A stretch of DNA of 64,000 bases from positions 6,267-70,266 of the forward strand of contig JBBRRV010000002.1 in NCBI GenBank assembly GCA_038246075.1, read 5' to 3'. The DNA is from Bacteroidales bacterium (GTDB taxonomy: Bacteria; Bacteroidota; Bacteroidia; Bacteroidales; DASVHX01). The position numbers and the translations under genes were made by a program. Under the pieces are notes generated by a model. That model was not told the DNA's origin. It saw nothing but the letters and a program-made list of their open reading frames with translations, and searched no databases. Position 1 is the first letter of the stretch, and the number at the start of each line of letters is the position of its first letter. Positions 1-64,000 of this stretch are shown here, in pieces.

Positions 1-2182
1 ATAGTGTAATGGATTGCTTGAAGTATCCGTAACGGTAAAGCAGACCAACTCCTATCATGTTGATATTTGAGTCACTGGCCTCCTTCATGTAGTCACCAGC
101 CAATAAGCCTAATCCACCGGAGTATATCTGGATAGTTTCATGCAGCCCATATTCCATGCTAAAATAAGCGACCTGTTTCTTGGGTTTTTTAGCAGCGCCA
201 TCCATATAGCTCTCAAACCGGCTGGAGATTTCCGAAAGCTTATCCATGAAATCCTTATTTTCGGATAACTTCAGGATTTGTGTCGAAGTGAGCGACTCGA
301 GCATAGCCATCGGGTTGTTGTGTGTTTCTTCCCAAAGTAACGGATCGATCATTTTGAATAAGTCGCCGGCATCTGTATTCCATGTCCACCAAAGATTGCG
401 CGAGAGGCGCTGCAGACGGCGGAATGTTGAAGGGAATGAAGGTCTTATCAGAATTTTTTGCCAGACCGGTTTTGAGGGTTTATGTGTGCTGTAATCAACC
501 ACGGTGTCCACCTGACGTTTGTCCCTGAATAGTTCGGAGCGTTTTTCAACTTTGCCCAGGGCAATGGCATAAGCTTCAAAGTAATAGATGGTCAGGTTTG
601 ACCATAAAGCAACTCTTGCCAGTTCCCTTGCCTTTGTGCGCAGCAATTCATGATCTTCAGTGCTTAAGCCGCTCGTAACGATAATATCAGCTGTCAAATG
701 TTCAATAACTTCGTTCGAATTGGTATCGTCACGATCGATGACGGTAATTCCGATATGGTCGGTCGGCATTTTTTCCCTTATCCACCTGCCGAAACCGGTG
801 AGTGATGTTGTAACAGTTGGAACACTGTAGGCAAGACTTTCAAGCGGAGTGTATCCCCAGGGCTCATAGTAGGATGGAAAGGCTGATAGATCGAACCCTG
901 GCAGCAGGTCATAATATTTCATATTGAAGATGCCATCAGCGCCATTGAGGTATGACGGGACAAAAATTATTTTGACCTTGTCGGACGTAGCATTATGCAT
1001 ATTGTTCTGGCGGATGCTGTTGAGGATAGGATCGTATTCCGATTCGAACAGGTTATGCGTCAGGAAATGATCGGTATTTGGACTGCTGAAGTCGGGTTTT
1101 CCAAGACGACCTTTTAAGCCATTGGCTGGTCCTAATTGGTTAGCCGGAATCATGATAAATGCAACAATGGTTTTTTGAGTAGCATTATTGCTATTGATGT
1201 TTCCAAGCGCATCGATAAGCAGGTCGATTCCTTTGTTGCGGAATTCATAACGTCCGCTGTTGACGAGCAGCATACTATCCGCTGGTAATTCCTGGTTCAG
1301 CAGGGCAGATGCAACATCCAGCAAGCACTTGCGTGCAAGACTCCTGCGTGTAGCCAGATCCTGATCAGTAGGAATGAGGTCTTCATCAAATCCGTTTGGT
1401 GTGATAAGGTCCACTTCACGGCCAAGAAACTGCCGGCATTCCTCAGCAGTCAGCAGGCTGACAGTCGTAAAGGCATCGCTGTTTTCAGCTGCAGATTTTT
1501 CAAGTGAATATTTTGCATTGATGTTAAACCGCTGGGCGATATTATCAGGATTATAGTTGTTAAAATCGCTGTACAGCGGAAGGTTATTTCCTGCGATGCA
1601 ACGGCCAAGCATTGTTGCATGTGTTGTAAATACGCATCCTGCCTGTGGTACGTGATCACGAAGATAAAGTATGCCTGCACCGGTCATCCATTCGTGGAAA
1701 TGGGCTATGATCTTGTCCTGTGCCGAAAGGTTGTAATCGTAAAAGCTTTCGATAATTCTGCCGGCAGCAAAACCAAAAAGGCATGGTTCAATGTAATCCC
1801 AGCTTCCGCTAATGGAGTCCAGTTTATATTCTTCCCAGAATTCGGCAAAAATTTTATCCTTAATGGCGAAGAAAGGAGTGAAGTCCACAAGGAAAACAAC
1901 CGGGCTGCCCTTGATATTCCATCGGCCCACCTTGAGGTGCAGTCCTTCGCTTTCTGCCCTTTCGCGCCAGGAGCGGTAAATAAATTTATCCTCAATAAAA
2001 TCGGGGTTTTCTGCTGTCTCTTTCCAAACATCGGGGCCAATGAGAATATAGTTGTCACCAAATTCCCGCTGCATTCCGGCGGCTTTGGTGGCGATTACGG
2101 TGTAGATTCCACCAACTTTATTACAGATCTCCCAGCTTACTTCAAAAAGATAATCGGGTTGTATAGTGACTTGCGGATTCAT
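1..2182 (-). CDS. Glycogen synthase (GT3-like) fused in-frame to an alpha-glucan phosphorylase (GT35-like) module; partial, C-terminal part lies beyond the window start
   Basis: Absent from the ORF track because it has no stop inside the window. Manual translation from the ATG at 2182-2180 (minus) gives MNPQVTIQPDYLFEVSWEICNKVGGIYTVIATKAAGMQREFGDNYILIGPDVW..., a GT3 glycogen synthase N-terminus. The same frame at 2-133 reads YSGGLGLLAGDYMKEASDSNINMIGVGLLYRYGYFKQ, a GT35 phosphorylase signature. Plus-strand ORFs listed here are short antisense artefacts. Confidence 0.85.
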   Translation of the reverse strand, partial: MNPQVTIQPDYLFEVSWEICNKVGGIYTVIATKAAGMQREFGDNYILIGPDVWKETAENPDFIEDKFIYRSWRERAESEGLHLKVGRWNIKGSPVVFLVDFTPFFAIKDKIFAEFWEEYKLDSISGSWDYIEPCLFGFAAGRIIESFYDYNLSAQDKIIAHFHEWMTGAGILYLRDHVPQAGCVFTTHATMLGRCIAGNNLPLYSDFNNYNPDNIAQRFNINAKYSLEKSAAENSDAFTTVSLLTAEECRQFLGREVDLITPNGFDEDLIPTDQDLATRRSLARKCLLDVASALLNQELPADSMLLVNSGRYEFRNKGIDLLIDALGNINSNNATQKTIVAFIMIPANQLGPANGLKGRLGKPDFSSPNTDHFLTHNLFESEYDPILNSIRQNNMHNATSDKVKIIFVPSYLNGADGIFNMKYYDLLPGFDLSAFPSYYEPWGYTPLESLAYSVPTVTTSLTGFGRWIREKMPTDHIGITVIDRDDTNSNEVIEHLTADIIVTSGLSTEDHELLRTKARELARVALWSNLTIYYFEAYAIALGKVEKRSELFRDKRQVDTVVDYSTHKPSKPVWQKILIRPSFPSTFRRLQRLSRNLWWTWNTDAGDLFKMIDPLLWEETHNNPMAMLESLTSTQILKLSENKDFMDKLSEISSRFESYMDGAAKKPKKQVAYFSMEYGLHETIQIYSGGLGLLAGDYMKEASDSNINMIGVGLLYRYGYFKQSITL

Positions 2183-2224
2183 TCAGTTAAGTATTGATAA
2201 ATAGCGGTTTATACTATAATAATA

Positions 2225-2259
2225 GCACCTGAAGGAGGCAGATGGCTTCCTTCGGGTGC
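2225..2259 (-). terminator. Hairpin between the GH57 stop and the glycogen synthase start (terminator or 5'-UTR structure)
   Basis: Minus-strand GCACCCGAAGGA-11 nt loop-TCCTTCAGGTGC (11 of 12 pairs), followed by a TATTATTAT tail. A TACTTTTG box lies immediately 5' of it, so the role is ambiguous. Confidence 0.4.
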
Positions 2260-2266
2260 AAAAGTA
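2259..2266 (-). promoter_or_regulatory. Bacteroidota -7 box TAnnTTTG (TACTTTTG)
   Basis: caaaagta on the plus strand, 77 nt upstream of the glycogen synthase ATG. Confidence 0.35.
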
Positions 2267-2278
2267 ATACAATTTAAT

Positions 2279-3826
2279 TTATTTACTTTTCAGTTTATTG
2301 GCTTCGCGCAGGAGACTTTTCCGTGCCAGATCAAGGTCGGTTTTTCGCGGAGCGACAAGTTTAGAAAATAGATCACGAAATTCGTCCTGATTTTTCGTGT
2401 TCAATGATTGTTGTATCGTTGCAATATCAGCGGTGCTTTCCTGCCATAATGCAAGCGCCAGTGCCTGAGCACCTGTTTTTTCCAGAATGGAATCTAATTC
2501 AGTCTCCGCCAGATTACGCAGTATTTTACCAAGCGAGAGCGCTGATTTTGCCGGATCCGGGGTTTTAACCTTTTTAACAGGTACTTTAGTTGTTTTGGCA
2601 ATTTTGACGCTGGCTTTTGGTTGGTCTGTGACCTTACCCAGTTGCTCCTCTACCCTTATCAGAAAGTCGGAAACAACATTCATGTAATTGATAAAGGCTT
2701 CATATGGGGTGTTGTATGCGTTGTAGTAACTGTGCAGTGTGCCTCCGTCGGAAAACCATTTGGTTGACATATAATAGAAATGGTCGCTTGACTGGAGCCA
2801 ATTCCAGTCGCGCAGCAATTCAGGATCTTTGCAATGGCTCATCCGCTCGGCGGCAGAATATAGGCTGTTGAATGCTTCGATCTGCAGATCATTGCCCAGC
2901 CAGGCTGTAAGATCGCGTTCTTCATCCGACCATGAAATGGGATCCACGACTGATATGGCAGAAATCGGCTGGAGAATTTTTGATAATTCAGCAGGTGTAT
3001 TGAAGGTAAACTGCTGTGTGGCAAAAACCTGTTTCGGGAGTGCTTTCAGGAAATTGAAAATACCTGTTTCCGCCCACTGGTGCTCTCCAAAAGTTTCATA
3101 GTTCATAAAGAGGTTGATGACCTCTTGTTTAGGATCTGTTTCGCTAAGCCAATGGGTATATTTTTCTGCTGTAAGCGGCCATTCTTTCCAGCTATGCTGG
3201 GAAAACCGGAAGGCTATATCATCGCTCAACTGATAATTCTTCAAAAGTAGTTTGAGTTTAGGATCCGATGCACTGCAATAAAGGTAATTCGGACTTTTCC
3301 ATCCTAATATTTGTTTTGCTCCTTCAGTAAGCATGGTTGTGAATCCCATCTGGCTGACCACATGCCCGATACTGTCGGAATAGATCAACTCGGAATTGCG
3401 GAAAGTAGTAGGTCGTTTGCCGAAGAGTTCTTCAATGGTGTCGGCATGTTGTTTTACCTGGCGGCGAAATTCGTTTTCGTCTTTCAGCGAAGCAAGCGAA
3501 TGAGAATAGGTTTCACCCAGGAATTCGACATAGCCCGTATCGGCAAGTTTTTTAAAACTCTCGATGACTTCGGGGGAATATTTGCGGAACTGATCAAGCG
3601 CCACACCGGAAATACTGTATGAAATCTTAAATGCTGAACCATATTCCCTGATCAATTCAAGCATTAACTTATTGGCAGGCAGATAACATTTTTCAGCTAC
3701 ACGTCGTACAATGGTTTTATTCACGTAACTGTCGAAGTATTTATGTTCAGCTCCAATATCGAAGAATCTGTAAGTTCTTAGCCTGAATGGCTGATGAATC
3801 TGGAAATAGAGACAAATTGATTTCAT
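2279..3826 (-). CDS. Glycoside hydrolase family 57 (alpha-amylase/branching-enzyme-like) with a ~125-aa Lys-rich plus helical C-terminal extension
   Basis: 515-aa ORF. N-terminus MKSICLYFQIHQPFRLRTYRFFDIG is typical of GH57. Lies in the glycogen cluster. Confidence 0.85.
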   Translation of the reverse strand: MKSICLYFQIHQPFRLRTYRFFDIGAEHKYFDSYVNKTIVRRVAEKCYLPANKLMLELIREYGSAFKISYSISGVALDQFRKYSPEVIESFKKLADTGYVEFLGETYSHSLASLKDENEFRRQVKQHADTIEELFGKRPTTFRNSELIYSDSIGHVVSQMGFTTMLTEGAKQILGWKSPNYLYCSASDPKLKLLLKNYQLSDDIAFRFSQHSWKEWPLTAEKYTHWLSETDPKQEVINLFMNYETFGEHQWAETGIFNFLKALPKQVFATQQFTFNTPAELSKILQPISAISVVDPISWSDEERDLTAWLGNDLQIEAFNSLYSAAERMSHCKDPELLRDWNWLQSSDHFYYMSTKWFSDGGTLHSYYNAYNTPYEAFINYMNVVSDFLIRVEEQLGKVTDQPKASVKIAKTTKVPVKKVKTPDPAKSALSLGKILRNLAETELDSILEKTGAQALALALWQESTADIATIQQSLNTKNQDEFRDLFSKLVAPRKTDLDLARKSLLREANKLKSK

Positions 3827-3954
3827 GTGCTATTATTTATTTTTACGGGTCACATGGAATACGCCATGATAAAGGATATTAACATCTCACTAGGTGTTTC
3901 TACAATCATGACTATTACATATGTTTTTATTATAATATCTTCGGTGTACAATGA

Positions 3955-5235
3955 CTATACCACTTGTTTATATACGTCGAGAACGCTGTTGGCAGCGTTA
4001 TCCCATTTAAGATTGTTAACTTCTGCTTCACCATGACTGGAGAACATGCTGGAGAGGCTTTGGTAATGAAGCAACCCATAGATGGCGTCAGCTAAGGCAT
4101 CAATATCCCAGAAATCAACTTTAAGTGCATGATTTAAGATTTCAGCTACGCCCGACTGCTTGGAAATAACCACCGGAACATTCGATCGCATGGCTTCGAG
4201 CGGCGATATGCCAAAGGGTTCGGATACCGATGGCATCACATATACATCGCTCATGGCAAACATCCTGTCCACATTTTCACCTTTCAGGAATCCCGTAAAA
4301 TGGAATTTTGTAGCCATATGCAGTTTTGCCACACGCCGGATCATTTTCTCGAGTAAATCCCCTGTACCGGCCATTACAAAACGCACATTCGGATCTTTGT
4401 CGAGTATCTTACGGGCAGCTTCAACAAAATATTCAGGACCTTTCTGAAAGGTTACCCGGCCAAGGAAGGTAACGACTTTCTCTTTTACATGCTTCTGAAC
4501 GCCGACAAATTCTGATCTGTCAGTGGGTTCTACGGCATTGTGAACGGTTATGACCTTCGCAGGGTCTATCCCATAGCGTTCAATGACAATATTGCGGGTA
4601 AGGTTGCTGACGGTAATCACGCGATCGGCTTCTTCCATACCCTTGCGCTCTATTTCATAGATATTTTCATTTGTGTTTTCGCCTGATCTGTCAAACTCAG
4701 TGGCATGCATATGGACGACCAGCGGTTTTCCGGAAATGTGTTTGGCAGCAATTCCGGCAGGATAGGTGAGCCAGTCATGTGCATGGATGATATCAAAGGA
4801 TTGGTTGGCGGCAATAGATGATCCGATGAGGGCATAGCGTGAAACTTCCGCCATCAGGTCCAGGCCGTATTTGCCGGAAAATTCGAATCGTTCTGAAAAG
4901 ACTGAACTCAAGGTTTCTGTGCTGCTTTGTATGTTCTGATTTACGATGTTTTCAAATTCTTCGGGCCCCACGTAAGGAATGAGGTTTGATCCAATTTCCA
5001 TATAGGTAATTTTGCTCCAGAAATTCTGGTACTCTGTAGTCTGCATATCTACAACCACATCGCTGGCATTGAGCAGGCGCACAGCCTCCTGGCTTTCGTC
5101 ACCATAAGCTTTCGGCACCACAAACAATACTTCCACGCCATGCTTAAGCAGTCCTTTTGTTAATCCAAAACATGCAGTGCCTAATCCACCTGTAATATGT
5201 GGGGGGAATTCCCATCCGAACATCAATACTTTCAT
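3955..5235 (-). CDS. GT-B glycosyltransferase (GT4/GT5-like, alpha-glucan synthase type)
   Basis: 426-aa ORF. Has the N-terminal GWEFPPHITGGLGTA loop and the C-terminal EPFGISPLEAM (E-x7-E region). Glycogen cluster context. Confidence 0.8.
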   Translation of the reverse strand: MKVLMFGWEFPPHITGGLGTACFGLTKGLLKHGVEVLFVVPKAYGDESQEAVRLLNASDVVVDMQTTEYQNFWSKITYMEIGSNLIPYVGPEEFENIVNQNIQSSTETLSSVFSERFEFSGKYGLDLMAEVSRYALIGSSIAANQSFDIIHAHDWLTYPAGIAAKHISGKPLVVHMHATEFDRSGENTNENIYEIERKGMEEADRVITVSNLTRNIVIERYGIDPAKVITVHNAVEPTDRSEFVGVQKHVKEKVVTFLGRVTFQKGPEYFVEAARKILDKDPNVRFVMAGTGDLLEKMIRRVAKLHMATKFHFTGFLKGENVDRMFAMSDVYVMPSVSEPFGISPLEAMRSNVPVVISKQSGVAEILNHALKVDFWDIDALADAIYGLLHYQSLSSMFSSHGEAEVNNLKWDNAANSVLDVYKQVV

Positions 5236-5305
5236 TTTATTCCATTCTTATATTTATTAATAATTGGCAACATGAAATCAGCCATGGCAGCATTTTCGTT
5301 TGCTT

Positions 5306-5329
5306 TGAAAATCGGATTCATCCGATTTC
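5306..5329 (-). terminator. Candidate intrinsic terminator after the debranching-enzyme gene
   Basis: 8-bp perfect stem aaatcgga/tccgattt with a 4-nt loop. The minus strand continues with TTTTC. Confidence 0.4.
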
Positions 5330-5339
5330 ATAGCACTTG

Positions 5340-7319
5340 TTAAAGTTCCAGAACTTTTTTTCTGCTCATTTTTTTCTTAAAATTTTCGATGAGCCAGTTC
5401 AGGCGCAGGAGTTCTGCAACATTCCAGGCTTGTGAAATGGCTCCACCCGGCTTGTGAGGGGGATCGCCATCATATACTTCCGAGATCGTTCCTATACCAT
5501 GCTCGGACATAACTTCTTCAAACTTTCCGTAAAGCTCTTCAATGTATGCCAGTCCGCTTTCTTCATACAATTTGAGGTAACCTTCTGCAAAATGGCATAA
5601 AAGCCACACATGCACAGAACCCTGATGATAAGCCAGGTCGCGTTCAGCCTGGGTACCGATATAAGTCCCTTTATAGGCAATATTTTTAGGCGCCAGCGAA
5701 CGTAAGCCTCTGGGCGTAATCAGTTCTGACTTTACACAGTCGAGGACACCTTTACGCTGCTCTTCGTTCAGGGGTGAGTAAGGCAAAGAAGTGGCGAAGA
5801 CCTGATTGGGACGGACAGAACGATCCTTAAATTCAGCGTTAACATAATCGGCCAGGTACTTTTTATCGGCGATCCAGAAAGTCCTGGTAAAAGCTTCCGG
5901 GATGGATGCTGCTATTGGTTCCCATTTAGCTGCAAATGCTTTTTCGCCTGCAGCCTGCTCAAGTTCGAGGGTGAACTTTATAGCATTATACCAGAGGGCA
6001 TTAACCTCCACGGTAAGACCGATGCGTGGCGTGACAGGCTTGCCGTCAACAATGGCATCCATCCAGGTGAGGGCTTTACCGGGCTCCCCGGCATAGATAA
6101 GTCCGTCCTCTGTCATGAGAATATTATTCGGAGCTCCGCTGTGGAATCCTTCAAGGATTGTTTTCATCCGCTTGCCATATGTTTTCCAGATATCCTGTTT
6201 CGGAACTTTAGAAATGACCATAAGTTGCTGAAGTGTCCAGAAAAACCACAATGGTGCATCTACGGAATTATAAATTGCATTATCGCCCATACCCATATTC
6301 GGGAATAGCGGTCCACGCATCTCCGTGAGCATATTGTTGAGAATTGCCTTAAAGTTTTTTTGATCGCCATTGAGCAAGGTAAGACCTGGTAACGCAATTA
6401 AAGTATCTCTGCCCCAGCGGCCGAACCATGGGAATCCTGCAATGATCTCTGTCCGTTTTCCACGTTTAATTACAAATTGCGCCCCTGAATTGCGCAGGCA
6501 GTTTACGAAGCTGTCGCGCGGGATGCGCGCTTTTACTTCGTTGTTGAAAATTCTTGCCAGATTAGCAGGATTGATTTCCTCCAGACCGGCTGAGAAGTAT
6601 ATGCTCTCGCCTTTCTTTATTGGCAATTCAAAATAACCGGGTGTGTATAGGTCTTCTAAGTATTCGTAACCACGCACACGTTCACGCATATATTCAAAGT
6701 TGTAATACCAGTCAGGAACATGCACGTATTCAGGATCTTTCGAAAACTGAAGATTCAGATGGGAATAACCCTGGTACATCCTGGTGCTGATGCCATGGGC
6801 TATAGCTTCGTACTTTTTGTCAACAAATACATTTGCTTTGCTGAGTTGATGGATGCTGCGGTAGGCCAGAAATGGTCTGAAACGCAAGGTTGTTGGAGAA
6901 TTGGCACTTTCCAGGGTATATTTGATGATAACACGGTCATTATTGCTTGCAAAAAGCATTTCCTTGGTAAGGGTCACACCACCAACCTGGTAGGTGAGTT
7001 TCGGGATTGGCTCTGTGGTAAAATCGGAAATATACTTGTGTCCGCGCGGATTATAGACATCTCCTTCGAATTTATGGATAGCCAGGTTGAACTCGTTGTT
7101 GTGCTGAATAACAGTTTCATCGAGTGACGAAAGCAGAACATGGTTTTGATTGTCGATAGCTGGCTGGGGTGCTACAAGCAACCCGTGGTATTTTCGGGTG
7201 TTGCTGTAAATAATTGTGGAATTGGCATAAGAGCCTGCCCTGTTGGTCCTGATCAATTCACGCGATAGTGAATATTCAAGATTGATCAGTTGATTCTTTT
7301 CGAATTTTATGTAAGCCAT
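5340..7319 (-). CDS. Glycogen debranching enzyme / amylo-alpha-1,6-glucosidase family
   Basis: 659-aa ORF. Debranching-enzyme N-domain-like start (RTNRAGSYANSTI..YHGLLV) and the GFPWFGRWGRDT motif of the GDE_C family. Confidence 0.85.
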   Translation of the reverse strand: MAYIKFEKNQLINLEYSLSRELIRTNRAGSYANSTIIYSNTRKYHGLLVAPQPAIDNQNHVLLSSLDETVIQHNNEFNLAIHKFEGDVYNPRGHKYISDFTTEPIPKLTYQVGGVTLTKEMLFASNNDRVIIKYTLESANSPTTLRFRPFLAYRSIHQLSKANVFVDKKYEAIAHGISTRMYQGYSHLNLQFSKDPEYVHVPDWYYNFEYMRERVRGYEYLEDLYTPGYFELPIKKGESIYFSAGLEEINPANLARIFNNEVKARIPRDSFVNCLRNSGAQFVIKRGKRTEIIAGFPWFGRWGRDTLIALPGLTLLNGDQKNFKAILNNMLTEMRGPLFPNMGMGDNAIYNSVDAPLWFFWTLQQLMVISKVPKQDIWKTYGKRMKTILEGFHSGAPNNILMTEDGLIYAGEPGKALTWMDAIVDGKPVTPRIGLTVEVNALWYNAIKFTLELEQAAGEKAFAAKWEPIAASIPEAFTRTFWIADKKYLADYVNAEFKDRSVRPNQVFATSLPYSPLNEEQRKGVLDCVKSELITPRGLRSLAPKNIAYKGTYIGTQAERDLAYHQGSVHVWLLCHFAEGYLKLYEESGLAYIEELYGKFEEVMSEHGIGTISEVYDGDPPHKPGGAISQAWNVAELLRLNWLIENFKKKMSRKKVLEL

Positions 7320-7373
7320 ATCAGGATTATGATTTATTTTGGCGGAAACGACCAGGAAAAAGGCCCATTATTG

Positions 7374-7381
7374 CAAAGATA
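7374..7381 (-). promoter_or_regulatory. -7 box TATCTTTG, candidate promoter of the glycogen operon
   Basis: caaagata on the plus strand, 55 nt upstream of the ATG at 7319. Confidence 0.45.
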
Positions 7382-7509
7382 ATAAATCTTGCAAGTTATT
7401 GTGCCATTAAACAAAGCATAGGTACTAACATTTTTTTGTGGTTAAGGTTTATTAAAGCGGTCAAAATCATAATAAAGGAAAGAGTAATACGTAATAAATA
7501 TCAAATCTA

Positions 7510-7517
7510 TATCTTTG
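7510..7517 (+). promoter_or_regulatory. -7 box TATCTTTG only 4 nt before the ATG at 7522 (possible leaderless mRNA)
   Basis: Read directly: ctatatctttgacgaATG. Confidence 0.35.
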
Positions 7518-7521
7518 ACGA

Positions 7522-8991
7522 ATGCAAGACAATCCCAAATCAACATCCGTCAAGATTCATTATTTATTTGGCTGGGTTTTCCTGCTATCTGTCGTGTTTA
7601 TTTTACTGAATTCATGCCGTAAGGACAATGTGATCGATAAAAGCCCGGGATTCAGGTTGTCTTTTTCCAATGACACCATCATCTTTGACACTGTTTTTAC
7701 AACGCGCGGTTCAGTGACTAAACAATTACATGTTTACAACCGGAGCAATAAAGCGGTAATCATTAGTTCTGTTCGGCTGGCGCGCGGCCAGGCGTCACCT
7801 TATAAACTAAATATTGACGGACGTTCAGCACTTTCTGTTTCAGATATCGAACTTAAAGCCAATGATAGCCTTTATATTTTCGTAAGGGCAACTATTGACC
7901 CAAACAATATAAACACGCCTTTGGTCCAGAGCGATTCAATTTTGTTTACGGTAAACGGGCAGCAGCAGGACGTGAAACTGGTGGCCTGGGGACAGGATGC
8001 TTATTTTTACGCCAACACAACAATAAGAAGTAATTATACTTTTACCAACGACAAACCTCATGTCATATACGGGCAACTGATCATAGATTCATTATTCACG
8101 CTTACGATGCAGCCGGGAGCAAAGATCTACTTGCATAAAGATGCCCGACTGCTTATTTCCCGCGATGCCACACTCAAAGTGAATGGAACGCTTAACAATC
8201 CTGTTGTTTTTCGCGGCGACAGGCTGGAACATGATTATGATACAGTTCCCGGCCAATGGGGTCGCATATGGCTTTGTGCCGGTAGCAGGAACAATGAGAT
8301 CAACTACGCTGAGATACGGAATGCTCAGATTGGCCTGATGGTAGAGGCGGGGGACAATACAACAGAACCTGTTTTGCGGCTGAGTAACACACGCATCAGC
8401 AACGCAACCTATTATGGTCTTTTAGCCCGGGGAGCCCGGATACAGGCTGTTAATTGCGTATTTGACGGGGCGGGTGGAAATGCAATTGCATTAAACAATG
8501 GCGGGGAATATGATTTAAGGCATTGCACCGTAGGCAATTACTGGATGCTCTCGCCCCGGCGCACACCTTCATTATCTCTCAGTAATTATTACCTCGATAG
8601 TAAAGGTTTATCTCATGTCCAGGACCTTTCCATGGCTTATTTTGGCAATTGTATCTTTTATGGAGAGATGGAGGAAGAAATTAGTCTCCAGAAAAAGACA
8701 GGGGCAGCCTTCAACGTGGTTTTTGAAAATTGCCTTATACGCACAATGCTTGCAGCTGGAGCACCTGCCGTGTTTACATCCTGTATCAGGAATAAGGTGC
8801 CGAAATTTAAAAATTTAGAAAAATATTTTCATAACCTTGAATTAGACACACTTTCTCCTGCCAAAGATGCAGGATCCCGACAGATCATTTCAGGTGCCTT
8901 TCGCGACATCACGCTGGATATAAATGGAGTTTCGCGGATAGCGGATGCCGGACCCGATATGGGTGCCTTTGAGCGGATAGAACCATTGTAG
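7522..8991 (+). CDS. Lipoprotein of unknown function with beta-helix-like repeats
   Basis: 489-aa ORF. Lipobox ILLNSC after a hydrophobic segment. The C-terminal half has repeated N/G-rich segments (NTRISNATYYGL, NCVFDGAGGNAIAL, ENCLIRT). No family confidently recognised. Confidence 0.6.
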   Translation: MQDNPKSTSVKIHYLFGWVFLLSVVFILLNSCRKDNVIDKSPGFRLSFSNDTIIFDTVFTTRGSVTKQLHVYNRSNKAVIISSVRLARGQASPYKLNIDGRSALSVSDIELKANDSLYIFVRATIDPNNINTPLVQSDSILFTVNGQQQDVKLVAWGQDAYFYANTTIRSNYTFTNDKPHVIYGQLIIDSLFTLTMQPGAKIYLHKDARLLISRDATLKVNGTLNNPVVFRGDRLEHDYDTVPGQWGRIWLCAGSRNNEINYAEIRNAQIGLMVEAGDNTTEPVLRLSNTRISNATYYGLLARGARIQAVNCVFDGAGGNAIALNNGGEYDLRHCTVGNYWMLSPRRTPSLSLSNYYLDSKGLSHVQDLSMAYFGNCIFYGEMEEEISLQKKTGAAFNVVFENCLIRTMLAAGAPAVFTSCIRNKVPKFKNLEKYFHNLELDTLSPAKDAGSRQIISGAFRDITLDINGVSRIADAGPDMGAFERIEPL

Positions 8992-9037
8992 TTTATTCTT
9001 TCAGTCATTTCCATATTGCATTTTTTTAGGTTATCTT

Positions 9038-9045
9038 TATATTTG
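9038..9045 (+). promoter_or_regulatory. -7 box TATATTTG
   Basis: 20 nt upstream of the ATG at 9066. Confidence 0.5.
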
Positions 9046-9065
9046 TTTAACCCAAACCAAAGAAC

Positions 9066-9749
9066 ATGAAAACACTGAACAAGACTATCCTCCTGTCGGT
9101 AGCAGCGTTGTTGTTATCGTTTGGCGCATTTGCACAGGATTGCGCCGGTTATTACCCTGTTAAAGAAGGTGCCGTACTGGCTTACAGGAATTCTGATGAC
9201 AAGGGCAAAGTCACTGCTACTACCAAACAGACCATACTACGTAAAAAAGCAACTGCTAAAGGCTTTGACTATACTGTTAAAAGTGAAGTGTGGGATGCAA
9301 AAGACAAACTTGTGTCAGAAGCAGATCTTACCATGCGGTGCGAAAGTGGAGTATTCTATATGGATATGAAGAATTTCATGGATACCAAATCGATGGGCGA
9401 TATGAAAGATGTGCAGGTAGAATTTAGTGGTGTTGATCTGGAACTTCCCGCAAAATTAACCGTGGGACAATCTTTGCCCGATGCCAGTATGACCATGGTC
9501 ATGGGCATCATAAAAATGACTGTTAACATAACAAACCGTAAAGTTGCTGCAGCGGAGAGCATCACGGTACCGGCAGGTACATTCGATTGCCTTAAGATAA
9601 CCTACGACATGGAAACCAAGGCATTGTTTAAAATGAAAGCCTCAGCAGCACAATGGCTGGCAAAGGGGCCTGGTGTTGTGAAAACTGAAACCTACGATAA
9701 AAAGGGTAAAGTTTCAAGTTCGCAGGTGCTTACGGAATACAAGCATTAG
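9066..9749 (+). CDS. Secreted hypothetical protein
   Basis: 227-aa ORF with signal peptide MKTLNKTILLSVAALLLSFGAFAQ. A TATATTTG box lies 20 nt upstream and a hairpin plus T-run lies downstream. Confidence 0.7.
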   Translation: MKTLNKTILLSVAALLLSFGAFAQDCAGYYPVKEGAVLAYRNSDDKGKVTATTKQTILRKKATAKGFDYTVKSEVWDAKDKLVSEADLTMRCESGVFYMDMKNFMDTKSMGDMKDVQVEFSGVDLELPAKLTVGQSLPDASMTMVMGIIKMTVNITNRKVAAAESITVPAGTFDCLKITYDMETKALFKMKASAAQWLAKGPGVVKTETYDKKGKVSSSQVLTEYKH

Positions 9750-9840
9750 TGTTGCGCTCAGGTTGTCCGAAAACCTAATATCACGTTAAAAGACAACCTC
9801 CATGACTTATTGCACAAACAGGTACTAACATGAATAAAAA

Positions 9841-9869
9841 TTCCCTCCACCTTTGGGGGGATTTTTTTT
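9841..9869 (+). terminator. Candidate rho-independent terminator
   Basis: ttccctcc-accttt-gggggga (7 pairs including one G-U), followed by an 8-nt T run. Confidence 0.5.
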
Positions 9870-9924
9870 CGCTTAAAAATACGATCTTTGCATATAGCAC
9901 CACAATGCTGTCAAAATCCAAAAC

Positions 9925-12012
9925 TTGAAAATCAACATTCTTGCCGCTTACCCAATATGGATGGTTCTGCTTTGCCTCCTTGCAGGTGCAGCTTATGCGG
10001 CCGTGTTGTATTACCGTAGCCTGATTCCCGACAATACTCCGCGTCTGGTATGGATACTGGCAATACTGCGTTTTCTGGCTGTAAGCTTCATAGCGCTCCT
10101 GCTGCTGTCACCTATGATACGTAATATAAGCCGGCGATCGGAAAAACCGATTGTAGTATTGGCGAATGATCAATCACAGTCAATTGCTGCAGGTTCAGAT
10201 TCAATGTTTTACAGAAAAGTTTTTGTAGGAGAGATGGAAAAACTTGCCAGGGAACTGAGCGAAAAATATGATGTAAGGACATACGGATTCGGCGATAAGC
10301 TTATGAATGGTTTTAACAATAAATATATCGGCAAACATACCGATATGGCCCAACTCTTCAGCGAGATCGGCACACGTTATGCCAACAGGAACGTGGCAGC
10401 CCTTGTGCTTGCCAGTGACGGGATTTATAATATGGGCCTCGACCCGCTCTATGCCGCTGAAAACGTCAGCTACCCTGTTTACACGATCGCTTTGGGCGAT
10501 ACCAATGTTAGGTGCGATGTGGTCCTGTCTCACCTGCAATACAATTCAGTTGCTTACTTAGGAGATGATTTCCCTGTGGAAATGGAGGTTAATGCTTATA
10601 AAAGTAACGGACTCAGCACGGTCTTAACTATAATGCACGGGAAGGAAAAGCTGTTCAGTAAAGAGATCCGAATCACATCTGATAATTTCACACAAACTGT
10701 TCCGGTGAGGCTTAACGCATCACAGCGCGGAACGCAGCATTACCGCATCAGCCTTTCCCCCGTGAACAAAGAGATAAGTCGCAGTAATAACTCGGCAGAT
10801 ATTTTTATTGATGTGCTTGATGGCCGGCAAAAGGTACTTATTGTAGCATCTGCCCCTCATCCCGACATCTCTGCCTTGGACCAGGCAATCGGTAACAACC
10901 GTAACTACGAAGTCACCGACAGGCTCACGGATAACCTGAATGAACCATTGGCACAGTATAGCCTTATCATTCTTCATCAGGTTCCTTCGCTCACTGAAGC
11001 ATCTTCAAGGTTGCTGCAGGATGTGAGGACTGCCGGGATTCCCGTGCTATACATTCTGGGCGCTCAGTCAGCATTGCCACTCCTGAACGGATTGAAAACC
11101 GGAGTTTCCATTGCCTCCGGAAATGGCAGTACCCATGAAGCGTTGCCTGTTGTTGCATCAGGGTTTGCGCTTTTCACACTTTCCGATGATATGCGCAAGG
11201 CGTTCCAGGAGTTTCCTCCGCTCTGGAGCCCATTCGGGCAATACCGTACCGCCACTTCAGCTACTCCCATGCTTTACCAGCGTATCGGATCAGTTACAAC
11301 CGAAATGCCTTTGCTGCTTTTCAACCAGGGACCAGCGGTTAAAAGTGCAGTGCTTTGCGGAGAAGGAATCTGGCGTTGGCGCATGAGTGATTTTGCCCGT
11401 CATGGAAATCATCAGCTTTTTGATGAAATGATGCATAAAATTGTTCAGTACCTTTCTGTGAAACTGGATAAAAGCCTTTTCAGGATCATCCTTAAAAATC
11501 ATTATCCTGAAAACGAAACGATCGAAGCCAATGCCGAAGTCTATAACGATAGTTACGAACTGGTGAACGAATCCGATGTGTCGATGGATATCGTGGATGA
11601 GAATGGTAAAAAGTTTACCTACACTTTTGGACGGACCACAAATGCATATCATCTCAACCTGGGAAATTTTTCTCCGGGGGTTTACAACTATTCAGCGCAT
11701 GTATCATATGGCGGAAAGCAGTTTAACCGTAAGGGAGAATTTGTAGTAACTGCATTGAATGTCGAATCGGCTGTAACTGTCGCAAATCATCATCTGCTTT
11801 ATAACCTGGCAGGCCGTCATGGCGGAACGATGCTCTATCCCGGAACCATGCAATCGGTTAAGGATCTGCTGGCCAAACGCGATGATATCAAAACAGTCGT
11901 TTATGCCGAGCGTCGTTATACCGACCTTATCAATATTTTCTGGGTTTTCGTATTAATAGTTACGCTGCTTGGTATCGAATGGTTTTTGCGAAAGCGGGCC
12001 GGGGAGTATTAA
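9925..12012 (+). CDS. Membrane protein with an N-terminal double-transmembrane (BatA-N-like) region and a C-terminal TM anchor; function unknown
   Basis: 695-aa ORF. The track start at 9925 is TTG; the first in-frame ATG is at 9961. Hydrophobic N-terminus IWMVLLCLLAGAAYAAVLYY and a second TM; C-terminal TM INIFWVFVLIVTLLGIEWF. Confidence 0.6.
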   Translation: MKINILAAYPIWMVLLCLLAGAAYAAVLYYRSLIPDNTPRLVWILAILRFLAVSFIALLLLSPMIRNISRRSEKPIVVLANDQSQSIAAGSDSMFYRKVFVGEMEKLARELSEKYDVRTYGFGDKLMNGFNNKYIGKHTDMAQLFSEIGTRYANRNVAALVLASDGIYNMGLDPLYAAENVSYPVYTIALGDTNVRCDVVLSHLQYNSVAYLGDDFPVEMEVNAYKSNGLSTVLTIMHGKEKLFSKEIRITSDNFTQTVPVRLNASQRGTQHYRISLSPVNKEISRSNNSADIFIDVLDGRQKVLIVASAPHPDISALDQAIGNNRNYEVTDRLTDNLNEPLAQYSLIILHQVPSLTEASSRLLQDVRTAGIPVLYILGAQSALPLLNGLKTGVSIASGNGSTHEALPVVASGFALFTLSDDMRKAFQEFPPLWSPFGQYRTATSATPMLYQRIGSVTTEMPLLLFNQGPAVKSAVLCGEGIWRWRMSDFARHGNHQLFDEMMHKIVQYLSVKLDKSLFRIILKNHYPENETIEANAEVYNDSYELVNESDVSMDIVDENGKKFTYTFGRTTNAYHLNLGNFSPGVYNYSAHVSYGGKQFNRKGEFVVTALNVESAVTVANHHLLYNLAGRHGGTMLYPGTMQSVKDLLAKRDDIKTVVYAERRYTDLINIFWVFVLIVTLLGIEWFLRKRAGEY

Positions 12013-12018
12013 AGGCGA

Positions 12019-12042
12019 CTGCACGGCTGCACGGCTGCACGG
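12019..12042. repeat. Tandem octamer (CTGCACGG) x3 between convergent genes
   Basis: Read directly: ctgcacgg ctgcacgg ctgcacgg. The same octamer occurs once in the dnaA terminator loop (18716-18723). Confidence 0.9.
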
Positions 12043-12051
12043 TTACAAGCG

Positions 12052-12483
12052 TTACTCACCAACCATGCTGCCCAGCAGGCTCCTGGCCATATGCGATATT
12101 GTGAGGAATGCGTCGAGTTTGCGGGCCCGGTTGTATTCGTTCAGGGCACCGACATTACGCCCTGTTTTCTGGAGACAACTCGCTTTATAAAGATGGGCAT
12201 CCACATTATCGGGATTCAGTTTAATGGCAACGTCAAAATCACGGATGGCTCCTGCAATATCCCCAAGCAGATATTTATAATAGCCCCGGCGGAAATATGA
12301 TTCATCATAAAGGGGATTCAGGATAAGAGCTTTGGTGCAATAACCGAGGGCGTCCTGGTATTTGTTGCTATTCTCCATAATGGTGGCCTGACGCAGGCAC
12401 GCATTAACATCCTCCTGCTGTGCCCTGGCAAAAAAGGTTAACGAGATAAGCATTATGGTTAATAATAACTGAATTCTGATCAT
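12052..12483 (-). CDS. Secreted tetratricopeptide-repeat protein
   Basis: 143-aa ORF with a signal peptide ending FFARAQQ. TPR-like helices (ALGYCTKALILNPLYDESYFRRGYYKY, AIRDFDVAIKLNPDNVDAHLYKA). Confidence 0.75.
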   Translation of the reverse strand: MIRIQLLLTIMLISLTFFARAQQEDVNACLRQATIMENSNKYQDALGYCTKALILNPLYDESYFRRGYYKYLLGDIAGAIRDFDVAIKLNPDNVDAHLYKASCLQKTGRNVGALNEYNRARKLDAFLTISHMARSLLGSMVGE

Positions 12484-12637
12484 CTGGAAGGAAGTGTAAA
12501 ATGAAGTTACAAAAAAAAATAATTAAGCAGGAGCGTTTCAATATTTTGGACGTTCACCAGGTTGAAAAGTTACTTCCCTGAGCTACATTTGTTGCCATTG
12601 GCTGCGAGGAATTTGCCACTTGTCTGGCAATTTGTCT

Positions 12638-12645
12638 TATCTTTG
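12638..12645 (+). promoter_or_regulatory. -7 box TATCTTTG with an upstream TTTG (12612-12615)
   Basis: 46 nt upstream of the ATG at 12692 (PBP1A ORF start). The TTTG lies 22 nt upstream of the box. Confidence 0.5.
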
Positions 12646-12691
12646 CTGCATTCCTGCTTAGCTATTTCAGCCGGATCATTTCAAGCTCTTA

Positions 12692-15136
12692 ATGGTGCCC
12701 ATTAAAACATTTATAGCTTTTGTTCAAACGAATATTTCCCGGATTCGCCGGTCGCATTTTGCAACGGTAATAAATCGTTTTACAAACAAAGCATTTATCC
12801 TGGCCAATATCTCCCGCTTTCGCCAGTCGGGGTTCGGCACATTCATCATTCGCTTTACAAAAGGCATGTTTCGTATCCCCCGCCAGGCGTCGTGGTGGAT
12901 GAAAATATTGCTTGCCGGCATTTATAGCCTGGCCGTGTTCTTGCTGATTATGCTATTGGTAGATATTAATTTCCTGTGGCTTTTTGGCGATTCTCCCAGG
13001 ATAAGCGAATTAAAAAATCCTCAGATGAATATCATTTCTGAGCTATATTCCGCCGATGGCAAAAGGATAGGTTCCTATTACATCGAAAACCGATCGCCCG
13101 TCGAATACAGAGAACTCTCGCCAAACCTTATCAATGCGCTCATCGCTACAGAGGATGTGAGGTTCTATAAACATCATGGCATCGATTTCAGGGCTACCCT
13201 GGCAGTGCTCTGGGATTTGCTCCACGGACAACGCCGCGGCGGAAGCACCATTACCCAGCAACTGGTTAAAAATCTTTTCAAAACACGACAGCATTATTCT
13301 ACAGGTCTGCTGGGTAAAGTTCCGGGCCTCAGCACCCTGATCAGCAAAACCAAGGAATGGGTGAACGCAGTTAAAATAGAACTTTACTATTCCAAAGAAG
13401 ATATTCTAACCATGTATTTCAATACGGTAGATTTCGGCAGCCATGCTTTTGGCATCAAATCGGCTGCATCTACCTTTTTTGACACTTCACCCATACAACT
13501 TACCGTGAATCAGTCGGCTGTGCTGGTTGGATTGCTCAAGGCACCATCCTTTTACAGCCCCTTCCAAAATCCCGGTAATTCATTTAATCGCCGTAACAGC
13601 GTTTTGGATCAGTTGGCCAAATACAACTTTTTAGACAAAGTTAAGGCAGATTCCCTGAGTCGTCTGCCGCTCGGGTTAAAGTTAAAAACCAAGACCTATA
13701 CGGCAGAAGGTGCATCCTATTTCAGGGATGCCGTTGGTCGCAGCCTTCAGAAATGGTGCAGGGAGAACGGTTATGATCTGTATACCGATGGATTGAAGAT
13801 TTATACGACCATCGATAGCCGGATGCAAGGATACGCAGAGGAGGCATTGAAGGCTCATCTTAAGCGTCTTCAGTCGCGGTTCGACCGCGGCGATGCTGTT
13901 GACCTGCCATGGCTTGGGCCGGGAAATGTAAAAATTCCCGGATATTTCGAAGCGCTGGCCAGGGAAACGCCAACATATCGCCACCTGCAAAAACGTTTCG
14001 GCACTGGTAGCGATTCCATCCGCTATTATCTGCAGAAGCCGCATAAAATGCGGATTTTCACCTATAAAGGTGAACGTGATACGATCATGAGCACCCTGGA
14101 TTCCCTCAAACATTATAAACTTTTCCTGCAATCGGGATTTGTATCCATGGATCCACGCGATGGTTTCGTTAAAGCCTGGGTAGGAGGGATCGACTTTAAT
14201 TATTTCCAGTTCGACCATGTGAGCCAATCACGCCGTCAGCCCGGTTCGCTTTTTAAGGCCTTCGTATATGCTGCAGCCATTGACAACGGTTACGGTCCTT
14301 GTGATAAGATGACTGATATGCCTGTATCTATAAATTATACAGAAAAAGGTGAGAAGAAGACCTGGGCACCCCATAATGTCGATTGGTCGCATACAGGAAC
14401 ACCCATGACTTTGAAGTACGCTTTTGCCAAGTCGGTTAACTCCATCGCCGTTCAGGTAACGGAGAAAATAGGATGGGAGAAAATTATCGCTTATGCACAT
14501 CGTTTGGGTGTGCATACGGAACTGGAAAACGTGCCCTCAGTTTGCCTGGGATCGAGTGATGTTACACTGCTCGAAATGGTAAATTCCTATTGCTGCTTTG
14601 TCAACGACGGCTACCTGATCGACCCTGTACTGGTAACGCGTATTGAGGACAAGGATGGGAATATCCTTTATGAATATAAGCCTGAGAAAAAACAGGTGCT
14701 GAGTTATGAAACGGCCTTTTTAATGGGGATCATGCTGCGTGCCGGGCTTACAGAACCGGGAGCGACAACCGGAGGGCTTTGGGAATACGATCTGTTTCAT
14801 TCCGATACCGAGTTTGGTGGCAAAACCGGAACATCTTCCAATTATGCCGATGGCTGGTTTATCGGCATTTCGCCAAAACTGGTATCAGGTGCCTGGGTTG
14901 GCAATGACGACAGAAGTATCCATTTTCGCACCTCTATGGCCGGAGAAGGCTTAAGGACGGCACTGCCGGTTGTGGGTAAATACCTTGAGAAAGTGATGAA
15001 GGATAATACCCTTTCAGAATGGAGGGGAATGTTCGACAAACCAAAGGAAAAGATCAGCAAACCATATGGCTGTCAGACCTATTTGCCAAAAAACGATTCT
15101 CTCATTCTACTCCAGGACTCGCTTGTTCCTGAATAA
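12692..15136 (+). CDS. mrcA: Class A penicillin-binding protein 1A (transglycosylase/transpeptidase); start uncertain (12692 or 12899)
   Basis: Transglycosylase EDVRFYKHHGID; transpeptidase GSLFK (SxxK), SVNS (SxN), KTGTS (KTG). TM segment MKILLAGIYSLAVFLLIMLLV begins at the ATG at 12899. 12692 is the first ATG after a TATCTTTG box at 12638. Confidence 0.9.
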   Translation: MVPIKTFIAFVQTNISRIRRSHFATVINRFTNKAFILANISRFRQSGFGTFIIRFTKGMFRIPRQASWWMKILLAGIYSLAVFLLIMLLVDINFLWLFGDSPRISELKNPQMNIISELYSADGKRIGSYYIENRSPVEYRELSPNLINALIATEDVRFYKHHGIDFRATLAVLWDLLHGQRRGGSTITQQLVKNLFKTRQHYSTGLLGKVPGLSTLISKTKEWVNAVKIELYYSKEDILTMYFNTVDFGSHAFGIKSAASTFFDTSPIQLTVNQSAVLVGLLKAPSFYSPFQNPGNSFNRRNSVLDQLAKYNFLDKVKADSLSRLPLGLKLKTKTYTAEGASYFRDAVGRSLQKWCRENGYDLYTDGLKIYTTIDSRMQGYAEEALKAHLKRLQSRFDRGDAVDLPWLGPGNVKIPGYFEALARETPTYRHLQKRFGTGSDSIRYYLQKPHKMRIFTYKGERDTIMSTLDSLKHYKLFLQSGFVSMDPRDGFVKAWVGGIDFNYFQFDHVSQSRRQPGSLFKAFVYAAAIDNGYGPCDKMTDMPVSINYTEKGEKKTWAPHNVDWSHTGTPMTLKYAFAKSVNSIAVQVTEKIGWEKIIAYAHRLGVHTELENVPSVCLGSSDVTLLEMVNSYCCFVNDGYLIDPVLVTRIEDKDGNILYEYKPEKKQVLSYETAFLMGIMLRAGLTEPGATTGGLWEYDLFHSDTEFGGKTGTSSNYADGWFIGISPKLVSGAWVGNDDRSIHFRTSMAGEGLRTALPVVGKYLEKVMKDNTLSEWRGMFDKPKEKISKPYGCQTYLPKNDSLILLQDSLVPE

Positions 15137-15383
15137 TTGCTGAAATGAACAAAATTTATCTGAACATGTTTTAAATGAGTAAATTCGCTGGCTTTTTGGA
15201 GGGAGGTTATTCCCCCGGTCAATTAGCCTTTCATACAGCAATTACTCGGTAAGCAGAAATAAAAAAACGGTTTGAAATAAATAGCAAAATAGAAATAAAC
15301 AGTCATTAGACGCGCTGATCAAAAACACTAACGGTGTCCCATTTACAAATAATCTCTATTCACAAACAATCATACAAATTCGC

Positions 15384-15893
15384 ATGCAAATAGAAAAAAA
15401 CAAAGTTGTTTCACTCACATATGAGCTGAAGTACGACAGTGCACTTGGTGAGACTATCGAAGTTGCCGATAAACGTGATCCTCTGATATTTTTATTCGGA
15501 AATGGCGGAATGCTACCAAGGTTTGAAGAAAATCTAAGTAAAATGAAATCGGGCGATCATTTCGAATTTTTGCTCTCAAAGGACGATGCTTACGGTGATT
15601 TTACCGATGAGGCCATTGTTGAACTGAGCAAGGATATTTTCCTGATCGAAGGGGAAATTGACAACGAAATGCTTAAACCCGGCAGTTTCATCCCGATGCA
15701 GGACCAGGACGGTCATCCGCTCCAGGGCAAAGTGCTATCCGTAGATGAGAATAACGTAAAGATGGACTTTAACCACCCCATGGCAGGCAAGAATCTGCAT
15801 TTTACGGGCGAAATCGTGGAAGTACGTGATGCTTCCGATGAAGAACTCAGCCACGGGCATGTTCACGGACACGGCGGACATCAGCACGAATAG
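15384..15893 (+). CDS. slyD: FKBP-type peptidyl-prolyl isomerase, SlyD-like, with a His-rich tail
   Basis: 169-aa ORF. KVVSLTYELKYD...LIFLFGNGGMLPRFEENL and the C-terminal HGHVHGHGGHQHE are typical of SlyD. Confidence 0.85.
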   Translation: MQIEKNKVVSLTYELKYDSALGETIEVADKRDPLIFLFGNGGMLPRFEENLSKMKSGDHFEFLLSKDDAYGDFTDEAIVELSKDIFLIEGEIDNEMLKPGSFIPMQDQDGHPLQGKVLSVDENNVKMDFNHPMAGKNLHFTGEIVEVRDASDEELSHGHVHGHGGHQHE

Positions 15894-15911
15894 CTGGTCG
15901 CATACAAAATG

Positions 15912-15950
15912 ATCCGGCATTTGCTTCCTTATCAGCAGCAGGTGCCGGAT
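15912..15950. terminator. Long-loop inverted repeat between convergent slyD and methyltransferase genes
   Basis: atccggca ... tgccggat (8 bp perfect, 12 bp with one mismatch) and a 23-nt loop. Weak terminator candidate. Confidence 0.3.
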
Positions 15951-15992
15951 TATTATATCCCTGCAAACCATAGCTGGCTTGTGGGCTTAAAG

Positions 15993-16709
15993 CTAATATC
16001 CTTCGGAAATCAAAAAAACGGCTGGTCTTTTTCCCAGGACCGGCAGTTTCTTCTTCCATTCCCCCACCGTTTTTGTTGCAATAAATTCAGTTCCCAGCGT
16101 AATATCGCATGCAATGCAAAGCAGGGTGGCAGGGCGGCAATGCTGAATGATGGATTCCAGCAGCGGGGCATTCCTGTACGGCGTTTCGATGAAAAGTTGC
16201 GTTACATGGTTTGTATAGGCTTCTTTCTCCAATATTTTTATTTTTTGGGCGCGTTCATCGGTTTTTGCCGGCAGGTAACCATGGAAGGTGAAATGTTGCC
16301 CGTTCATGCCCGAGGCCATCAGCGCCAGTAGCAATGAGTTGGGGCCTACCAGGGGCACAACGGTTATTCCGGCAAGATGTGCCTGCCGCACAATGACCGA
16401 TCCCGGATCGGCAATGCAGGGTGTTCCTGCCTCTGATAATAAACCAATATCACTTCCGTTTTTGGCCGATTGCAGGTAGGCTGCAGTTTCTGCTTCCAGC
16501 GTGTGCTCATTGAGCACGTGCAGTGTAACTTCATCGAATGATCTTGTATAACCGATGCTGCGCAGGAAACGCCTTGCTGTGCGCTCTTCCTCAACGATAA
16601 ATTCATTCAGCCTGAATATAATATCCATATTGAAAGCCGGCAGAGCTCTTTCGGGGGCAACCGGACCGAGCAGGGCCGGGATTAAATATAATTTTCCTTT
16701 GGAAGTCAT
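15993..16709 (-). CDS. SAM-dependent methyltransferase, tetrapyrrole-methylase (RsmI-like) fold
   Basis: 238-aa ORF. GKLYLIPALLG start and GTPCIADPGS motif of the TP_methylase superfamily. Confidence 0.7.
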   Translation of the reverse strand: MTSKGKLYLIPALLGPVAPERALPAFNMDIIFRLNEFIVEEERTARRFLRSIGYTRSFDEVTLHVLNEHTLEAETAAYLQSAKNGSDIGLLSEAGTPCIADPGSVIVRQAHLAGITVVPLVGPNSLLLALMASGMNGQHFTFHGYLPAKTDERAQKIKILEKEAYTNHVTQLFIETPYRNAPLLESIIQHCRPATLLCIACDITLGTEFIATKTVGEWKKKLPVLGKRPAVFLISEGY

Positions 16710-16800
16710 GTGGTTTCTGATTTCAAAATTTCGCTATATCCGGATACTTCTTTACAATTACATTGAAATAAATAGAAATAAATAGTTTACAACATGTTTT

Positions 16801-16850
16801 TATGTATTTAAGGTATATCAATGTATATCAATGTATATCAATGTATTTAT
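16801..16850. repeat. Decamer tandem array, 5 units (ATGTATATCA type)
   Basis: tatgtattta aggtatatca atgtatatca atgtatatca atgtatttat. Same family as the TTCAATGTAT decamers elsewhere. Confidence 0.9.
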
Positions 16851-16877
16851 TGGAATACCTGATCATGCGTGTAATTT

Positions 16878-17819
16878 TCAAAACGGCAGATCATTGAGAT
16901 CTACATTTCCTCCCGACAAAATGATCCCGATGCGCAATCCTTTATGTTCGAATGTGTTTTCCAGAAGTGCTGCCAGGGGCACTGCCGAGGATGGTTCCAC
17001 CAGGATCTTCATACGCTCCCATATCATGCGCATAGCCTGAACAATGCCTGCTTCGCTGGTACGCACGATCTGGTGAACATGCTCCCGAATAATGGGATAT
17101 GTAAGCGTTCCCAGGGAAGTGCGCAACCCGTCGGCAATCGTGTTCGGATTTACCGATGGAATTAAACGCTTTTGATAGAACGACTGGTATGCATCATCCG
17201 CCTGGAGTGGTTCCGCCGCAATTACACTGGACGAGGGCGAAAAATAGGCTACTGACAGTGCTGTACCACTCAGCAGACCACCTCCTCCTACAGGAGCCAT
17301 AATTATGTCGAATTTTCCGCCTTCTTCAATTAACTCTTTGGCAGCAGTGGCTTGTCCGGAAATTATGCTGTAGTCATTGTAAGGATGGATCTCAGCGGCA
17401 TTGGTTTGCAAAAGGATTCTGGCCAGCGTGTCTTCTCTTGCCTGAAGTGTTGGTTCGCAAAGGGTTATGATTCCTTTGTAATGTTCAACCGCAGCGATTT
17501 TCACCCTGGAAGAATTGGAGGGCATTACGATATAAGCTTGGATACCCCTGAGGCTTGCAGCAAGGGCCAGGGCTGCTGCGTGGTTGCCGGAGGAGTGCGT
17601 AGCGACGCCATGGCTCATTTCTTCTTCTGAAAGGCTGAAAACGGCATTACTTGCTCCCCGGAATTTGAATGCACCCACTTTCTGGAAGTTTTCACACTTA
17701 AATACCAGTTCAGCGCCAACCATTTCATTAATGGCCCGGCTTGTCATCAGAGGAGTGCAGTGGATATATGGATGGATGCGGCGATGGGCGGCTTCTATCA
17801 TTTCAGGTGTTGGAAACAT
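16878..17819 (-). CDS. PLP-dependent serine/threonine dehydratase (serine racemase family)
   Basis: 313-aa ORF. PLP-lysine motif ENFQKVGAFKFRGA, HSSGNHA, and glycine loop APVGGGGL. Confidence 0.85.
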   Translation of the reverse strand: MFPTPEMIEAAHRRIHPYIHCTPLMTSRAINEMVGAELVFKCENFQKVGAFKFRGASNAVFSLSEEEMSHGVATHSSGNHAAALALAASLRGIQAYIVMPSNSSRVKIAAVEHYKGIITLCEPTLQAREDTLARILLQTNAAEIHPYNDYSIISGQATAAKELIEEGGKFDIIMAPVGGGGLLSGTALSVAYFSPSSSVIAAEPLQADDAYQSFYQKRLIPSVNPNTIADGLRTSLGTLTYPIIREHVHQIVRTSEAGIVQAMRMIWERMKILVEPSSAVPLAALLENTFEHKGLRIGIILSGGNVDLNDLPF

Positions 17820-17888
17820 CTGGATAATTTTAATATTATTTTAAGTTGTGCGCGAACGTTTCGGGATTTTCTTTTGCAGGAACAGCCT

Positions 17889-18353
17889 TTAACCGCCATT
17901 TTGAAGTTTATTGGCAATGACATCAGCTGCCTGGTTCAGCAGATCGAATACTGATTCAAAATCGCTTATTTTACCATAATAGGGATCGGGTAAAACATCA
18001 TTTCGTCCGGGACTCAAGGCGTTGAGGATAAAATCAACTTTAAGGCGGTCACTATCATTCCGGGCAACCTGCATGACATCGCTGTAATTTTTGTTGTCCA
18101 TCACATAAATACGATCGAAGCGATCAAAGTCAGCCTGCTGGAATAATCTTGCCCGGTAGCCCAAAATGTCGATGCCGTTTTTACGGGCAACTTTTATGGC
18201 ACGCTCATCAGGTGCGTCACCTGTGTGGAAAGCCTCAAAACCCGCTGAGTCAACTTCAGCTTCAAGGCCAAAGGAATCAATCTTATGCTGCATAATACCC
18301 TCTGCAAGGGGCGATCGGCAGATATTGCCAAGGCAGACCATCAGTATTTTCAT
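17889..18353 (-). CDS. Low-molecular-weight protein-tyrosine phosphatase
   Basis: MKILMVCLGNICRSPLAEG (CX5R(S) P-loop) and a DPYY motif. The track start at 18389 is a TTG inside a heptamer repeat, so the ATG at 18353 is preferred. Confidence 0.9.
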   Translation of the reverse strand: MKILMVCLGNICRSPLAEGIMQHKIDSFGLEAEVDSAGFEAFHTGDAPDERAIKVARKNGIDILGYRARLFQQADFDRFDRIYVMDNKNYSDVMQVARNDSDRLKVDFILNALSPGRNDVLPDPYYGKISDFESVFDLLNQAADVIANKLQNGG

Positions 18354-18373
18354 CTTCTTTCTATATAAATTCC

Positions 18374-18408
18374 AAGCCCCAAGCTCCAAGCCCCAAGCCC
18401 CAAGTTCT
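18374..18408. repeat. Heptamer tandem array, 5 units (AAGCCCC; TTGGGGC on the minus strand)
   Basis: aagcccc aagctcc aagcccc aagcccc aagttct, ending 20 nt upstream of the phosphatase ATG. Confidence 0.9.
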
Positions 18409-18440
18409 AATTTTCAAGGTTAAAGGAGAAAGGTTGTCAG

Positions 18441-18590
18441 TTCAATTTGCTTCCATATACTTCAACCTACTTCTTTTTATGTGCATGTATTTCTGCGTAT
18501 TTCCATTTACTTCCATTTACTTCCATTTACTTCAATTTACTTCAAAATATTTCTATGTATTTCTATGTGTTTCAAAGTGTTTCAAAGTTT
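18441..18590. repeat. Decamer tandem array, 15 units in unbroken 10-bp register (TTCCATTTAC type)
   Basis: ttcaatttgc ttccatatac ttcaacctac ttctttttat gtgcatgtat ttctgcgtat ttccatttac x3 ttcaatttac ttcaaaatat ttctatgtat ttctatgtgt ttcaaagtgt ttcaaagttt. Confidence 0.95.
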
Positions 18591-18650
18591 CAAGTGAGTT
18601 CCTTTTTGCGCCATTGCTAAACTGTGGTTGACTTTCAACAAGGTTTCGTA

Positions 18651-18683
18651 TGGCCTGATGCCTATTGCCTATTGCCTGCCTAT
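18651..18683. repeat. Heptamer array (TGCCTAT; ATAGGCA on the minus strand), about 4 units
   Basis: tggcctga tgcctat tgcctat tgcctgcctat, just downstream of the dnaA terminator. Confidence 0.85.
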
Positions 18684-18696
18684 CGCCGGCAAAGAT

Positions 18697-18727
18697 AAAA
18701 AAAACCGCCGGCAAGCTGCACGGCGGT
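18697..18727 (-). terminator. Rho-independent terminator of dnaA
   Basis: Minus strand ACCGCCG-tgcagcttgc-CGGCGGT followed by TTTTTTTT, 24 nt after the dnaA stop. Confidence 0.7.
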
Positions 18728-18750
18728 ATCATCATCATATTTGTCAACCG

Positions 18751-20208
18751 TTAAATTTTGATTTTTTTCTCGATCTCATCTGCAAATATCCTGAAATTCT
18801 TATCAGTATCGATAAGGTTGTTCACTGTGCGGCAGGCATGCAGTACGGTGGCGTGGTCCTTGTTACCGCAATGCAGGCCGATAGTAGCCAGCGACGATTT
18901 GGTGAGTTTTTTGGAAAAGAACATGGCCAGTTGCCGTGCCTGAACGATATCGCGTTTCCGTGTTTTGGAGTTGAGCTGATCTACCGGGATGTTAAAGTAA
19001 TCACAAATGATCTTTTGAATGAAGTCGATAGAGATCTCGCGGGTAGTGTTTTTCACGAATTTATCGATCATCTGCCTTGCCAGTTCTATCGTAATTGCTT
19101 TCTTGTTGAGTGATGACTGTGCCATGAGCGAAATGAGCGCACCTTCGAGTTCACGCACATTTGTGGCAATGCTGTAGGCAAGGTATTCAATTACATCCTG
19201 AGGCATCTCTATGCCATCCTTGTAAAGCCGTTTATGAAGAATAGCTATCCTTGTCTCGAGATCAGGAACCTGCAGGTCGGCAGCAAGACCCCATTTGAAG
19301 CGGGAAAGCAACCTTGGTTCCATACCTTTAAGTTCAACCGGAGCTTTATCAGATGTGATGATAATCTGCTTCCCTTTCTGATGTAAGTGGTTAAATATAT
19401 GGAAAAAGACATCCTGGGTCTTTTCCTTACCTGCCAGGAATTGAATATCATCCAGGATAAGCACATCTATCATCTGGTAGAAGTGGACAAAATCGTTATG
19501 GTTGTTATTTCTTACCGCATCTATAAACTGCTGCGTAAATTGCTCTGTAGCAACGTAGAGAACAGTTTTTTCCGGAAACATGTTCTTTACCTGGATGCCA
19601 ATGGCGTGCACCAGGTGTGTTTTTCCCAATCCTACGTTAGAATAAAGGAATAATGGGTTGAATGATGTTTTGCCTGGTTTATTGGCAACGGCATATCCTG
19701 CTGAACGTGCGAGGCGGTTGCAATCACCTTCCACAAAATTATCAAACGAATAGGATTCGATAAGTTGGGATTGTACCTGGATTTTTTTTAGTCCAGGGAT
19801 TACGAAGGGGTTTGGGATGTCTTTTGACCCTGAACCATTTATATTTAGTGGCATTGATACTGAAGGATTTGCGATTGCCCTTTTATTACTTGTAGGTACT
19901 TTAATGGTGTATGGATCAGCATTAAAACTGCCATCCATCACAATACTGTATTCGAGCCGGCCTGTAATTCCAAGTTCGTTGCGTACAGTCTTTTTAAGCA
20001 GACTGATGTAATGCTCTTCGAGCCATTCGTAAAAGAACTGGCTGGGCACCTGTATGGTGAGTACATTGTTTTCAAGCTTTACGGGCTTTATCGGGGCGAA
20101 CCACGTTTTGAAGTTCTGGTAATTCAGATTGTCCTTGATGACGAGCAGACAATTGTCCCATACTTCTTCGAAAGCTTCTTTCATTCGTGTATTGGTGTTA
20201 AAGATCAT
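18751..20208 (-). CDS. dnaA: Chromosomal replication initiator DnaA
   Basis: 485-aa ORF. Walker A NVGLGKTHL, Walker B LILDDIQF, C-terminal DNA-binding signature DHATVLHA. The alternative start at M9 (20184) is possible. Confidence 0.95.
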   Translation of the reverse strand: MIFNTNTRMKEAFEEVWDNCLLVIKDNLNYQNFKTWFAPIKPVKLENNVLTIQVPSQFFYEWLEEHYISLLKKTVRNELGITGRLEYSIVMDGSFNADPYTIKVPTSNKRAIANPSVSMPLNINGSGSKDIPNPFVIPGLKKIQVQSQLIESYSFDNFVEGDCNRLARSAGYAVANKPGKTSFNPLFLYSNVGLGKTHLVHAIGIQVKNMFPEKTVLYVATEQFTQQFIDAVRNNNHNDFVHFYQMIDVLILDDIQFLAGKEKTQDVFFHIFNHLHQKGKQIIITSDKAPVELKGMEPRLLSRFKWGLAADLQVPDLETRIAILHKRLYKDGIEMPQDVIEYLAYSIATNVRELEGALISLMAQSSLNKKAITIELARQMIDKFVKNTTREISIDFIQKIICDYFNIPVDQLNSKTRKRDIVQARQLAMFFSKKLTKSSLATIGLHCGNKDHATVLHACRTVNNLIDTDKNFRIFADEIEKKIKI

Positions 20209-20418
20209 CAGAATATTCTATATCGGGATTAAAACATTTAGCTATTAGAAGGATGTATTAAAAGGGCGATAAAATACATTAGAGACAGGGGAAGAATTTA
20301 TTTTTTAACAAAGTTGAATGAAAAATTGTGAAGAAATAAAAATTATATTAGTAGGATTTGTTCTATTTTTTGACCATTAACAATTTACTAAAAAAAAATA
20401 AAACGCAAAATAAATATA

Positions 20419-21054
20419 CTATTTTGTCTCTATAAACTTAATAGTTAGTGCATTTAGCCTGATTAGTTTCTCATACACAAGATTTGAATCACGTTTCCGC
20501 ACCATAATAATCATTTTATTTTGAAGATTAAAATGTGTTGATAAGATTGTACAACTTTCTTCCTTGACAATGTGCATCACATCGTTCATTATTGCATATC
20601 CGAATTCAAGTTCGTATACGTCACTTACGATCCGCGAAACAAGACCGGACTCACCAATGGCCTCTTTGGCTGCCGTGCGGTATGCCTGAATGAGTCCGCT
20701 TACCCCCAGCTTTATGCCCCCAAAATACCTGATAACAACAACCAATGTATTTGTGAGGTCGGCAGCCCCAATCTGTCCAAGTATTGGTTTTCCGGCTGTT
20801 CCTGAAGGCTCACCGTCGTCGTTTGACCGGCTGGCATTCTTATCAAAACCCATTACATATGCATAGCAGTGGTGGCGGGCATCGTGATATTTATTGCGGA
20901 GTACATCAAGTTCCCTCTTCACATCGGCTTCGTTCAAAACAGGAATGGCAAACGAAATGAACCTGCTGCCTTTTTCTTTATACAACCCTTGTCCGGTAGT
21001 TTCTAAGGTTTTATAAACGTCGTCGAAAAGCATACATAGATCTGAATGGTTCAT
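20419..21054 (-). CDS. YigZ/IMPACT family protein
   Basis: KGSRFISFA and DDGEPSGTAGKPIL motifs. The track start at 21090 is TTG; the first ATG is at 21054, with an alternative at 21033. Confidence 0.8.
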   Translation of the reverse strand: MNHSDLCMLFDDVYKTLETTGQGLYKEKGSRFISFAIPVLNEADVKRELDVLRNKYHDARHHCYAYVMGFDKNASRSNDDGEPSGTAGKPILGQIGAADLTNTLVVVIRYFGGIKLGVSGLIQAYRTAAKEAIGESGLVSRIVSDVYELEFGYAIMNDVMHIVKEESCTILSTHFNLQNKMIIMVRKRDSNLVYEKLIRLNALTIKFIETK

Positions 21055-21234
21055 GTCAAAAATATGAATTTTAGCTTGCAAAAATGCCAATGCTGAAAAT
21101 ATAAATGAAGTAAAACCTTTAAACCATTAGTATTAAGGATGTAATAAAACGTAACCAGATACTTTCAAAACAGGCAAGCATTTTCGGGATCGGACATTAT
21201 TTTGCGGCATCATGTGATGGTGATCGGGAATTGC

Positions 21235-21242
21235 TACTTTTG
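21235..21242 (+). promoter_or_regulatory. -7 box TACTTTTG
   Basis: 50 nt upstream of the EamA-family gene ATG at 21293. Confidence 0.45.
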
Positions 21243-21292
21243 CGCTTCTTCTGGAACCTTCAGTTTCTATTTATACTATACATATAATACCT

Positions 21293-22207
21293 ATGAATGC
21301 TCACTTTGGCGAAATTGCTGCACTGCTTACAGCTGTTTTTTGGACGATTACTGCATTAGCGTTTGAATCGGCGAGTAAAAAAATCGGTTCCCTGGTGGTT
21401 AATATCCTCCGGTTGAGCATTGCCCTGATCTTTCTAAGCATCTATACCTGGTTCAGCCGGGGATTATTTTTCCCTTCAGATGCCAGTATGCATGGCTGGT
21501 TGTGGCTGGCGCTTTCGGGGCTGGTTGGGTTCGTGATCGGCGATCTGCTTTTATTCCAGGCTTATGTGGTTATCGGGGCGCGTATTTCAATGCTGTTCAT
21601 GTCCTTAGCCCCTCCAATTGCGGCGATTACAGGCTGGCTCATACTGGGCGAGCAATTTACCTTGCAAAACTCAGCGGGCATGGCATTGACCTTAGCTGGT
21701 ATAGCCCTTGTTGTGCTGAACAGGACTCCAAAGACTGGCATAGCGGGAAAACGGGGGGTGCGGTTTAACTACCCTTTAACAGGCTTGTTACTGGCTTTTG
21801 GCGGAGCTGCAGGTCAGGGCGTAGGGCTGGTATTAAGCAAACTTGGCATGCAGGAATATGATGCTTTTGCTTCTTCACAGATAAGAGTAATGGCTGGTGT
21901 TGTTGGATTTGCGGTCGTATTTACCGTCCTTGGCAGGTGGCGCAATGTGCTTGAGGCTTTTAGCAATATACCCGCCATGAAACGGCTAACAATCGGATCC
22001 TTTTTCGGTCCCTTCCTTGGTGTTTCGTTTTCGTTACTGGCTATTCAACATACCAACACCGGGGTAGCTTCCACAATAATGTCCATTGTACCTGTACTGA
22101 TCATTGCACCTGCCGTTCTCATCAACAAAGAGAAATTAACGTTAAGGGAAGTGATGGGTGCGTTGCTCGCAGTGGCAGGTGTGTCACTGTTTTTTATTAC
22201 TTTCTGA
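21293..22207 (+). CDS. EamA/DMT-family transporter
   Basis: 304-aa ORF, about 10 hydrophobic helices arranged as two EamA-like halves. A TACTTTTG box lies 50 nt upstream. Confidence 0.8.
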   Translation: MNAHFGEIAALLTAVFWTITALAFESASKKIGSLVVNILRLSIALIFLSIYTWFSRGLFFPSDASMHGWLWLALSGLVGFVIGDLLLFQAYVVIGARISMLFMSLAPPIAAITGWLILGEQFTLQNSAGMALTLAGIALVVLNRTPKTGIAGKRGVRFNYPLTGLLLAFGGAAGQGVGLVLSKLGMQEYDAFASSQIRVMAGVVGFAVVFTVLGRWRNVLEAFSNIPAMKRLTIGSFFGPFLGVSFSLLAIQHTNTGVASTIMSIVPVLIIAPAVLINKEKLTLREVMGALLAVAGVSLFFITF

Positions 22208-22709
22208 AATTGCCCAGCCTGATATCGCTGATTTCCCTGCGCAAATTGTATGCAGACCTTAGCCTTGCCGTTATTTTCTCATAGTCTTTTGCGCTTAACT
22301 GGGGCCTGCCGTCGCTGCCTTTTTTCTTCCGGGCATCTAACAGCGGATACCAATCTCCCGGAGCGGGGAGGTCGGCAGGTTGTCGGACGAGGATGTGCAG
22401 GTGAAGATGCGGAACTGTCTGGCCGGCTGCTGTATTATCCTGTATGGACCAGTCGAAAGCATCAGCATGAAAATAACTGAGTAGTGTTTCCGTTACCTCG
22501 CGGGCAAACCGAAAAAAATCCGAAACCAGATCATCCGGGAGTGAACGCAGACTTTCAATATGCGCTGCTGGAATTATGAGCGTATGTCCTGGCAGGATAG
22601 GGGCCTTGTTATACAAAGCCAAAAATGACCCGGAAGAGGCAAATGCGTTCCTTTGGATATCAGGCTGACAAAAGGGACAGGGCATGGCAGTATTTGTAAC
22701 TTCACTCAT
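22197..22709 (-). CDS. HIT-family nucleotide hydrolase/transferase
   Basis: 170-aa ORF with histidine triad HLHLHIL and PGHTLIIP. Confidence 0.85.
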   Translation of the reverse strand: MSEVTNTAMPCPFCQPDIQRNAFASSGSFLALYNKAPILPGHTLIIPAAHIESLRSLPDDLVSDFFRFAREVTETLLSYFHADAFDWSIQDNTAAGQTVPHLHLHILVRQPADLPAPGDWYPLLDARKKKGSDGRPQLSAKDYEKITARLRSAYNLRREISDIRLGNFRK

Positions 22710-23167
22710 CTCTTGTCAAAAGCGGAAAAAGCAAATTTTATATAATCCAAATACGATCGTTGAATTGTTTTTGGGATACGCAGGTAGCTGAGGATATTAT
22801 TGTTATAGATCAGATTAAGATTATTGTCAGTTCCTTTTTCGCGTAAAATGTCGTTGTAAGCTCTGGGGAGAAGCCAGATATGCTTAATCCCCTTTGTAAT
22901 GGCTTCGCTTATGATGATGGAGGCTGCAGCGGGCAGCAGGTCAACAATAAGTGCACTGAAAACGGGCGACAACTTCTCGACACAAAGGCATCTGCCATCA
23001 TCATCGAAGTCATTCATCCATGGGCGGATATGCCTGGTGTTATACCCGCAGGTAATGAGTCTGTCGCGCAATGCAAAGGAATAATTGCCTGAATTGCTGT
23101 TGTCACTGATAATGGCGATATTTTTCTGCGCCATAAATTCATGGATTGCATTTAAAGATGGTACCAT
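22706..23167 (-). CDS. CoA-binding-domain-like protein
   Basis: 153-aa ORF. KNIAIISDNSNSGNYSF and a Rossmann-like layout resemble YccU/CoA_binding_2. 4-nt overlap with the downstream HIT gene. Family assignment is from memory only. Confidence 0.5.
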   Translation of the reverse strand: MVPSLNAIHEFMAQKNIAIISDNSNSGNYSFALRDRLITCGYNTRHIRPWMNDFDDDGRCLCVEKLSPVFSALIVDLLPAAASIIISEAITKGIKHIWLLPRAYNDILREKGTDNNLNLIYNNNILSYLRIPKTIQRSYLDYIKFAFSAFDKR

Positions 23168-23269
23168 ACCCGTTAAACTTTATAGGTGACAACTGCGAGA
23201 ACTGTCCTTTATAATTAGTTGGAGATATTGGCAAAAGGTAATAGGCTGAATCGTTCTTTAAAATTTATT

Positions 23270-25474
23270 TCAAAAAAAGATTGCTATTTCCACCCTGCGG
23301 TTCTTTTGCCTGCCTTCCGGCGTTGTGTTGGCTGCTACAGGCCTGGTTTGTCCGTACCATTCGGGTTTAATCCGTTCTGCAGGCATTCCTTTCTTAATAA
23401 GATAATTTTTGACTGCCAGCGTTCGGTTTTTCGATAGTGTCATGTTGGACTCAGCTTTGCCAACATTGTCGGTATGTCCCGAAAGCTGGAGTTTCCAATC
23501 AGGTTTTTTCAGTAAAAGTGCTGCAAGTTTGTCCAGTGAAGCATAGGAAACCTGTTTGATGACCGATTTGCCGGATTCAAATTCGAGGCTTGAAAAGGCT
23601 GTATTGAGCACTTCCTGCTCTTCCTTCTTGATCAGCGGACAGCCATCGTTCTCTGCTACACCGGCAATGGTGGGGCATTTATCATGAATATCCGCAATGC
23701 CATCACCATCTGTATCCTGCCATGGGCAGCCCTTATTTTCAAGCGGCCCGGGATTATTGGGGCAGGCATCTTCAGAATCCTTTATGCCATCACCATCCGT
23801 GTCAACAACAGGGCAGCCCTTGTTTTCCAGGGGGCCGGCAACCTTAGGGCAGAGGTCATCCTTGTCGGGTACACCATCGCTGTCGGTATCAGGGCAACCA
23901 TTGAATATGGCCAAACCTGCCTGCAAAGGACATGCATCCTGGCTGTCAATGATGCTATCACCGTCGGAATCGGGGCATCCCTTGAATGCAGCAAGTCCTT
24001 TTACATCCGGACAAGCATCATCGGCATCCTTTATACCATCGCCATCGGCATCCGGACAGCCCTTAAACTGAGCCAGTCCGGGAATAAGCGGGCATTCATC
24101 TGCTTTGTCAGGTACACCATCCTGATCAGTGTCTTTCTTCGGCCTGCCGAAAGTCAGCACCAATCCTGCATGAAGATGCACATTCTGAGCTGTTTTAAAG
24201 TTGGGGACCACCAAAATGTTATCGGTGGTGGCATATAGCTGCATTGGACCCAGATTCACTGACATCCCCACTCCGATATTGTTGTAACTTCTGTTCATTA
24301 CGTTATATGAAGCCGAGAGGCCAAGTACACGTCCAAGTTGGGTATAATAGGAGAGCGAGAAAGCCGGAATAAGCTTTTTGTCATAGAATTGGCCATGAAA
24401 AAGGATTCCCAGTGTATTTCTTTCGTTAATATTGAAATCGGCCCCTGCATAAAATTGCATAGGCAGGTATGCCGTGTAAGATTGGTTGTAAAGGGAATCG
24501 ATCTTAAACTGATTTTTTAATGAGTCGAGCACGACCTGGAAGGCATCTCCAAATGATTTATTCGTTCCAAAAAAATCGTTGATTTCTACGCCGTTAAAAG
24601 TTGCCACTTCTCCGGGCCTGTTACTTTGAAGGGTAAGAAGTTGTTTTTTCCATTTGATATAACCAAGATCGAGCAGGCTGGCTGAGAATGAGAATTTACT
24701 GTTGAGCTTGTATGTGGCTCCAATATCAATACCCATTCCAAAATTACCACCCTTCAGGATATTTTTTTTGTTCGAATCCATACTGTCGATACCCGCAGTC
24801 CTGATGATGATGTCCGACTTCATCCGGAAACTGAAATCGTCGGGGTCGGTGTAGAGGCTAACGTTTGCCCGTTCGGTGTATGCATTGACATGCCCGTTCA
24901 GCAGTTTTACATGCACTCCTAAGGAAAGGTGGTCGTTAAACTCTTTTGCCAGGCCGAGTGCAAGCTCATCAAAGACCATGGCATCTGCACGTGGGTTGAA
25001 ATTCAACTCCTTACCTAATCCAATATTAGCGTTCCCCTTCCAGGCAAAATTAATAAAGTCCTTCGGATAACTCAGCCTGAAGATACCACGCTCACGGACC
25101 GAAAGTGTGAAGTAGTCGCTTTTGGCGAATTTAAAACCAAAGGAAAGGATATCAAGGTCGATGTTGGTGAACATGTTGTTTCTGTCGCCAAGTTTGGACA
25201 GGAGTTTATCCACATCTATTTTCAGGGAGTCATCCGGCATTTTCGTTATGAGATCGTTATAGCTGAATGCGTTGGAGGTATGAAAATAAATGGAGGAAAG
25301 ACCCGGAATGCCAGCAAATGCGCGGGCCTGTGGCACGAGCGCCGGGTTCTGATACATGCGATAAGGCACAAGCTGCATGTGGTATAGCGTAAAGTCGGTT
25401 TGCGCGACAGCCTGACCAGCAAATAAAAGTGAGGTAATGCCGATGATGAATATTGATCGTAAAGACTTTTTCAT
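23270..25474 (-). CDS. Outer-membrane protein: N-terminal beta-barrel-like region, thrombospondin type-3 Ca-binding repeats, C-terminal OmpA domain
   Basis: 734-aa ORF. Signal peptide ..LLFAGQAVAQ; at least 7 DxDxDGxxDxxDxCP repeats; OmpA-like GHTDNVGKAESNMTLSKNRTLAVKNYL. Confidence 0.85.
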   Translation of the reverse strand: MKKSLRSIFIIGITSLLFAGQAVAQTDFTLYHMQLVPYRMYQNPALVPQARAFAGIPGLSSIYFHTSNAFSYNDLITKMPDDSLKIDVDKLLSKLGDRNNMFTNIDLDILSFGFKFAKSDYFTLSVRERGIFRLSYPKDFINFAWKGNANIGLGKELNFNPRADAMVFDELALGLAKEFNDHLSLGVHVKLLNGHVNAYTERANVSLYTDPDDFSFRMKSDIIIRTAGIDSMDSNKKNILKGGNFGMGIDIGATYKLNSKFSFSASLLDLGYIKWKKQLLTLQSNRPGEVATFNGVEINDFFGTNKSFGDAFQVVLDSLKNQFKIDSLYNQSYTAYLPMQFYAGADFNINERNTLGILFHGQFYDKKLIPAFSLSYYTQLGRVLGLSASYNVMNRSYNNIGVGMSVNLGPMQLYATTDNILVVPNFKTAQNVHLHAGLVLTFGRPKKDTDQDGVPDKADECPLIPGLAQFKGCPDADGDGIKDADDACPDVKGLAAFKGCPDSDGDSIIDSQDACPLQAGLAIFNGCPDTDSDGVPDKDDLCPKVAGPLENKGCPVVDTDGDGIKDSEDACPNNPGPLENKGCPWQDTDGDGIADIHDKCPTIAGVAENDGCPLIKKEEQEVLNTAFSSLEFESGKSVIKQVSYASLDKLAALLLKKPDWKLQLSGHTDNVGKAESNMTLSKNRTLAVKNYLIKKGMPAERIKPEWYGQTRPVAANTTPEGRQKNRRVEIAIFF

Positions 25475-25587
25475 TTGTTATTACTTATTTTTACGGGCCT
25501 TATGGAATACGCTATGATGAAGAATATTATCATATCAATTGTTGTTTATACAATCATGGTTATTTCATACTTTCATCGATGTACGGG

Positions 25588-27222
25588 TTAAAGTTTTATT
25601 TTAATTTCTGCTTGCACGGCAAGCTTAACTTTCAACTGATAGGTATTGAAGATTCTGATGTTTTGTGTTGCTGTCCCAGAGGTGTTAAGCAACGCTTTAA
25701 CAAGTATTTTTTTGGTTCCGGTGATCTTGTTGATCCTTTCCCTGGGATAAGTGAAATCGCTGGTTTTTTTGGATGAGTTGAGCAATTCACCGCTAGCAAG
25801 GGTAATTTGTGCAGCGGGAATAATGAATGGATCGGCAGTTATCAATGAGTCGAGCCTTACATAATTTGCATCTGTAAAAAATACCTGCATCCTGGCTTCA
25901 AGCGGAAACCCGTTATCGATGATGGTTCGGATGAGCAAGCTCTGAGCATCGCTGATATTGTCGAGTTTGAAGTCTAACGTGTCTTGTATGGCCAGGTTTT
26001 TAGCGTATCCATAGAGCGGAAGACCAACTTCCACGTCCACGATCAGCTTGCTAGAATCGCGAACGAAATTCTCTGATATGTTTCCGCCGGGATTGGTTAA
26101 GCTGTAAAAGTTGTACGAGATACTATTGGGTTTGATGTTTAAGAATTTATTAAGTGCGCCGCCGGTCCCTGTATTGGTGACAGTGTAGGTGGAAATAGTC
26201 GTTGAAATGCCTGCAGGGGCGCCGGGTTGAGCTATATATGAGGGGCTTGCCAGGTTGATGGGATTTGGCAGGCCTGGGTTTCCAGCCAGGTTTAGAGATT
26301 GCCCTTTAGCATTATTTGTGCCGCGAAGTTCGCTGAACCGAAGTTGAATGGGGACTCCAATTGAGTTGGAAAAAGTAAATTTAAGGTAAGGGTCTACCAG
26401 GGTAAATTGACCCTGCGTTAAGGCGTTATTGAATATACTCAGGTTTTCAGTTTTTTTATCACTGAACAGAAAGAAACGGCCAAGATACCCGGAAAGGACC
26501 TTAACACTTTCGATGTGCTGCCGGAAATTGAAGTTGATTACTTTTCCTGCGGTAATTGATCCGGCCGGCAAATTGGTGATGGTGATTGAAGCATTAAGCC
26601 TGAATGTGCTTCGCTTTCCGGTAACCCTGGTGAGATCGAATTTATACCCGCTAAGGTCGGTGGTTTTGATCCCATTGGCCAATGGCGTGAAAGTGGCATT
26701 GAAGGGAAGGCCATTTTTTTTGGCATCAGGAATGCTTAATGCGATGGAGCCAGTGTTATTAACGGTTCCTGTAATCGTCAGCGTTAAATCTCCTTTGCTG
26801 CATATCAGCGAATCGATGCGGATAGAGTCGGCAGGGGTGAGTTTTATATCCGTCTGAAAGGGGATGGTGAGTTTGCCTGAGCTGTTGATGGCTGCTGCCT
26901 CTATGGCTGTGAAGGTATGCGAAAAGACGAATGAGGTTGATGGTATCGTAACCATGCTTGCCGGGTTGATGGAAAACAACCTATCCTTGTATACCAGTGT
27001 AACAAATCCTTTCTGATCGATTACAAAACTTGATGAGGTTCCCGGTTGTTTCAGAATATCCATGATGGTTAGACTGGAAGAAACGAGGGGGACAGCCATT
27101 TTTGGATTCCATTCAATAGACTTCATTTTGCTGAAATCAAAATCTCCGCTTTTCATACAACTACTTAGTGCGATGATCAGCATGAGGAAGAAAAAACGGC
27201 TTACCTGTTTTTTGTAGTTCAT
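25588..27222 (-). CDS. Lipoprotein of unknown function (upstream partner of the OmpA/TSP3 gene)
   Basis: The ORF extends to 27270. MNYKKQVSRFFFLMLIIALSSC (lipobox) starts at 27222. No family recognised. Confidence 0.6.
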   Translation of the reverse strand: MNYKKQVSRFFFLMLIIALSSCMKSGDFDFSKMKSIEWNPKMAVPLVSSSLTIMDILKQPGTSSSFVIDQKGFVTLVYKDRLFSINPASMVTIPSTSFVFSHTFTAIEAAAINSSGKLTIPFQTDIKLTPADSIRIDSLICSKGDLTLTITGTVNNTGSIALSIPDAKKNGLPFNATFTPLANGIKTTDLSGYKFDLTRVTGKRSTFRLNASITITNLPAGSITAGKVINFNFRQHIESVKVLSGYLGRFFLFSDKKTENLSIFNNALTQGQFTLVDPYLKFTFSNSIGVPIQLRFSELRGTNNAKGQSLNLAGNPGLPNPINLASPSYIAQPGAPAGISTTISTYTVTNTGTGGALNKFLNIKPNSISYNFYSLTNPGGNISENFVRDSSKLIVDVEVGLPLYGYAKNLAIQDTLDFKLDNISDAQSLLIRTIIDNGFPLEARMQVFFTDANYVRLDSLITADPFIIPAAQITLASGELLNSSKKTSDFTYPRERINKITGTKKILVKALLNTSGTATQNIRIFNTYQLKVKLAVQAEIKIKL

Positions 27223-27752
27223 TGTCTTTGTAATGTTGATTTTTTTGTCTGGTAAGATTGAATGATTCACTTCTCAATATGATAATTAACGGTGTTCCTT
27301 TTATTGCTGAGACCTTTTGCCTATGTTTTGGATGGCCAGGATTTACCATTGTTGATCATAAAATTACCCGCCTGCCACAATAGGAAAAATAAAGGGTACA
27401 AAAAGAGACATAATAAGTATTCATAACTTATTCTTATAAAAGTCATTCTGGCGATTATACTATTTTTGTTATGGCCTTATTGACAATGTGCAGGTTGGTC
27501 ATGATTACATTACCTTGCAGTTTATTTATTTACCTGTCTTAGAGGGAATGCTTCATGAATGCATATACAAATCATATATTTTCAGCAGCAGAAAAAGCTA
27601 TACTGCCCATTGGGGCACCTATGCTGACTTCAAATAAATACTGGTAGAAAAAGCGGCGTAAAGACATGGTTTTCGGGTCCAAAAGAGAATATGTTGAAAT
27701 AGCCATGATTGACTAAATCACCAATCGAAGATAATTAAATCTGATAAAGAAT

Positions 27753-28622
27753 ATGCCATTTACAATCAGCCAGATACGCAGCCATCTTACAACTGTTCTC
27801 AATCCGATTTACGGTGAAGATGAAGCCGGACAAATGGTAAGGATGCTTTTTGAACACTTTTGCGGCATTTCCGGTGCCTCACTCGCATTGAAGAAAAATG
27901 ACCTGCTTCCCCAGGCACAGTATGATCAGTTAATGGGAGCATTGCAGGGACTTTCGGTTCACACCCCGATTCAATATATTCTTGGACATGCCTGGTTCTA
28001 TAACTTAAGCTTTGAAGTAAACCCTTCGGTGCTTATTCCCCGGCCTGAAACCGAAGAACTGGCTGATTTAATCGTGACAAGGTCCTCCCGGAGCAATGGT
28101 AATGATGACAGCAGACTGCTTGATATTGGAACAGGATCGGGATGCCTGGCCGTTTCACTCAAAAAGGCATTACCCACATGGCAGATCAGTGCCTGTGATA
28201 TTTCGGAAGACGCTTTGCAGGTAGCCCGCCGGAATGCTGAACTTGCAGAAACTCAGATAACCTTTTTTCAGGCAGATATGCTGCGTTGGAGGCACTGGAC
28301 GGACACCCGGCCTTATCATCTCATCGTAAGCAATCCTCCTTACATATGTGAACATGAGAAAACGCTCATGCAGGCCAACGTATTGGAAAATGAGCCTAAG
28401 GTTGCACTTTTTGTGCCCGATGATGATCCATTAATTTTTTACAGGGCAATCGCTGAATTTGCAGCATCACGATTGGTGAATGAGGGGAAACTCTACCTGG
28501 AGATTAATGAGCAGTATGGACCGGAAATGGTAAACCTCCTTGAGTCGTTCGGCTTTTCGGATATTGAACTGTTAAAGGATTTCAGGGGGAAAGATCGTTT
28601 TGTGGTCGCCGTAAAATTATAA
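27753..28622 (+). CDS. prmC: Release-factor glutamine N5-methyltransferase
   Basis: 289-aa ORF. SAM motif LDIGTGSGCLA and catalytic IVSNPPY. Confidence 0.9.
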   Translation: MPFTISQIRSHLTTVLNPIYGEDEAGQMVRMLFEHFCGISGASLALKKNDLLPQAQYDQLMGALQGLSVHTPIQYILGHAWFYNLSFEVNPSVLIPRPETEELADLIVTRSSRSNGNDDSRLLDIGTGSGCLAVSLKKALPTWQISACDISEDALQVARRNAELAETQITFFQADMLRWRHWTDTRPYHLIVSNPPYICEHEKTLMQANVLENEPKVALFVPDDDPLIFYRAIAEFAASRLVNEGKLYLEINEQYGPEMVNLLESFGFSDIELLKDFRGKDRFVVAVKL

Positions 28623-28761
28623 TACCTTGTAATATCGAGCATTAAGAATGACTGCTGATAAACATTAAGTTGATTTCTCACAGAAAGAAGACACATGTGG
28701 CATGTTCTAAATAAAGATGTATTTTTGGGCACTAAATCCTAAACCAAAATTCCGGAAAACG

Positions 28762-30156
28762 ATGACTGAAGTAATCAGAACAACTTTACGCGATTCCAAG
28801 GCAGCCCGGTGGACTGCTTTGATGATCGTAGCATTTACAATGTTTGCGGCCTACTACCTGGCAGACGTTATGGCGCCTCTCGAAGGCTTACTTGATAAGG
28901 AACTCCATTGGAACAGTGCCGATTATGGATGGTTTACGGGTGCTTATGGCTGGTTCAATGTCTTCCTGTTTTTTCTCATTTTTGGTGGCATAATCCTGGA
29001 TAAAATGGGTATCCGTTTTACCGGATTAACTGCATCTTTTGTGATGGTTGGAGGCGCTGCATTAAAATATTGGGCTGTATCCACTCACCTGTTTGACGGT
29101 GTTGAATGGCATATATTATTCTGGACATTCCCTGCACAGGTATGGATGGCCGCCCTGGGTTTCGCCATTTTCGGCGTTGGGATAGAAGTCGCCGGAATTA
29201 CGGTGTCCAAGATTACAGTTAAATGGTTTAGAGGACATGAGCTCGCCCTGGCCATGGGTCTGCAATTGGCCATTGCACGGCTTGGCACGGCCCTGGCGCT
29301 TTCAACTTCGCTGCCTATCGCCAAGTTATTCGGGCATGTTTCAGCACCGGTACTCATCTGCCTGTTGATGCTTTGCATTGGATTGATGGCATTTTTCGTG
29401 TATAATATCCAGGACAGGAAACTAGATGCTTCGATTCTGGCTTCAAAAGAAGGTATCGTCACCGAACCGGATGAAGAGTTCAGGTTCAAGGATATTCTTG
29501 ATATTTTAGGAAATAAAGGCTGGTGGTATATTACCATTCTCTGCGCTTTATTTTATTCCGCCGTATATCCTTTCCTGAAATTTGCACCCAACATGATGAT
29601 CATAAAATTTGGTGTCGACGAAAACTGGGCTGGTTCTATTCCTGCCATGTTGCCATTCGGAACTATCCTGCTGACGCCATTTTTTGGAAACCTCTATGAT
29701 AAAAAGGGTAAAGGAGCATCAATCATGATTATTGGATCTCTCATCCTTATTACTGTGCATGCCCTCTTCTCACTTTCATTTCTTGATCATTGGTTTATAG
29801 CAATCTTGCTAATGATCATACTGGGAATCGGTTTTTCGCTGGTTCCATCTGCTATGTGGCCTTCTGTGACCAAAATCATTCCCGAGCGACAACTGGGAAC
29901 GGCTTATTCTTTAATATTCTGGATGCAGAATGCATTTGCGTTGATGGCAGTTCCTGCCATTATAGGATGGGTCCTTCATAAATATTGCATTATCGGCACA
30001 AAATTGGTTAACGGGCAGGAAGTAACGCAATACAATTACACTGTACCAATGCTCATATTCACGTCTTTTGGTATTCTTGCGCTTTTCTTCGCTTTTCTGC
30101 TGAAAGCGGAAGACAAGAAAAAGGGATATGGACTTGAATTGCCTAATGCAAAATAA
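28762..30156 (+). CDS. MFS transporter
   Basis: The ORF starts at 28717, but MTEVIRTT at 28762 is the more plausible start. About 12 hydrophobic helices. A strong terminator lies downstream. Confidence 0.75.
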   Translation: MTEVIRTTLRDSKAARWTALMIVAFTMFAAYYLADVMAPLEGLLDKELHWNSADYGWFTGAYGWFNVFLFFLIFGGIILDKMGIRFTGLTASFVMVGGAALKYWAVSTHLFDGVEWHILFWTFPAQVWMAALGFAIFGVGIEVAGITVSKITVKWFRGHELALAMGLQLAIARLGTALALSTSLPIAKLFGHVSAPVLICLLMLCIGLMAFFVYNIQDRKLDASILASKEGIVTEPDEEFRFKDILDILGNKGWWYITILCALFYSAVYPFLKFAPNMMIIKFGVDENWAGSIPAMLPFGTILLTPFFGNLYDKKGKGASIMIIGSLILITVHALFSLSFLDHWFIAILLMIILGIGFSLVPSAMWPSVTKIIPERQLGTAYSLIFWMQNAFALMAVPAIIGWVLHKYCIIGTKLVNGQEVTQYNYTVPMLIFTSFGILALFFAFLLKAEDKKKGYGLELPNAK

Positions 30157-30241
30157 CAGGCAAACGTATTCATTCTCACTTTGACATTAATCCGGACTTA
30201 TCCATTTAAGAGCATTGGATAAGTTTAGAGTCGCCTTTGAG

Positions 30242-30272
30242 AAGTCCTTCGTTCACGCGAAGGACTTTTTAG
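30242..30272 (+). terminator. Rho-independent terminator after the MFS transporter gene
   Basis: Perfect 10-bp stem aagtccttcg/cgaaggactt, 6-nt loop, then a T-rich TTTTTAGTT tail. Preceded by a second perfect 8-bp hairpin (cttatcca/tggataag, 30197-30228). Confidence 0.7.
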
Positions 30273-30273
30273 T

Positions 30274-30281
30274 TAATTTTG
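30274..30281 (+). promoter_or_regulatory. -7 box TAATTTTG
   Basis: 37 nt upstream of the mqnB ATG, just after the preceding terminator. Confidence 0.5.
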
Positions 30282-30318
30282 GTTTCCAAACATAAATGTC
30301 TTTATTCAATTCCCAATT

Positions 30319-30996
30319 ATGAAAGTATTACTGGTATCTGCAACATCACTTGAAATAGAGCCACTGTGTGCCGGTTTGCGCCTTGTAAAAAAACATGAAG
30401 GGCACATTACGTCATATTCAGGGAAAAACGTAGAAATGGATGTACTGCTCACGGGTGTTGGAATGGTAGCTACGGCTTATTGGGTTGGCAGAACGATTGC
30501 ATCCAAGGGCTATGACGTGGCCATAAATGCCGGTATTTGCGGGAGTTTCGACCGGCAGCTTCCCATCGGGGAAGTCGTGAATGTGGTTGAAGATAGCTTC
30601 CCGGAAATGGGGACGGAGGACGGTGAATATTTCCTGTCGCTTATCGACCTCGATTTGCTTGGCCGCGATGAATTCCCTTTTACAAATGGTGTTTTGGAAA
30701 ATAAGGTTTCCTATAACCATCCAATGCTTGATTCATTGCGCAAGGTCAAGGGCATTACGGTTAACAGGGTGCATGGACAGGCACATAGTATCGGGAAATT
30801 ACTGGAAACAATTCAGCCCGATGTAGAAACCATGGAAGGGGCTGCATTTCTTTATGCCTGCCAAAGCATCGGACTGAAATGCCTTCAGTTGCGTTCGGTT
30901 TCGAATTATGTGGAAACACGTAACCGCACCGCCTGGAACATCCCCTTAGCCATACGTAATCTAAACCAGACATTGACAGAGCTATTGGCATCATAG
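30319..30996 (+). CDS. mqnB: Futalosine hydrolase (PNP/UDP phosphorylase fold)
   Basis: 225-aa ORF. MKVLLVSATSLEIEPL start and ETMEGAAF motif. Immediately upstream of mqnD. Confidence 0.8.
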   Translation: MKVLLVSATSLEIEPLCAGLRLVKKHEGHITSYSGKNVEMDVLLTGVGMVATAYWVGRTIASKGYDVAINAGICGSFDRQLPIGEVVNVVEDSFPEMGTEDGEYFLSLIDLDLLGRDEFPFTNGVLENKVSYNHPMLDSLRKVKGITVNRVHGQAHSIGKLLETIQPDVETMEGAAFLYACQSIGLKCLQLRSVSNYVETRNRTAWNIPLAIRNLNQTLTELLAS

Positions 30997-31030
30997 TCAT
31001 CTTTATCTATTCATGCATTAAATCTTAACC

Positions 31031-31858
31031 ATGGTTCCAATTTCTCTCGGCTTCTCGCCCTGCCCGAACGACACCTTCATTTTCGATGCCATGGTCCATG
31101 GTAAAATAGATACGGAAGGATTGGAATTTAATTATGTGCTTGCCGATGTTGAAGAACTGAACCAGAAAGCATTCAGGGGCGAATTGGATGTGACTAAACT
31201 GAGCTTCTATGCTTTTCTGCAACTTGCCGATCAATATGTTTTATTGCAGAGTGGCGCGGCACTGGGCTCCAATGCCGGTCCCCTGCTGGTCAGCAAGACT
31301 CCCCTGACGCTGGCAGCGCTCTCAGGAAAACGCATTGGCATTCCGGGGAAAAACACAACGGCTAATTTGTTGCTTACCCTGGCAGCACCTCAGCTATCAG
31401 ATAAAACTGAAATGCTTTTCTCGGATATCGAAAAGGCGGTATGCGATGGTGAAATTGATGCCGGACTTATCATTCATGAGAGCAGGTTTACGTATCAGCA
31501 GAAGGGACTTTTCAAAGTGGCCGATCTTGGGGAATACTGGGAAGACAAAACCCAAAGTCCTATCCCTTTGGGTGGCATCGTAGCCCGTCGTAATCTGAGT
31601 GTCGAAACGATACTCAAAATAGACAGGGTGTTAAAAAGAAGTGTTGAATTCGCTTTTGCAAGCCCCGAATCTTCCATGCCATTTGTAAGGGCTAATGCCC
31701 GGGAAATGGAAGATGCCGTAATGAAGCAGCATATTGCACTTTATGTGAACGAATATTCGGTTCAGCTTGGTCCATCCGGACGTAAAGCCGTGCTGCTTTT
31801 ATTCAGAGAAGCTATTAGCGCTGGTCTTATAGAAGCAGAAACTGCTGAGCCTTTTTAG
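31031..31858 (+). CDS. mqnD: 1,4-dihydroxy-6-naphthoate synthase
   Basis: 275-aa ORF. LGFSPCPNDTFIFDAMVHGKID is characteristic of MqnD. Confidence 0.85.
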   Translation: MVPISLGFSPCPNDTFIFDAMVHGKIDTEGLEFNYVLADVEELNQKAFRGELDVTKLSFYAFLQLADQYVLLQSGAALGSNAGPLLVSKTPLTLAALSGKRIGIPGKNTTANLLLTLAAPQLSDKTEMLFSDIEKAVCDGEIDAGLIIHESRFTYQQKGLFKVADLGEYWEDKTQSPIPLGGIVARRNLSVETILKIDRVLKRSVEFAFASPESSMPFVRANAREMEDAVMKQHIALYVNEYSVQLGPSGRKAVLLLFREAISAGLIEAETAEPF

Positions 31859-31885
31859 CAGAGCTAATTTTTGAAAAGTAAAAAT

Positions 31886-31927
31886 TAGGCAATAGGCATT
31901 AGGCAATAGGCAATAGGCAATAGGCAA
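31886..31927. repeat. Heptamer tandem array, 6 units (TAGGCAA)
   Basis: taggcaa taggcat taggcaa x4, starting 28 nt after the mqnD stop. Confidence 0.95.
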
Positions 31928-32052
31928 TTGTCAGCACCTGAAATACATTGAGCCCCCAAAGAATAATTATTCATCACCTGAATTTCATTCGGCCTGATTT
32001 CCTTGGATTTGATTACTTTTGTGACCATTTTTGTTTACTCCAGCTATTATTT

Positions 32053-33954
32053 ATGCGTAAATGCTTATCCCTTCCATTTTTTCTGATCATTCTGCTTTTG
32101 GCTTTTATCGTAAAGCCTTTAAGCGGGCAAAATGCAATGCCATCACCTCCTGTAAGTATAGCATTCCCGGAATTATTGGGGCAGGCTGCAGTTGTAAAAC
32201 TTCTGTCACCGGATGTTGCATCTCTGATGCTGGAGGACAGAAACGTTGAAAGCAACGGCGATCCCTATCGCATGGGGGTTTCATTACCTGTTTATATCAA
32301 TTGTGCTGAAGACGGAAAATGGCAGAATATTCCCGGAGGAAGTCTCTGGATGCTTAAAATCAGCTCGCAGGGAGCAAAAGGCCTGGGACTCTACTTTAAC
32401 AAATTCCAGCTCCCTCAGGGTTGCACAGTTCATATTTTCGATGTGGCAAAAACACAGGTTTTAGGCGCATTCACACACAAATCCAATCCTACCGGAGGAT
32501 TCTATGCTTCAGGAATCATTCCCGGAAGCGAACTTATTATTGAGTGTTTCAGGCCAGATAATGCACCAATGCCGGATATTATTATTGATGAAACGCTTTA
32601 CGTTTACCGCTCATCCGGAATACCACAGGTCAATTCTGTTAAAGATTTTGGCGGTGCGGGAACCTGCGAAGTAAATATAAATTGTGATGAAGGTCAAGCC
32701 TGGCAGGATGCAAAGCATGGTGTTATGCGTATCCTGGTCAAGATCGGCGGAACATCATTTTGGTGCACTGGTTCGCTGATCAATAATACCAGCAACGATT
32801 ATACGCCCTATATCATAACAGCCAATCACTGTGCCGAGCGCAGCGGTGCGTTCGCCACTGCTACCGATCTTGCGAAATGGATTTTCTACTTCAATTTTGA
32901 ATCCGTTAATTGTGCTGATCCCCTTGCTAAACCAATATTATACAGTACCGTGGGCGCAGTCAAAGTGGCCGGTGCAAGCCTTGATAAAGGTTCGGATTTT
33001 TTTCTGGGTACACTCAAACAGAATATACCCGGAGAATACCTCCCTTTCTATAATGGATGGGACCGCAGTGGGGTAGCAAACAAGGGGGGTGTTAGTATAC
33101 ATCATCCACAGGGTGATATTAAAAAGATTTCGACTTACGATACCACAATCATCACTGCGCAGTTTGGCACGGTGCCAAATACGCACTGGAAGGTTTACTG
33201 GCATGCGACAAAAAATGGCGAAGGCGTTACAGAGCCCGGTTCATCAGGAGCACCTCTATTCGACAAGACCGGACACATACTAGGATGTCTTACCGGTGGC
33301 AATTCAAGTTGCACCAACATAAAGGAGCCTGATTACTTCGGGAAACTTGCTTACTCATGGGATTCGAATGGTACTGCCGATACCCTGCAACTCAGGCCAT
33401 GGCTTGATCCGCTCAATACCGGAGCTTCGGTACTTCCCGGCACATACAACAATAACCTGGTTGTAGCCGATTTTAGCACCGATACTACCAGCATTCCCTT
33501 TGGGGGAATCATCAATTTCACCGATCGGTCCCTCGGGCATCCTACTTCCTGGGTCTGGACTTTCAAGGGAGCTGAACCAGCAACCTCCAATCTGGAAAGC
33601 CCGAAAGGGATCATTTATTCCGACGTCGGACAATATGATGTGCAGCTCATTGCCAGTAATGACCACTATTCAGATACCATAACCAGAAAAGAATATGTCC
33701 TGGTTACTCCACCGGAAATTTTCCCTAATCCAAGCCGCGGAATTGTTAAAATCCTTTCTGGAAGGGGCAAGGCCGCCGGAAATCCTGTTCTTGTTTACAA
33801 CCAGATGGGTAAACTCGTATATAAAACGATCTGGCCGGCCGATGCCGGGAATATGATTACGCTGGATCTTTCGCATTTAGCCAGAAGTATTTATTTTGTA
33901 TCTTTTTCTACACCCAGCGGAATTACTACCCGTAAAATATTGCTGCTGCCTTAA
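32053..33954 (+). CDS. Secreted trypsin-fold serine endopeptidase with a PKD domain and a T9SS C-terminal sorting domain
   Basis: The ORF starts at 31948, but the signal peptide MRKCLSLPFFLIILLLAF starts at 32053. His motif ITANHC, Ser motif EPGSSGAPLF, PKD-like FTDRS..WVWTF..G, and C-terminal FPNPSRGIVKIL...KILLLP. Confidence 0.85.
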   Translation: MRKCLSLPFFLIILLLAFIVKPLSGQNAMPSPPVSIAFPELLGQAAVVKLLSPDVASLMLEDRNVESNGDPYRMGVSLPVYINCAEDGKWQNIPGGSLWMLKISSQGAKGLGLYFNKFQLPQGCTVHIFDVAKTQVLGAFTHKSNPTGGFYASGIIPGSELIIECFRPDNAPMPDIIIDETLYVYRSSGIPQVNSVKDFGGAGTCEVNINCDEGQAWQDAKHGVMRILVKIGGTSFWCTGSLINNTSNDYTPYIITANHCAERSGAFATATDLAKWIFYFNFESVNCADPLAKPILYSTVGAVKVAGASLDKGSDFFLGTLKQNIPGEYLPFYNGWDRSGVANKGGVSIHHPQGDIKKISTYDTTIITAQFGTVPNTHWKVYWHATKNGEGVTEPGSSGAPLFDKTGHILGCLTGGNSSCTNIKEPDYFGKLAYSWDSNGTADTLQLRPWLDPLNTGASVLPGTYNNNLVVADFSTDTTSIPFGGIINFTDRSLGHPTSWVWTFKGAEPATSNLESPKGIIYSDVGQYDVQLIASNDHYSDTITRKEYVLVTPPEIFPNPSRGIVKILSGRGKAAGNPVLVYNQMGKLVYKTIWPADAGNMITLDLSHLARSIYFVSFSTPSGITTRKILLLP

Positions 33955-34007
33955 TGATAAGCAGCAGGCCACCCTCATGATATGTTAGATTTCTTTAAAT
34001 ATAAAAC

Positions 34008-35141
34008 ATGGATATTATCTGTAATTTACTTGCCGACAAAAAATTAGTTTTGCCCGAACTGGCAGCCATAGCACAGAAAGTGCTGGATGCCCAAAGAATA
34101 ACCCCCGAAGAAGGCATTTTGTTATATGAAAAAGGCGAAACCGCATGGCTTGGCGCGTTGGCCAATCATGTGCGCGAGCGCATGAATGGAAATTATGCGT
34201 ATTATAACCGGAATATTCATATCGAACCCACAAATATATGTGTCTATAACTGTACATTCTGTTCATACAATCAGCATCAAAGCGGCAGTTCGTGGGAACT
34301 TACGCTGGAGGATATGCTTAAGATGATTGATGCCACAGATGAGAAGATTACAGAAGTTCATATCGTAGGAGGTGTGCACCCCGACCGCGACCTGCATTAT
34401 TATGGAAACATGATCAGGAAAATAAAGCAACACCGTCCGGGATTGCACATCAAAGCCTTTACTGCCATTGAGCTCGACTATATGATCCGTAAATCGGGAA
34501 TGACCCTGAATGAAGGCCTTGCCGCACTAAAGGAATATGGTCTGGATTCAATACCCGGAGGAGGTGCTGAGATTTTCGACGAAACCGTACGCGAAATTAT
34601 CTGTGGAGCAAAGTCCTCAGGGAATTTGTGGCTAGAGATTCACCGCGCAGCTCACCTGCTGGGGATTCCATCCAATGCAACCATACTTTACGGGCATGTT
34701 GAAACCTTTGCCCACCGCATCGATCATCTTGAACGCCTGCGGTCGCTTCAGGACGAAACCCATGGCTTCAATGCCTTTATCCCCTTGAAATATAAAAATA
34801 AAAATAACAGTCTTTCCTGGGTCAATGAAGTACCTGTAGTGGAAGATTTACGAAATTATGCCGTTTCGCGCATATACCTGGATAATTTCCCCCATATTAA
34901 GGCCTACTGGCCTATGATCGGCAAGCAGGTTGCTGCATTGTCACTAGCCTTCGGTGTCGATGACCTTGATGGCACTATCAATGATTCTACCCGCATTTAT
35001 TCAATGGCAGGAGCCGATGACAGTAGCCCGGCAATGGCCTCCTCGGATATTGAATCGCTGATCACGGAAGCTGGCCGTATTCCTGCTGAACGCGATTCGA
35101 TTTATAATATCCTTCACACAGGTCAGGTGCAAGCAGTTTGA
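34008..35141 (+). CDS. Menaquinone (futalosine pathway) radical-SAM enzyme, MqnE/MqnC (CofH-like) family
   Basis: 377-aa ORF with radical-SAM cluster motif CVYNCTFCSY. I cannot distinguish MqnC from MqnE by eye. Confidence 0.75.
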   Translation: MDIICNLLADKKLVLPELAAIAQKVLDAQRITPEEGILLYEKGETAWLGALANHVRERMNGNYAYYNRNIHIEPTNICVYNCTFCSYNQHQSGSSWELTLEDMLKMIDATDEKITEVHIVGGVHPDRDLHYYGNMIRKIKQHRPGLHIKAFTAIELDYMIRKSGMTLNEGLAALKEYGLDSIPGGGAEIFDETVREIICGAKSSGNLWLEIHRAAHLLGIPSNATILYGHVETFAHRIDHLERLRSLQDETHGFNAFIPLKYKNKNNSLSWVNEVPVVEDLRNYAVSRIYLDNFPHIKAYWPMIGKQVAALSLAFGVDDLDGTINDSTRIYSMAGADDSSPAMASSDIESLITEAGRIPAERDSIYNILHTGQVQAV

Positions 35142-35301
35142 CGCCTTTTCGTGCCACATTTAAATTTTTCTTGTTTTTTTTGATTAAAACTTTTAAACGT
35201 TGAACAAAAGTTATGTTTATATGTTCAAGTATTTGGATTTTGGGCAGTTGTGTTATACAAGTGCCTAACAAACGAAATTATTAACCAAAAACTTAAACAT
35301 T

Positions 35302-35865
35302 ATGAAACTAACTGGTCTGACCTTAGCGCTTTTTTTCGTTTGTGGTGTTGCCGCCGCCCAAACTTCGACATTCCAAAAGGGCGACAAAGTTCTCAATCTC
35401 GGTATTGGGTTCGGTGGAGGTTATTACTCGAATTTTTCCAGTGGTTACTCAAAAACACCCTTCTTGTCGGCGTCAGTGGACGTTGGTGTTGTTGACGGTG
35501 TTTTAGACAAAGGAACGATAGGCGTTGGAGGGTATTTAGGCTACTCAAGTTCCAAATGGGAGTCAGGAAATAACTACGGATGGAAGGAATCAGACCTGGT
35601 TATTGGTCCCAGAGGCACTTTTAACTATCCATTGGTAGACAGGCTAGATACGTATGCTGGATTGCTTTTGGCATATCATTCTGTTACCTATAAGGAAACG
35701 GGTAATTGGGGTGGATATGGAAGGTATTCAGCAAGTTCAAGTGGCATTTACTTTAATGGTTTTATTGGTGCAAGGTATTATGTTACTGATAATATTGGTA
35801 TTATGCTGGAACTGGGCTCAGGTGGACTGGCATTGGCATCCTTAGGCGTTGCTGTGAAGTTTTAA
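35302..35865 (+). CDS. Small outer-membrane beta-barrel protein
   Basis: 187-aa ORF. Signal peptide ..VCGVAAAQ, alternating aromatic/Gly-rich strands, terminal F. A perfect 11-bp-stem terminator follows. Confidence 0.65.
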   Translation: MKLTGLTLALFFVCGVAAAQTSTFQKGDKVLNLGIGFGGGYYSNFSSGYSKTPFLSASVDVGVVDGVLDKGTIGVGGYLGYSSSKWESGNNYGWKESDLVIGPRGTFNYPLVDRLDTYAGLLLAYHSVTYKETGNWGGYGRYSASSSGIYFNGFIGARYYVTDNIGIMLELGSGGLALASLGVAVKF

Positions 35866-35890
35866 CGACATTCAAAACTTATTTTTAACA

Positions 35891-35929
35891 GAAAGACCGC
35901 CTTTTACCGGGGCGGTCTTTCTGTTTTTT
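35891..35929 (+). terminator. Rho-independent terminator after the small OMP gene
   Basis: Perfect 11-bp stem gaaagaccgcc/ggcggtctttc, 9-nt loop, then TGTTTTTTGG. Confidence 0.85.
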
Positions 35930-35992
35930 GGTATTTACGCAGCAAGCAGGTTTAAAGCAGATGCTTTGTAAATGATTATCAGCAATTGCGGA

Positions 35993-36223
35993 TTATTTGC
36001 AGGGCTGGTAAATTGCACCTGTAGCAAAATCAACAATTACGGCAGGAGCAAAGATAATGATGTCGGCCACCAGGGCAGCTCCCCTTACTGCTCTGGCCGG
36101 TTGGCCCGCAGCAGGTTTTGTGCGCTGGCATTGCGATACAGGCCCTCCAAATATGGTTGCACAACCCGAAAAAATGAATGAGGCTGAGATTGCCAGGGTG
36201 ATAATTGTAATTCTTGCTTTCAT
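35993..36223 (-). CDS. Small lipoprotein (hypothetical)
   Basis: 76-aa ORF. MKARITIITLAISASFIFSGC lipobox. The overlapping plus-strand ORFs lack such features. Confidence 0.5.
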   Translation of the reverse strand: MKARITIITLAISASFIFSGCATIFGGPVSQCQRTKPAAGQPARAVRGAALVADIIIFAPAVIVDFATGAIYQPCK

Positions 36224-36444
36224 TGTTTGTCTAATTTTTTAAAATATTGTTAATATTCAGTGAGTTGCGGAATTTCATTTTAATAATTAAGCAGAACAAG
36301 CGGCAACAGAGGATATCTAAGGGTTATCAGTCCTAAGAAGCCGGCAAGCTGAATTTGGTAAGTTGCTGATAGTAAAACAAAGATAACAAAAAAATATATT
36401 TATCAAATAGTAATTTAATTATTTTAGTTAATAATTTTCACTCT

Positions 36445-37524
36445 TCATTCTTCAGCTTCAGCGTTGCCTGCCGCCACATACCTGTCCCACTTATCCAGCA
36501 CAGCCTGCATATCATCAGGAATGGCCGAATCAAAGAACATGAATTCGCCTGTGGAAGGATGTTTAAATCCCAGTGATTTGGCATGAAGCGCCTGCCGGGG
36601 GAGCAGGGTGAAACAATTCTGGATGAACTGCCTGTAGCGGCTGAAAGTGGTGCCGCGTAATATTTCGTTGCCGCCATAACGCGCATCATTGAACAGCGGA
36701 TGACCGGCGAATTTCATATGGGTGCGTATCTGGTGGGTTCGACCGGTTTCGAGCGTGCATTCGATGAGGGTGACATAATTGAAACGTTTCAACACCTTAT
36801 AATGCGTTACAGCATGCTTGCCCACACTACCGTCGGGAAATACAGCCATCACCATCCTGTCGCGGGGATTGCGGGCGATATGGCCAGTGATGGTGCCACC
36901 ATCCTCGTCAAAATTTCCCCAAACCAACGCCTGGTACTTACGTTCGATGGTATGATCAAAGAAGTTTCGTGCAAGCCTTGTCTGGGCCAGTTCATTTTTG
37001 GCGACCAACATGATGCCGGAGGTGTCCTTGTCGATGCGGTGAACAAGGAAAGGCCCCCGTTCGGTTGCTCCTTTTGGGATGCCAAATTTATATGCCAGTG
37101 CATTGACCAGGGTGCCCGTATAATTCCCAAAGCCTGGATGGACCACCATGCCTGGGCGTTTATTGATCACAAGGACATCATCATCCTCATATACGACATC
37201 AACAGGGATATTCTCGGGTACAATTTCAGTATCCCGCGGCGGATAGGCCAGCACGATGGAGATGAGATCGAGGGGCTTTACTTTATAATTGGGTTTTACA
37301 GCAACATCATTGACAAGGATGTTTCCGGCTTTGGCCGCATTCTGTATCTTGTTGCGCGAAGCATTCTGGATATGACCCATCAGAAATTTATCTATCCTGA
37401 GCTGGGCCTGTCCTTTATCTACCGTGAAACGGTAATGTTCGTACAAGTCATTGTCTTCTGATACAGGGTCAGGCAAGTCAATTTCTTCTGATCCGGGGTC
37501 AGGTAGCTCGTCTTCGGTTAACAT
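36445..37524 (-). CDS. rluD: RluA/RluD-family 23S rRNA pseudouridine synthase
   Basis: 359-aa ORF. S4-like N-domain and catalytic HRIDKDTSG. Confidence 0.9.
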   Translation of the reverse strand: MLTEDELPDPGSEEIDLPDPVSEDNDLYEHYRFTVDKGQAQLRIDKFLMGHIQNASRNKIQNAAKAGNILVNDVAVKPNYKVKPLDLISIVLAYPPRDTEIVPENIPVDVVYEDDDVLVINKRPGMVVHPGFGNYTGTLVNALAYKFGIPKGATERGPFLVHRIDKDTSGIMLVAKNELAQTRLARNFFDHTIERKYQALVWGNFDEDGGTITGHIARNPRDRMVMAVFPDGSVGKHAVTHYKVLKRFNYVTLIECTLETGRTHQIRTHMKFAGHPLFNDARYGGNEILRGTTFSRYRQFIQNCFTLLPRQALHAKSLGFKHPSTGEFMFFDSAIPDDMQAVLDKWDRYVAAGNAEAEE

Positions 37525-37556
37525 AGGTTCTTCAGGTGTTTTGGTCTGACAGCGCT

Positions 37557-39572
37557 TTACCTTGCGATCATTAATTTAGTAAAGAACTGCTCATGTGTTT
37601 GCTCATTGAGAAGGCATACAAGGTACATTCCCTGCGAAAAGTTGCCGACATCAAATTGTTGTGTATAAAGTTGATTGTAAGTAATCCTGTTGGTCATGTC
37701 ACGGATAATCATCCTGAGCTGGCCATTCCGCTCCGCATTCTGACAAAAGGGGGGAAGCGTGATAGTTACCAGGCCACGGGCAGGATTTGGATATAATCTA
37801 AAAGCATTCAGCGGTACATCAGGATCGCCGATGCCCAGCGGATTGGCCAGTCCCACCATTGGTCTTATCATGAGTGCACCCCGGAAATTACTGGTAATCC
37901 ATTCGCCGCTCGTATTGATAAAAGTATGCTGACTGGCATCGTTATAGAGGTCGAAGCCAACATTCAGGTTGTCGGCTGTGGTTTGTTGCCAGCCAATGTA
38001 GAAGATGCGTCCCGGGTATTTCACTTCATCGACAAAAAGAACCTTATCAAGTGTGAACGTCTGGAATTTATTCAGGCTATCGGTAAACACAGCCCTGGTA
38101 TTTTTCTTTTCATACATCACGTCCCCGGGCAATCCGAAATTATCGTTCCACACGGTAAGTGTGAAGTATTGAAGATTACTGCCGGTGCGGCTTTGGTTGA
38201 AGAACATTTGCACTGCGCGCAGTGAATCGTTGCGGTTAAGCGTGAACTTATAGGCGAGTTTTGCTGATGCAGGAGTGAGGCCATAACCGGCTTCGGGTGT
38301 GCCGTCGTCGTATGCGTAATAATTGCTGAAAACCTGCGTAAAACGCAGCGTATCATTCGATTTAACCTCCAGGCCTGCATCGGTGGCCGAAAGATAATGA
38401 ACGGTCGTAAAGAAGACTTTCTGCTGGCTTCCGATGGGATATACGAAATTTACATGCGGGTGTGCAAAAGGTGGATTTTTCGAATAGCCATTTGTAGCAA
38501 ATGGTGGAATAAAATAGCTGGTATTTAAGGAAGTATCCACAAATTTCCCAAAATCCCTGGTAACCCTGTATTGATAAGAGATGTTGATAGCTTCATTATC
38601 AAGGTTGCTGATAAACATGTTCAGCGAATCCTTCATCTCTTTTATGAAATTGGAGCGGTATTGGCTGTAAGGCATGGATTCGTAATTCCGGAGCATGGAT
38701 GGCGCTCTTCCGGCGAACGCTATATCTTTATGCGCCATATCATCCAGCGATTTCCTTGTGTTGATATAAACATAATCAACATTCCACTGGCAACCGTTGC
38801 TTTGCCAGCTTGGCAGTGTGTTGTCGGCCAGGTGGGCATAATTGCGGAAGCGAAACTGGAAACCGTCCTGGTAATAGGCTGCACTATCAGTGATGGGAAT
38901 GAGCACCTGCCTGAAAGCGGTGTTGTATTTTGTCCGGAAGGCATCGAGTGACATGCCCGTTTCGTACCAGACATTTCGCCACACAGGTGTAATGGTAGTT
39001 TTGCCGTTTACTATAATGGTGTCATTTTCCCGGGGTGAATGGAATTGTAGGATCAACGAATCCGTTTTGGACGGAGCAGATCTGTTTATTTTTGAGAGTG
39101 TGCCCTGTGGCTGGTAATAGAAACTAATGGATGGCTGATCGCTCCGTTTCATGGGACGCGATGAGAGGACAATCGGGACAAAGAGTGAATCCATCCTGAT
39201 TGGCCGCGAGGTTAAGTAATCGGCCGGAAATGAGGCCTTTCCAGCCTGGGGATAGATGGCTCCAAAAGCGTCGATTGCATCAAGCGTTGCAACACCAGTG
39301 GTAGGTTCTTCTAAGGCATAATCGGTATTGATAAAAGCTAAACTGTCCTCCCATAAGAGTGGATCGGGAAAGAAAAGTTTTTTTGAAAAATCATCCAGAA
39401 AAGGGAGTTTGAGTTTTTTAAAAACCTGTGCACGTTTTGTCATGGGATGCCTGGCAGATTCCTGGCGGAACTGCTGTATCGACGCATTATACTCAATGCC
39501 TGTGAGGATTTCCTGGGCCTGCATGGGTATCCACAAAAGGACAAATAAACTTAGGATGAGAAATCGGTTCAT
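37557..39572 (-). CDS. T9SS-sorted secreted protein of unknown function
   Basis: 671-aa ORF. Signal peptide MNRFLILSLFVLLWIPMQAQ and C-terminal sorting domain LYPNPARGLVTITL...KLMIAR. Its start codon abuts the stop of the PASTA gene (TAAATG). Confidence 0.75.
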   Translation of the reverse strand: MNRFLILSLFVLLWIPMQAQEILTGIEYNASIQQFRQESARHPMTKRAQVFKKLKLPFLDDFSKKLFFPDPLLWEDSLAFINTDYALEEPTTGVATLDAIDAFGAIYPQAGKASFPADYLTSRPIRMDSLFVPIVLSSRPMKRSDQPSISFYYQPQGTLSKINRSAPSKTDSLILQFHSPRENDTIIVNGKTTITPVWRNVWYETGMSLDAFRTKYNTAFRQVLIPITDSAAYYQDGFQFRFRNYAHLADNTLPSWQSNGCQWNVDYVYINTRKSLDDMAHKDIAFAGRAPSMLRNYESMPYSQYRSNFIKEMKDSLNMFISNLDNEAINISYQYRVTRDFGKFVDTSLNTSYFIPPFATNGYSKNPPFAHPHVNFVYPIGSQQKVFFTTVHYLSATDAGLEVKSNDTLRFTQVFSNYYAYDDGTPEAGYGLTPASAKLAYKFTLNRNDSLRAVQMFFNQSRTGSNLQYFTLTVWNDNFGLPGDVMYEKKNTRAVFTDSLNKFQTFTLDKVLFVDEVKYPGRIFYIGWQQTTADNLNVGFDLYNDASQHTFINTSGEWITSNFRGALMIRPMVGLANPLGIGDPDVPLNAFRLYPNPARGLVTITLPPFCQNAERNGQLRMIIRDMTNRITYNQLYTQQFDVGNFSQGMYLVCLLNEQTHEQFFTKLMIAR

Positions 39573-40415
39573 TTAGAAGTCTTTATCTTTTGAAGTTGAA
39601 TCACTTCTTAGCGTGTCGATCTTGTAAGATTGCATATAACCATCGAAATCAAATTCTTTGGGTGAACGATAGATCAGATTTACGGATTGTCCCATGCTTA
39701 AATAACGGCCAACGGCAAAGGGGGGATTCTGCTGGTAAACACGGGCGTTCAAAGTGTCGGCGCCTTGCTCAAAGGTTTCGGTTCCTTTATTTAGTGAAGT
39801 GCGCCGTATTTCCATCAAAGCTTCCTGACGTGTTTTGCCGATAAGGAACGGAATCTGAACTTTATCGCCTCCTGTCCCCACGCCAACGACAAGATCGATG
39901 GTGACACCCTTGGGTATCATCGTCCCTTTTTCAATGGGTCTTCCCTGGTAAAGCTGACGCAGCACTGCATTGTTGGCAATATCGGGCACCTGCCGGATGC
40001 TGCCCAGCCTCAAACCGTATGTTTGCAGAATAGCAGTGGCTTGCCGCAACGACAAATCAACAAGATCCGGCATTTTGATCTGCTCCGGCGTGCTGGAGAT
40101 GAGTGTAATATAAATTTTTCGGTTTCCTTTAACATGTGATTTTGGTAAGGGATCCTGCGATATAACGGTCCCTTTGGGCTTGGTGATATCGTAAACTGAG
40201 TCCACCACCACGATCTCAAGGTCCTTACCCGATTCCATGCTGTTTATCTCAGCCATAGTGCGTCCGATATAATTCGGAACGTCAACTGATTCGCCATGAT
40301 GTGTGTAGATTTTAAGCGAGGCCAGAACTGCCCATGAAATAAGTATGAGTAGCAGCAAGGATATCCCAAAGTGTTTCAGGAAGGTTTTAGTTGTAATAAA
40401 CTGGACAAAATTCAT
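39573..40415 (-). CDS. PASTA-domain membrane protein
   Basis: 280-aa ORF. N-terminal TM followed by three ~65-aa repeats beginning VPNYIGRT / MPDLVDLS / IPFLIGKT. Confidence 0.8.
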   Translation of the reverse strand: MNFVQFITTKTFLKHFGISLLLLILISWAVLASLKIYTHHGESVDVPNYIGRTMAEINSMESGKDLEIVVVDSVYDITKPKGTVISQDPLPKSHVKGNRKIYITLISSTPEQIKMPDLVDLSLRQATAILQTYGLRLGSIRQVPDIANNAVLRQLYQGRPIEKGTMIPKGVTIDLVVGVGTGGDKVQIPFLIGKTRQEALMEIRRTSLNKGTETFEQGADTLNARVYQQNPPFAVGRYLSMGQSVNLIYRSPKEFDFDGYMQSYKIDTLRSDSTSKDKDF

Positions 40416-40488
40416 ACCTTTATGTTCCTGTGTGGGTTAATGTCGTTTGTCAAACGTTAATTCAGACCTGTTAGTATTGACCACGTAG

Positions 40489-40496
40489 CAAAGATA
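40489..40496 (-). promoter_or_regulatory. -7 box TATCTTTG
   Basis: caaagata on the plus strand, 73 nt upstream of the PASTA gene ATG at 40415. Confidence 0.4.
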
Positions 40497-40562
40497 TTAA
40501 TAATATGCTTGGTAGTCCCCATGGAAAATGTCATTACTTTTGCTTCCATCAAGCAAAACCCT

Positions 40563-41546
40563 ATGGAGAAGAAGCGAATAGCAGTAGTAATGGGAGGAGA
40601 CTCCGGCGAATATGATATTTCAATTCAGAGTGCCAAAGTAACCTGTGCACAGATCGACAGCGAGAAGTACGAAGTTTATCCGGTGCTTATTCATAATAAT
40701 GTATGGGCTTATGTTGCCCCGGATGGCAGGCAGGTGCCGGTTGACCGTTTCGACTTCAGCATAGCTCCGGAAGGTCAGAAGGTGAAGTTCGACGCCATTT
40801 TTATTGCCATTCATGGTACGCCGGGTGAGGATGGTAAATTGCAGGGTTATTTTGAAATGCTTGGCATTCCTTTTACAACCTGCGATGCGATTACCTCAGC
40901 GATCACTTTCAGTAAATATTTCACCAATGATCTGGCCATAACCTATGGAATCAAAGTTCCGAAGACCTTTATGGTTCGGCGCGGTCGCTCTTATGATGCA
41001 AAATTAATGGCGGAAGCACTGGGATTCCCATTCTTCATCAAACCCAACAAGGCAGGATCAAGCGTAGGTGTTTCGAAAGTTTATCAACCTGATGAAGTGG
41101 ATCGTGCAATACAAATGGCTTTTGTGCACGATGACGAAGTGCTCTTGCAGCAGTTTGCAAAAGGTCGAGAGTTGGCCTGTGGGGTATACAGCCGGAATGG
41201 CGAAATAAAAGTGCTCCCGGTTACAGAAATAATATCGACAAAGGACTTTTTTGATTACGAGGCCAAATACATTGAAGGGATGGCCAGCGAGATCACACCC
41301 GCGCCAATCTCCGCTGCTGAAACTGCAGAATGCCAAAAAATGACTGCTTATCTTTATGAAAAGTTCAATTGCCGTGGTATTGTCCGTTTCGATTATTTCA
41401 TGGATAACGGCGAATTCTGGTTTCTCGAAGTTAATACTGTTCCCGGCCTGTCGGAAGGGAGTATTGTTCCAAAGCAGGCTGCCGCTGCCGGCATCAGTAT
41501 GAAAGAACTATTCTCGCAGCTTATCGAAGAGGCATTATCGCGCTAA
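40563..41546 (+). CDS. ddl: D-alanine--D-alanine ligase
   Basis: The track start at 40509 is TTG; MEKKRIAVVMGGDSGEYDIS begins at 40563. ATP-grasp motif LEVNTVPG. Confidence 0.9.
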   Translation: MEKKRIAVVMGGDSGEYDISIQSAKVTCAQIDSEKYEVYPVLIHNNVWAYVAPDGRQVPVDRFDFSIAPEGQKVKFDAIFIAIHGTPGEDGKLQGYFEMLGIPFTTCDAITSAITFSKYFTNDLAITYGIKVPKTFMVRRGRSYDAKLMAEALGFPFFIKPNKAGSSVGVSKVYQPDEVDRAIQMAFVHDDEVLLQQFAKGRELACGVYSRNGEIKVLPVTEIISTKDFFDYEAKYIEGMASEITPAPISAAETAECQKMTAYLYEKFNCRGIVRFDYFMDNGEFWFLEVNTVPGLSEGSIVPKQAAAAGISMKELFSQLIEEALSR

Positions 41547-41565
41547 TGCAATGGTGCAATTAATA

Positions 41566-42159
41566 TTAAGCTTTACGGTCAGCTCTCTCCTGCAGGAATG
41601 CGGCCAGTTTGCTTACGGCCCTGGCACGATGGCTCATGGTGTTTTTTTCTTCCATGGTCATTTCGGCAAATGTTAAATTGGTGCCTTGGGGCTGAAAGAT
41701 AGGATCATACCCAAAACCTTCTGCACCATGTCTTTCGGTAAGCATATTTCCTTCAACGATTCCTTCGAAAAGGAATTCCTTTCCATCTATGATTAATGCG
41801 ATGACCGTCCGGAACCTGGCTTTACGATTGTTCATCCCCGTCATTTCCTCCAGTACTTTATCCATATTGGCTTCAAAATCGTGGGTTTTTCCGCCATACC
41901 TGGCCGAATATACTCCGGGGCGGCCATCCAGGGCATCTATTTCGAGCCCGGTATCGTCGGCAAAGCAATCATGGCCATACCTGGAATGCACATAACGTGC
42001 TTTGAGTAATGCATTTCCTTCAAGGGTAGGTTCAGTTTCAGGAATATCTTCAGTGCATCCTGTTTCAGCAAGGCTCACGATGTTAAATCCCCGTGCAGTA
42101 AGGCTGCTGATTTCTTCTAGCTTGTGTTTGTTATTGGTTGCGAATACCAGGGTCTTCAT
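41566..42159 (-). CDS. rdgB: Non-canonical purine NTP pyrophosphatase (RdgB/HAM1)
   Basis: 197-aa [15 protein letters not shown] and FGYDPIF motifs. Confidence 0.9.
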
Positions 42160-42204
42160 TTTGAATGTTTTTGTTTAAACGGATTGAAACAGATAGATTA
42201 ATTG

Positions 42205-42276
42205 GATTGATGAGATTGAAAGGATTGATGAGATTGAAAGGATTGATGAGATTGAAGGGATTGAAAGGATTGATGC
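42205..42276. repeat. Nonamer tandem array, 8 units (GATTGATGA/GATTGAAAG alternating, 18-bp super-unit)
   Basis: gattgatga gattgaaag x3, then gattgaagg gattgaaag gattgatgc. A degenerate copy gattgaaac lies at 42182. Confidence 0.95.
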
Positions 42277-42290
42277 GTTCTGAATTGATT

Positions 42291-42420
42291 TCAAACGTTT
42301 TCAATGTATTTCAATGTATTTCTAAGTATTTCAATGTATTTCATTGTATTTCAACATGCTTCCATGTACTTCGATGTACTTCCATGTACTTCCATGTACT
42401 TCCATGTATTTCCATGTATT
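42291..42420. repeat. Decamer tandem array, 13 units in unbroken register (TCAATGTATT then TCCATGTACT sub-blocks)
   Basis: tcaaacgttt tcaatgtatt x2 tctaagtatt tcaatgtatt tcattgtatt tcaacatgct tccatgtact tcgatgtact tccatgtact x2 tccatgtatt x2. Confidence 0.95.
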
Positions 42421-42434
42421 CCCTTTTGTATAAT

Positions 42435-42908
42435 TTATTCATTATGATACGGTTCGTTTTTTAAAATGGTAAATGCCCGGTATAGCTGTTCTGCAAATAT
42501 AAGTCTTATCAATTGGTGGGTAAAGGTAAGCCGTGAAAGCGAAAGCTGGAAGGATGCGCGTTTTTTCACTTCATCGGCAATGCCAAAAGCACCCCCGACA
42601 AGGAAAATCAATTCCCTGGTTCCTGAGTTCATCCATTTCTGCAACTGGGTGGAAAATTCCACCGAGCGGAGTTCTGTGCCTTTTTCATCGAGCACGGCAA
42701 GTGTGCTGCCAGGTGAAAGTTGCTTCAGGATCAGCAAGGCTTCGCGTTCCTTAACCTGATGTGGCGACAGGTTGGCAGCATCTTTTAGTGCCGGGATCAC
42801 AATTACCTGCAATGTGGTATAATGACGAAGGCGCGATAAATACAGATTTAAACCTTGCTCAATGAAAGCTTCTTCAGTTTTGCCGACAAGGATGATTGTT
42901 ATCTTCAT
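42435..42908 (-). CDS. rlmH: 23S rRNA (pseudouridine1915-N3)-methyltransferase
   Basis: 157-aa SPOUT protein. MKITIILVGKT... and LSLSRLTFTHQL are typical of RlmH. Confidence 0.9.
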   Translation of the reverse strand: MKITIILVGKTEEAFIEQGLNLYLSRLRHYTTLQVIVIPALKDAANLSPHQVKEREALLILKQLSPGSTLAVLDEKGTELRSVEFSTQLQKWMNSGTRELIFLVGGAFGIADEVKKRASFQLSLSRLTFTHQLIRLIFAEQLYRAFTILKNEPYHNE

Positions 42909-43002
42909 GTGTTATCATTTCTTTGCAAAGGTGCAATAAAATCGAAAGACCTGACATGCGCTGTGCAGTTGTATTTTTCGTTATAGCTATGTCATTTTTC
43001 GA

Positions 43003-43010
43003 TATATTTG
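43003..43010 (+). promoter_or_regulatory. -7 box TATATTTG
   Basis: About 200 nt upstream of the DUF4783-nadC-yihY operon ATG at 43213, implying a long leader if it is used. Confidence 0.3.
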
Positions 43011-43212
43011 CAGTAGATTCATTGATTTTCTGACCATATTGGTTTGGTTTTTGCTCTATGTTAATGCCTGAAACATTTGATATGCAAAAGCCATAAATAT
43101 ACGCTGGCATCAACATGACAAATTTTTGACGCAGCATGACAAGTAAAAATGTAAAGATATGCGTAATATACAGCCTATAGCAGGCTGGCGTTTATCACGG
43201 AATAAATAATAA

Positions 43213-43626
43213 ATGATGATGAAAAAAAACCTGATGTTTGTTCTTTTCTCGATGTTGATTTCCTTTGCTGCGCCTGCAGCATCGGTAATGCCGGCTTCTT
43301 CCGGAATTATCGAATCAATAGCTTCAGCCATTAAGGGGGCAAATTCCGGTGAGCTGGCGAGGTATTTCAGCAATACTGTGGAAATACAGATTCCCGGCAA
43401 AGAAGGAACATTTAGTAAGAGCCAGGCAGAAATGATCATGAAAGATTTCTTTTCCAGGAATCCTGTAACTTCATATGCTGTAAATCAGCAGGGGTCATCT
43501 AACGGCGGCGCCCAATTTATGATTGGAACCTACAAAAGTGGTAAAACTATTTTTCATGTTTATGTTTTGGTGAAACCTGTTGGCGGTCAGTTGCTGATTC
43601 AGCAGCTTCACTTTGAATCAGAATAA
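43213..43626 (+). CDS. DUF4783-like secreted protein
   Basis: 137-aa ORF with a signal peptide. The motif LARYFSNTVEIQIPG..GTFSKSQAEMIMKDFF and its position directly upstream of nadC match the Bacteroidota DUF4783 family as I remember it. Confidence 0.65.
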   Translation: MMMKKNLMFVLFSMLISFAAPAASVMPASSGIIESIASAIKGANSGELARYFSNTVEIQIPGKEGTFSKSQAEMIMKDFFSRNPVTSYAVNQQGSSNGGAQFMIGTYKSGKTIFHVYVLVKPVGGQLLIQQLHFESE

Positions 43627-43654
43627 TCCTGCCACTAGCTTAAAGTTCTGCCTG

Positions 43655-44491
43655 ATGACGATTGATGAGATAATTATACAAGCCCTGCGTGAAGACCTTG
43701 GTGATGGTGACCACACCTCGCTGGCAACAATTCCAGGCTCAGCCAAAGGGAAAGCCAGGCTGCTGGTAAAGGAAGAGGGTGTGATCGCCGGTTTGGATAT
43801 CGCTCAAAAGGTATTTACTACCGTAGATCCTGCGCTTCGTATGACAACCTTTTATGCTGATGGTGCCCGCGTTAAAAAGGGTGACATTGCGTTTGAGATT
43901 GAGGGTCCTGTTATTTCCATCCTTTCATCCGAACGGCTTGTACTCAATTTTATGCAACGCATGAGTGGTATTGCTACGGCCACGAGTATTCTGGTCGACC
44001 GCATCAAAGGACTGGATACTAAAATCCTGGACACCCGCAAGACAACACCCTTGCTGCGCGAAATAGAGAAAATGGCTGTCCGCATCGGTGGCGGGTTTAA
44101 CCACAGATTTGGCCTCTACGATATGATCATGATCAAGGATAATCATGTCGACTTTGCAGGTGGAATTGCTGAAGCTATTCATTCGGCTGCCGCATATCTG
44201 CAGCGCACAGGGAAGCATTTGCAGATCGAGATTGAAACCCGCTCGCTTGAAGAAGTCCGGGAAGTGCTGGTAACTGGTGGCGTTAACCGCATCATGCTAG
44301 ATAATTTTGATTTTCCGGAATTAAGGCAAGCCGTGGAACTTATCAGCCACCGCTATGAAACAGAAGCTTCAGGCGGTATAACCCTCGAAACAATCAGGCA
44401 ATATGCAGCATGCGGCGTCGACTTTATCTCGGTAGGGGCACTTACACATCATATCAGTAGCCTTGATCTCAGCCTCAAGGCTGAGTGCTAA
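43655..44491 (+). CDS. nadC: Nicotinate-nucleotide pyrophosphorylase (carboxylating)
   Basis: The ORF starts at 43613; MTIDEIIIQALREDLGDGDHTS starts at 43655. TRKT and IMLDNF motifs. Confidence 0.9.
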   Translation: MTIDEIIIQALREDLGDGDHTSLATIPGSAKGKARLLVKEEGVIAGLDIAQKVFTTVDPALRMTTFYADGARVKKGDIAFEIEGPVISILSSERLVLNFMQRMSGIATATSILVDRIKGLDTKILDTRKTTPLLREIEKMAVRIGGGFNHRFGLYDMIMIKDNHVDFAGGIAEAIHSAAAYLQRTGKHLQIEIETRSLEEVREVLVTGGVNRIMLDNFDFPELRQAVELISHRYETEASGGITLETIRQYAACGVDFISVGALTHHISSLDLSLKAEC

Positions 44492-44502
44492 ATTCCTGTT
44501 GG

Positions 44503-45486
44503 ATGATGTATAAGGAACAGATTAAGCAGAAAGCTCAGAAAGCACGTGATCAATTAAAACATATAGGGAGAAAGACGTTGGTCTGGAAACCTGTCCGTTC
44601 TTTCATTGTCTTTACCAATCGCCTGATCTTGCCTGGTTTCGACGGATTATCGCTCTGGGATGTATCGGTGTTTTTTGTAAGAGGCATCCAACGCGGATCC
44701 ATCACTTCAAGGGCATCTTCTTTTTCATTCAACTTTTTTCTGGCCGTATTTCCGGCAATTATTTTCTTTTTTACCATTATTCCTTATATCCCGGTGGCTC
44801 ATTTTCAGGATACACTGCTTGAGCTGATGCGCGATTTCATTCCCGAAAAGGCATATAACGCAGTGGAAGGGACCCTGTTCGACATTGTAAAACGTCCCCG
44901 TGGTGGTCTGCTTTCGATAGGTTTTATACTGGCCATGTATTTTTCCACCAACGGGATTAACAGCCTCATCGAGTCGTTCAACCAAACTTACCATACTATA
45001 GAAACCCGTTCAGCTTACAAACAAAGACTGATATCAATACTCCTTGTACTTATCCTGTCGGTATTGGTGATCCTGGCTATTATGCTGATCATTATAGGCC
45101 CGATTGTGCTGGAATTCCTCGTCAGTAAAAATATTTTGCACAGCAGATTTCTCGTGCAACTAATCAATTTCGGCAAATGGGCTGTTATTGTAGCCCTTTT
45201 CTTTTTTGTTTACTCTTTTCTTTATTATCTGGCCCCTGCCAAACGCAGGCAATTCCGGTTTATTTCAGCCGGATCCACACTTGCCACCGGCCTCACGATC
45301 CTGACTTCTATTGGATTTAATTACTATGTGAACAATTTTTTGCGCTATAACACGCTCTATGGATCAATTGGTACATTAATGATTGTAATGCTCTGGATCT
45401 ATTTTAATGCCATTATTGTGCTGGTGGGTTTTGAACTGAATGCGAGCATTTTCAATGCCAAGCAGGAGTGGAGAGCCACAAGATGA
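44503..45486 (+). CDS. YihY/BrkB-family membrane protein
   Basis: The track start at 44485 is GTG; an ATG-ATG pair lies at 44503. Six hydrophobic helices and YGSIGTLMIVMLWIYF, typical of the family. Confidence 0.75.
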   Translation: MMYKEQIKQKAQKARDQLKHIGRKTLVWKPVRSFIVFTNRLILPGFDGLSLWDVSVFFVRGIQRGSITSRASSFSFNFFLAVFPAIIFFFTIIPYIPVAHFQDTLLELMRDFIPEKAYNAVEGTLFDIVKRPRGGLLSIGFILAMYFSTNGINSLIESFNQTYHTIETRSAYKQRLISILLVLILSVLVILAIMLIIIGPIVLEFLVSKNILHSRFLVQLINFGKWAVIVALFFFVYSFLYYLAPAKRRQFRFISAGSTLATGLTILTSIGFNYYVNNFLRYNTLYGSIGTLMIVMLWIYFNAIIVLVGFELNASIFNAKQEWRATR

Positions 45487-45615
45487 AATTGGAAAATTGA
45501 AAATTTGAAATACATAGAAATACATAGTAGTACATTGAAGTAAATTGAAGTTGAGTGATGGGATTGATGAACTTTGAAATACATAGAAATACATAGAATT
45601 ACCTTGAAGTATTTG
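45484..45615. repeat. Decamer-type array in inverted orientation (GAAATACATA / GAAGTACATT), about 10 units, with an embedded GATTGATGA nonamer
   Basis: Starts at the yihY stop codon. tacatagaaa tacatagtag tacattgaag taaattgaag ... ggattgatga ... acatagaaat acatagaatt. These units are reverse complements of the 18441 and 42291 decamers. Confidence 0.9.
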
Positions 45616-45636
45616 GTCCTGGAATCAGAATTTACC

Positions 45637-45769
45637 TTGGATCTTTGATCTTGGAATTTGGGACTTGGATCTTGGAACTTGGGACTTGGGACTTGGAATT
45701 TGGGACTTGGATTTTGGAACTTGGGACTTGGATCTTGGAACTTGGGACTTGGAATTTGGAACCTGGAAT
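45637..45769. repeat. Heptamer tandem array, 19 units (TTGG[GA][AT][CT])
   Basis: ttggatc tttgatc ttggaat ttgggac ttggatc ttggaac ttgggac ttgggac ttggaat ttgggac ttggatt ttggaac ttgggac ttggatc ttggaac ttgggac ttggaat ttggaac ctggaat. No indels. Confidence 0.95.
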
Positions 45770-45827
45770 TTATTAAGAAGATATAATTAGCTGTTTATCA
45801 GTTAAATATATTATAGTTAGATGGAAG

Positions 45828-47669
45828 ATGAATATAATTATCATAAACCGGCAACTGTCAGATCGAGAAATCATTGCAATTAAAGCAATGATAAAGGAGG
45901 GTGATTTTCGGCTCTATGCCTCGCAGGGGTTACCTGCAGAACTGGCACATCTCATCCCGGAACAACCGGTTTTAAGTTCACAGGAGAAGAAACAGATATT
46001 TACCAATGCGCTCAGCGGTTTACTTCAGTTTGGTGATAAACTCATAGATGGAATGGCCGTGAGCAAGCGGCTCACTTTTGGGTCGATGCCGCTCTGGCAT
46101 TACCAGCGTTTCAGGATTTATTTCCCATTGCGGACTCTGCTCCTGGAACTTGCAGAGCTCCGGCAGCTTTCAAATGATTCAGGCAGGTTGATCTGCTATT
46201 CATCCAGTACATTGCTCAAAGGCCTGTCAGACCTTCCTTCAAATGTTGAATTGCATGCGGATATGGGACAAAAAGTTGCATTAAACTATAAAGTAGTTGC
46301 TGCTTATGCACTTTTTGCCATTTTGCGTTTCATCATTGGTGCATTCCAGATGATGAATATAGCCGGAAAGCGACATGTGATCCTTGACCGGTCAGAAAAG
46401 CAGGTTTGTGTCGATCCCGATACGCTTCGGACAAAACAGGATAACTACAACCTCTCTTACCTGCTTGACCGATCGGGAAAAGAATTTCTGGTGATCAGCG
46501 AGGTTGAAATTCCCAAATTCAACACATCCTCGAACTTTCGGCTCAGGGGATACCATTTCTGGCAGCAGGGGCGCATGCAAAGGACGCTATATGGCGAATA
46601 TATTCTTATCCGTGCAATGCTTAGTAAACGGGTTCATCGGGAGAAAGCCGCTTTGCTCCGGGATTTTGACGGCGTTGTTGAAACCATTGGAAAGGCTTCA
46701 CTGTCTCAATCTGAAAAACTGATTTTTTCTTTTTTTGTTGGTTTACGCAGGACGAACAGCTTTTTTGTTGTCAAACACCTGGCTTATCTGCGATTCTTTA
46801 AACATCACAGGTTTGTTACGATAAGTTGTATCGATGAAAACAGTCCTTCGGTACGTTGCATTCTGGATGCGGGAAGAGCGCACGGTTCAGGAATCATAGG
46901 CATTCAGCACGGTATGATCAGCGATGAACAACCTGCCTATCTTTATACTGCATCGGACCGCAGTAATCTTGTTATGGCTGATCATACGCTTGTCTGGGGC
47001 GAATACTGGAAAGCGGTTCTCATCAATAAGTGCAATTATCCGCCCGAACGTATTCATGTGATCGGACAGATTCGCACTGATGTCATTCCACGGCTGAAGG
47101 AAACGGGCGATACAGATTTGAAGATGAAGCTGACAGGTGGCAAATTCCTGGTCGTATTTGCTTCGCAGCCACAGCCTGATGCCCGTGTGCGCAGGCAGGC
47201 TGCCTTTGATGTGTTTACCGCGCTGAAAGACGAAAAAGATGTATTTGTACTTGTAAAACTTCATCCGGCAGAGCGCAACGCAGTCGCCTATTATAATGGC
47301 ATCGCCGAAGCAGCTGGCTGTTCGAATTACAGGCTGGTTTATGATATCGATCTTTACCGCCTCCTGGCAGCATGCGATGCGCTTATTACCTGTTATTCCG
47401 CAGTGGGAACAGAAGCGGTCTACTTTTCAAAACCATTGATCATTCTCGACTATAATCGTGACGATTTACTTGGTTACCATGCTGAAGGGGTTGCAGCGCA
47501 GGCTACTGGCAGTGATGACCTGAATAAGATTGTGCGCGGATTTCTGGACAGGAAAATCCTGCCGGATAAAGCAGCTTATGCTGCCTTTATCAGTGCCTAT
47601 GCTTATCAGGTAGATGGCCATGCAGTTGACCGCTGCCTTGAATTCATCAGAAGTCTAGAGCAGGGATAG
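45828..47669 (+). CDS. Uncharacterised 613-aa protein; the C-terminal half looks like a GT-B transferase with an HP motif (candidate CMP-nonulosonate transferase)
   Basis: C-terminal FLVVFASQPQPD...VFVLVKLHPAERN...ITCYSAVGTEAVYFSKPLIILDY resembles the KpsS/TagF/bacterial sialyltransferase class. One hydrophobic helix (VVAAYALFAILRFIIGAF). Convergent with the NulO operon, overlapping it by 15 nt. Confidence 0.45.
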   Translation: MNIIIINRQLSDREIIAIKAMIKEGDFRLYASQGLPAELAHLIPEQPVLSSQEKKQIFTNALSGLLQFGDKLIDGMAVSKRLTFGSMPLWHYQRFRIYFPLRTLLLELAELRQLSNDSGRLICYSSSTLLKGLSDLPSNVELHADMGQKVALNYKVVAAYALFAILRFIIGAFQMMNIAGKRHVILDRSEKQVCVDPDTLRTKQDNYNLSYLLDRSGKEFLVISEVEIPKFNTSSNFRLRGYHFWQQGRMQRTLYGEYILIRAMLSKRVHREKAALLRDFDGVVETIGKASLSQSEKLIFSFFVGLRRTNSFFVVKHLAYLRFFKHHRFVTISCIDENSPSVRCILDAGRAHGSGIIGIQHGMISDEQPAYLYTASDRSNLVMADHTLVWGEYWKAVLINKCNYPPERIHVIGQIRTDVIPRLKETGDTDLKMKLTGGKFLVVFASQPQPDARVRRQAAFDVFTALKDEKDVFVLVKLHPAERNAVAYYNGIAEAAGCSNYRLVYDIDLYRLLAACDALITCYSAVGTEAVYFSKPLIILDYNRDDLLGYHAEGVAAQATGSDDLNKIVRGFLDRKILPDKAAYAAFISAYAYQVDGHAVDRCLEFIRSLEQG

Positions 47670-48344
47670 TTTCGATTGAACGAATTCTGCATATAGCCAG
47701 TCAGTTTCTGTATCCAGGTCGGCGGAGTATTTATCTTCCATCACATACTTTATGATGCGCCGGTTTGCCGGTTTAATGGCTTGCCTGAGGCTTTGAACGT
47801 TAAAGACGTAAATGGCTCCGTTCGCCTGCCAGACAAGCGGACAATCCTGCCTTCGCATGAAAGTGCCTGTTTTTGATTTTTCCAGAAAACCATCTTTATT
47901 TTCCTCAAATAACACGAAGTAAGGATTTGCCTCAGTCAGTTTAACGGAAAGAACAAGATCGATGTCAGGCGAATATAAAGCAAGCGCTTCCTTTACATGG
48001 AAGGCCTGCCTTAAAGGTGATGTAGGCTGCAACAGTACTATATTATCATAGCTTTTTCCCCGGGAAGTATAAAAATCAAGTGCATGCCTGATTACCTCTT
48101 CAGAAGAAGCGGTATCGGTGGATAATTCAGGTGGGCGGCGAAACGGAAGATACAATCCCATTCCTTCGGCCACGGCAGCAATAGCATCATCGTCAGTCGA
48201 GAGGCAGATGTCAGCATCTGCTGCAAACTGCCGGGCAAGGTCAATGCCATAGCTAACGAGAGGCTTGCCGGCGAACAACCTTACGTTTTTTCCCGGAATT
48301 CCTTTGGAACCGCCTCTGGCAGGAATAATAAAAAGTGTGTGCAT
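47655..48344 (-). CDS. neuA: CMP-N-acylneuraminate (nonulosonate) cytidylyltransferase, NeuA/LegF-like
   Basis: 229-aa ORF with the IIPARGGSKGIPGKN motif. Confidence 0.9.
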   Translation of the reverse strand: MHTLFIIPARGGSKGIPGKNVRLFAGKPLVSYGIDLARQFAADADICLSTDDDAIAAVAEGMGLYLPFRRPPELSTDTASSEEVIRHALDFYTSRGKSYDNIVLLQPTSPLRQAFHVKEALALYSPDIDLVLSVKLTEANPYFVLFEENKDGFLEKSKTGTFMRRQDCPLVWQANGAIYVFNVQSLRQAIKPANRRIIKYVMEDKYSADLDTETDWLYAEFVQSKLSLL

Positions 48345-49396
48345 TAGAATTTAATGTGTTTGATTTCCTGTTGTGCCTTTTCAAAATCCTCAATCCGGCC
48401 TATATCCATCCAGTAGCCAAGGATAGGGTAATGGATTAATTTTTGTCCCTGTGCCAATACAGCATCCATCAGTTCGGTAGCATGGTAATGTTGTCCGGCA
48501 GGTATCATGTGCAAAAGTTCGCGTTTTACAATATAGATGCCGGCATTCGTATAATGGGTATAGACAGGTTTTTCGCGGAATGAAAGGATGCGGCTGCCCG
48601 AGGTCTCGAGCACGGCAAAGGGCATATTTACTTTATAGGGAATAGAGGCGACTGCCATTACAGCATCCTCTTCGATAAAATTCTTGTAAAAATCCTCGTA
48701 ATCGATATTGGTAAGGATATCGGAATTGATGATCAGCACATGCTCGCTGGAGAATCCTTCTATCAGGCTTATGGCGCCAATAGTTCCCATGGGTGCAGTC
48801 TCGCGGATATAATCGATATTGATGGATTTTGAACTGCCGTCGCCGAAATAGGTTTCGATCTGTTCGCCAAGGTATTTGACGGCAATGTGAAAATCGTCAA
48901 GACCAAAATCAATCAGGCGATCTATATTATGTTCCAGAATCGGTTTGTCGCCTATTTTAAGCAGGGGTTTCGGAATTGTATCCGTGAGCGGGCGTAACCT
49001 TTCTCCGCGGCCACCGGCCATAATCACTACATCCAACGGGAGAACGGACCGCTGCTTGTTCAGGTTAATAATCTTGATAACTCTTTTTTGATCGTCAAGC
49101 AATGGAACGAGTTTGATGAGCCTTTTCCGGAAATTTTCAATGTCATGCAGGTCAAATTCGTTTTTGCGGATAAAGCGGTACTGACGAAACATGAACTCAC
49201 TGACAGGCGTATCTAAAGTTAATCCGCTTAGAAGCCCCCGCCGCACATCACCGTCGGTAAGCGTGCCAACGAGCTGTTTGTCGTCATTCAAAGCGAAGAG
49301 TGTTAAAGTATCAGGTATTTCATTGAGCATTAACAAGGCTACTTTAACAGTTTCCTTTTCATCTATAAATTGTTTTTGCAGTTCAGCAGGATTCAT
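48344..49396 (-). CDS. CBS-pair plus sugar-1-phosphate nucleotidyltransferase, PtmE-like
   Basis: MAGGRGERLRPLTDTIPKPLL nucleotidyltransferase loop preceded by a CBS pair. The ORF extends to 49477, but that overlaps neuC by 95 nt. The ATG at 49396 (MNPAELQ) leaves a 14-nt overlap. Confidence 0.8.
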   Translation of the reverse strand: MNPAELQKQFIDEKETVKVALLMLNEIPDTLTLFALNDDKQLVGTLTDGDVRRGLLSGLTLDTPVSEFMFRQYRFIRKNEFDLHDIENFRKRLIKLVPLLDDQKRVIKIINLNKQRSVLPLDVVIMAGGRGERLRPLTDTIPKPLLKIGDKPILEHNIDRLIDFGLDDFHIAVKYLGEQIETYFGDGSSKSINIDYIRETAPMGTIGAISLIEGFSSEHVLIINSDILTNIDYEDFYKNFIEEDAVMAVASIPYKVNMPFAVLETSGSRILSFREKPVYTHYTNAGIYIVKRELLHMIPAGQHYHATELMDAVLAQGQKLIHYPILGYWMDIGRIEDFEKAQQEIKHIKF

Positions 49397-50486
49397 TTTT
49401 GAGAATTTTAACGATTTTGTACGCGGTGTTTCCATCACCATAGATATCAACCGGATCGGGTTCGCCGGATTTGGCAACCTTGTTCACGGCTGCAATGATT
49501 TCTGTTGATTTCAACGGGCAGTTGATAATATTTGGCGTAATGATCCGGCCTTGCTGGCGGTTACCAAGGTTAATGACCCATTTCGGGAAAAAGGCAGCAT
49601 CGAAAAATCCGCTGGATGTATTGCCGACAAGCATTTTACTGTATTTCATGCAGCTAAGGTAGCCAAGCGAGCCGAAATTTTCGACCAGGTGAACCCGGCT
49701 TTTTCCGTTGGCAAAAGCCCCGAGTTTTTCCCTTATCATCAGACCAGTCGTATCCGCATTCGGCATGGTAATGACGATCTGGTAATCATTCAGGTATACA
49801 AATGCTGCGATCAGTTCATCGATGGCCTGTGTGTTATTTTCGTAAGAAACAGTTTCCGGGTGGAAGGTGCTCAGAATTGTCGGCAGGCTAAGGTCAATTT
49901 GAAATTGTTGTTTAAAAGCCTCAACGGAGAGCAGCTGAACATGATGCAGGTAATCCATACTTAAAGCGCCGGTGTTGTATGCATTTTCATCTGATCCCTT
50001 GAGTTCTGCAACACGCCGGCGATACACCTCTGTGCTGGTAAAATGCAGCTGCGACATGTGGGTGATGGAATGTCTGAAAGCATCGTCGATAGCGCCCTTT
50101 GTAGTTTCCCCTCCGTGGATGTGTGCAAATCTGATGTTAAACGGGACGCCCGAAGCCACGGCGGCAAACATCTCGAAACGGTCGCCAAGGGCAAATACCA
50201 GGCTAAAACGCTCGTTTGTCCATACTTTTGTAAAGGCTTCCATTGTTTTCCCCATTGCCGTGGAAATAGCAGCAGGGCTGTCATCTTCCGGCATAACGGG
50301 AATGCGGTAGGCTACATCAAACCCTTCCGAAATGATCTGGTCTATGGTCATGCCAAAAGCAGGGGATAGGTGACTCCCGAAAGCGATGATTTTTAATTCA
50401 AAAAACGGATCGGATGCAAGGGCACGCAGTAAAGGAAGGTAGATGCCGAAATCGGCCCGGGAGCTTGTGAGAATGGCTATTTTCAC
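49383..50486 (-). CDS. neuC: Hydrolysing NDP-N-acetylhexosamine 2-epimerase, NeuC/LegG-like
   Basis: 367-aa ORF. MKIAILTSSRADFGIYLPLL. GTG start overlaps the neuB stop (GTGA). Confidence 0.9.
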   Translation of the reverse strand: MKIAILTSSRADFGIYLPLLRALASDPFFELKIIAFGSHLSPAFGMTIDQIISEGFDVAYRIPVMPEDDSPAAISTAMGKTMEAFTKVWTNERFSLVFALGDRFEMFAAVASGVPFNIRFAHIHGGETTKGAIDDAFRHSITHMSQLHFTSTEVYRRRVAELKGSDENAYNTGALSMDYLHHVQLLSVEAFKQQFQIDLSLPTILSTFHPETVSYENNTQAIDELIAAFVYLNDYQIVITMPNADTTGLMIREKLGAFANGKSRVHLVENFGSLGYLSCMKYSKMLVGNTSSGFFDAAFFPKWVINLGNRQQGRIITPNIINCPLKSTEIIAAVNKVAKSGEPDPVDIYGDGNTAYKIVKILKNESC

Positions 50487-51505
50487 AGAAGATGATCCAT
50501 TTGAAGCTGGGTGTCGGATTCCAGCTTTATTTTTAATTTCCTGCCAATGATGTCATCCATCAGCATTGGACTGATGCCGTTTCCAGGCCTTTTCATTGCC
50601 AGGTCAGTTTCTGTGAGGATATGTCCTGCAGGCAGATCGGTAGCAAGGTGAATACTCTTGCGGGCCGCTGTCAGGTTTTTTAATTCGGATGGTAAAGGTT
50701 CTTTAATCCCGCTACCCAGCGCCTTCTCAACGTTGCGGATGGCTTTAACCATGGCTTTGAGTTCGTGCGGTTCGAGCGAAGCCTTGTGATCGGGACCCGG
50801 TAATGAACGATTGAGCGTAAAATGTTTTTCTATTATTTTGGCACCAAGTGCTGCAGCAGCGATGGCGATTTCAATTCCCTGCGTGTGGTCGGAAAATCCT
50901 GATCTAACGTTAAATGTTTCACCCAGTGAAAGCATTGCTTTCAGGTTTACATCCTCCATGGGCGCAGGGTATTCAGTTGTGCACTGCAATAAGGTTATTT
51001 TATTCAATGGGGTGCCTGCAACTGTCAGCACATCCACGGCCTGCTTAATTTCTTCCATGGTGGACATTCCGGTTGAAAGTGCTACTGATTTTCCCAAAGA
51101 TCCTATTTTTCTCAGATAAGGAAGGTTGGTGATTTCCCCGGAAGGAATCTTAAACAAACTCATGCCAAACTCCAGGAGCAGGTCGATGCTTTCGAGGTCA
51201 AAAGCCGTTGAGAGGAATCTTATCCGGCTGCGTTTGCATTGTTCAATCAGCTGGAGGTGTGCATTCCGGTCAAGTTCGAGCCTGCGTAACATATCATACT
51301 GGCTTTCTCCGGGCTCGCTGCCTTGCTGTATAGCCTGGTAGGCTGCCTTTGGTGCAGCGGATGTTACAAGGTGCCCGGTCTTGAAGGTCTGGAATTTTAC
51401 GTAATCAGCCCCGGCTTCAGCCGCAGCTTCTACCAGTTTGTGGGCAAGTTCCATCTGCCCGTTATGATTTACGCCGGCTTCAGCTATGATAATTATTTTA
51501 GTCAT
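50483..51505 (-). CDS. neuB: N-acylneuraminate (nonulosonate) synthase, NeuB/LegI-like
   Basis: IIAEAGVNHNG motif and a C-terminal SAF-like domain. ATG at 51505; the track start at 51517 is TTG. Confidence 0.9.
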   Translation of the reverse strand: MTKIIIIAEAGVNHNGQMELAHKLVEAAAEAGADYVKFQTFKTGHLVTSAAPKAAYQAIQQGSEPGESQYDMLRRLELDRNAHLQLIEQCKRSRIRFLSTAFDLESIDLLLEFGMSLFKIPSGEITNLPYLRKIGSLGKSVALSTGMSTMEEIKQAVDVLTVAGTPLNKITLLQCTTEYPAPMEDVNLKAMLSLGETFNVRSGFSDHTQGIEIAIAAAALGAKIIEKHFTLNRSLPGPDHKASLEPHELKAMVKAIRNVEKALGSGIKEPLPSELKNLTAARKSIHLATDLPAGHILTETDLAMKRPGNGISPMLMDDIIGRKLKIKLESDTQLQMDHLL

Positions 51506-52148
51506 GCGATTTTCCAATTACAGTGGCAGGATTACCATATAGTTTTAACCCATCACCCACATTTCTAACTACAACAGCAGCGGCCCCGAAAAGGTTGCTG
51601 TTCCCGATGGTCAGGTTGTTGAGCAAGGTGGCATTCGTGCCAATAAAATTATTGTTTCCGATTGTACAGGTGCCATTCACAACGCAGGCAGTTGAAATAT
51701 GGTTGTTGGCGCCAATAATGCTATCATGTTCTATAAGACAGGAAGTGTTCACAATGCAATTCGGTCCGATTATTACGCCTGCATTGATAAAAGCAAAGGG
51801 CATCACAAGTGTACCCTGACCAAGGCTGGCGTGTGGTGATACATAGGCTCTTGGCGAAATGATCACCGGCAAGCGGCATCCATGTGTCACGAGCAACTCA
51901 TACATGTGCCAGCGAGGTCGGTAATCACGCACATGCCCGATGGTTATAAAGAAATGCTTGTATGCTTTGGCCAATTGCGGCAGATCATCATCATTGGCGA
52001 AAACTTCATAGCCCAGTATCTTCTCATGTAGCCGCGAAGGCATGTCAACGATACCGGCTACTGCGAACTTTCCTTCCTGCTCGATGGTGTCGATCACTGA
52101 TTTACAATGGCCTCCGCCACCAAAAAGCACGATTTCCTCTTTGCTCAT
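51498..52148 (-). CDS. NeuD/PglD-family hexapeptide sugar N/O-acetyltransferase (LegH-like)
   Basis: 216-aa ORF. N-terminal Rossmann-like LFGGGGHCKSVID and left-handed beta-helix repeats. Confidence 0.85.
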   Translation of the reverse strand: MSKEEIVLFGGGGHCKSVIDTIEQEGKFAVAGIVDMPSRLHEKILGYEVFANDDDLPQLAKAYKHFFITIGHVRDYRPRWHMYELLVTHGCRLPVIISPRAYVSPHASLGQGTLVMPFAFINAGVIIGPNCIVNTSCLIEHDSIIGANNHISTACVVNGTCTIGNNNFIGTNATLLNNLTIGNSNLFGAAAVVVRNVGDGLKLYGNPATVIGKSHD

Positions 52149-52181
52149 ATACTGTTTATGCCAGGAAAGTTTAAATTATTC

Positions 52182-52189
52182 CAAATGTA
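52182..52189 (-). promoter_or_regulatory. -7 box TACATTTG, candidate promoter of the NulO operon
   Basis: caaatgta on the plus strand, 33 nt upstream of the neuD-family ATG at 52148. Confidence 0.5.
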
Positions 52190-52258
52190 CGCATATTTAC
52201 ATTATCAATGGCTATAACACCTCTTATGCTAATGTTCGGTGCCGTCTGGTTTTTGGTC

Positions 52259-52266
52259 TATCTTTG
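52259..52266 (+). promoter_or_regulatory. -7 box TATCTTTG
   Basis: 24 nt upstream of the gpsA-like ATG at 52291. Divergent from the NulO promoter. Confidence 0.5.
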
Positions 52267-52290
52267 CGCCTTAAATCTGAAAGGCAAAAA

Positions 52291-53271
52291 ATGATGGAAA
52301 ATCCGAATATTTGCATCGTTGGCGCCGGGTCAATAGGGACAGCCCTTGGCAATGCGCTGGCTGTCCGTCCCGAACTCAACGTTCGCTTACTATCTATCGA
52401 GGAAGAGGTAGTGAATACAATCAGCACAGATCATATCAACCAGAAATATTTTCCGAATATCAGGCTGAGCCCGAGGCTGAAAGCTACTACCAATGTGCAT
52501 GTGCTTGAAGATGCCGATATCATCTTCCTGGCAATTCCATCGGTTAATACAGAAGATTATGTGGCTCAACACCGCAAACTGATCTCTCCGAAAGCTATTC
52601 TTGTGAATCTGGCCAAAGGTTTTGGCGCTGATAATAATACCATAACCGAGAGCCTCAGCAGCCAATCCGATCTTGTGGTTTGTTCGCTCAAGGGACCTAC
52701 ATTCGCCCGCGAAATCATTAACAATATTCCCACGGCTTTTACATTGGGAGCTCCCGAAGAATCACTGTTTCCGGTATTCGCCGATACGTTTAAGGATACG
52801 ATTATCTACCTTGATTATTCCACTGATATGCGGGGTGTTGAAATCCTGAGCATTATCAAGAATATTTATGCGATCATCATCGGTATCGTGGATGCCAACT
52901 TTAATTCGCCAAACCTTAGATTTCTGGCCTTTACAAAAGCCTTCAACGAGATGCGGCATATTTTAATTTTTTCAGGTGGCCGCGAGGAAACCATGTTTAA
53001 TTATTGCGGGATAGGTGACTTTGGCCTTACTTCGCTGAATGACCTTAGCCGCAACCGCACACTGGGGTTGCTGATCGGAAAAGGATTCTTCACCCAGGAT
53101 ATTTCAGATAAAGTTGTACTGGAAGGAAAGATAGCCGTTAATATATTTGTTGAGGAACTGAAGAAAAAAGGAATGCCTCCAGAGCAGTATTACCTGATGA
53201 ACGAATTGTATAAAGTATTTAATGAACCTTATGATATTTCTACTTTCGTCAGTAAATTGCTGGTCCGCTAG
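52291..53271 (+). CDS. NAD(P)H-dependent glycerol-3-phosphate dehydrogenase-like (GpsA family)
   Basis: MMENPNICIVGAGSIGTALGNALA...DADIIFLAIPS. The ORF-track start at 52042 is an antisense run-on over neuD. A TATCTTTG box lies 24 nt upstream of the ATG at 52291. Confidence 0.8.
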   Translation: MMENPNICIVGAGSIGTALGNALAVRPELNVRLLSIEEEVVNTISTDHINQKYFPNIRLSPRLKATTNVHVLEDADIIFLAIPSVNTEDYVAQHRKLISPKAILVNLAKGFGADNNTITESLSSQSDLVVCSLKGPTFAREIINNIPTAFTLGAPEESLFPVFADTFKDTIIYLDYSTDMRGVEILSIIKNIYAIIIGIVDANFNSPNLRFLAFTKAFNEMRHILIFSGGREETMFNYCGIGDFGLTSLNDLSRNRTLGLLIGKGFFTQDISDKVVLEGKIAVNIFVEELKKKGMPPEQYYLMNELYKVFNEPYDISTFVSKLLVR

Positions 53272-53894
53272 AGATCAGCGAGGAGTTTAGCCGGATCATC
53301 AAATTCTCCCACCATTTGCTGTATTCGTTTATCTTCCCAGTCCCACCATTTTAATCGCTGCAGGCCGGTAATTGTTTCCGGATCGAAGCGGAAGCGGATA
53401 TGTTTAGCCGGTGTTCCGGCAACAATGCTGTAAGGCTCAACATCAGCTGTTACCAGCGAATGAGCCCCGATAATTGCACCATTGCCCACAGTAATCCCAG
53501 CCAGTATTGTAGCATTGGCTCCGATCCATACGTCATTGCCGATGATGCATTTATGCGTGATCTGCTCTTCAAACGGGCGATTTTTATTGACAAAGCCGTA
53601 TTTCTGATCATAGGCAAACGGGTGCGTGCTGACCCAGCTTGCAGGATGATTGCCGAGTCCCGTTTTGACTCCATAGGCGATGGAGCAAAAGTTGCCGATA
53701 GCAAGGGTATTCCGGTCAATAAGACAGTATTTATTGATGTATGTGTGATGGCCGATACTGCCCGCACATACATGTGATCCTGCTTCTATCGTCACACCGC
53801 GTCCGAATTGGACCTTTCTGCAAAGGCTTGCAGCATGAATGGTGCAGGATGGGTTGAGCAGCCGCTGCAGCAATATCCAGAGAAATTGTATCAT
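53268..53894 (-). CDS. Hexapeptide-repeat O-acetyltransferase (CatB/Vat-related)
   Basis: 208-aa ORF. IGNDVWIGANATILAGITVGNGAIIGAHSLV and the C-terminal PAKHIRFRF...LKWWDW tail are typical of the xenobiotic-acetyltransferase-like subgroup. Confidence 0.8.
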   Translation of the reverse strand: MIQFLWILLQRLLNPSCTIHAASLCRKVQFGRGVTIEAGSHVCAGSIGHHTYINKYCLIDRNTLAIGNFCSIAYGVKTGLGNHPASWVSTHPFAYDQKYGFVNKNRPFEEQITHKCIIGNDVWIGANATILAGITVGNGAIIGAHSLVTADVEPYSIVAGTPAKHIRFRFDPETITGLQRLKWWDWEDKRIQQMVGEFDDPAKLLADL

Positions 53895-53919
53895 GGTTGG
53901 GTTATTATCAGTTTAATAA

Positions 53920-54036
53920 AGTGCCTAGAGTTGGGAGTGCCTAGAGTGCCTGGAGTTGGGAGTGCCTAAAGTTCCTAGAGTTCCTAGAGTTCCTAGAGTG
54001 CCTAGAGTTGGGAGTGCCTAGAGTGCCTGGAGTTGG
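53920..54036. repeat. Mixed 9-mer/7-mer array (AGTGCCTAG / AGTTCCTAG / AGTTGGG) with a duplicated ~41-bp higher-order block
   Basis: [agtgcctag agttggg agtgcctag agtgcctgg agttggg] agtgcctaa agttcctag x3 [agtgcctag agttggg agtgcctag agtgcctgg agttgg]. Confidence 0.95.
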
Positions 54037-54092
54037 TTTCCTGCTATCGTCATTTTTATGATATTGTGCGCGTTTTTCAATATCGAATCTGT

Positions 54093-54133
54093 TGCCTATT
54101 GCCTAATGCCTAATACCTCAATGGAGTGCCTAT
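54093..54133. repeat. Heptamer array (TGCCTAT/TGCCTAA) overlapping the wecB stop codon
   Basis: tgcctat tgcctaa tgcctaa tacctca atggag tgcctat. Confidence 0.85.
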
Positions 54134-55233
54134 AGTTCCTTTTCCAACACCGCAATAATTCTTTCCGCAGCATGCCCATCCCACAATTCAGGAATACGTC
54201 CTTTTTTCCAATGCCCGGCAAGTATTTCCCTGGCAAAGGCAACGATCTTCTGTGTGTCACAGCCGGCAAGTTCATTGGTGCCTTCCCACACAGTAACGGG
54301 GCGTTCGGTATTTTCACGCAGCGTAATACAAGGAATACCATAAACGGTGGTTTCTTCCTGTATTCCGCCACTGTCGGTAAGCACAAAACGAGAAGCCGAT
54401 ATCAGTTTTCCAAAATCGAAATAACCCAGGGGATCGCACAGGATAAGATTTTTAAGGCTGTCAACATAAGCGTTGAGGCCCAGTTCGTCAATCATCTTGC
54501 GTGTGCGGGGATGAATGGGGAATACAATTGGAATTTCCTGCTGAATGATATCCAGGGCTGCAAGTATCTTGCTGAAATTTTCAACATTGTCAACATTGCT
54601 TGGGCGGTGCAAGGTCAGAGAAGCATAACCGCCCTGTTTAAGGCCAAGTTTTTCCAGGATATCCGACTTGTCGATCAGCAATCGGGAAGTCAGCAGCGTA
54701 TCGATCATAATATTGCCCACGAGGTGGATTTTACCGGCGGCATGACCTTCGGCCAGCAGGTTTTCCACTGCGTCAGATGAAGGTGGCAGTAAGATGTCAG
54801 TGATGGCATCCGTCACCATGCGGTTGATCTCTTCGGGCATCGAGCGGTCGCGACTGCGGATGCCTGCTTCCACATGAATGATGCGGATATCTTTTTTAGC
54901 GGCAACAATGCTGCAGGCCATGGTGGAATTAACATCACCAACCACGAGTATGGCCTGGGGCATCTGCTCGTCACAGACTGTTTCAAATCGTTCCATGATC
55001 CTGGCAACCTGCCTGGCATGGGTATCCGACCCAACTTCGAGTGAGATGTCGGGATTGGGTATCTGAAGTTCGGTGAAAAAAGTTTGGGACATCTGAACAT
55101 CATAATGCTGGCCGGTATGAACCAATATGGGTTCAAGTTTTGGAGAAGCTTTCATGGCTCGCATAATGGGTGCAATCTTCATGAAGTTAGGCCTGGCTCC
55201 GGCAATTACGAGTATTTTAACTGGTTTTGTCAT
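54130..55233 (-). CDS. wecB: UDP-N-acetylglucosamine 2-epimerase (non-hydrolysing)
   Basis: 367-aa ORF. ILVIAGARPNFMKIAP, HVEAGIRS, TDSGGIQEE motifs. Confidence 0.9.
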   Translation of the reverse strand: MTKPVKILVIAGARPNFMKIAPIMRAMKASPKLEPILVHTGQHYDVQMSQTFFTELQIPNPDISLEVGSDTHARQVARIMERFETVCDEQMPQAILVVGDVNSTMACSIVAAKKDIRIIHVEAGIRSRDRSMPEEINRMVTDAITDILLPPSSDAVENLLAEGHAAGKIHLVGNIMIDTLLTSRLLIDKSDILEKLGLKQGGYASLTLHRPSNVDNVENFSKILAALDIIQQEIPIVFPIHPRTRKMIDELGLNAYVDSLKNLILCDPLGYFDFGKLISASRFVLTDSGGIQEETTVYGIPCITLRENTERPVTVWEGTNELAGCDTQKIVAFAREILAGHWKKGRIPELWDGHAAERIIAVLEKEL

Positions 55234-56543
55234 TTTGTAGCGTGAGAAATGGAAATCTGGTCGAGCAACCGGGCAATATCGCCCGTAAGCGCTTTACGTG
55301 AGTATTGATCTATTGAAGTTTCATTTTGAGGCTGTTCACTGTTTGTATATTGGCTAAATAATTCACTTAGAGCAGTATGCAGTCCTGGTTCATCACCAAA
55401 ATCCACCACGGGACCAGCGTTTGTTTCTTTAATAATACGTGCACTGTCGCCTGCCAGAGGGCCGATACAGAGGACCGGCCTGCGTGTGGCCAGGTATTCA
55501 AATACCTTTCCGGGAATGATGCCTAATGAATTTGACGTATTGTTGATCAGCAACAGCAAAACAGCCGAGCCAGCCGAGAGTTCAAGCGCTTTATCATGAG
55601 GCACATAGTCGATCTTTTCAGCACACTGCGAAAGTCCATGGCGTTCGAGGCTTTCAAACACACTGAAATCTGTTTTGCCGATAAACCTTATTTTGAGCAA
55701 ATGACGGAAGGCTTCATTGGTTTTGGCCATTTCGCCCAACACACGCCAAAGGAATTCAGGATTGCGGTCCTTATTGAGTGAACCGATATGAGTGAGCAGG
55801 AATGCCGGTGGCTTGCTGTGATTGGTGGCAGGGAAATCTGCAGGGTCGAAACCATTGGTGATCACATCCGTATGCTTAGACCCCAGCGCATCAAAATCTC
55901 TGGCCCAGCTCCAGCTTACGGTTACAATGCGGTCGGCAGCCCTGAGCACATTATTTTCGAGCCTGTGATGGCGCCGATTGGCCATGGGCGTCAACATCAG
56001 TTTATCATAGAAATCGATCTTCGTCCATGGATCTCTGAAATCGGCTAGCCAGGGCAAATTAAGCCGTTGTTTGATGCCAAGTGCGATAAGATGTGTGGTG
56101 TGCGGAGGACCAGTAGAGACGACGGCATCAACAGGATGCTCCTTCAAATAAGTTGTCAGAAATCCAATGGAAGGTTTGATCCAGAACTTGCGTGCATCGG
56201 GAATAAACAGGTTACCCCTCAGCCAGACAGCGACTTTATCGGCAAAGCCAGGCTTTTTGTTTTCGCTCAGGAAGCCGGCACTGATTTTGTCATCTTTTTT
56301 AAGGCCTACGAACTTGCGGTAAAAGGTGTAAGGCTCCCAGATGGTCTGGTGAATGACTTCCAGTCCTTCAGGAACATCTTTAAACAATGAGTGATCCAGG
56401 GCAGGTGCTTCGGGATTTGCTGCAGTGTAAACAACTGGTTCCCATCCCCAATTCCGGAGGTATTTAACAAATTTAAGCCAGCGTTGAACGCCTGCACCTC
56501 CGCTGGGTGGCCAATAGTATGTGATGATGAGCACCCGCTTCAT
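55230..56543 (-). CDS. GT-B glycosyltransferase (GT4-like), conserved partner of YfhO
   Basis: 437-aa ORF. MKRVLIITYYWPPSGGAGVQRWLKF. ATGA overlap with wecB. Confidence 0.75.
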   Translation of the reverse strand: MKRVLIITYYWPPSGGAGVQRWLKFVKYLRNWGWEPVVYTAANPEAPALDHSLFKDVPEGLEVIHQTIWEPYTFYRKFVGLKKDDKISAGFLSENKKPGFADKVAVWLRGNLFIPDARKFWIKPSIGFLTTYLKEHPVDAVVSTGPPHTTHLIALGIKQRLNLPWLADFRDPWTKIDFYDKLMLTPMANRRHHRLENNVLRAADRIVTVSWSWARDFDALGSKHTDVITNGFDPADFPATNHSKPPAFLLTHIGSLNKDRNPEFLWRVLGEMAKTNEAFRHLLKIRFIGKTDFSVFESLERHGLSQCAEKIDYVPHDKALELSAGSAVLLLLINNTSNSLGIIPGKVFEYLATRRPVLCIGPLAGDSARIIKETNAGPVVDFGDEPGLHTALSELFSQYTNSEQPQNETSIDQYSRKALTGDIARLLDQISISHATK

Positions 56544-56597
56544 ACGTCGTTCATTTTATGTTTATGCCTTTATCGAATAAGCCAATTTTTGAGATGA

Positions 56598-59021
56598 CTA
56601 TTCCTTTTTCATCCAGCCAAAAACACCTCCTCCGATCAGCAGGATGATCAGCAGTAATGAACTCGCAAGCGATATTTTTTCACCGGTGCGGAAAACAGCA
56701 GGTTCAAATTTGTATTCGATGGTATGTTTTCCTGCAGGGACAATCATTGCCCGTAATACATAATTGGCGCGGAAATAAGGTGCTGATTTTCCGTCGATGT
56801 AGGCATTCCAGCCGTTGTTATAATAAATCTCCGAGAATACTGCAAGTTGTTCTTTCCCTGAATTCGACACGTAGGTAAGGTGGTTTGGCTTGTATTCCTT
56901 CAGGGTGATAGATGCTGTGGAATCTTTGGCAATGCTGTGACCTTTCAGATCAGCTTCAAATCTTTTGTCAACAATAGCCGTTTCTGCCGGATTAAAAGCA
57001 GTGAGGGAATTGATCTCTTCATCAGCATTTTTAACCAGGTTCACGTCGTTTACAAACCATGCATTGCCCAAAGCCTGCATATTGAGCTGGACAGTTGGTT
57101 GTTTATCTGCTCCGGGGACAATAAAATATTTAGTATTGAGCATGTTATAAACATTCATGTTGTTTCTGCTCAAATGACGTTCAATAAGTTCCTGGTACCT
57201 TCTGAGCTTGGCGCCGTGATAGCCACCTATTGACTTATGGAAATAGGAATTGCTTGCATCATTGAACGGATTTACGGTGAGATTCATGACACGGTAGTCG
57301 GGGTCAAGGTCTTTCATGATGAGCTCATCAGCCTGTGTAGGCTGGAAAGGCACATCCACCAGGCTCTTGCGTACAAAATCATCATTGTTCACATAGCGCT
57401 TATTTACAGCCCAAAGATCGACAAGTATTAAAACAGCCAGAATGGCAAAGACAGGATATTTCTTAAGCTTATCCGTAAGATAAGCCCACAGGGTAGCTGC
57501 TGCAAGCAGGATAAAGAAGAATGAACGCCATGCATCGGAAGTGAGCATAGATGCCCTGTCGAGGCGGATAGCCGCCATCATCCAGGCGGGGAAGTAATCC
57601 TTATACTGAACGTCCTGGGAACTTGAGAAATTGAACATGCTTCCGGCGAAAAGTGCAAATATGATGGTGATGCCGGCAGTAATTCCTGCAGCATATGCAA
57701 GCTGACGTATCATTTTCTTCTTGTCAACCCCATCCGAAAATACTTTTCGCAGGGCGAGAATGGCCAGCAGTGGTATGGTGAATTCGGCGATAACCAGGGT
57801 CATCGAAACAGAACGGAACTTATTGTAACCGGGAACATATTTGAAGAAGAAATCGGTAAGTGGCATGAAATTATGTCCCCATGCGAGCATTAATGAAAGC
57901 ACAGTGGCGCCCAGAAGCCACCATCTGTATCGGTTTTCGACTACCAGTAGTCCGAGCATGAAGAGGAAGATAAGGATAGCTCCAACATACACAGGCCCCG
58001 AGACTATCGGTTGTTCGCCCCAGTAAAGCGGGAGGTTGTTGAGTACCTGTGTGACACTTGCTTCAGGAACATTATTTTGCATCAGGGCTTTATAGGTTGC
58101 GGATTTAACACCTAAACTTCCAGCCGAAGCACCGCCTCTGGCATTGGGAATGAGTAGCGTCATCGATTCGCCTATGCCATAACTCCATCCGGTTGCATAA
58201 TCCTTATCGAGACCACTCGTGCGGTTTTCTTTTTCACTGGTGAGTTCCGTTTTCCCCCTGATGGTTTCTTTCCCATATTGGTATGTAGCCCAGATATTTG
58301 TGATATTAGTGCCTATGGCCAGGAATCCGGCTGCTAATACGATTGCTGAAGCTATGAAAAATGACCTGAGACTTTTCTCCTTCACATGAAAGACGAATTC
58401 TGAAATTCCAAAGGCTAAGATGATCAGGCCAAGATAATAAGAAATCTGAAGATGATTTGCCAGGAGTTCAAGCGAAAGGAAAAGAGCGGTGAGCAGGCCT
58501 CCGAGCAGGTATTTGCCTCGGTAGGTGAGGATAATACCTGCCAGTACCGGCGCCATATATGCAATGGCATGGGCCTTGCTGTTGTGTCCGGCTTCGAAGA
58601 TGATAAAGAAATAGGATGAGAATGCAAATGCAATGGAACCTGCTATACATAGCCAGGGATCAATGCCCAGTACCAGCAGTAAAATGAAGAAACCAAGGAA
58701 GTAAAGAAATGTCAGGCCTGCAGGGTGGGGCAGTCCGAGTTTAAGTATGTTGTCAATATATTTTACAAGATTAGCTTTGTACACAACCGAAATCTGATAA
58801 GCCGGCATCCCACTGAACATGGAATTGGTCCAGAGAGGCTCTTCACCGGTTTTTGCACGAAAATCAACAATTTCCTTTGACATCCCTTTCCACTGTGAAA
58901 TATCATGTTGTTTAATCTTTTTTCCCTCCAGCAATGGTGTGAAATAAACCATTATGATAATGACGAAAATAACGATAGCAGCCAGGTAAGGCGCCAATGT
59001 GCGGAAATTGATTTTTTTCAT
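56598..59021 (-). CDS. YfhO-family polytopic membrane protein (GT-C-like)
   Basis: 807-aa ORF, more than 12 TM helices. N-terminus ..YFTPLLEGKKIKQHDISQWKGMSKE..PLWTNSMFSGMPAYQIS is typical of Bacteroidota YfhO proteins. Confidence 0.8.
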   Translation of the reverse strand: MKKINFRTLAPYLAAIVIFVIIIMVYFTPLLEGKKIKQHDISQWKGMSKEIVDFRAKTGEEPLWTNSMFSGMPAYQISVVYKANLVKYIDNILKLGLPHPAGLTFLYFLGFFILLLVLGIDPWLCIAGSIAFAFSSYFFIIFEAGHNSKAHAIAYMAPVLAGIILTYRGKYLLGGLLTALFLSLELLANHLQISYYLGLIILAFGISEFVFHVKEKSLRSFFIASAIVLAAGFLAIGTNITNIWATYQYGKETIRGKTELTSEKENRTSGLDKDYATGWSYGIGESMTLLIPNARGGASAGSLGVKSATYKALMQNNVPEASVTQVLNNLPLYWGEQPIVSGPVYVGAILIFLFMLGLLVVENRYRWWLLGATVLSLMLAWGHNFMPLTDFFFKYVPGYNKFRSVSMTLVIAEFTIPLLAILALRKVFSDGVDKKKMIRQLAYAAGITAGITIIFALFAGSMFNFSSSQDVQYKDYFPAWMMAAIRLDRASMLTSDAWRSFFFILLAAATLWAYLTDKLKKYPVFAILAVLILVDLWAVNKRYVNNDDFVRKSLVDVPFQPTQADELIMKDLDPDYRVMNLTVNPFNDASNSYFHKSIGGYHGAKLRRYQELIERHLSRNNMNVYNMLNTKYFIVPGADKQPTVQLNMQALGNAWFVNDVNLVKNADEEINSLTAFNPAETAIVDKRFEADLKGHSIAKDSTASITLKEYKPNHLTYVSNSGKEQLAVFSEIYYNNGWNAYIDGKSAPYFRANYVLRAMIVPAGKHTIEYKFEPAVFRTGEKISLASSLLLIILLIGGGVFGWMKKE

Positions 59022-59080
59022 CTAGAATTAATAATTTGCTGTTAATTTAAATTATCAGATGGAATTTACGTGTTGCGCTA

Positions 59081-59150
59081 AGTTGGTGATTTGTGTCTGG
59101 TAATTGGTGATTTTTAATGGGTGTCTGTTAACTGGTGACTTGGGACTGGA
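59081..59150. repeat. Irregular repeat (TTGGTGA ... GTGTCTG) x2-3 ending in ACTTGGGACTGG
   Basis: agttggtgatttgtgtctggta attggtgatttttaatgggtgtctgtta actggtgacttgggactgg. Confidence 0.7.
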
Positions 59151-59165
59151 TCAATTAACAATGAG

Positions 59166-59214
59166 CCTTTCTCCTTTAACCTTTCTCCTTTATCCTTTAA
59201 CCTTTAAGCTTTGG
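59166..59214. repeat. Heptamer tandem array, 7 units (CCTTTNN)
   Basis: cctttct cctttaa cctttct cctttat cctttaa cctttaa gctttgg. Overlaps the stop codon of the DUF4834-like gene. Confidence 0.9.
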
Positions 59215-59509
59215 TTGATTTGTTATCCTGATCTTTGATTTCCTCGTAATCAATGTATTCATCATCCTGCGCATTTTTACGTTTTTGCGGCGCATCCGGA
59301 ATGTTATTTATTTTTACTTCACCTTCCTTCATATCCGGGCTATTGAAAAGGTCAGGATTTTCGGCAGTGAAACGGTTGCTGACGTTTCGCATAAAATTGC
59401 GGAGCAGAATGGGGAAGACATAGCGCGTAAGCGTAGCAAAGACAACGTAGACCAGAAAGAAAATGATGATCAAGCGGAAAATCCCTACAAGCGATGCCTG
59501 GCAAATCAT
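59204..59509 (-). CDS. DUF4834-like small membrane protein
   Basis: 101-aa ORF. N-terminal TM followed by an acidic tail (DDEYIDYEEIKD). Family recalled from memory. Confidence 0.6.
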   Translation of the reverse strand: MICQASLVGIFRLIIIFFLVYVVFATLTRYVFPILLRNFMRNVSNRFTAENPDLFNSPDMKEGEVKINNIPDAPQKRKNAQDDEYIDYEEIKDQDNKSTKA

Positions 59510-59687
59510 GGGTGTGAAAAATTACTGATAAGAATGATATATGGCTATATGCCCGCGAAAATACCAATTTTTATTTAAATTGACCAACTTTAAACTAAGA
59601 AAGGAAGCAATTATGCATTGCCTCCTTTCAAAAATAGGTCAGATATTTTAATAGAAACAGGTAGCCTTTCGCTAATGCAAAAACACC

Positions 59688-59837
59688 TTATTTCCCTTCG
59701 TCCGAAACTGTTAATTTCTTCCTTCCTTTAGCTCTGCGTGCGGCAAGTACTCTGCGTCCATTAGCAGAAGACATGCGCTCCATAAAACCATGTTTGTTTT
59801 TTCTTTTCCTATTCGAGGGTTGAAATGTTCTTTTCAT
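59688..59837 (-). CDS. rpmH: 50S ribosomal protein L34
   Basis: Below the ORF-track size cutoff. Manual translation gives [49 protein letters not shown] (49 aa). A TACCTTTG box lies 21 nt upstream. Confidence 0.95.
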
Positions 59838-59857
59838 CGCTATTACTTTTGAGGTGG

Positions 59858-59865
59858 CAAAGGTA
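59858..59865 (-). promoter_or_regulatory. -7 box TACCTTTG
   Basis: caaaggta on the plus strand, 21 nt upstream of the rpmH ATG. Confidence 0.55.
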
Positions 59866-60004
59866 AATAAATTTTCCTTTTGTCCTAATTCCGCTTAAAC
59901 ATTTTTAATGCTTTGACAACTTCAGCGCAATTTATATGATTTTTCAAAGACTCCTGATCGCTTTATTTAATTAAATTCAGCTGCCCCAGTGACTGTTTCC
60001 AAAA

Positions 60005-61906
60005 CTATTCTTCCAGGGTAGAGATATCGCCGGTGTCTAACCCAAGTGACTGGGCCTTAATCACCCGGCGCATGATCTTGCCACTCCTCGTCTTGGGTAA
60101 TTTGTCGGTAAAAACAACAATTGCAGGTTTTGCAATGGGGCCGATTTCCTTTTCGACATGCGTTTTAAGTTCCTCGGCAAGTTTATCGTCCTGAGCAATA
60201 TTATCGCGCAATACTACAGTAACATGGATAATGTTACCACGCAGTTCATCCGGCAGTCCTATCGCTGCAGCTTCTGCAACGGCCGGATGGCTGCAGAGAG
60301 CACTTTCAATTTCGGCTGAACCGAGGCGGTAACCACTTACTTTGATCACATCATCGATGCGGCCGATGATCCAAAAATAACCGTCTTCATCAATTTTGGC
60401 TGAATCGCCGGCAAGGTACCAGCCTTGTTTCTCATATTTTTGCCAGTATTTTTCCACATAGCGATCAGGATCGTGCAGGATGGTTCTTGCCATTCCCGGC
60501 CAGGGATTTTTAATCACCAGGGTTCCTTCTTCACCAGGTTTTACCTTATTTCCCTTTTCGTCCACCACGTCGATTTCATTTCCGAAAAATGGTTTTGCAC
60601 ATGATCCGGGTTTGAGCGGCATAATGGGCAAAGGCGTTAGCATAAATCCACCTGTTTCTGTTTGCCACCAGGTATCCATGATGGGGCATTTACCCTTACC
60701 AATGACATCATGATACCACTTCCAGGCTTCAGGGTTGATAGGTTCACCCACAGAGCCAAGCAATCGGAGCGATTTCAGGTCGTGCCGGGTTGCCCAGGAA
60801 TCGCCAAACCTCATTAATCCGCGCAGGGCTGTGGGAGAGGTGTACAGGATGTTTATCCCATATTTCTCTATGATTTGCCACCACCGGTTCGGATAAGGAT
60901 GGTTTGGGGCTCCCTCATACAGCATCAGTGTAGCACCGTTGATAAGCGGTCCGTATACAATATAACTATGACCGGTGATCCAGCCCGGGTCGGCTGCACA
61001 CCACCAGCGGTCCGCAGGCTTTATGTCAAAAACAGATTTGAATGTTGAAGCGGTATACACGGCATATCCGCCATGTGTGTGTATCAGGCCCTTTGGTTTG
61101 CCGGTGGTGCCAGAAGTATACAGGATAAAGAGCGGATCTTCGGCATCCATGACTTCTGTTTTGCAGTCCTTGCAGTCGAGCGGCATCAACATTAAATCAT
61201 GATACCAGAAATCGCGGTCATTTTCCATATAGCAGGCCTCACCGGTCCGTTTAACGGTAATGCATACCTCAATGGTGGCAGAGCGTTTCATGGCTTCATT
61301 GGCAATTTCTTTCAGGTGGGTTGTCTTGCCACGGCGGTAGCCTCCATCGGCAGTAATGAGAATCCGGCTTTGTGAATCATGGATTCGTTCGGACAAAGCT
61401 TCATAGCTGAATCCGCCATATACGACACTGTGAACTGCACCGATACGGGCACAGGCAAGCATGGCGATGACCAGTTCGGGAATTTGTGGCATATAGATGG
61501 TTGTCACATCACCCTTTTTACATCCCATAGCTTTGAGGATATTTGCAAACCGGGATACTTCGCGGTTAAGCGCATGGTATGAGAATGTGCGCACATCCCC
61601 AGGCTCACCTTCCCATATTATCGCAAGTTTGTTGCGCGTTTCCGATTTCAGGTGACGGTCGATGGCATTGTGAACAATATTTATTTTACCACCGGTGAAC
61701 CATTTGTAAAATGGTTTATTGCTGTCGTCGAGTACCTTATCCCATTTTTTATACCAATCCAGTTTTTTAGCTTCGCCGGCCCAGAATCCTTCCCGGTCGT
61801 CGATGGATTTTTGATACATGGTTTCGTATTCTTTAACATTAGCCCGCTTCAGGATTTCTTTAGAGGGATAATACATGCCGTCTTGAGGATTGAAATATGC
61901 TTCCAT
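60005..61906 (-). CDS. acs: Acetyl-CoA synthetase (acetate--CoA ligase)
   Basis: 633-aa ORF. AMP-binding YTSGTTGKPKG and an Acs-type N-terminus. A TATATTTG box lies 24 nt upstream. Confidence 0.95.
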   Translation of the reverse strand: MEAYFNPQDGMYYPSKEILKRANVKEYETMYQKSIDDREGFWAGEAKKLDWYKKWDKVLDDSNKPFYKWFTGGKINIVHNAIDRHLKSETRNKLAIIWEGEPGDVRTFSYHALNREVSRFANILKAMGCKKGDVTTIYMPQIPELVIAMLACARIGAVHSVVYGGFSYEALSERIHDSQSRILITADGGYRRGKTTHLKEIANEAMKRSATIEVCITVKRTGEACYMENDRDFWYHDLMLMPLDCKDCKTEVMDAEDPLFILYTSGTTGKPKGLIHTHGGYAVYTASTFKSVFDIKPADRWWCAADPGWITGHSYIVYGPLINGATLMLYEGAPNHPYPNRWWQIIEKYGINILYTSPTALRGLMRFGDSWATRHDLKSLRLLGSVGEPINPEAWKWYHDVIGKGKCPIMDTWWQTETGGFMLTPLPIMPLKPGSCAKPFFGNEIDVVDEKGNKVKPGEEGTLVIKNPWPGMARTILHDPDRYVEKYWQKYEKQGWYLAGDSAKIDEDGYFWIIGRIDDVIKVSGYRLGSAEIESALCSHPAVAEAAAIGLPDELRGNIIHVTVVLRDNIAQDDKLAEELKTHVEKEIGPIAKPAIVVFTDKLPKTRSGKIMRRVIKAQSLGLDTGDISTLEE

Positions 61907-61929
61907 ATAGCTGGGGAGTTGATGTAATA

Positions 61930-61937
61930 CAAATATA
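61930..61937 (-). promoter_or_regulatory. -7 box TATATTTG
   Basis: caaatata on the plus strand, 24 nt upstream of the acs ATG. Confidence 0.55.
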
Positions 61938-62007
61938 GATTTAGTTTTGTGAATATGTTAAATTTAGCATCAGTTTAAAATTTATTAGCTGAGGCGTTGT
62001 TGCAAGG

Positions 62008-62766
62008 TTAATCAACCCTGGAATTATTTGCCACGATAACATTTGTTATCCAACCGATTACATCTTCGTTCGCATTACCTGTAGCAGTGATGATAACATC
62101 CTGGCAGCCTGCTGTTTTCTCCATCGCCAGCTTTGCCTCGAGCAAAGTGCTTCCGGCTTTTACATAGGCCACACCATTAAGGAGATAATTTACAAGTACC
62201 CGGTTTGTATTTTCATGGAGAAAATCATTGAGCGTCAGTTTGGTTGCATCAATCTGTGAATCACTGATGCATCTGACAACATAAGCATCCAGAATGCTCC
62301 GGTGCACGATTTGCCGGCAAATCGTGCCTTTGACAATCGGGTAACGATTAAATCCTTCAAATACAGGATTATTCAGCATATTGCTCAGAATTGACTTAGC
62401 GCCGTATTCATCAATACTGATTACCTTCATGTTTGCAAAAGGAATCATAACCGCTGAAGCTCTGATGGACTCCAGTTTTTGCATGGGACTCAGTTTATCA
62501 ACCATCTGGTTCACGCTTTTCTGCGCAGCTTCGAAATTCTCGCGGGCAAAATAAAATGCAAGAATTGTTCCCATCCAGGTTCCCCACAAGGGCAGCATTG
62601 TTGTGGCCAGGAATTTCAGTTTTTCCATGCTGGCCGCCGACCCGTCCATACTGAAAGCCATTATGGCAATGTACACGGTGCCACCTATGGCCAGGGCAGT
62701 AATGCTATAAGCGATTATATTTTTGGACCTGAAAGGTGCATTTTGCAAATCAGTTGTTACCGGCAT
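62008..62766 (-). CDS. Membrane protein with two TM helices and a CBS-pair-like cytoplasmic domain
   Basis: 252-aa ORF. Two hydrophobic helices, then segments resembling tandem CBS motifs. Function unknown. Confidence 0.55.
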   Translation of the reverse strand: MPVTTDLQNAPFRSKNIIAYSITALAIGGTVYIAIMAFSMDGSAASMEKLKFLATTMLPLWGTWMGTILAFYFARENFEAAQKSVNQMVDKLSPMQKLESIRASAVMIPFANMKVISIDEYGAKSILSNMLNNPVFEGFNRYPIVKGTICRQIVHRSILDAYVVRCISDSQIDATKLTLNDFLHENTNRVLVNYLLNGVAYVKAGSTLLEAKLAMEKTAGCQDVIITATGNANEDVIGWITNVIVANNSRVD

Positions 62767-63272
62767 CAGCGTTGTTTATTTCGTTAGCCTACTCTTTATA
62801 GCTTTTCGGCATCCGCTCTGGCTATTCTTTAATAACAAATATAACTAAAAAAATGTCAGAAAGCAATAGTCTTGAAACATATTATATTTGAGTGAAAAAT
62901 ATTTATTTTTTAATGAAGGTTAATTCATATAGGTGTAATTATTTAATGGGATCGGCTTTCAGGCATTTTATACGTCTTTTATGTTGGATTAAGCCATCTT
63001 TTAGCCTTTACCTTCTAATTTTCAGAAAATCACTTGTGATAAAAGGCGAAATCACTAATTTTACGCATTATCTGGCATCCTGATAGCAGCAGGTGGAAAT
63101 TCGTATAAATATTTTATTGCAGGTTTTATTTATGAACTGGCAAATCCCTTCTCGTATTCCCCTGGATGAAGCTGAAAAAGGAAAATCCTGATGAAACGGA
63201 ACCCGTCGTTGCCATTTTGCGCTAAATAATTTTAAAACAGGTTACACAACAAGTTATAATAGTTGAACGAGG

Positions 63273-64000
63273 ATGGATAGTGCTATAAAAAGAAGAACAC
63301 TCATTATTGGTGCCGGACAACTCGGCAGCCGGCATTTACAAGGGTTATTGAAGGTAAACTCACCCATGGATGTGTTTGTGCTTGATCCCTCTGATGAATC
63401 ACTTCAGGTCGCCAGGCAAAGGGCCGGAGAAATAGAACATACACATGATATTCATTTTTACTCAACGTGGGAGGCACTGCCAGCTGAATTCGAACTCGTT
63501 ATTGTAGCCACCAATGCAGATGTGCGTGAAATGATCATTAACCGGTTATTGGAAAGCCATCAGGTTAAATACCTTATCCTGGAAAAAGTTCTTTTCCAGG
63601 AAATAGCAGCATATTACCGCATTTCTGTTTTACTCGAAAAATATCATATATTGACATGGGTGAATCATTCGCGACGAATGTTTGATGTCTACAGTCAATT
63701 GAAAAATGAAATGAATGATGGGAAACCTAAAGTATACCAGGTCACTGGTGGCAACTGGGGTTTAGGTTGCAATGGTTTGCATTTTATTGATTTATTCACT
63801 TTTCTGTCATCTTCGAAAGTATTAACTCTTGATACTGATTGGGTAGACAATGCTTTACTGCAAAGTAAAAGAAAAGGTTTTGCGGAATTTACCGGCACGA
63901 TTAAAGGATTGTTGACAGATAATTCTGTTTTTCAGGTTACATCATTTCCCGGAGACATGACTGCCTTGACAATAACTGTATTCAACGGTGATAGCCGTTA
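63273..64000 (+). CDS. NAD(P)-binding Rossmann oxidoreductase (Gfo/Idh/MocA-like), partial; continues beyond the window end
   Basis: Not in the ORF track because it runs off the window. Manual translation from the ATG at 63273 gives MDSAIKRRTLIIGAGQLGSRHLQGLLK... with no stop through position 64000. Confidence 0.65.
   Translation, partial: MDSAIKRRTLIIGAGQLGSRHLQGLLKVNSPMDVFVLDPSDESLQVARQRAGEIEHTHDIHFYSTWEALPAEFELVIVATNADVREMIINRLLESHQVKYLILEKVLFQEIAAYYRISVLLEKYHILTWVNHSRRMFDVYSQLKNEMNDGKPKVYQVTGGNWGLGCNGLHFIDLFTFLSSSKVLTLDTDWVDNALLQSKRKGFAEFTGTIKGLLTDNSVFQVTSFPGDMTALTITVFNGDSR

Follow-up and report, generated by a model that had tools for sequence, protein, structure and literature searches.

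Intergenic short-tandem-repeat arrays in a 64-kb stretch of a Bacteroidales genome: a probable case of slippage-generated, cassette-copied minisatellites

The BOX elements of Streptococcus pneumoniae and the REP/BIME elements of enterobacteria are modular, scattered through intergenic DNA and variable in the number of an internal module; they often lie in 3' untranslated or intercistronic regions and are built on stable palindromes. Intergenic G-rich heptamers are tandemly repeated in Xanthomonas (GGGAATC) and, as the STRR type, in Nostoc (GGGGA(T/C)T), and a strand rule relative to gene ends has been published for them (Rehm et al. 2015, PMC4692102). The class of long simple sequence repeats (LSSR) of prokaryotes (Mrazek et al. 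2007) is summarised in PMC4679880, and the portion of that paper used here names no Bacteroidota among the ten genomes richest in 5-11-nt repeats. The same portion describes TAACTGA heptamers in Beggiatoaceae, Cyanobacteria and five Bacteroidetes (MacGregor 2015, PMC4679880). In Porphyromonas gingivalis the MITE BrickBuilt encloses a minisatellite of 23-nt units between terminal inverted repeats of IS5 type (PMC4596501). The view in the original prediction that the arrays analysed here have no described Bacteroidota counterpart was too strong, given the strand rule published for the Xanthomonas and Nostoc heptamers (PMC4692102), the heptamers that PMC4679880, in the portion used, reports for some Bacteroidetes and the Porphyromonas MITE (PMC4596501). 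Its analogy to cyanobacterial STRR repeats was apt.

The window, the whole stretch of 64,000 nucleotides that was analysed, had been predicted to hold arrays in eight intergenic spacers, and TRF found arrays at every one of these positions (8/8 spacers). The features are as follows.

9791..9829, + strand: the leader motif a second time, in diverged form (AGACAACCTCCATGACTTATTGCACAAACAGGTACTAAC), 42 nt past a stop codon; a hairpin terminator comes next, in place of decamers.
12019..12042, no strand assigned: CTGCACGG x3 (TRF); its spacer of 39 nt is bounded by two convergent stop codons; position conserved in relatives, sequence degenerate.
16756..16785, + strand: about 2-3 GAAATAAATA-type decamers, antisense to the minus-strand genes on either side; they pair as a foldback with the decamers at 16802-16849 and are its inverted arm.
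16802..16849, - strand: about 4.6 decamers of TGATATACAT type in gene sense (TRF), 31 nt downstream of the stop of a PLP-enzyme gene.
18366..18418, - strand: about 5 heptamers CTTGGGG/CTTGGAG in sense (TRF unit CCAAGCC), immediately upstream of the LMW phosphatase start.
18399..18435, - strand: CCTTTNN-type block, 78% complementary to 59178-59214.
18441..18593, - strand: about 15 decamers of GAAATACATA and GAAGTAAATG types in gene sense (TRF).
18594..18632, - strand: non-tandem leader motif GTCAACCACAGTTTAGCAATGGCGCAAAAAGGAACTCAC, immediately 5' of the decamer array.
About 18656..18687, - strand: about 3 TAGGCAA-type heptamers in sense (TRF unit TGCCTAT, 18659-18687), directly past the dnaA terminator.
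18696..18728, - strand: intrinsic terminator of dnaA, hairpin plus T-run (from the sequence), upstream of every array in its spacer.
31886..31928, + strand: TAGGCAA x6 in sense (TRF 6.1), 27 nt past the stop of an MqnA-like gene.
About 42195..42275, - strand: nonamer/18-mer array, sense strand TCAATCCTT/TCAATCTCA (TRF 42204-42273), 44 nt ahead of the rdgB start.
About 42283..42420, - strand: about 13 decamers GAAGTACATG / GAAATACATT in sense (TRF x12 at 42299-42420), 14 nt downstream of the rlmH stop.
45484..45611, + strand: decamers of GAAATACATA type in sense (TRF), from the TGA stop of a BrkB-like gene; a GGGATTGATGA insert breaks the array.
45616..45636, + strand: non-tandem head (GTCCTGGAATCAGAATTTACC) of the TTGGGAC cassette (sequence comparison).
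45636..45768, + strand: heptamers CTTGGGA/CTTGGAT/CTTGGAA x19 in sense, with a 21-nt super-period (TRF).
53920..54036, - strand: array of a 25-nt super-unit, sense strand CTAGGCACT/CCCAACT (TRF), C>G on the sense strand, 25 nt ahead of a hexapeptide-transferase start.
54089..54123, - strand: about 4 TAGGCAW heptamers in sense (TRF TGCCTAA x4 at 54093), starting near the UDP-GlcNAc 2-epimerase stop codon.
59089..59140, - strand: loose 14-mer array (ATTGGTGACTGTTA on the + strand; TRF), sense strand C>G.
59166..59212, - strand: heptamers, sense strand TAAAGGN (TRF CCTTTNN x6), 88% purine in sense, overlapping the stop codon of the DUF4834 gene.

As had been claimed, the arrays keep out of the genes, and there are far more of them than chance would give. 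With TRF and our own ORF calls over the whole window, they occupied 13.8% of the non-coding bases (1018/7366) and 0.25% of the coding bases (142/56634); two mechanical ORF starts, at 18389 and 31948, are probably over-extended into spacers. Independent support came from a Logan contig of run SRR19962014, which starts inside the nonamer array at 42204 and ends inside the TAGGCAA array at 31886, with copy numbers as assembled. The arrays are confirmed to be real, non-coding and not an assembly artefact.

The prediction of a dispersed, modular family was borne out by matches between the spacers. The decamer GAAATAcATd recurs in four spacers of the window. A block of 48 nt, at 18529-18576 in one decamer array and as reverse complement at 45504-45551 in another, agrees at 90% and keeps the order of the unit variants, so that the two arrays are, judged by this alignment, copies of one cassette. 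Matches of 82-91% link the TAGGCA arrays near 18.6, 31.9 and 54.1 kb; for the two CCTTT blocks (18399-18435 and 59178-59214), which face opposite ways relative to their own genes, the figure is 78%. The site at 12019 had been included in the family by the original prediction; no other spacer of the window has CTGCACGG as an array, and we do not count it. The head with its TTGGGAC cassette was found at two loci in relatives, and the leader motif of about 40 nt lies 5' of decamer arrays not only in the window but also in three further Bacteroidales MAGs. Decamer arrays occur in many Bacteroidota MAGs: 76 of the 88 genome matches listed are Bacteroidota, and the lineages among the matches listed include Bacteroidales, Prolixibacteraceae, Lewinellaceae and Phaeodactylibacter.

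We then compared the spacers with those of relatives at about 92-93% nucleotide identity. Homologous arrays were present in only 1/6 comparable spacers, with unequal copy numbers; in the other 5/6 the arrays were missing or different. The rlmH-rdgB spacer was entirely replaced by unrelated non-repetitive DNA. Against 361 nt in the window, the dnaA-PTP spacer of relatives has 255, 88 and 81 nt; the dnaA terminator is kept there, even in the one with the 88-nt spacer, and the TAGGCAA site is reduced to a one-unit remnant (ataggcaggca). The window's PLP-methylase spacer of 168 nt has counterparts of 85 and 11 nt in relatives, and these are without the decamer array. At the 31886 site, relatives have a different cassette, the head with ACTTGGG units, and in 16.5 kb of orthologous sequence from a relative at 92-93% identity no array scored >=40. 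Conversely, at the exact place where nothing but the seed 'gtttgacaaacgac' stands in the window, relatives carry roughly 140 nt of arrayed GTTTCAGC and TCAAACGNN units, and this array was clearly born in place from the local seed. The homologous arrays lie between the BrkB and glycosyltransferase genes; the window's decamers number about 10 and its heptamers 19, those of relatives 4-6 and about 6. Single-unit differences among samples of a relative were seen in this spacer, as the proposed check for length polymorphism had sought. Since these arrays persist over about 7% divergence, some arrays are not ephemeral.

The orientation of the arrays was surveyed at loci picked for carrying them, a biased sample with at-least counts and genes called by a crude ORF method; of the decamer arrays listed that lie no more than 40 nt from a stop, 32 were in sense and none antisense, in 17 genomes (p = 5e-10). 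Between co-directional genes, the Bacteroidota loci of other genomes listed gave 37 sense and 9 antisense cases, so that the decamer polarity is real and much stronger than the original prediction could show. In the window, the decamers had been thought to read in sense at all four sites; sense arrays are there, but the 16.7-kb spacer also holds antisense GAAATAAATA x2. Decamers adjoining starts showed no orientation bias (6 vs 7 among the matches listed), and among the non-Bacteroidota matches listed 5/5 stop-adjacent cases were in sense. The sense orientation of ATAGGCA next to stops, likewise predicted, was recovered in metagenomes within 20 nt of stops (34 vs 1 antisense among the matches listed), in part because the TAG of the unit is often the stop codon itself.

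A recurring order from stop through ATAGGCA and decamers to other units and the next start had also been proposed. It generalised only as a rule of composition. Among the loci listed, the coding strand of array families defined independently of any pattern showed G>C past stops (56 vs 20, p = 4e-5) and C>G before starts (45 vs 21, p = 0.004), whereas flanks without arrays were neutral. The strand rule also applied in convergent spacers (6/6 of the loci listed). TTGGG-type and CCTTT-type units were inconsistent in orientation, and the G-rich heptamer arrays at 18366 and 45636 lie on the coding strand before starts, contrary to the rule of Xanthomonas and Nostoc.

As RNA, the arrays showed no significant fold, and they had no match in Rfam. 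The absence of TAnnTTTG boxes was reproduced, with none in 7 array-bearing co-directional spacers against 5 in 17 array-free ones, a difference that is not significant. A dedicated, conserved role at these genes as insulator, terminator, promoter element or protein-binding array, as had been suggested, is unsupported, since close relatives lack or change the arrays in 5/6 spacers; the unstructured RNA agrees with this.

Taken together, our results suggest that the arrays are probably intergenic minisatellites of the LSSR/STRR class, generated by slippage, copied as cassettes and filtered or driven by transcription, and not conserved regulators. Arrays arise in place from short local seeds, lengthen and shorten by whole units, and are copied from spacer to spacer, sometimes taking a non-repeated head or leader along; other genomes have them inside MITE-like elements with terminal inverted repeats at the ends. 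Within a few percent divergence they are replaced or lost. In arrays next to a gene end, the coding strand is purine-rich with G>C right after a stop, the decamer reading GAAATAcATd, and has C>G right before a start; this rule may stem from transcription and not from a dedicated reader protein. As the preferred cause, the ribosome would leave at the stop, and the purine- and G-rich untranslated RNA could then pair stably with its template; such an R-loop would expose the repeat strand and favour slippage in that orientation. Additionally or alternatively, the opposite orientation may be removed, as C-rich untranslated RNA could recruit Rho and G-rich RNA ahead of a start codon could hamper initiation. 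The arrays would then be tolerated hypervariable filler that may alter spacing and transcript properties, rather than conserved regulators of these particular genes.

A Rho filter leaves unexplained the C-rich, G-poor array RNA before starts (42195-42275) and the strand rule in the convergent spacers (6/6 of the loci listed).

The decamer core looks constrained, which speaks against this reading. GAAAT is the least variable part of the unit and positions 7, 8 and 10 are the most variable, in a test that is partly circular for loci found by pattern and that has only 24 units from the window and relatives. Together with the spread over distant Bacteroidota lineages (76/88 of the genome matches listed), this could mean a sequence-specific reader: a putative Bacteroidota DNA- or RNA-binding protein would recognise the core, G-A-A-(A/G)-T-A, at the 3' ends of genes. 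The period of exactly 10 bp would present the core once per helical turn, the orientation beside stop codons is strict, and transcript ends could be marked, mRNA stabilised or the chromosome organised. However, the orthologous spacers of close relatives are without the arrays, and the strand rule is shared by unrelated units and by other phyla (PMC4692102), which points to a general cause rather than to a lineage-specific reader. We therefore regard binding platforms as unlikely.

The arrays might also act as polar transcription insulators, at which read-in and antisense transcription would be terminated and sense read-out would pass. The symmetric composition rule fits this, as RNA entering a gene would be C-rich, G-poor and unstructured like a Rho loading site, and the RNA leaving it G- and purine-rich. 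The 86 nt at 42195-42280 have an MFE of 0, the array part (42195-42275) being G-free in sense and the few G lying in the non-array 42276-42280; antisense decamer RNA has a UC or CC dinucleotide each 10 nt and little G. Canonical hairpin terminators were rarer in array-bearing spacers (7/95 vs 22/143), but this was not significant (p = 0.07). In addition, orthologous sites do not conserve the arrays, the dnaA spacer has a normal intrinsic terminator ahead of its arrays, and the Rho preferences are those of E. coli, assumed for Bacteroidota. Insulation, too, is an improbable function.

If all arrays were internal satellites of non-autonomous, MITE-like transposons of the BrickBuilt type, transposition and target choice would account for them instead of slippage. 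BrickBuilt is a precedent (PMC4596501), and elsewhere decamer arrays are bordered by AACAATAGTTCGGTAATTTTT-type terminal inverted repeats of about 19-25 nt (four loci, two MAGs), leader-array-tail composites occur in the JBBRCH, JBBQSY and JBBRYZ MAGs, and sense/antisense foldback pairs exist at several loci as well as at 16756-16849. The window itself contains no such inverted repeats, tail or element X; one array was clearly born in place from a local seed, copy number changes by single units, and degenerate units often reach right to the stop codon. This makes the reading quite unlikely.

Phase variation, in which array length would switch downstream genes, several of them for surface polysaccharide, is very unlikely. 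Copy number is unequal among samples and several flanking genes encode a glycosyltransferase or epimerase, but housekeeping genes (dnaA, rlmH, rdgB) are flanked too, the arrays lie outside ORFs, promoter boxes looked for around them were not found, and the units are long and imperfect in arrays much longer than known switches. Of the slippage-prone contingency spacers once proposed, the slippage-prone part stands, and the contingency switch is unsupported. Assembly artefacts, or collapsed or expanded repeats without biological reality, can hardly be entertained: short-read assemblies break at arrays, one relative has an N-gap within an array and copy numbers are only as assembled, but independent assemblies of other runs end within the same arrays with identical sequence, homologous arrays came out of the assemblies of three samples of a relative, and the window's array types are present in at least hundreds of public contigs.

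Returning to slippage-generated minisatellites, we compared the window with the described systems. Unlike BOX and REP/BIME, its arrays are essentially unstructured and made of much shorter units. BrickBuilt shares the Bacteroidota host, the strictly intergenic position, the modular leader-array-tail build, the variable unit number and partial copies without leader or tail (PMC4596501); the window cassettes differ in having no detectable inverted ends or tail, have only the leader in common with the MAG composites, and show no sequence similarity to the BrickBuilt ends quoted there. TAACTGA repeats, as described in the portion of PMC4679880 used, are likewise intergenic, biased in orientation to genes and missing from orthologous spacers of close relatives; Gramella and Aequorivita have long arrays of them, in spacers shared with other heptamer repeats. 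They differ in the unit and in their usual place, directly ahead of start codons and in 'forward' orientation, and TRF returned no TAACTGA array in the window. With the LSSR class the arrays share units of 5-11 nt with prominent heptamers, a length beyond chance, a mainly non-coding and phylogenetically patchy occurrence and polymerase slippage as the proposed origin; the portion of the summary used (PMC4679880) mentions neither the decamer family nor its polarity at stop codons. The heptamers of Xanthomonas and Nostoc are likewise dispersed, not multiples of a codon and mostly intergenic near ORF ends, on the coding strand 0-50 bp past the stop (stop overlap included) and on the non-coding strand before the start, and they vary greatly in length and sequence between close relatives (PMC4692102). 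What sets the window apart from them is the Bacteroidales host, a dominant polar unit that is an A-rich decamer with no G-quadruplex potential, and the concatenation of several unit families in one spacer. In conclusion, the arrays exemplify, for Bacteroidota, a class of repeats known before from cyanobacteria and Xanthomonas; they are not a new regulatory system.

All array coordinates of the original prediction, which had listed eight array-filled intergenic spacers, were found again by Tandem Repeats Finder (TRF), and the sequences were as it had given them. The window arrays scored 48-185 and consist of head-to-tail units of 7, 8, 9 or 10 nt, within the 5-11-nt range and beyond chance, with super-periods of 14, 18, 21 and 25 nt. 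Genes were called as greedy longest ORFs after the repeats had been masked, which gave a coding share of 88%. The expected position outside coding sequences was borne out, with 1018 array bases in 7366 non-coding nucleotides versus 142 in 56634 coding nucleotides. Nine of the 39 spacers carried arrays; seven of these were co-directional, one was convergent and one, with a weak array, was divergent. The window encodes T9SS sorting domains and its close homologues carry Bacteroidales names; the host belongs to the Bacteroidota.

Two other repeats were seen in the window. The coding repeats at 23661-24133, spaced every 87 nt within a DUF5723/OmpA gene, correspond to thrombospondin type 3 repeats and have no relation to the arrays between genes. 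A dispersed intergenic element of 101 nt was present at 3821-3921 and 25469-25569 with 82% identity. Its copies lie directly upstream of two unrelated genes, encoding a GH57 and a DUF5723/OmpA protein, and each reaches the ATG.

The arrays are not an assembly artefact. A Logan contig of run SRR19962014 (L089), which encodes an identical RdgB protein, starts within the 42204 nonamer array and ends within the 31886 TAGGCAA array. Since the contig ends inside arrays, these are present in the raw reads and break short-read assembly; the presence of the arrays is supported by this second assembly, their exact copy numbers not being fixed by it. The exact-protein look-up with RdgB matched, and those with DnaA and the 613-aa glycosyltransferase gave no match. 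In practice, such arrays break short-read assemblies, create spurious ORFs and over-extend gene starts. Assemblies were split or N-scaffolded exactly at arrays in L089 (both ends) and in two further contigs (L090; L092 at 11760-11850), and the array-flanked PLP enzyme had many close homologues on contigs of only 1-2 kb. The repeat (GTACATGGAA)n is open in every frame on both strands and gave a spurious 99-aa ORF (42165-42464, plus strand). Compared with the gene calls of relatives, the starts at 18389 and 31948 of the ORFs 17889-18389 (minus) and 31948-33954 (plus) look over-extended.

The arrays had been proposed to form one dispersed family with a shared vocabulary. This held for the decamer (GAAATAcATd on the sense strand), TAGGCA and CCTTT units, which are shared between spacers, whereas CTGCACGG x3 is of another kind, filling a convergent spacer of 39 nt, with a degenerate form conserved in relatives. 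Decamers recurred in four window spacers and TAGGCA in three, so that the same unit is found at many loci. The decamer arrays at 18529-18576 and 45504-45551 were 90% complementary over 48 nt with the order of the unit variants kept, and each is in sense relative to its own genes. Independent expansion would not give an identical variant order; the two blocks are copies of one cassette. The match was 82-91% among the three TAGGCA arrays and 78% between the two CCTTT blocks (18.4 and 59.2 kb), which have opposite orientation relative to their own genes.

We then searched for three TTCNATKTAY units in a row, with each species represented by one genome, and obtained at least 88 decamer loci. Bacteroidota MAGs accounted for 76 of 88 among the matches listed, with hosts in the Bacteroidales, Prolixibacteraceae/Mariniphaga, Lewinellaceae, Phaeodactylibacter and Psychroflexus. 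Many loci came from each of several MAGs, at least 15 from one of them, and the viral contigs scanned gave 3 matches in all, too few to be informative. Each array was oriented to read GAAAT before it was compared with the flanking genes. Among the matches listed, arrays between co-directional genes were in sense in 37 cases and antisense in 9 (p = 4e-5), and the polarity suggested by the few sites of the window was thereby confirmed. The arrays sit at gene ends: the median distance was 34 nt to the upstream stop and 140 nt to the downstream start, and the stop was the closer of the two in 32 of 37 arrays (both among the matches listed). Within 40 nt of a stop, 32 arrays from 17 genomes were in sense and none was antisense (p = 5e-10, among the matches listed), and degenerate units commonly reached or took in the stop codon. 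Start-adjacent decamers showed no orientation preference (6 versus 7 among the matches listed). The strand rule held in 6/6 convergent spacers among the matches listed, and five stop-adjacent cases outside the Bacteroidota, read by eye, were all in sense.

In the window the decamers change strand with the genes while the GC skew keeps one sign, which indicates that they track transcription and not replication. The cumulative skew rose monotonically over 1-64000 with no switch at dnaA (18751-20208, minus strand); apparently, the replication origin does not adjoin dnaA in this genome. A cassette that supplies stop codons, with units containing stops and lengths indivisible by 3, was rejected as the general cause of the polarity, because the GGAAATACAT units of Lewinellaceae and Phaeodactylibacter have no stop on either strand and show the same orientation. 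By inspection, the GGGAATC unit studied in PMC4692102 also has no stop codon.

The other unit families followed a rule of composition. For TAGGCAW, a metagenome scan with the pattern (TAGGCAW)3 gave at least 120 loci of 35-66% G+C. The predicted sense polarity of ATAGGCA was seen close to the stop, with 34 sense versus 1 antisense within 20 nt, and not by co-directional flanks, where 27 versus 16 was not significant (both among the matches listed); the stop-adjacent signal is partly self-made, since the TAG of the unit is often the stop codon itself. We then compared arrays that had not been chosen by a search pattern, taken from genome, metagenome and relative loci and the window, with near-duplicates dropped. 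Among the matches listed, the coding strand of stop-adjacent arrays had more G than C in 56 cases versus 20 (p = 4e-5) and was purine-rich in 52 versus 25, and start-adjacent arrays had more C than G in 45 versus 21 (p = 0.004). Array-free 40-nt flanks were neutral (267 versus 262 after stops and 287 versus 335 before starts, among the matches listed). The rule is therefore a property of the arrays themselves and not of their surroundings, and an inherited local composition was rejected as its source. The layout of the window agrees with it: the purine-rich arrays (TAGGCAA, GAAATACATN and TAAAGGN) lie after stops and the C-rich ones (TCAATCCTT, CCCAACT/CTAGGCACT and the 14-mer) before starts. 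Two G-rich arrays, CTTGGGG/CTTGGGA at 18366 and 45636, depart from the rule. The recurring stop-to-start order of units that had been suggested thus survives as a rule of composition, G over C after stops and C over G before starts.

Syntenic contigs of relatives were obtained by the exact-protein look-ups. Their genes were about 92-93% identical in nucleotide sequence; a more distant relative was about 79% identical, with a PLP enzyme 89% identical in protein. As is typical of long intergenic short tandem repeats (LSSR/STRR), array length and presence varied across comparable spacers. The rlmH-rdgB spacer holds 275 nt of arrays in the window versus 258 nt of unrelated non-repetitive DNA in relatives. 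Between dnaA and the phosphatase gene the window has 361 nt, against 255 nt in the close relative; the more distant one has only the terminator hairpin and 30 nt there, 88 nt in all. For a relative at 85% protein identity, gene coordinates alone give a spacer of 81 nt. The PLP enzyme-methylase spacer was 168 nt in the window and 85 and 11 nt in relatives. At the MqnA-protease spacer, the window has (TAGGCAA)6 and the relatives have 'ggacctggaatcaaaatttaccctgga' followed by ACTTGGG units, a head-plus-array cassette that is also found in the BrkB spacer. The BrkB-glycosyltransferase arrays are homologous and shorter in relatives, with single-unit differences between samples of one relative. In the divergent ddl/PASTA spacer the window has the seed 'gtttgacaaacgac' only, and relatives carry about 140 nt of GTTTCAGC and TCAAACGNN units at the same point, with an N-gap at this array in one assembly. 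This array was born in place. Over the 16.5 kb of the close relative orthologous to 11.2-27.4 kb of the window, no array scoring 40 or more was found, which indicates that the presence of an array at a given spacer is short-lived.

Close relatives also contain a non-tandem element of about 150 nt (GCCATCTCGTCAGAATTCTGACGAGACCAACCGAAGATG..., 'element X'; L215 9300-9440, L216 4050-4190 and L091-L094, in L091 at 9765-9910). It occupies precisely the two spacers in which decamer arrays stand in the window, in both directly after TGAAATA(A), and a search of the window did not find it.

Some decamer arrays belong to larger carriers. In the window, a leader motif occurs twice:

18594-18632, minus strand: leader motif GTCAACCACAGTTTAGCAATGGCGCAAAAAGGAACTCAC, non-repeated, directly 5' of the 18.5-kb decamer array
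9791-9829, plus strand: diverged copy of the leader motif, followed by a hairpin terminator and not by decamers

The leader also stands before decamer arrays in the Bacteroidales MAGs JBBRCH, JBBQSY and JBBRYZ, within a composite of leader, array and tail that has purine-rich heptamers on its flanks; the tail was searched for in the window and was absent. This leader, a conserved non-repeated motif of about 40 nt (AGACAACCACCATTTANCAATGGCACAAACGGGAACTAAC), lies between purine-rich heptamers and decamers in several Bacteroidales MAGs (L002, L029, L037, L048, L065, L077 and L081). The leader could form a CCATT/AATGG hairpin, without compensatory pair changes, and it may hold a very short reading frame (MAQTGTN...), in which some of the changes fall on third positions. 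Both sides of a leader-decamer-tail composite (L029 7330-7720, L037) carry GTGTCTGCACACCCGAAGGGTGTCTGACAC, a hairpin module of roughly 36 nt in direct repeat, which could represent a target duplication or else a REP-like module. Downstream of a decamer composite in MAG JBBRCH01, an Rfam DUF805 RNA motif was found at L002 6589-6655 (55 bits, above the gathering score), probably incidentally.

In other MAGs, decamer arrays lay between inverted repeats of 15-25 nt of the AACAATAGTTCGGTAATTTTT type. These were L013, L017 and L060 (MAG JANXXY01) and L041 (CAXXMN01), and by eye L030, L063 and L070, often with an inverted second decamer arm. Such loci look like MITE-like or foldback elements that carry the satellite. 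Behind several arrays the units recur in inverted orientation, as in the pair at 16756-16849 of the window. The inverted repeat of the other MAGs was absent from the window when searched for, and no inverted ends were evident around the window cassettes, which in this respect sets them apart from BrickBuilt-type MITEs.

A structured RNA was rejected, as the arrays folded no better than shuffled sequence on both strands. Rfam 15 gave no match at the gathering score over the window and chance-level matches only at E up to 10 in 18300-18800; composites of nine related loci gave nothing, and there is no Rfam family for the arrays or the leader. No tRNA or tmRNA genes were found, and the arrays contain no tRNA genes. 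The units are contiguous and without spacers, which excludes a CRISPR array. Phase variation by simple sequence repeats would not be expected from arrays that lie outside ORFs in spacers without TAnnTTTG boxes. In agreement with the lack of these boxes noted earlier, they were present in 0/7 array-bearing co-directional spacers versus 5/17 array-free ones, a difference that is not significant. A sigma-70 promoter scan was uninformative for Bacteroidota.

The arrays are not intrinsic terminators with a G+C-rich hairpin and a U-run, since they show no significant fold. Only the dnaA hairpin at 18696-18728, upstream of the arrays, qualified. Hairpin terminators were present in 7/95 array-bearing versus 22/143 array-free spacers among the matches listed (p = 0.07, not significant), too weak a difference to claim that arrays replace terminators. 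For rut sites we applied the E. coli criteria, by which the RNA of the transcribed strand should be unstructured, rich in C and poor in G over no less than 70-80 nt. By these criteria, which may not be those of the host, the sense strands of 42195-42280 and 53915-54040 were rut-like in composition, and the stop-adjacent arrays in sense orientation were not. The 86 nt of 42195-42280, read as minus-strand RNA, had an MFE of 0; the nonamer array part (42195-42275) is without G, and the stretch lies 44 nt upstream of the rdgB start.

Taken together, the data describe satellites of the slippage type, restricted to non-coding DNA. They originate in place, gain or lose single units, are duplicated as cassettes, are quickly lost or replaced and obey a strand rule at gene ends. 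We infer that this rule stems from transcription. When the ribosome leaves at the stop codon, a purine- or G-rich nascent RNA could re-anneal stably to the template; this would expose the repeat strand and favour expansion in that orientation. We prefer this mechanism, which fits the onset at the stop, the lack of any dependence on the direction of the downstream gene (convergent spacers, 6/6), the presence of the rule in more than one phylum and the rapid turnover. Selection may act instead or in addition, through Rho loading on C-rich untranslated RNA or the avoidance of G-rich RNA before starts. Selection leaves the C-rich arrays before starts and the rule in convergent spacers unexplained.

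It is unlikely that the decamer array is a functional strand-specific 3'-end element across the Bacteroidota, read by a GAAAT protein or by the transcription machinery. A conserved protein might recognise the GAAAT core once per helical turn, with GAAATACATT as the array unit, or the arrays might act in R-loop- or Rho-mediated polar termination or insulation. They would then be non-hairpin gene-end signals, re-created again and again by slippage. Canonical hairpin terminators looked sparse in a crude scan of the Bacteroidota array loci. Within arrays the GAAAT core varied least and unit positions 7, 8 and 10 most, a comparison that is partly circular for the scanned loci and includes only 24 units from the window and its relatives. 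The constancy of the core keeps a functional reading open. The arrays also offer a clean system in which to study why growth behind stop codons takes one orientation only, with the 32-to-0 count, birth in place and cassette copies.

The STRR1-3 units of heterocystous cyanobacteria are CCCCAAT, TTGGTCA and CAACAGT. The window arrays are not STRRs proper, as the host is a member of the Bacteroidota and the units differ; CCCCAAG and TTGGTGA of the window are each one base from an STRR unit. The closest published Bacteroidota analogue of the decamer carriers is the BrickBuilt MITE of Porphyromonas, whose 23-nt array stands between a leader and a tail (PMC4596501). The repeat class (LSSR/STRR) and its polarity are already known (PMC4692102, PMC4679880). 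In the literature searched, neither the Bacteroidota decamer family nor its 32-to-0 post-stop orientation nor its leader and MITE-like carriers were described. In Xanthomonas (GGGAATC) and Nostoc (GGGGA(T/C)T), the heptamers occupy the coding strand in the 0-50 bp behind the stop, overlaps with the stop included, and the non-coding strand before the start (PMC4692102). The window arrays, apart from those at 18366 and 45636, and the scanned loci follow this same rule. It also holds for the A-rich decamer, which has no G-quadruplex potential, and this favours a general cause in transcription or translation over one in G-quadruplexes. The LSSR/STRR phenomenon and its little-known strand rule at gene ends are thus extended to environmental Bacteroidota.

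Follow-up and report, generated by a model that had tools for sequence, protein, structure and literature searches.

A gene for a YihY/BrkB-family inner-membrane protein is followed, on the same strand of the 64,000-nt stretch of DNA analysed here (the window), by a gene for a 613-aa protein with a glycosyltransferase-like C-terminal domain, and the gap between them is filled by a composite repeat cassette (Table 1). A same-strain Logan contig encodes an identical YihY protein. The 613-aa protein gives weak Pfam matches to Glyphos_transf, Epimerase_2 and Capsule_synth and below-cut-off NCBIfam matches to BFO_1060_trans and TIGR04396, has no PDB relative by sequence and no exact copy on record, and its gene adjoins a NeuB/cytidylyltransferase cluster; a function as a nonulosonate transferase is plausible. 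The first-pass annotation of the window, which was made from the letters alone, had identified both flanking genes in the same way.

Table 1. Features of the interval between yihY and the 613-aa gene, and sister arrays in the window
Feature	Position	Strand	Basis
yihY/BrkB-family inner-membrane protein gene	44503..45486	+	Pfam Virul_fac_BrkB 2e-61; NCBIfam TIGR00765 above cut-off
Short 7-8-nt repeats (TGAAATT / AAATTGA), overlapping the yihY stop	45484..45511	+	TRF, sequence
Degenerate decamer array (GAAATACATA / TTGAAGTACA), 10.8 copies	45505..45611	+	TRF, pattern count, blastn-short
Non-repeat linker from decamers to heptamers	45612..45636	+	Motif scan, blastn-short
19 in-register heptamers, TTGG[GA][AT][CT]	45637..45769	+	TRF, register reading, identity at offsets
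AT-rich tail, 58 nt, up to the start codon	45770..45827	+	Motif search, folding
613-aa gene, glycosyltransferase-like C-terminal domain	45828..47669	+	Weak Pfam hits; below-cut-off NCBIfam
Small decamer-family arrays (sense TGATATACAT)	16765..16849	-	TRF, pattern count
Sister cassette, downstream of dnaA	18366..18687	-	TRF, motif scans, gene calls
TAGGCAA x6 array between plus-strand genes	31886..31928	+	TRF
Sister cassette, SPOUT methyltransferase / Ham1/RdgB gap	42204..42420	-	TRF, alignment, pattern count
TAGGCA-type arrays (sense CTAGGCACT / CCCAACT, and TTAGGCA)	53920..54123	-	TRF, gene calls
14-mer and heptamer (sense ATAAAGG) arrays, upstream of a YfhO-like gene	59089..59212	-	TRF

The 286-base stretch that opens with the TGA of yihY (45484-45486) is a genuine block of 10-base and 7-base tandem repeats. 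TRF places its calls at 45484-45511 (period 7-8, overlapping the TGA), 45505-45611 (period 10, 10.8 copies, 73% matches) and 45636-45768 (period 7, 19.0 copies, 0% indels, 77% matches), in agreement with the earlier statement that the repeats start at the yihY stop codon. The decamer block is degenerate and is broken at approximately 45550-45573, where it contains one GGATTGATGA unit of a polarity opposite to that of the array at 42.2 kb. The linker that follows has no significant similarity elsewhere in the window by blastn-short. Of the heptamer array as first described, the count of 19, the absence of indels and the end at 45769, which leaves 58 nt up to the ATG at 45828, all stand; the pattern TTGG[GA][AT][CT], read in register from 45637, fits only 17 of the 19 units, the misfits being TTTGATC and CTGGAAT. 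GGA is present in 18 of the 19 units and GGG in only six. A 21-nt higher-order period (GGGAC/GATC/GAAC) underlies the array, which TRF also calls at period 21 (6.2 copies, 85% matches) and in which identity is 0.77 at offset 7 and 0.85 at offset 21; the longest perfect tract is 20 nt at period 7 and 40 nt at period 21. The plus strand of the array is 32% G and 11% C, as expected from the description of the sense strand as G-rich and the antisense strand as C-rich and G-poor. The AT-rich tail contains CTGTTTATCAGTTAAA (45791-45806) and a small predicted hairpin, with no -7 box at one mismatch or fewer; this tail motif (16-19 nt) occurs elsewhere only in the 42.2 kb cassette (42174-42192, minus strand), giving two matches against 0 expected. 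A coding repeat was rejected, as no plus-strand ORF spans the array, and an Rfam search of the whole window gave nothing at gathering thresholds.

Sister arrays and their orientation

The window contains 13 such arrays in 7 of its 52 intergenic gaps; arrays of 7-11-nt units cover 1064 of 7187 intergenic nt (approximately 15%), at a spacing of about one per 9 kb. The cassettes at 45484 and 53920 do bracket the glycan locus by position, as had been pointed out, although this carries no statistical weight because arrays occur at about that spacing throughout the window. The right-hand member of this bracket is flanked by genes for an Epimerase_2 protein and an acetyltransferase, and the other neighbours of the sister arrays are unrelated to one another: dnaA (upstream of its array), rdgB/Ham1, and genes for a SPOUT methyltransferase, an LMW phosphatase, a menaquinone gene product, a T9SS-tail protein and a YfhO-like protein.

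The individual unit families recur at two to four loci each (decamer, TAGGCA and TTGGnnC). Allowing up to three mismatches, GAAATACATAGAAATAC has 21 matches in the window against 0.27 expected; those at 16.8, 18.5 and 42.3 kb are on the minus strand and those at 45.5 kb on the plus strand, and the decamer and TTGGnnC patterns were counted 21 times against 0.1-0.27 expected. The decamers at 45.5 kb align in the sense orientation with those of the 18.4 and 42.3 kb cassettes, and their description as the reverse complement of the units in these sister cassettes was matched at 18441-18593 and 42299-42420. TTGGnnC heptamers reappear at 18372-18411 on the minus strand, so that the module order, decamers followed by TTGGnnC heptamers, is common to the 18.4 and 45.5 kb cassettes. 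Read in the minus sense, the former comprises a terminator, a -7 box (TATCTTTG), three copies of ATAGGCA, decamers, TTGGGGC heptamers and the ATG of the LMW phosphatase gene; its arrays therefore lie downstream of both the terminator and the -7 box. The 42.2 kb cassette, in the same sense, comprises 12 decamers (TACATTGAAA) and then 9/18-mers (CTTCAATCC); a 99-aa ORF (42165-42464) within these arrays is taken as spurious. The recurrence of the same unit families in the same order at separate loci is not accounted for by neutral slippage alone.

Relative to transcription, the decamer, TAGGCA and TTGGnnC families show a single polarity at 9-10 sites; for example, the array at 31886 between plus-strand genes is oriented, with respect to transcription, just as the minus-strand TAGGCA arrays are. 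GC skew is positive throughout the window without a switch, and replication direction therefore does not account for the orientation flip. These data support the view that array orientation tracks gene direction, as the first-pass annotation had noted from the strand switch of the flanking genes, and not replication direction. Exceptions to this polarity are found at 16765-16785, at the GGATTGATGA unit at 45561-45570 and in one relative (L007, 3457-3475), and the 16.8 kb arrays also include two GAAATAAATA units on the opposite strand. Few and non-independent arrays underlie the supporting statistics, namely k-mer sharing between arrays (38 in the same sense, 18 in the opposite sense), an excess of A over T on the sense strand in 29 arrays against 12, and a purine Wilcoxon test (p = 0.05).

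A survey of the window and the loci of 160 relatives yielded 70 intergenic arrays, in which period 7 is commonest, followed by 8, 10, 9 and 11. Arrays are densest in convergent gaps (1.04 per kb), followed by co-directional (0.54) and divergent (0.19) ones, and many begin 0-35 nt past a stop codon; the counts for the gap types are not independent, because the loci are syntenic.

The orthologous gap in relatives

All of the YihY relatives recovered are Bacteroidales or Lentimicrobiaceae MAGs, and a cyanobacterial origin, to which the resemblance to STRRs had initially pointed, was rejected on these grounds. In the two nearest (L081 and L003, with YihY identities of 84% and 80%), the array is absent and yihY, a 485-aa gene and a 614-aa gene overlap; the 485-aa gene, which is Wzx-like (flippase-like), occupies the exact position of the cassette. 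The 613-aa gene is the ortholog of L081 6274-8118 (73% identity), and the alignment of the window with L081 runs to 45488 and resumes from 45825. The array is also absent from L084. In other relatives, the orthologous gap downstream of yihY holds ACATCCA x19, TTGAACC, CAAGGAA or AAATTGTT, and this alternation between different units and none indicates fast change of both length and sequence. Near-perfect arrays in relatives (a 9-mer x15 at 99% in L007 and a 10-mer x12 at 100% in L015) imply that slippage is active in the lineage.

Scans of GTDB and JGI gave best YihY identities of 80-84% and no same-species contig. Logan contigs of this strain break off at 45526 and 45783, and none spans the array. 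The end at 45783 lies 14 nt outside the array and is not explained by repeat-induced k-mer ambiguity; it could conceal population heterogeneity. A perfect (TTGGGAC)x9 array occurs in an IMG/VR contig (L163) that is unrelated and visibly richer in G+C, and a 21-nt decamer pair has 16 viral matches; a viral origin was rejected, the L163 match being taken as wide recurrence of the unit and not as a pointer to a source.

Nature of the cassette

In the gap between yihY and the 613-aa gene, no sigma-70-like promoter, Bacteroidetes -7 box (TAnnTTTG), terminator or inverted repeat was predicted. A promoter within or after the array was discarded, since the only candidate is a weak one-mismatch box upstream of it (TTTG-17 nt-TACCTTGG, in the linker), and the sole sigma-70-like match of the region is on the minus strand (45861-45834). 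A terminator or hairpin was likewise discarded, as inverted repeats are absent and terminator-like sites in the window are not above those in shuffled sequences. The gap folds less stably as RNA than shuffled controls (z +1.9 sense, +1.5 antisense). No G-quadruplex is predicted: a (G3N1-7)x3G3 motif is absent from 45484-45830 and from the 18.4 kb array, and the ViennaRNA fold was unchanged by the G-quadruplex option. Since dnaA precedes one of the sister cassettes, repeats related to oriC were considered; DnaA boxes do not cluster (9 against 8.7 expected) and GC skew does not switch.

Thirteen dispersed arrays of this kind in one window, built of head-to-tail units within the 5-11-nt range, favouring certain gaps and changing rapidly among relatives, are the hallmarks of short tandemly repeated repetitive sequences (STRRs) and long simple sequence repeats (LSSRs). 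It is thus likely that the cassette is fast-evolving, non-coding repeat DNA of this type, an unstructured intercistronic filler rather than a device specific to the glycan gene. Its arrays would most likely have grown by replication slippage and multi-unit duplication, and the cassette probably fills a gap left by loss of the Wzx-like gene that lay between yihY and the gene for the 613-aa protein. Transcription in the sense direction probably runs through it from yihY into the 613-aa gene, because no promoter or terminator separates the two, and its RNA would then be a long intercistronic spacer or leader without structure. If the downstream gene is affected at all, this may be through the length of this leader or through single-strand RNA-binding proteins on the reiterated units. 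We infer such co-transcription, and any role at the RNA level, from the absence of motifs and the operon structure in relatives. It is tempting to speculate that the arrays act at the RNA level as the equivalent, in Bacteroidota, of the cyanobacterial STRRs, serving in the sense strand, where GGA recurs every 7 nt in the present array, as structure-free multivalent landing pads for S1, a cold-shock protein or an RRM-type protein that would set translation or stability of the downstream cistron, with gene replacement at glycan loci as a side effect; we give this extension a low probability. To our knowledge, Bacteroidota lack Shine-Dalgarno pairing, Hfq, ProQ and CsrA, and such a role, if true, would bear on post-transcriptional control in this phylum.

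The position of a 19-unit heptamer array directly upstream of a surface-carbohydrate gene invites another reading, in which the array is a phase-variable or "rheostat" contingency repeat, with gain or loss of heptamers in a leader or promoter tuning a surface-glycan transferase. The (ATCTTTC)n tract in the 5' UTR of hmw1A provides a precedent (PMC12721329), and the perfect arrays of L007 and L015, as well as the unexpected contig end at 45783, point in the same direction. However, the units at this locus are imperfect (77% identity, with a longest perfect period-7 tract of only 20 nt), neither a pairing partner nor a hairpin is predicted, the array is wholly absent from the nearest relatives, comparable arrays flank housekeeping genes, and GGGNATC-type repeats elsewhere have no link to surface genes (PMC4692102). 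A long perfect tract and a specific association with surface or host-interaction genes, as at hmw1A, were both lacking here. Imperfect units and a genome-wide spread of arrays weaken the phase-switch idea, which we regard as unlikely. The narrower proposal of the first-pass annotation, a spacer-length switch dedicated to the glycan gene, finds no support, given the housekeeping neighbours, the imperfect units, the lack of flanking promoter elements and the presence of a gene in place of the array in relatives.

Its companion proposal of a rut-like, Rho-dependent block to antisense transcription is compatible with the composition of this array; in such a strand-specific block, Rho would load on the antisense RNA of the heptamers, and antisense transcripts from the glycan locus would be kept from running on into yihY. 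The antisense strand (32% C, 11% G) yields a nearly unstructured 146-nt RNA (MFE -2.1 kcal/mol against -13.4 for shuffles, z +3.7), so that the antisense of 45637-45769 has the composition of a rut site (C-rich, G-poor, unstructured, at least about 80 nt), a compositional match to a criterion that may not be that of the Bacteroidota Rho, and the one sigma-70-like match of the region has the required minus-strand direction. The other arrays do not follow: sister arrays are neutral or opposite in skew, with a C-rich sense strand at 42204-42273 and 53920-54036, and of 41 oriented arrays 22 contain more G than C and 17 more C than G, which gives no indication of a general antisense-Rho role. Moreover, there is no obvious antisense source, because both flanking genes lie on the plus strand, and a Rho-loading function is very doubtful. 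A dispersed modular cassette, mobile or spread by recombination, that inserts between co-directional genes, can replace genes and rearranges glycan loci would account for the module order common to 18.4 and 45.5 kb, the tail motif common only to 42.2 and 45.5 kb and the exact replacement of the flippase-like gene, and a role in gene rearrangement has been suggested for similar repeats (MacGregor, 2015; PMC4679880). Against this stand the absence of terminal inverted repeats, target duplications and any nearby transposase or integrase gene, and the lack of significant similarity between the linkers and tails of the cassettes. Inverted repeats as in MITE-like elements of the BOX, REP or Correia type were not found, and matches of head, linker and tail were at chance level in a blastn-short search whose over-permissive threshold gave noisy output. 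The unrelated units in the orthologous gaps of relatives indicate local birth rather than transfer, and we consider a modular element improbable.

Comparison with known tandem repeats

Intergenic tandem repeats of 5-11-nt units, termed STRRs or long SSRs, have been known since 1990, and we are aware of no established function for them. In that year, Mazel et al. reportedly described the cyanobacterial STRR1 repeat CCCCAGT, which is said to equal the GGGGA(C/T)T repeat.

The filler reading places the cassette among these repeats, as a descriptive addition to a known class. The heptamer SSRs GGGAATC of Xanthomonas and GGGGA(C/T)T of Nostoc/Anabaena lie between aligned ORFs and rarely between divergent ones, near stop codons and on the coding strand, are mostly transcribed, vary among relatives and show no association with surface genes (Rehm et al., 2015; PMC4692102). 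The arrays described here are similar in having heptamers with one G-rich strand (a single base separates GGGACTT from GGGGACT), many non-coding arrays per genome, a preference for aligned ORFs, change between close relatives and no link between array presence and gene function. They differ in their Lentimicrobiaceae (Bacteroidota) host, in the fusion of heptamers to decamers in a composite cassette, and in a length far beyond the four units preferred in the SSRs of Rehm et al. (2015). GGG is confined to 6 of the 19 units and the G-quadruplex motif is missing; the at least four consecutive G3+ tracts of the quadruplex-forming GGGNATC subclass do not occur in the array.

TAACTGA and mixed heptamer intergenic direct repeats have been described in Beggiatoaceae, Cyanobacteria and five Bacteroidetes, where the mixed heptamer arrays are in forward orientation and absent from relatives, and a putative post-transcriptional role was proposed (MacGregor, 2015; PMC4679880). 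Long mixed assemblages in some Bacteroidetes, shorter repeat-free gaps in close relatives and short-read contigs that stop inside repeats are common to both cases. By contrast, TAACTGA is absent here and the unit sequences are others, decamers, nonamers and octamers are as prominent as heptamers, and arrays lie against the upstream stop codon more frequently than against the start codon. The survey of long SSRs with 5-11-nt units in 378 genomes by Mrazek, Guo and Shah (2007), as summarised in PMC4679880, offers a further parallel in units of 7-11 nt with heptamers commonest, a sporadic phylogeny, free-living bacteria and a proposed origin by slippage; in that summary, Bacteroidota are not among the richest genomes and polarity relative to transcription is not addressed.

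The H. influenzae hmw1A tract resembles the present array in that heptamers lie upstream of a surface-structure gene and are probably transcribed in its leader (PMC12721329, PMC8262952). It is, however, a perfect tract that differs within populations and forms an RNase III hairpin by pairing with a G-rich arm (PMC12721329, PMC8262952), and more units in its 5' UTR lead to lower expression (PMC12721329), whereas the units here are imperfect, have no partner arm (fold z about +2) and belong to arrays spread genome-wide.

Such arrays are also of practical concern, as they break short-read assemblies, including the same-strain Logan contigs, and create spurious ORFs such as 42165-42464. The window provides a compact example of transcription-linked polarity, a preference for the 3' ends of genes and a cassette in place of a flippase-like gene. 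Judged by its sequence, the cassette appears to match the kind of repeat described from cyanobacteria, Xanthomonas and a few Bacteroidetes, and with it STRR-type repeats would extend to Lentimicrobiaceae.

Structure of the cassette and its sister arrays

The interval 45484-45769, between yihY and the gene for a 613-aa protein, is tandem repeat nearly throughout. The first-pass annotation described it correctly: TRF delineates the arrays listed in the table, 17 of the 19 heptamers (register from 45637) match TTGG[GA][AT][CT], and 58 nt separate the end of the heptamer array from the ATG at 45828. A 21-nt period fits this array better (85% matches, TRF), its longest perfect period-7 tract is 20 nt, and its plus strand contains 32% G and 11% C. 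Of the 19 units (45637-45769), 18 contain a single GGA, a superficial likeness to the GGA strings of CsrA-sequestering RNAs; CsrA is generally held to be absent from Bacteroidota. The motif CTGTTT(0-2)ATCnGTT(0-1)AAA occurs in the window only at 45791-45806 (+) and 42174-42192 (-), against 0 expected; in each case, the gene that follows a repeat cassette has its start codon 14-21 nt 3' of the motif.

Repeat features of the window and units found 3' of yihY in compared loci (L-numbers)
Feature	Position	Details
7-8-nt repeats	45484-45511	overlap TGA at 45484-45486; TRF
Degenerate decamer array	45505-45611	10.8 copies, 73% matches; TRF
Heptamer array	45636-45768	19.0 copies, no indels, 77% matches; TRF
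Decamer family, sense GAAATACATA	16.8, 18.5, 42.3, 45.5 kb	21 matches vs 0.27 expected
TTGGnnC heptamer family	18.37 and 45.64 kb	
TAGGCA-type unit family	18.66, 31.89, 53.9, 54.1 kb	
Cassette near dnaA	18366-18687 (-)	3' of dnaA, 5' of LMW phosphatase gene
Other cassettes		beside SPOUT methyltransferase and Ham1/RdgB; menaquinone gene and T9SS-tail protein; YfhO-like protein
Units 3' of yihY in relatives		ACATCCA x19 (L014); TTGAACC (L036); CAAGGAA (L098); AAATTGTT (L133)

The window holds 13 arrays with 7-14-nt units, which lie in 7 of its 52 intergenic gaps, occupy 1064 of its 7187 intergenic bases and adjoin genes that are unrelated to one another. Relative to the neighbouring genes, the orientation is constant within each unit family, with two small exceptions (16765-16785 and a single GGATTGATGA unit at 45561-45570), and the GC skew is positive over the entire window. 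Thus, the flip in orientation tracks transcription rather than replication, and the earlier observation that the decamers invert together with the flanking genes was right. Read in sense orientation, the cassettes at 45.5, 18.4 and 42.3 kb align, and the order decamers, TTGGnnC heptamers, start codon is common to two of the three. The bracketing of the glycan locus by cassettes, which the first-pass annotation noted, is to be expected by chance of arrays about 9 kb apart. A 99-aa ATG ORF at 42165-42464 (+), wholly inside 9/18-mer and decamer arrays, is almost certainly a repeat artefact and not a gene.

The gene at 18751-20208 (-) is dnaA (DnaA_N, Bac_DnaA and DnaA_C domains). On its 3' side, in the minus sense (18354-18750), a strong intrinsic terminator (CCGCCG-N10-CGGCGG-T8) is followed by a TATCTTTG box, three arrays and the LMW phosphotyrosine phosphatase gene. 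Since the terminator and this Bacteroidetes -7 box both lie 5' of all three arrays, the arrays would sit in a leader of ~330 nt. Neither a DnaA-box cluster nor a GC-skew switch was found in the window, and oriC therefore probably lies elsewhere.

Flanking genes and relatives

The gene 5' of the cassette encodes a YihY/BrkB-family membrane protein. Every relative of this protein in GTDB genomes or JGI metagenomes comes from a Lentimicrobiaceae or Bacteroidales MAG, which rules out the cyanobacterial host suggested by the STRR-like repeats. YihY identity is 84% in the nearest relative, L081, and 80% in L003 and L084; the G+C content of the window is 44%. The 613-aa protein has a weakly glycosyltransferase-like C-terminus and matches Glyphos_transf and Capsule_synth, its matches to BFO_1060_trans and TIGR04396 both being below the cut-off. 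Its gene adjoins a NeuB/NeuC-like/cytidylyltransferase/PglD-like cluster. The proposed name, putative nonulosonate transferase, is plausible but unproven.

Between yihY and the ortholog of the 613-aa gene (73% identity), L081 and L003 carry a ~485-aa gene for a weakly HfsF/Wzx-like membrane protein (4835-6292 in L081; from about 6916 in L003). This gene overlaps both of its neighbours, its ATG coinciding in part with the yihY stop codon. The alignment of the window with L081 runs up to 45488 and resumes from 45825; thus, the cassette occupies the exact place of the 485-aa gene, of which no remnant was found in the window by this comparison. The compared loci of L081, L003 and L084 contain no arrays. 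Arrays are present in more distant Lentimicrobiaceae loci, frequently in the same gaps but with different units, and some of these arrays are perfect or nearly so (9-mer x15, 99%, in L007; 10-mer x12, 100%, in L015). All loci together hold 70 intergenic arrays, among which period 7 is most frequent, followed by 8, 10, 9 and 11. In these syntenic loci, whose counts are non-independent, array density per kb is 1.04 in convergent, 0.54 in co-directional and 0.19 in divergent gaps, many arrays start no more than 35 nt from a stop codon, A is mildly enriched on the sense strand (A > T in 29 arrays, T > A in 12), and purine content is 56.5% in arrays against 49.4% in array-free gaps, a difference of borderline significance.

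Two Logan contigs of the same strain (SRR19962012, SRR19962014) are 100% identical to parts of the window. One (L161) corresponds to 42379-45526 and stops within a decamer array on either side; the other (L162) corresponds to 45783-52344 and, judged by its length, continues to about 53948, within the array at 53.9 kb. These ends imply that short-read assembly breaks at arrays. The L162 end at 45783, however, is 14 nt beyond the heptamer array, where repeated 31-mers do not account for it; it may reflect sample heterogeneity.

Expression signals and possible origin

Searches for sigma-70-like promoters, terminator-like sites and inverted repeats found none between yihY and the ATG. The Bacteroidetes -7 box TAnnTTTG is readily found ~30-100 nt 5' of many start codons in the window, and was not found in the gaps that contain the arrays at 42.2, 45.5 and 53.9 kb; with one mismatch allowed, candidates occur only 5' of the heptamer array and none in the 58-nt tail. 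A canonical TATATTTG at 43003 could be the box for DUF4783-nadC-yihY. The sense RNA of 45484-45830 is predicted to fold less stably than shuffled sequences (z +1.9), as is the antisense RNA (z +1.5), and no G-quadruplex was predicted.

The favoured mechanism is slippage, by which reiterated units would grow in unconstrained DNA 3' of a gene, here presumably the gap that arose when the flippase-like gene was lost; the array would be carried as an unstructured spacer on a yihY-to-glycosyltransferase transcript. The first-pass annotation had suggested a rut-like, Rho-dependent block to antisense transcription. Taken alone, the heptamer array has an almost structure-free antisense RNA (-2.1 kcal/mol, z +3.7), which fits this idea in composition as well, but the idea does not extend to the sister arrays, and G-versus-C skew is unbiased over 41 arrays. 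A spacer-length switch, the other proposal, is disfavoured: the units are imperfect, the array lacks promoter elements on either side, and such arrays are spread across the genome. Polarity and the recurrence of the unit families hint at either selection or some process that works on the transcribed strand.

Relation to known repeat classes

The cassette is best regarded as a new member of the STRR/long-SSR class. Each defining feature tested was found, save G-quadruplex potential, which defines a subclass only. Long SSRs with 5-11-nt units were described, and explained by slippage, by Mrazek (2007), as summarised in the introduction of MacGregor (2015; PMC4679880). A literature search found no account of repeats of this kind in Lentimicrobium. 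The heptamer TTGGGAC recurs far outside Lentimicrobiaceae: an unrelated IMG/VR contig of visibly higher G+C (L163, IMGVR_UViG_3300044838_000141) carries a perfect (TTGGGAC)x9.4 array beside an inverted (GTCCCAA)x5 at 4730-4877, both within a single gap flanked by minus-strand ORFs; further arrays of 7-10-nt units are numerous in this contig, and a decamer of the ATTCGTGT type is dispersed in it. Exact matches to the 21-nt decamer pair GAAATACATAGAAATACATAG, one per contig, occur in 16 viral contigs (~30-57 kb) and one 170 kb contig (L165-L180, IMG/VR, mostly sample 3300045988).

TAACTGA and mixed heptamer arrays occur in Beggiatoaceae, cyanobacteria and five Bacteroidetes, are absent in close relatives and terminate contigs; S1, cold-shock and CsrA-like proteins have been suggested to bind them (MacGregor, 2015; PMC4679880). 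The heptamer repeats GGGAATC and GGGGA(C/T)T of Xanthomonas and Nostoc are non-coding and genome-wide, prefer gaps between aligned ORFs and are rare between divergent ones; they are mostly transcribed, have no link to surface genes, vary among close relatives and are of unknown function (Rehm et al., 2015; PMC4692102). The heptamer of the present cassette, GGGACTT, is one base apart from the published GGGGACT of the Nostoc GGGGA(C/T)T type.
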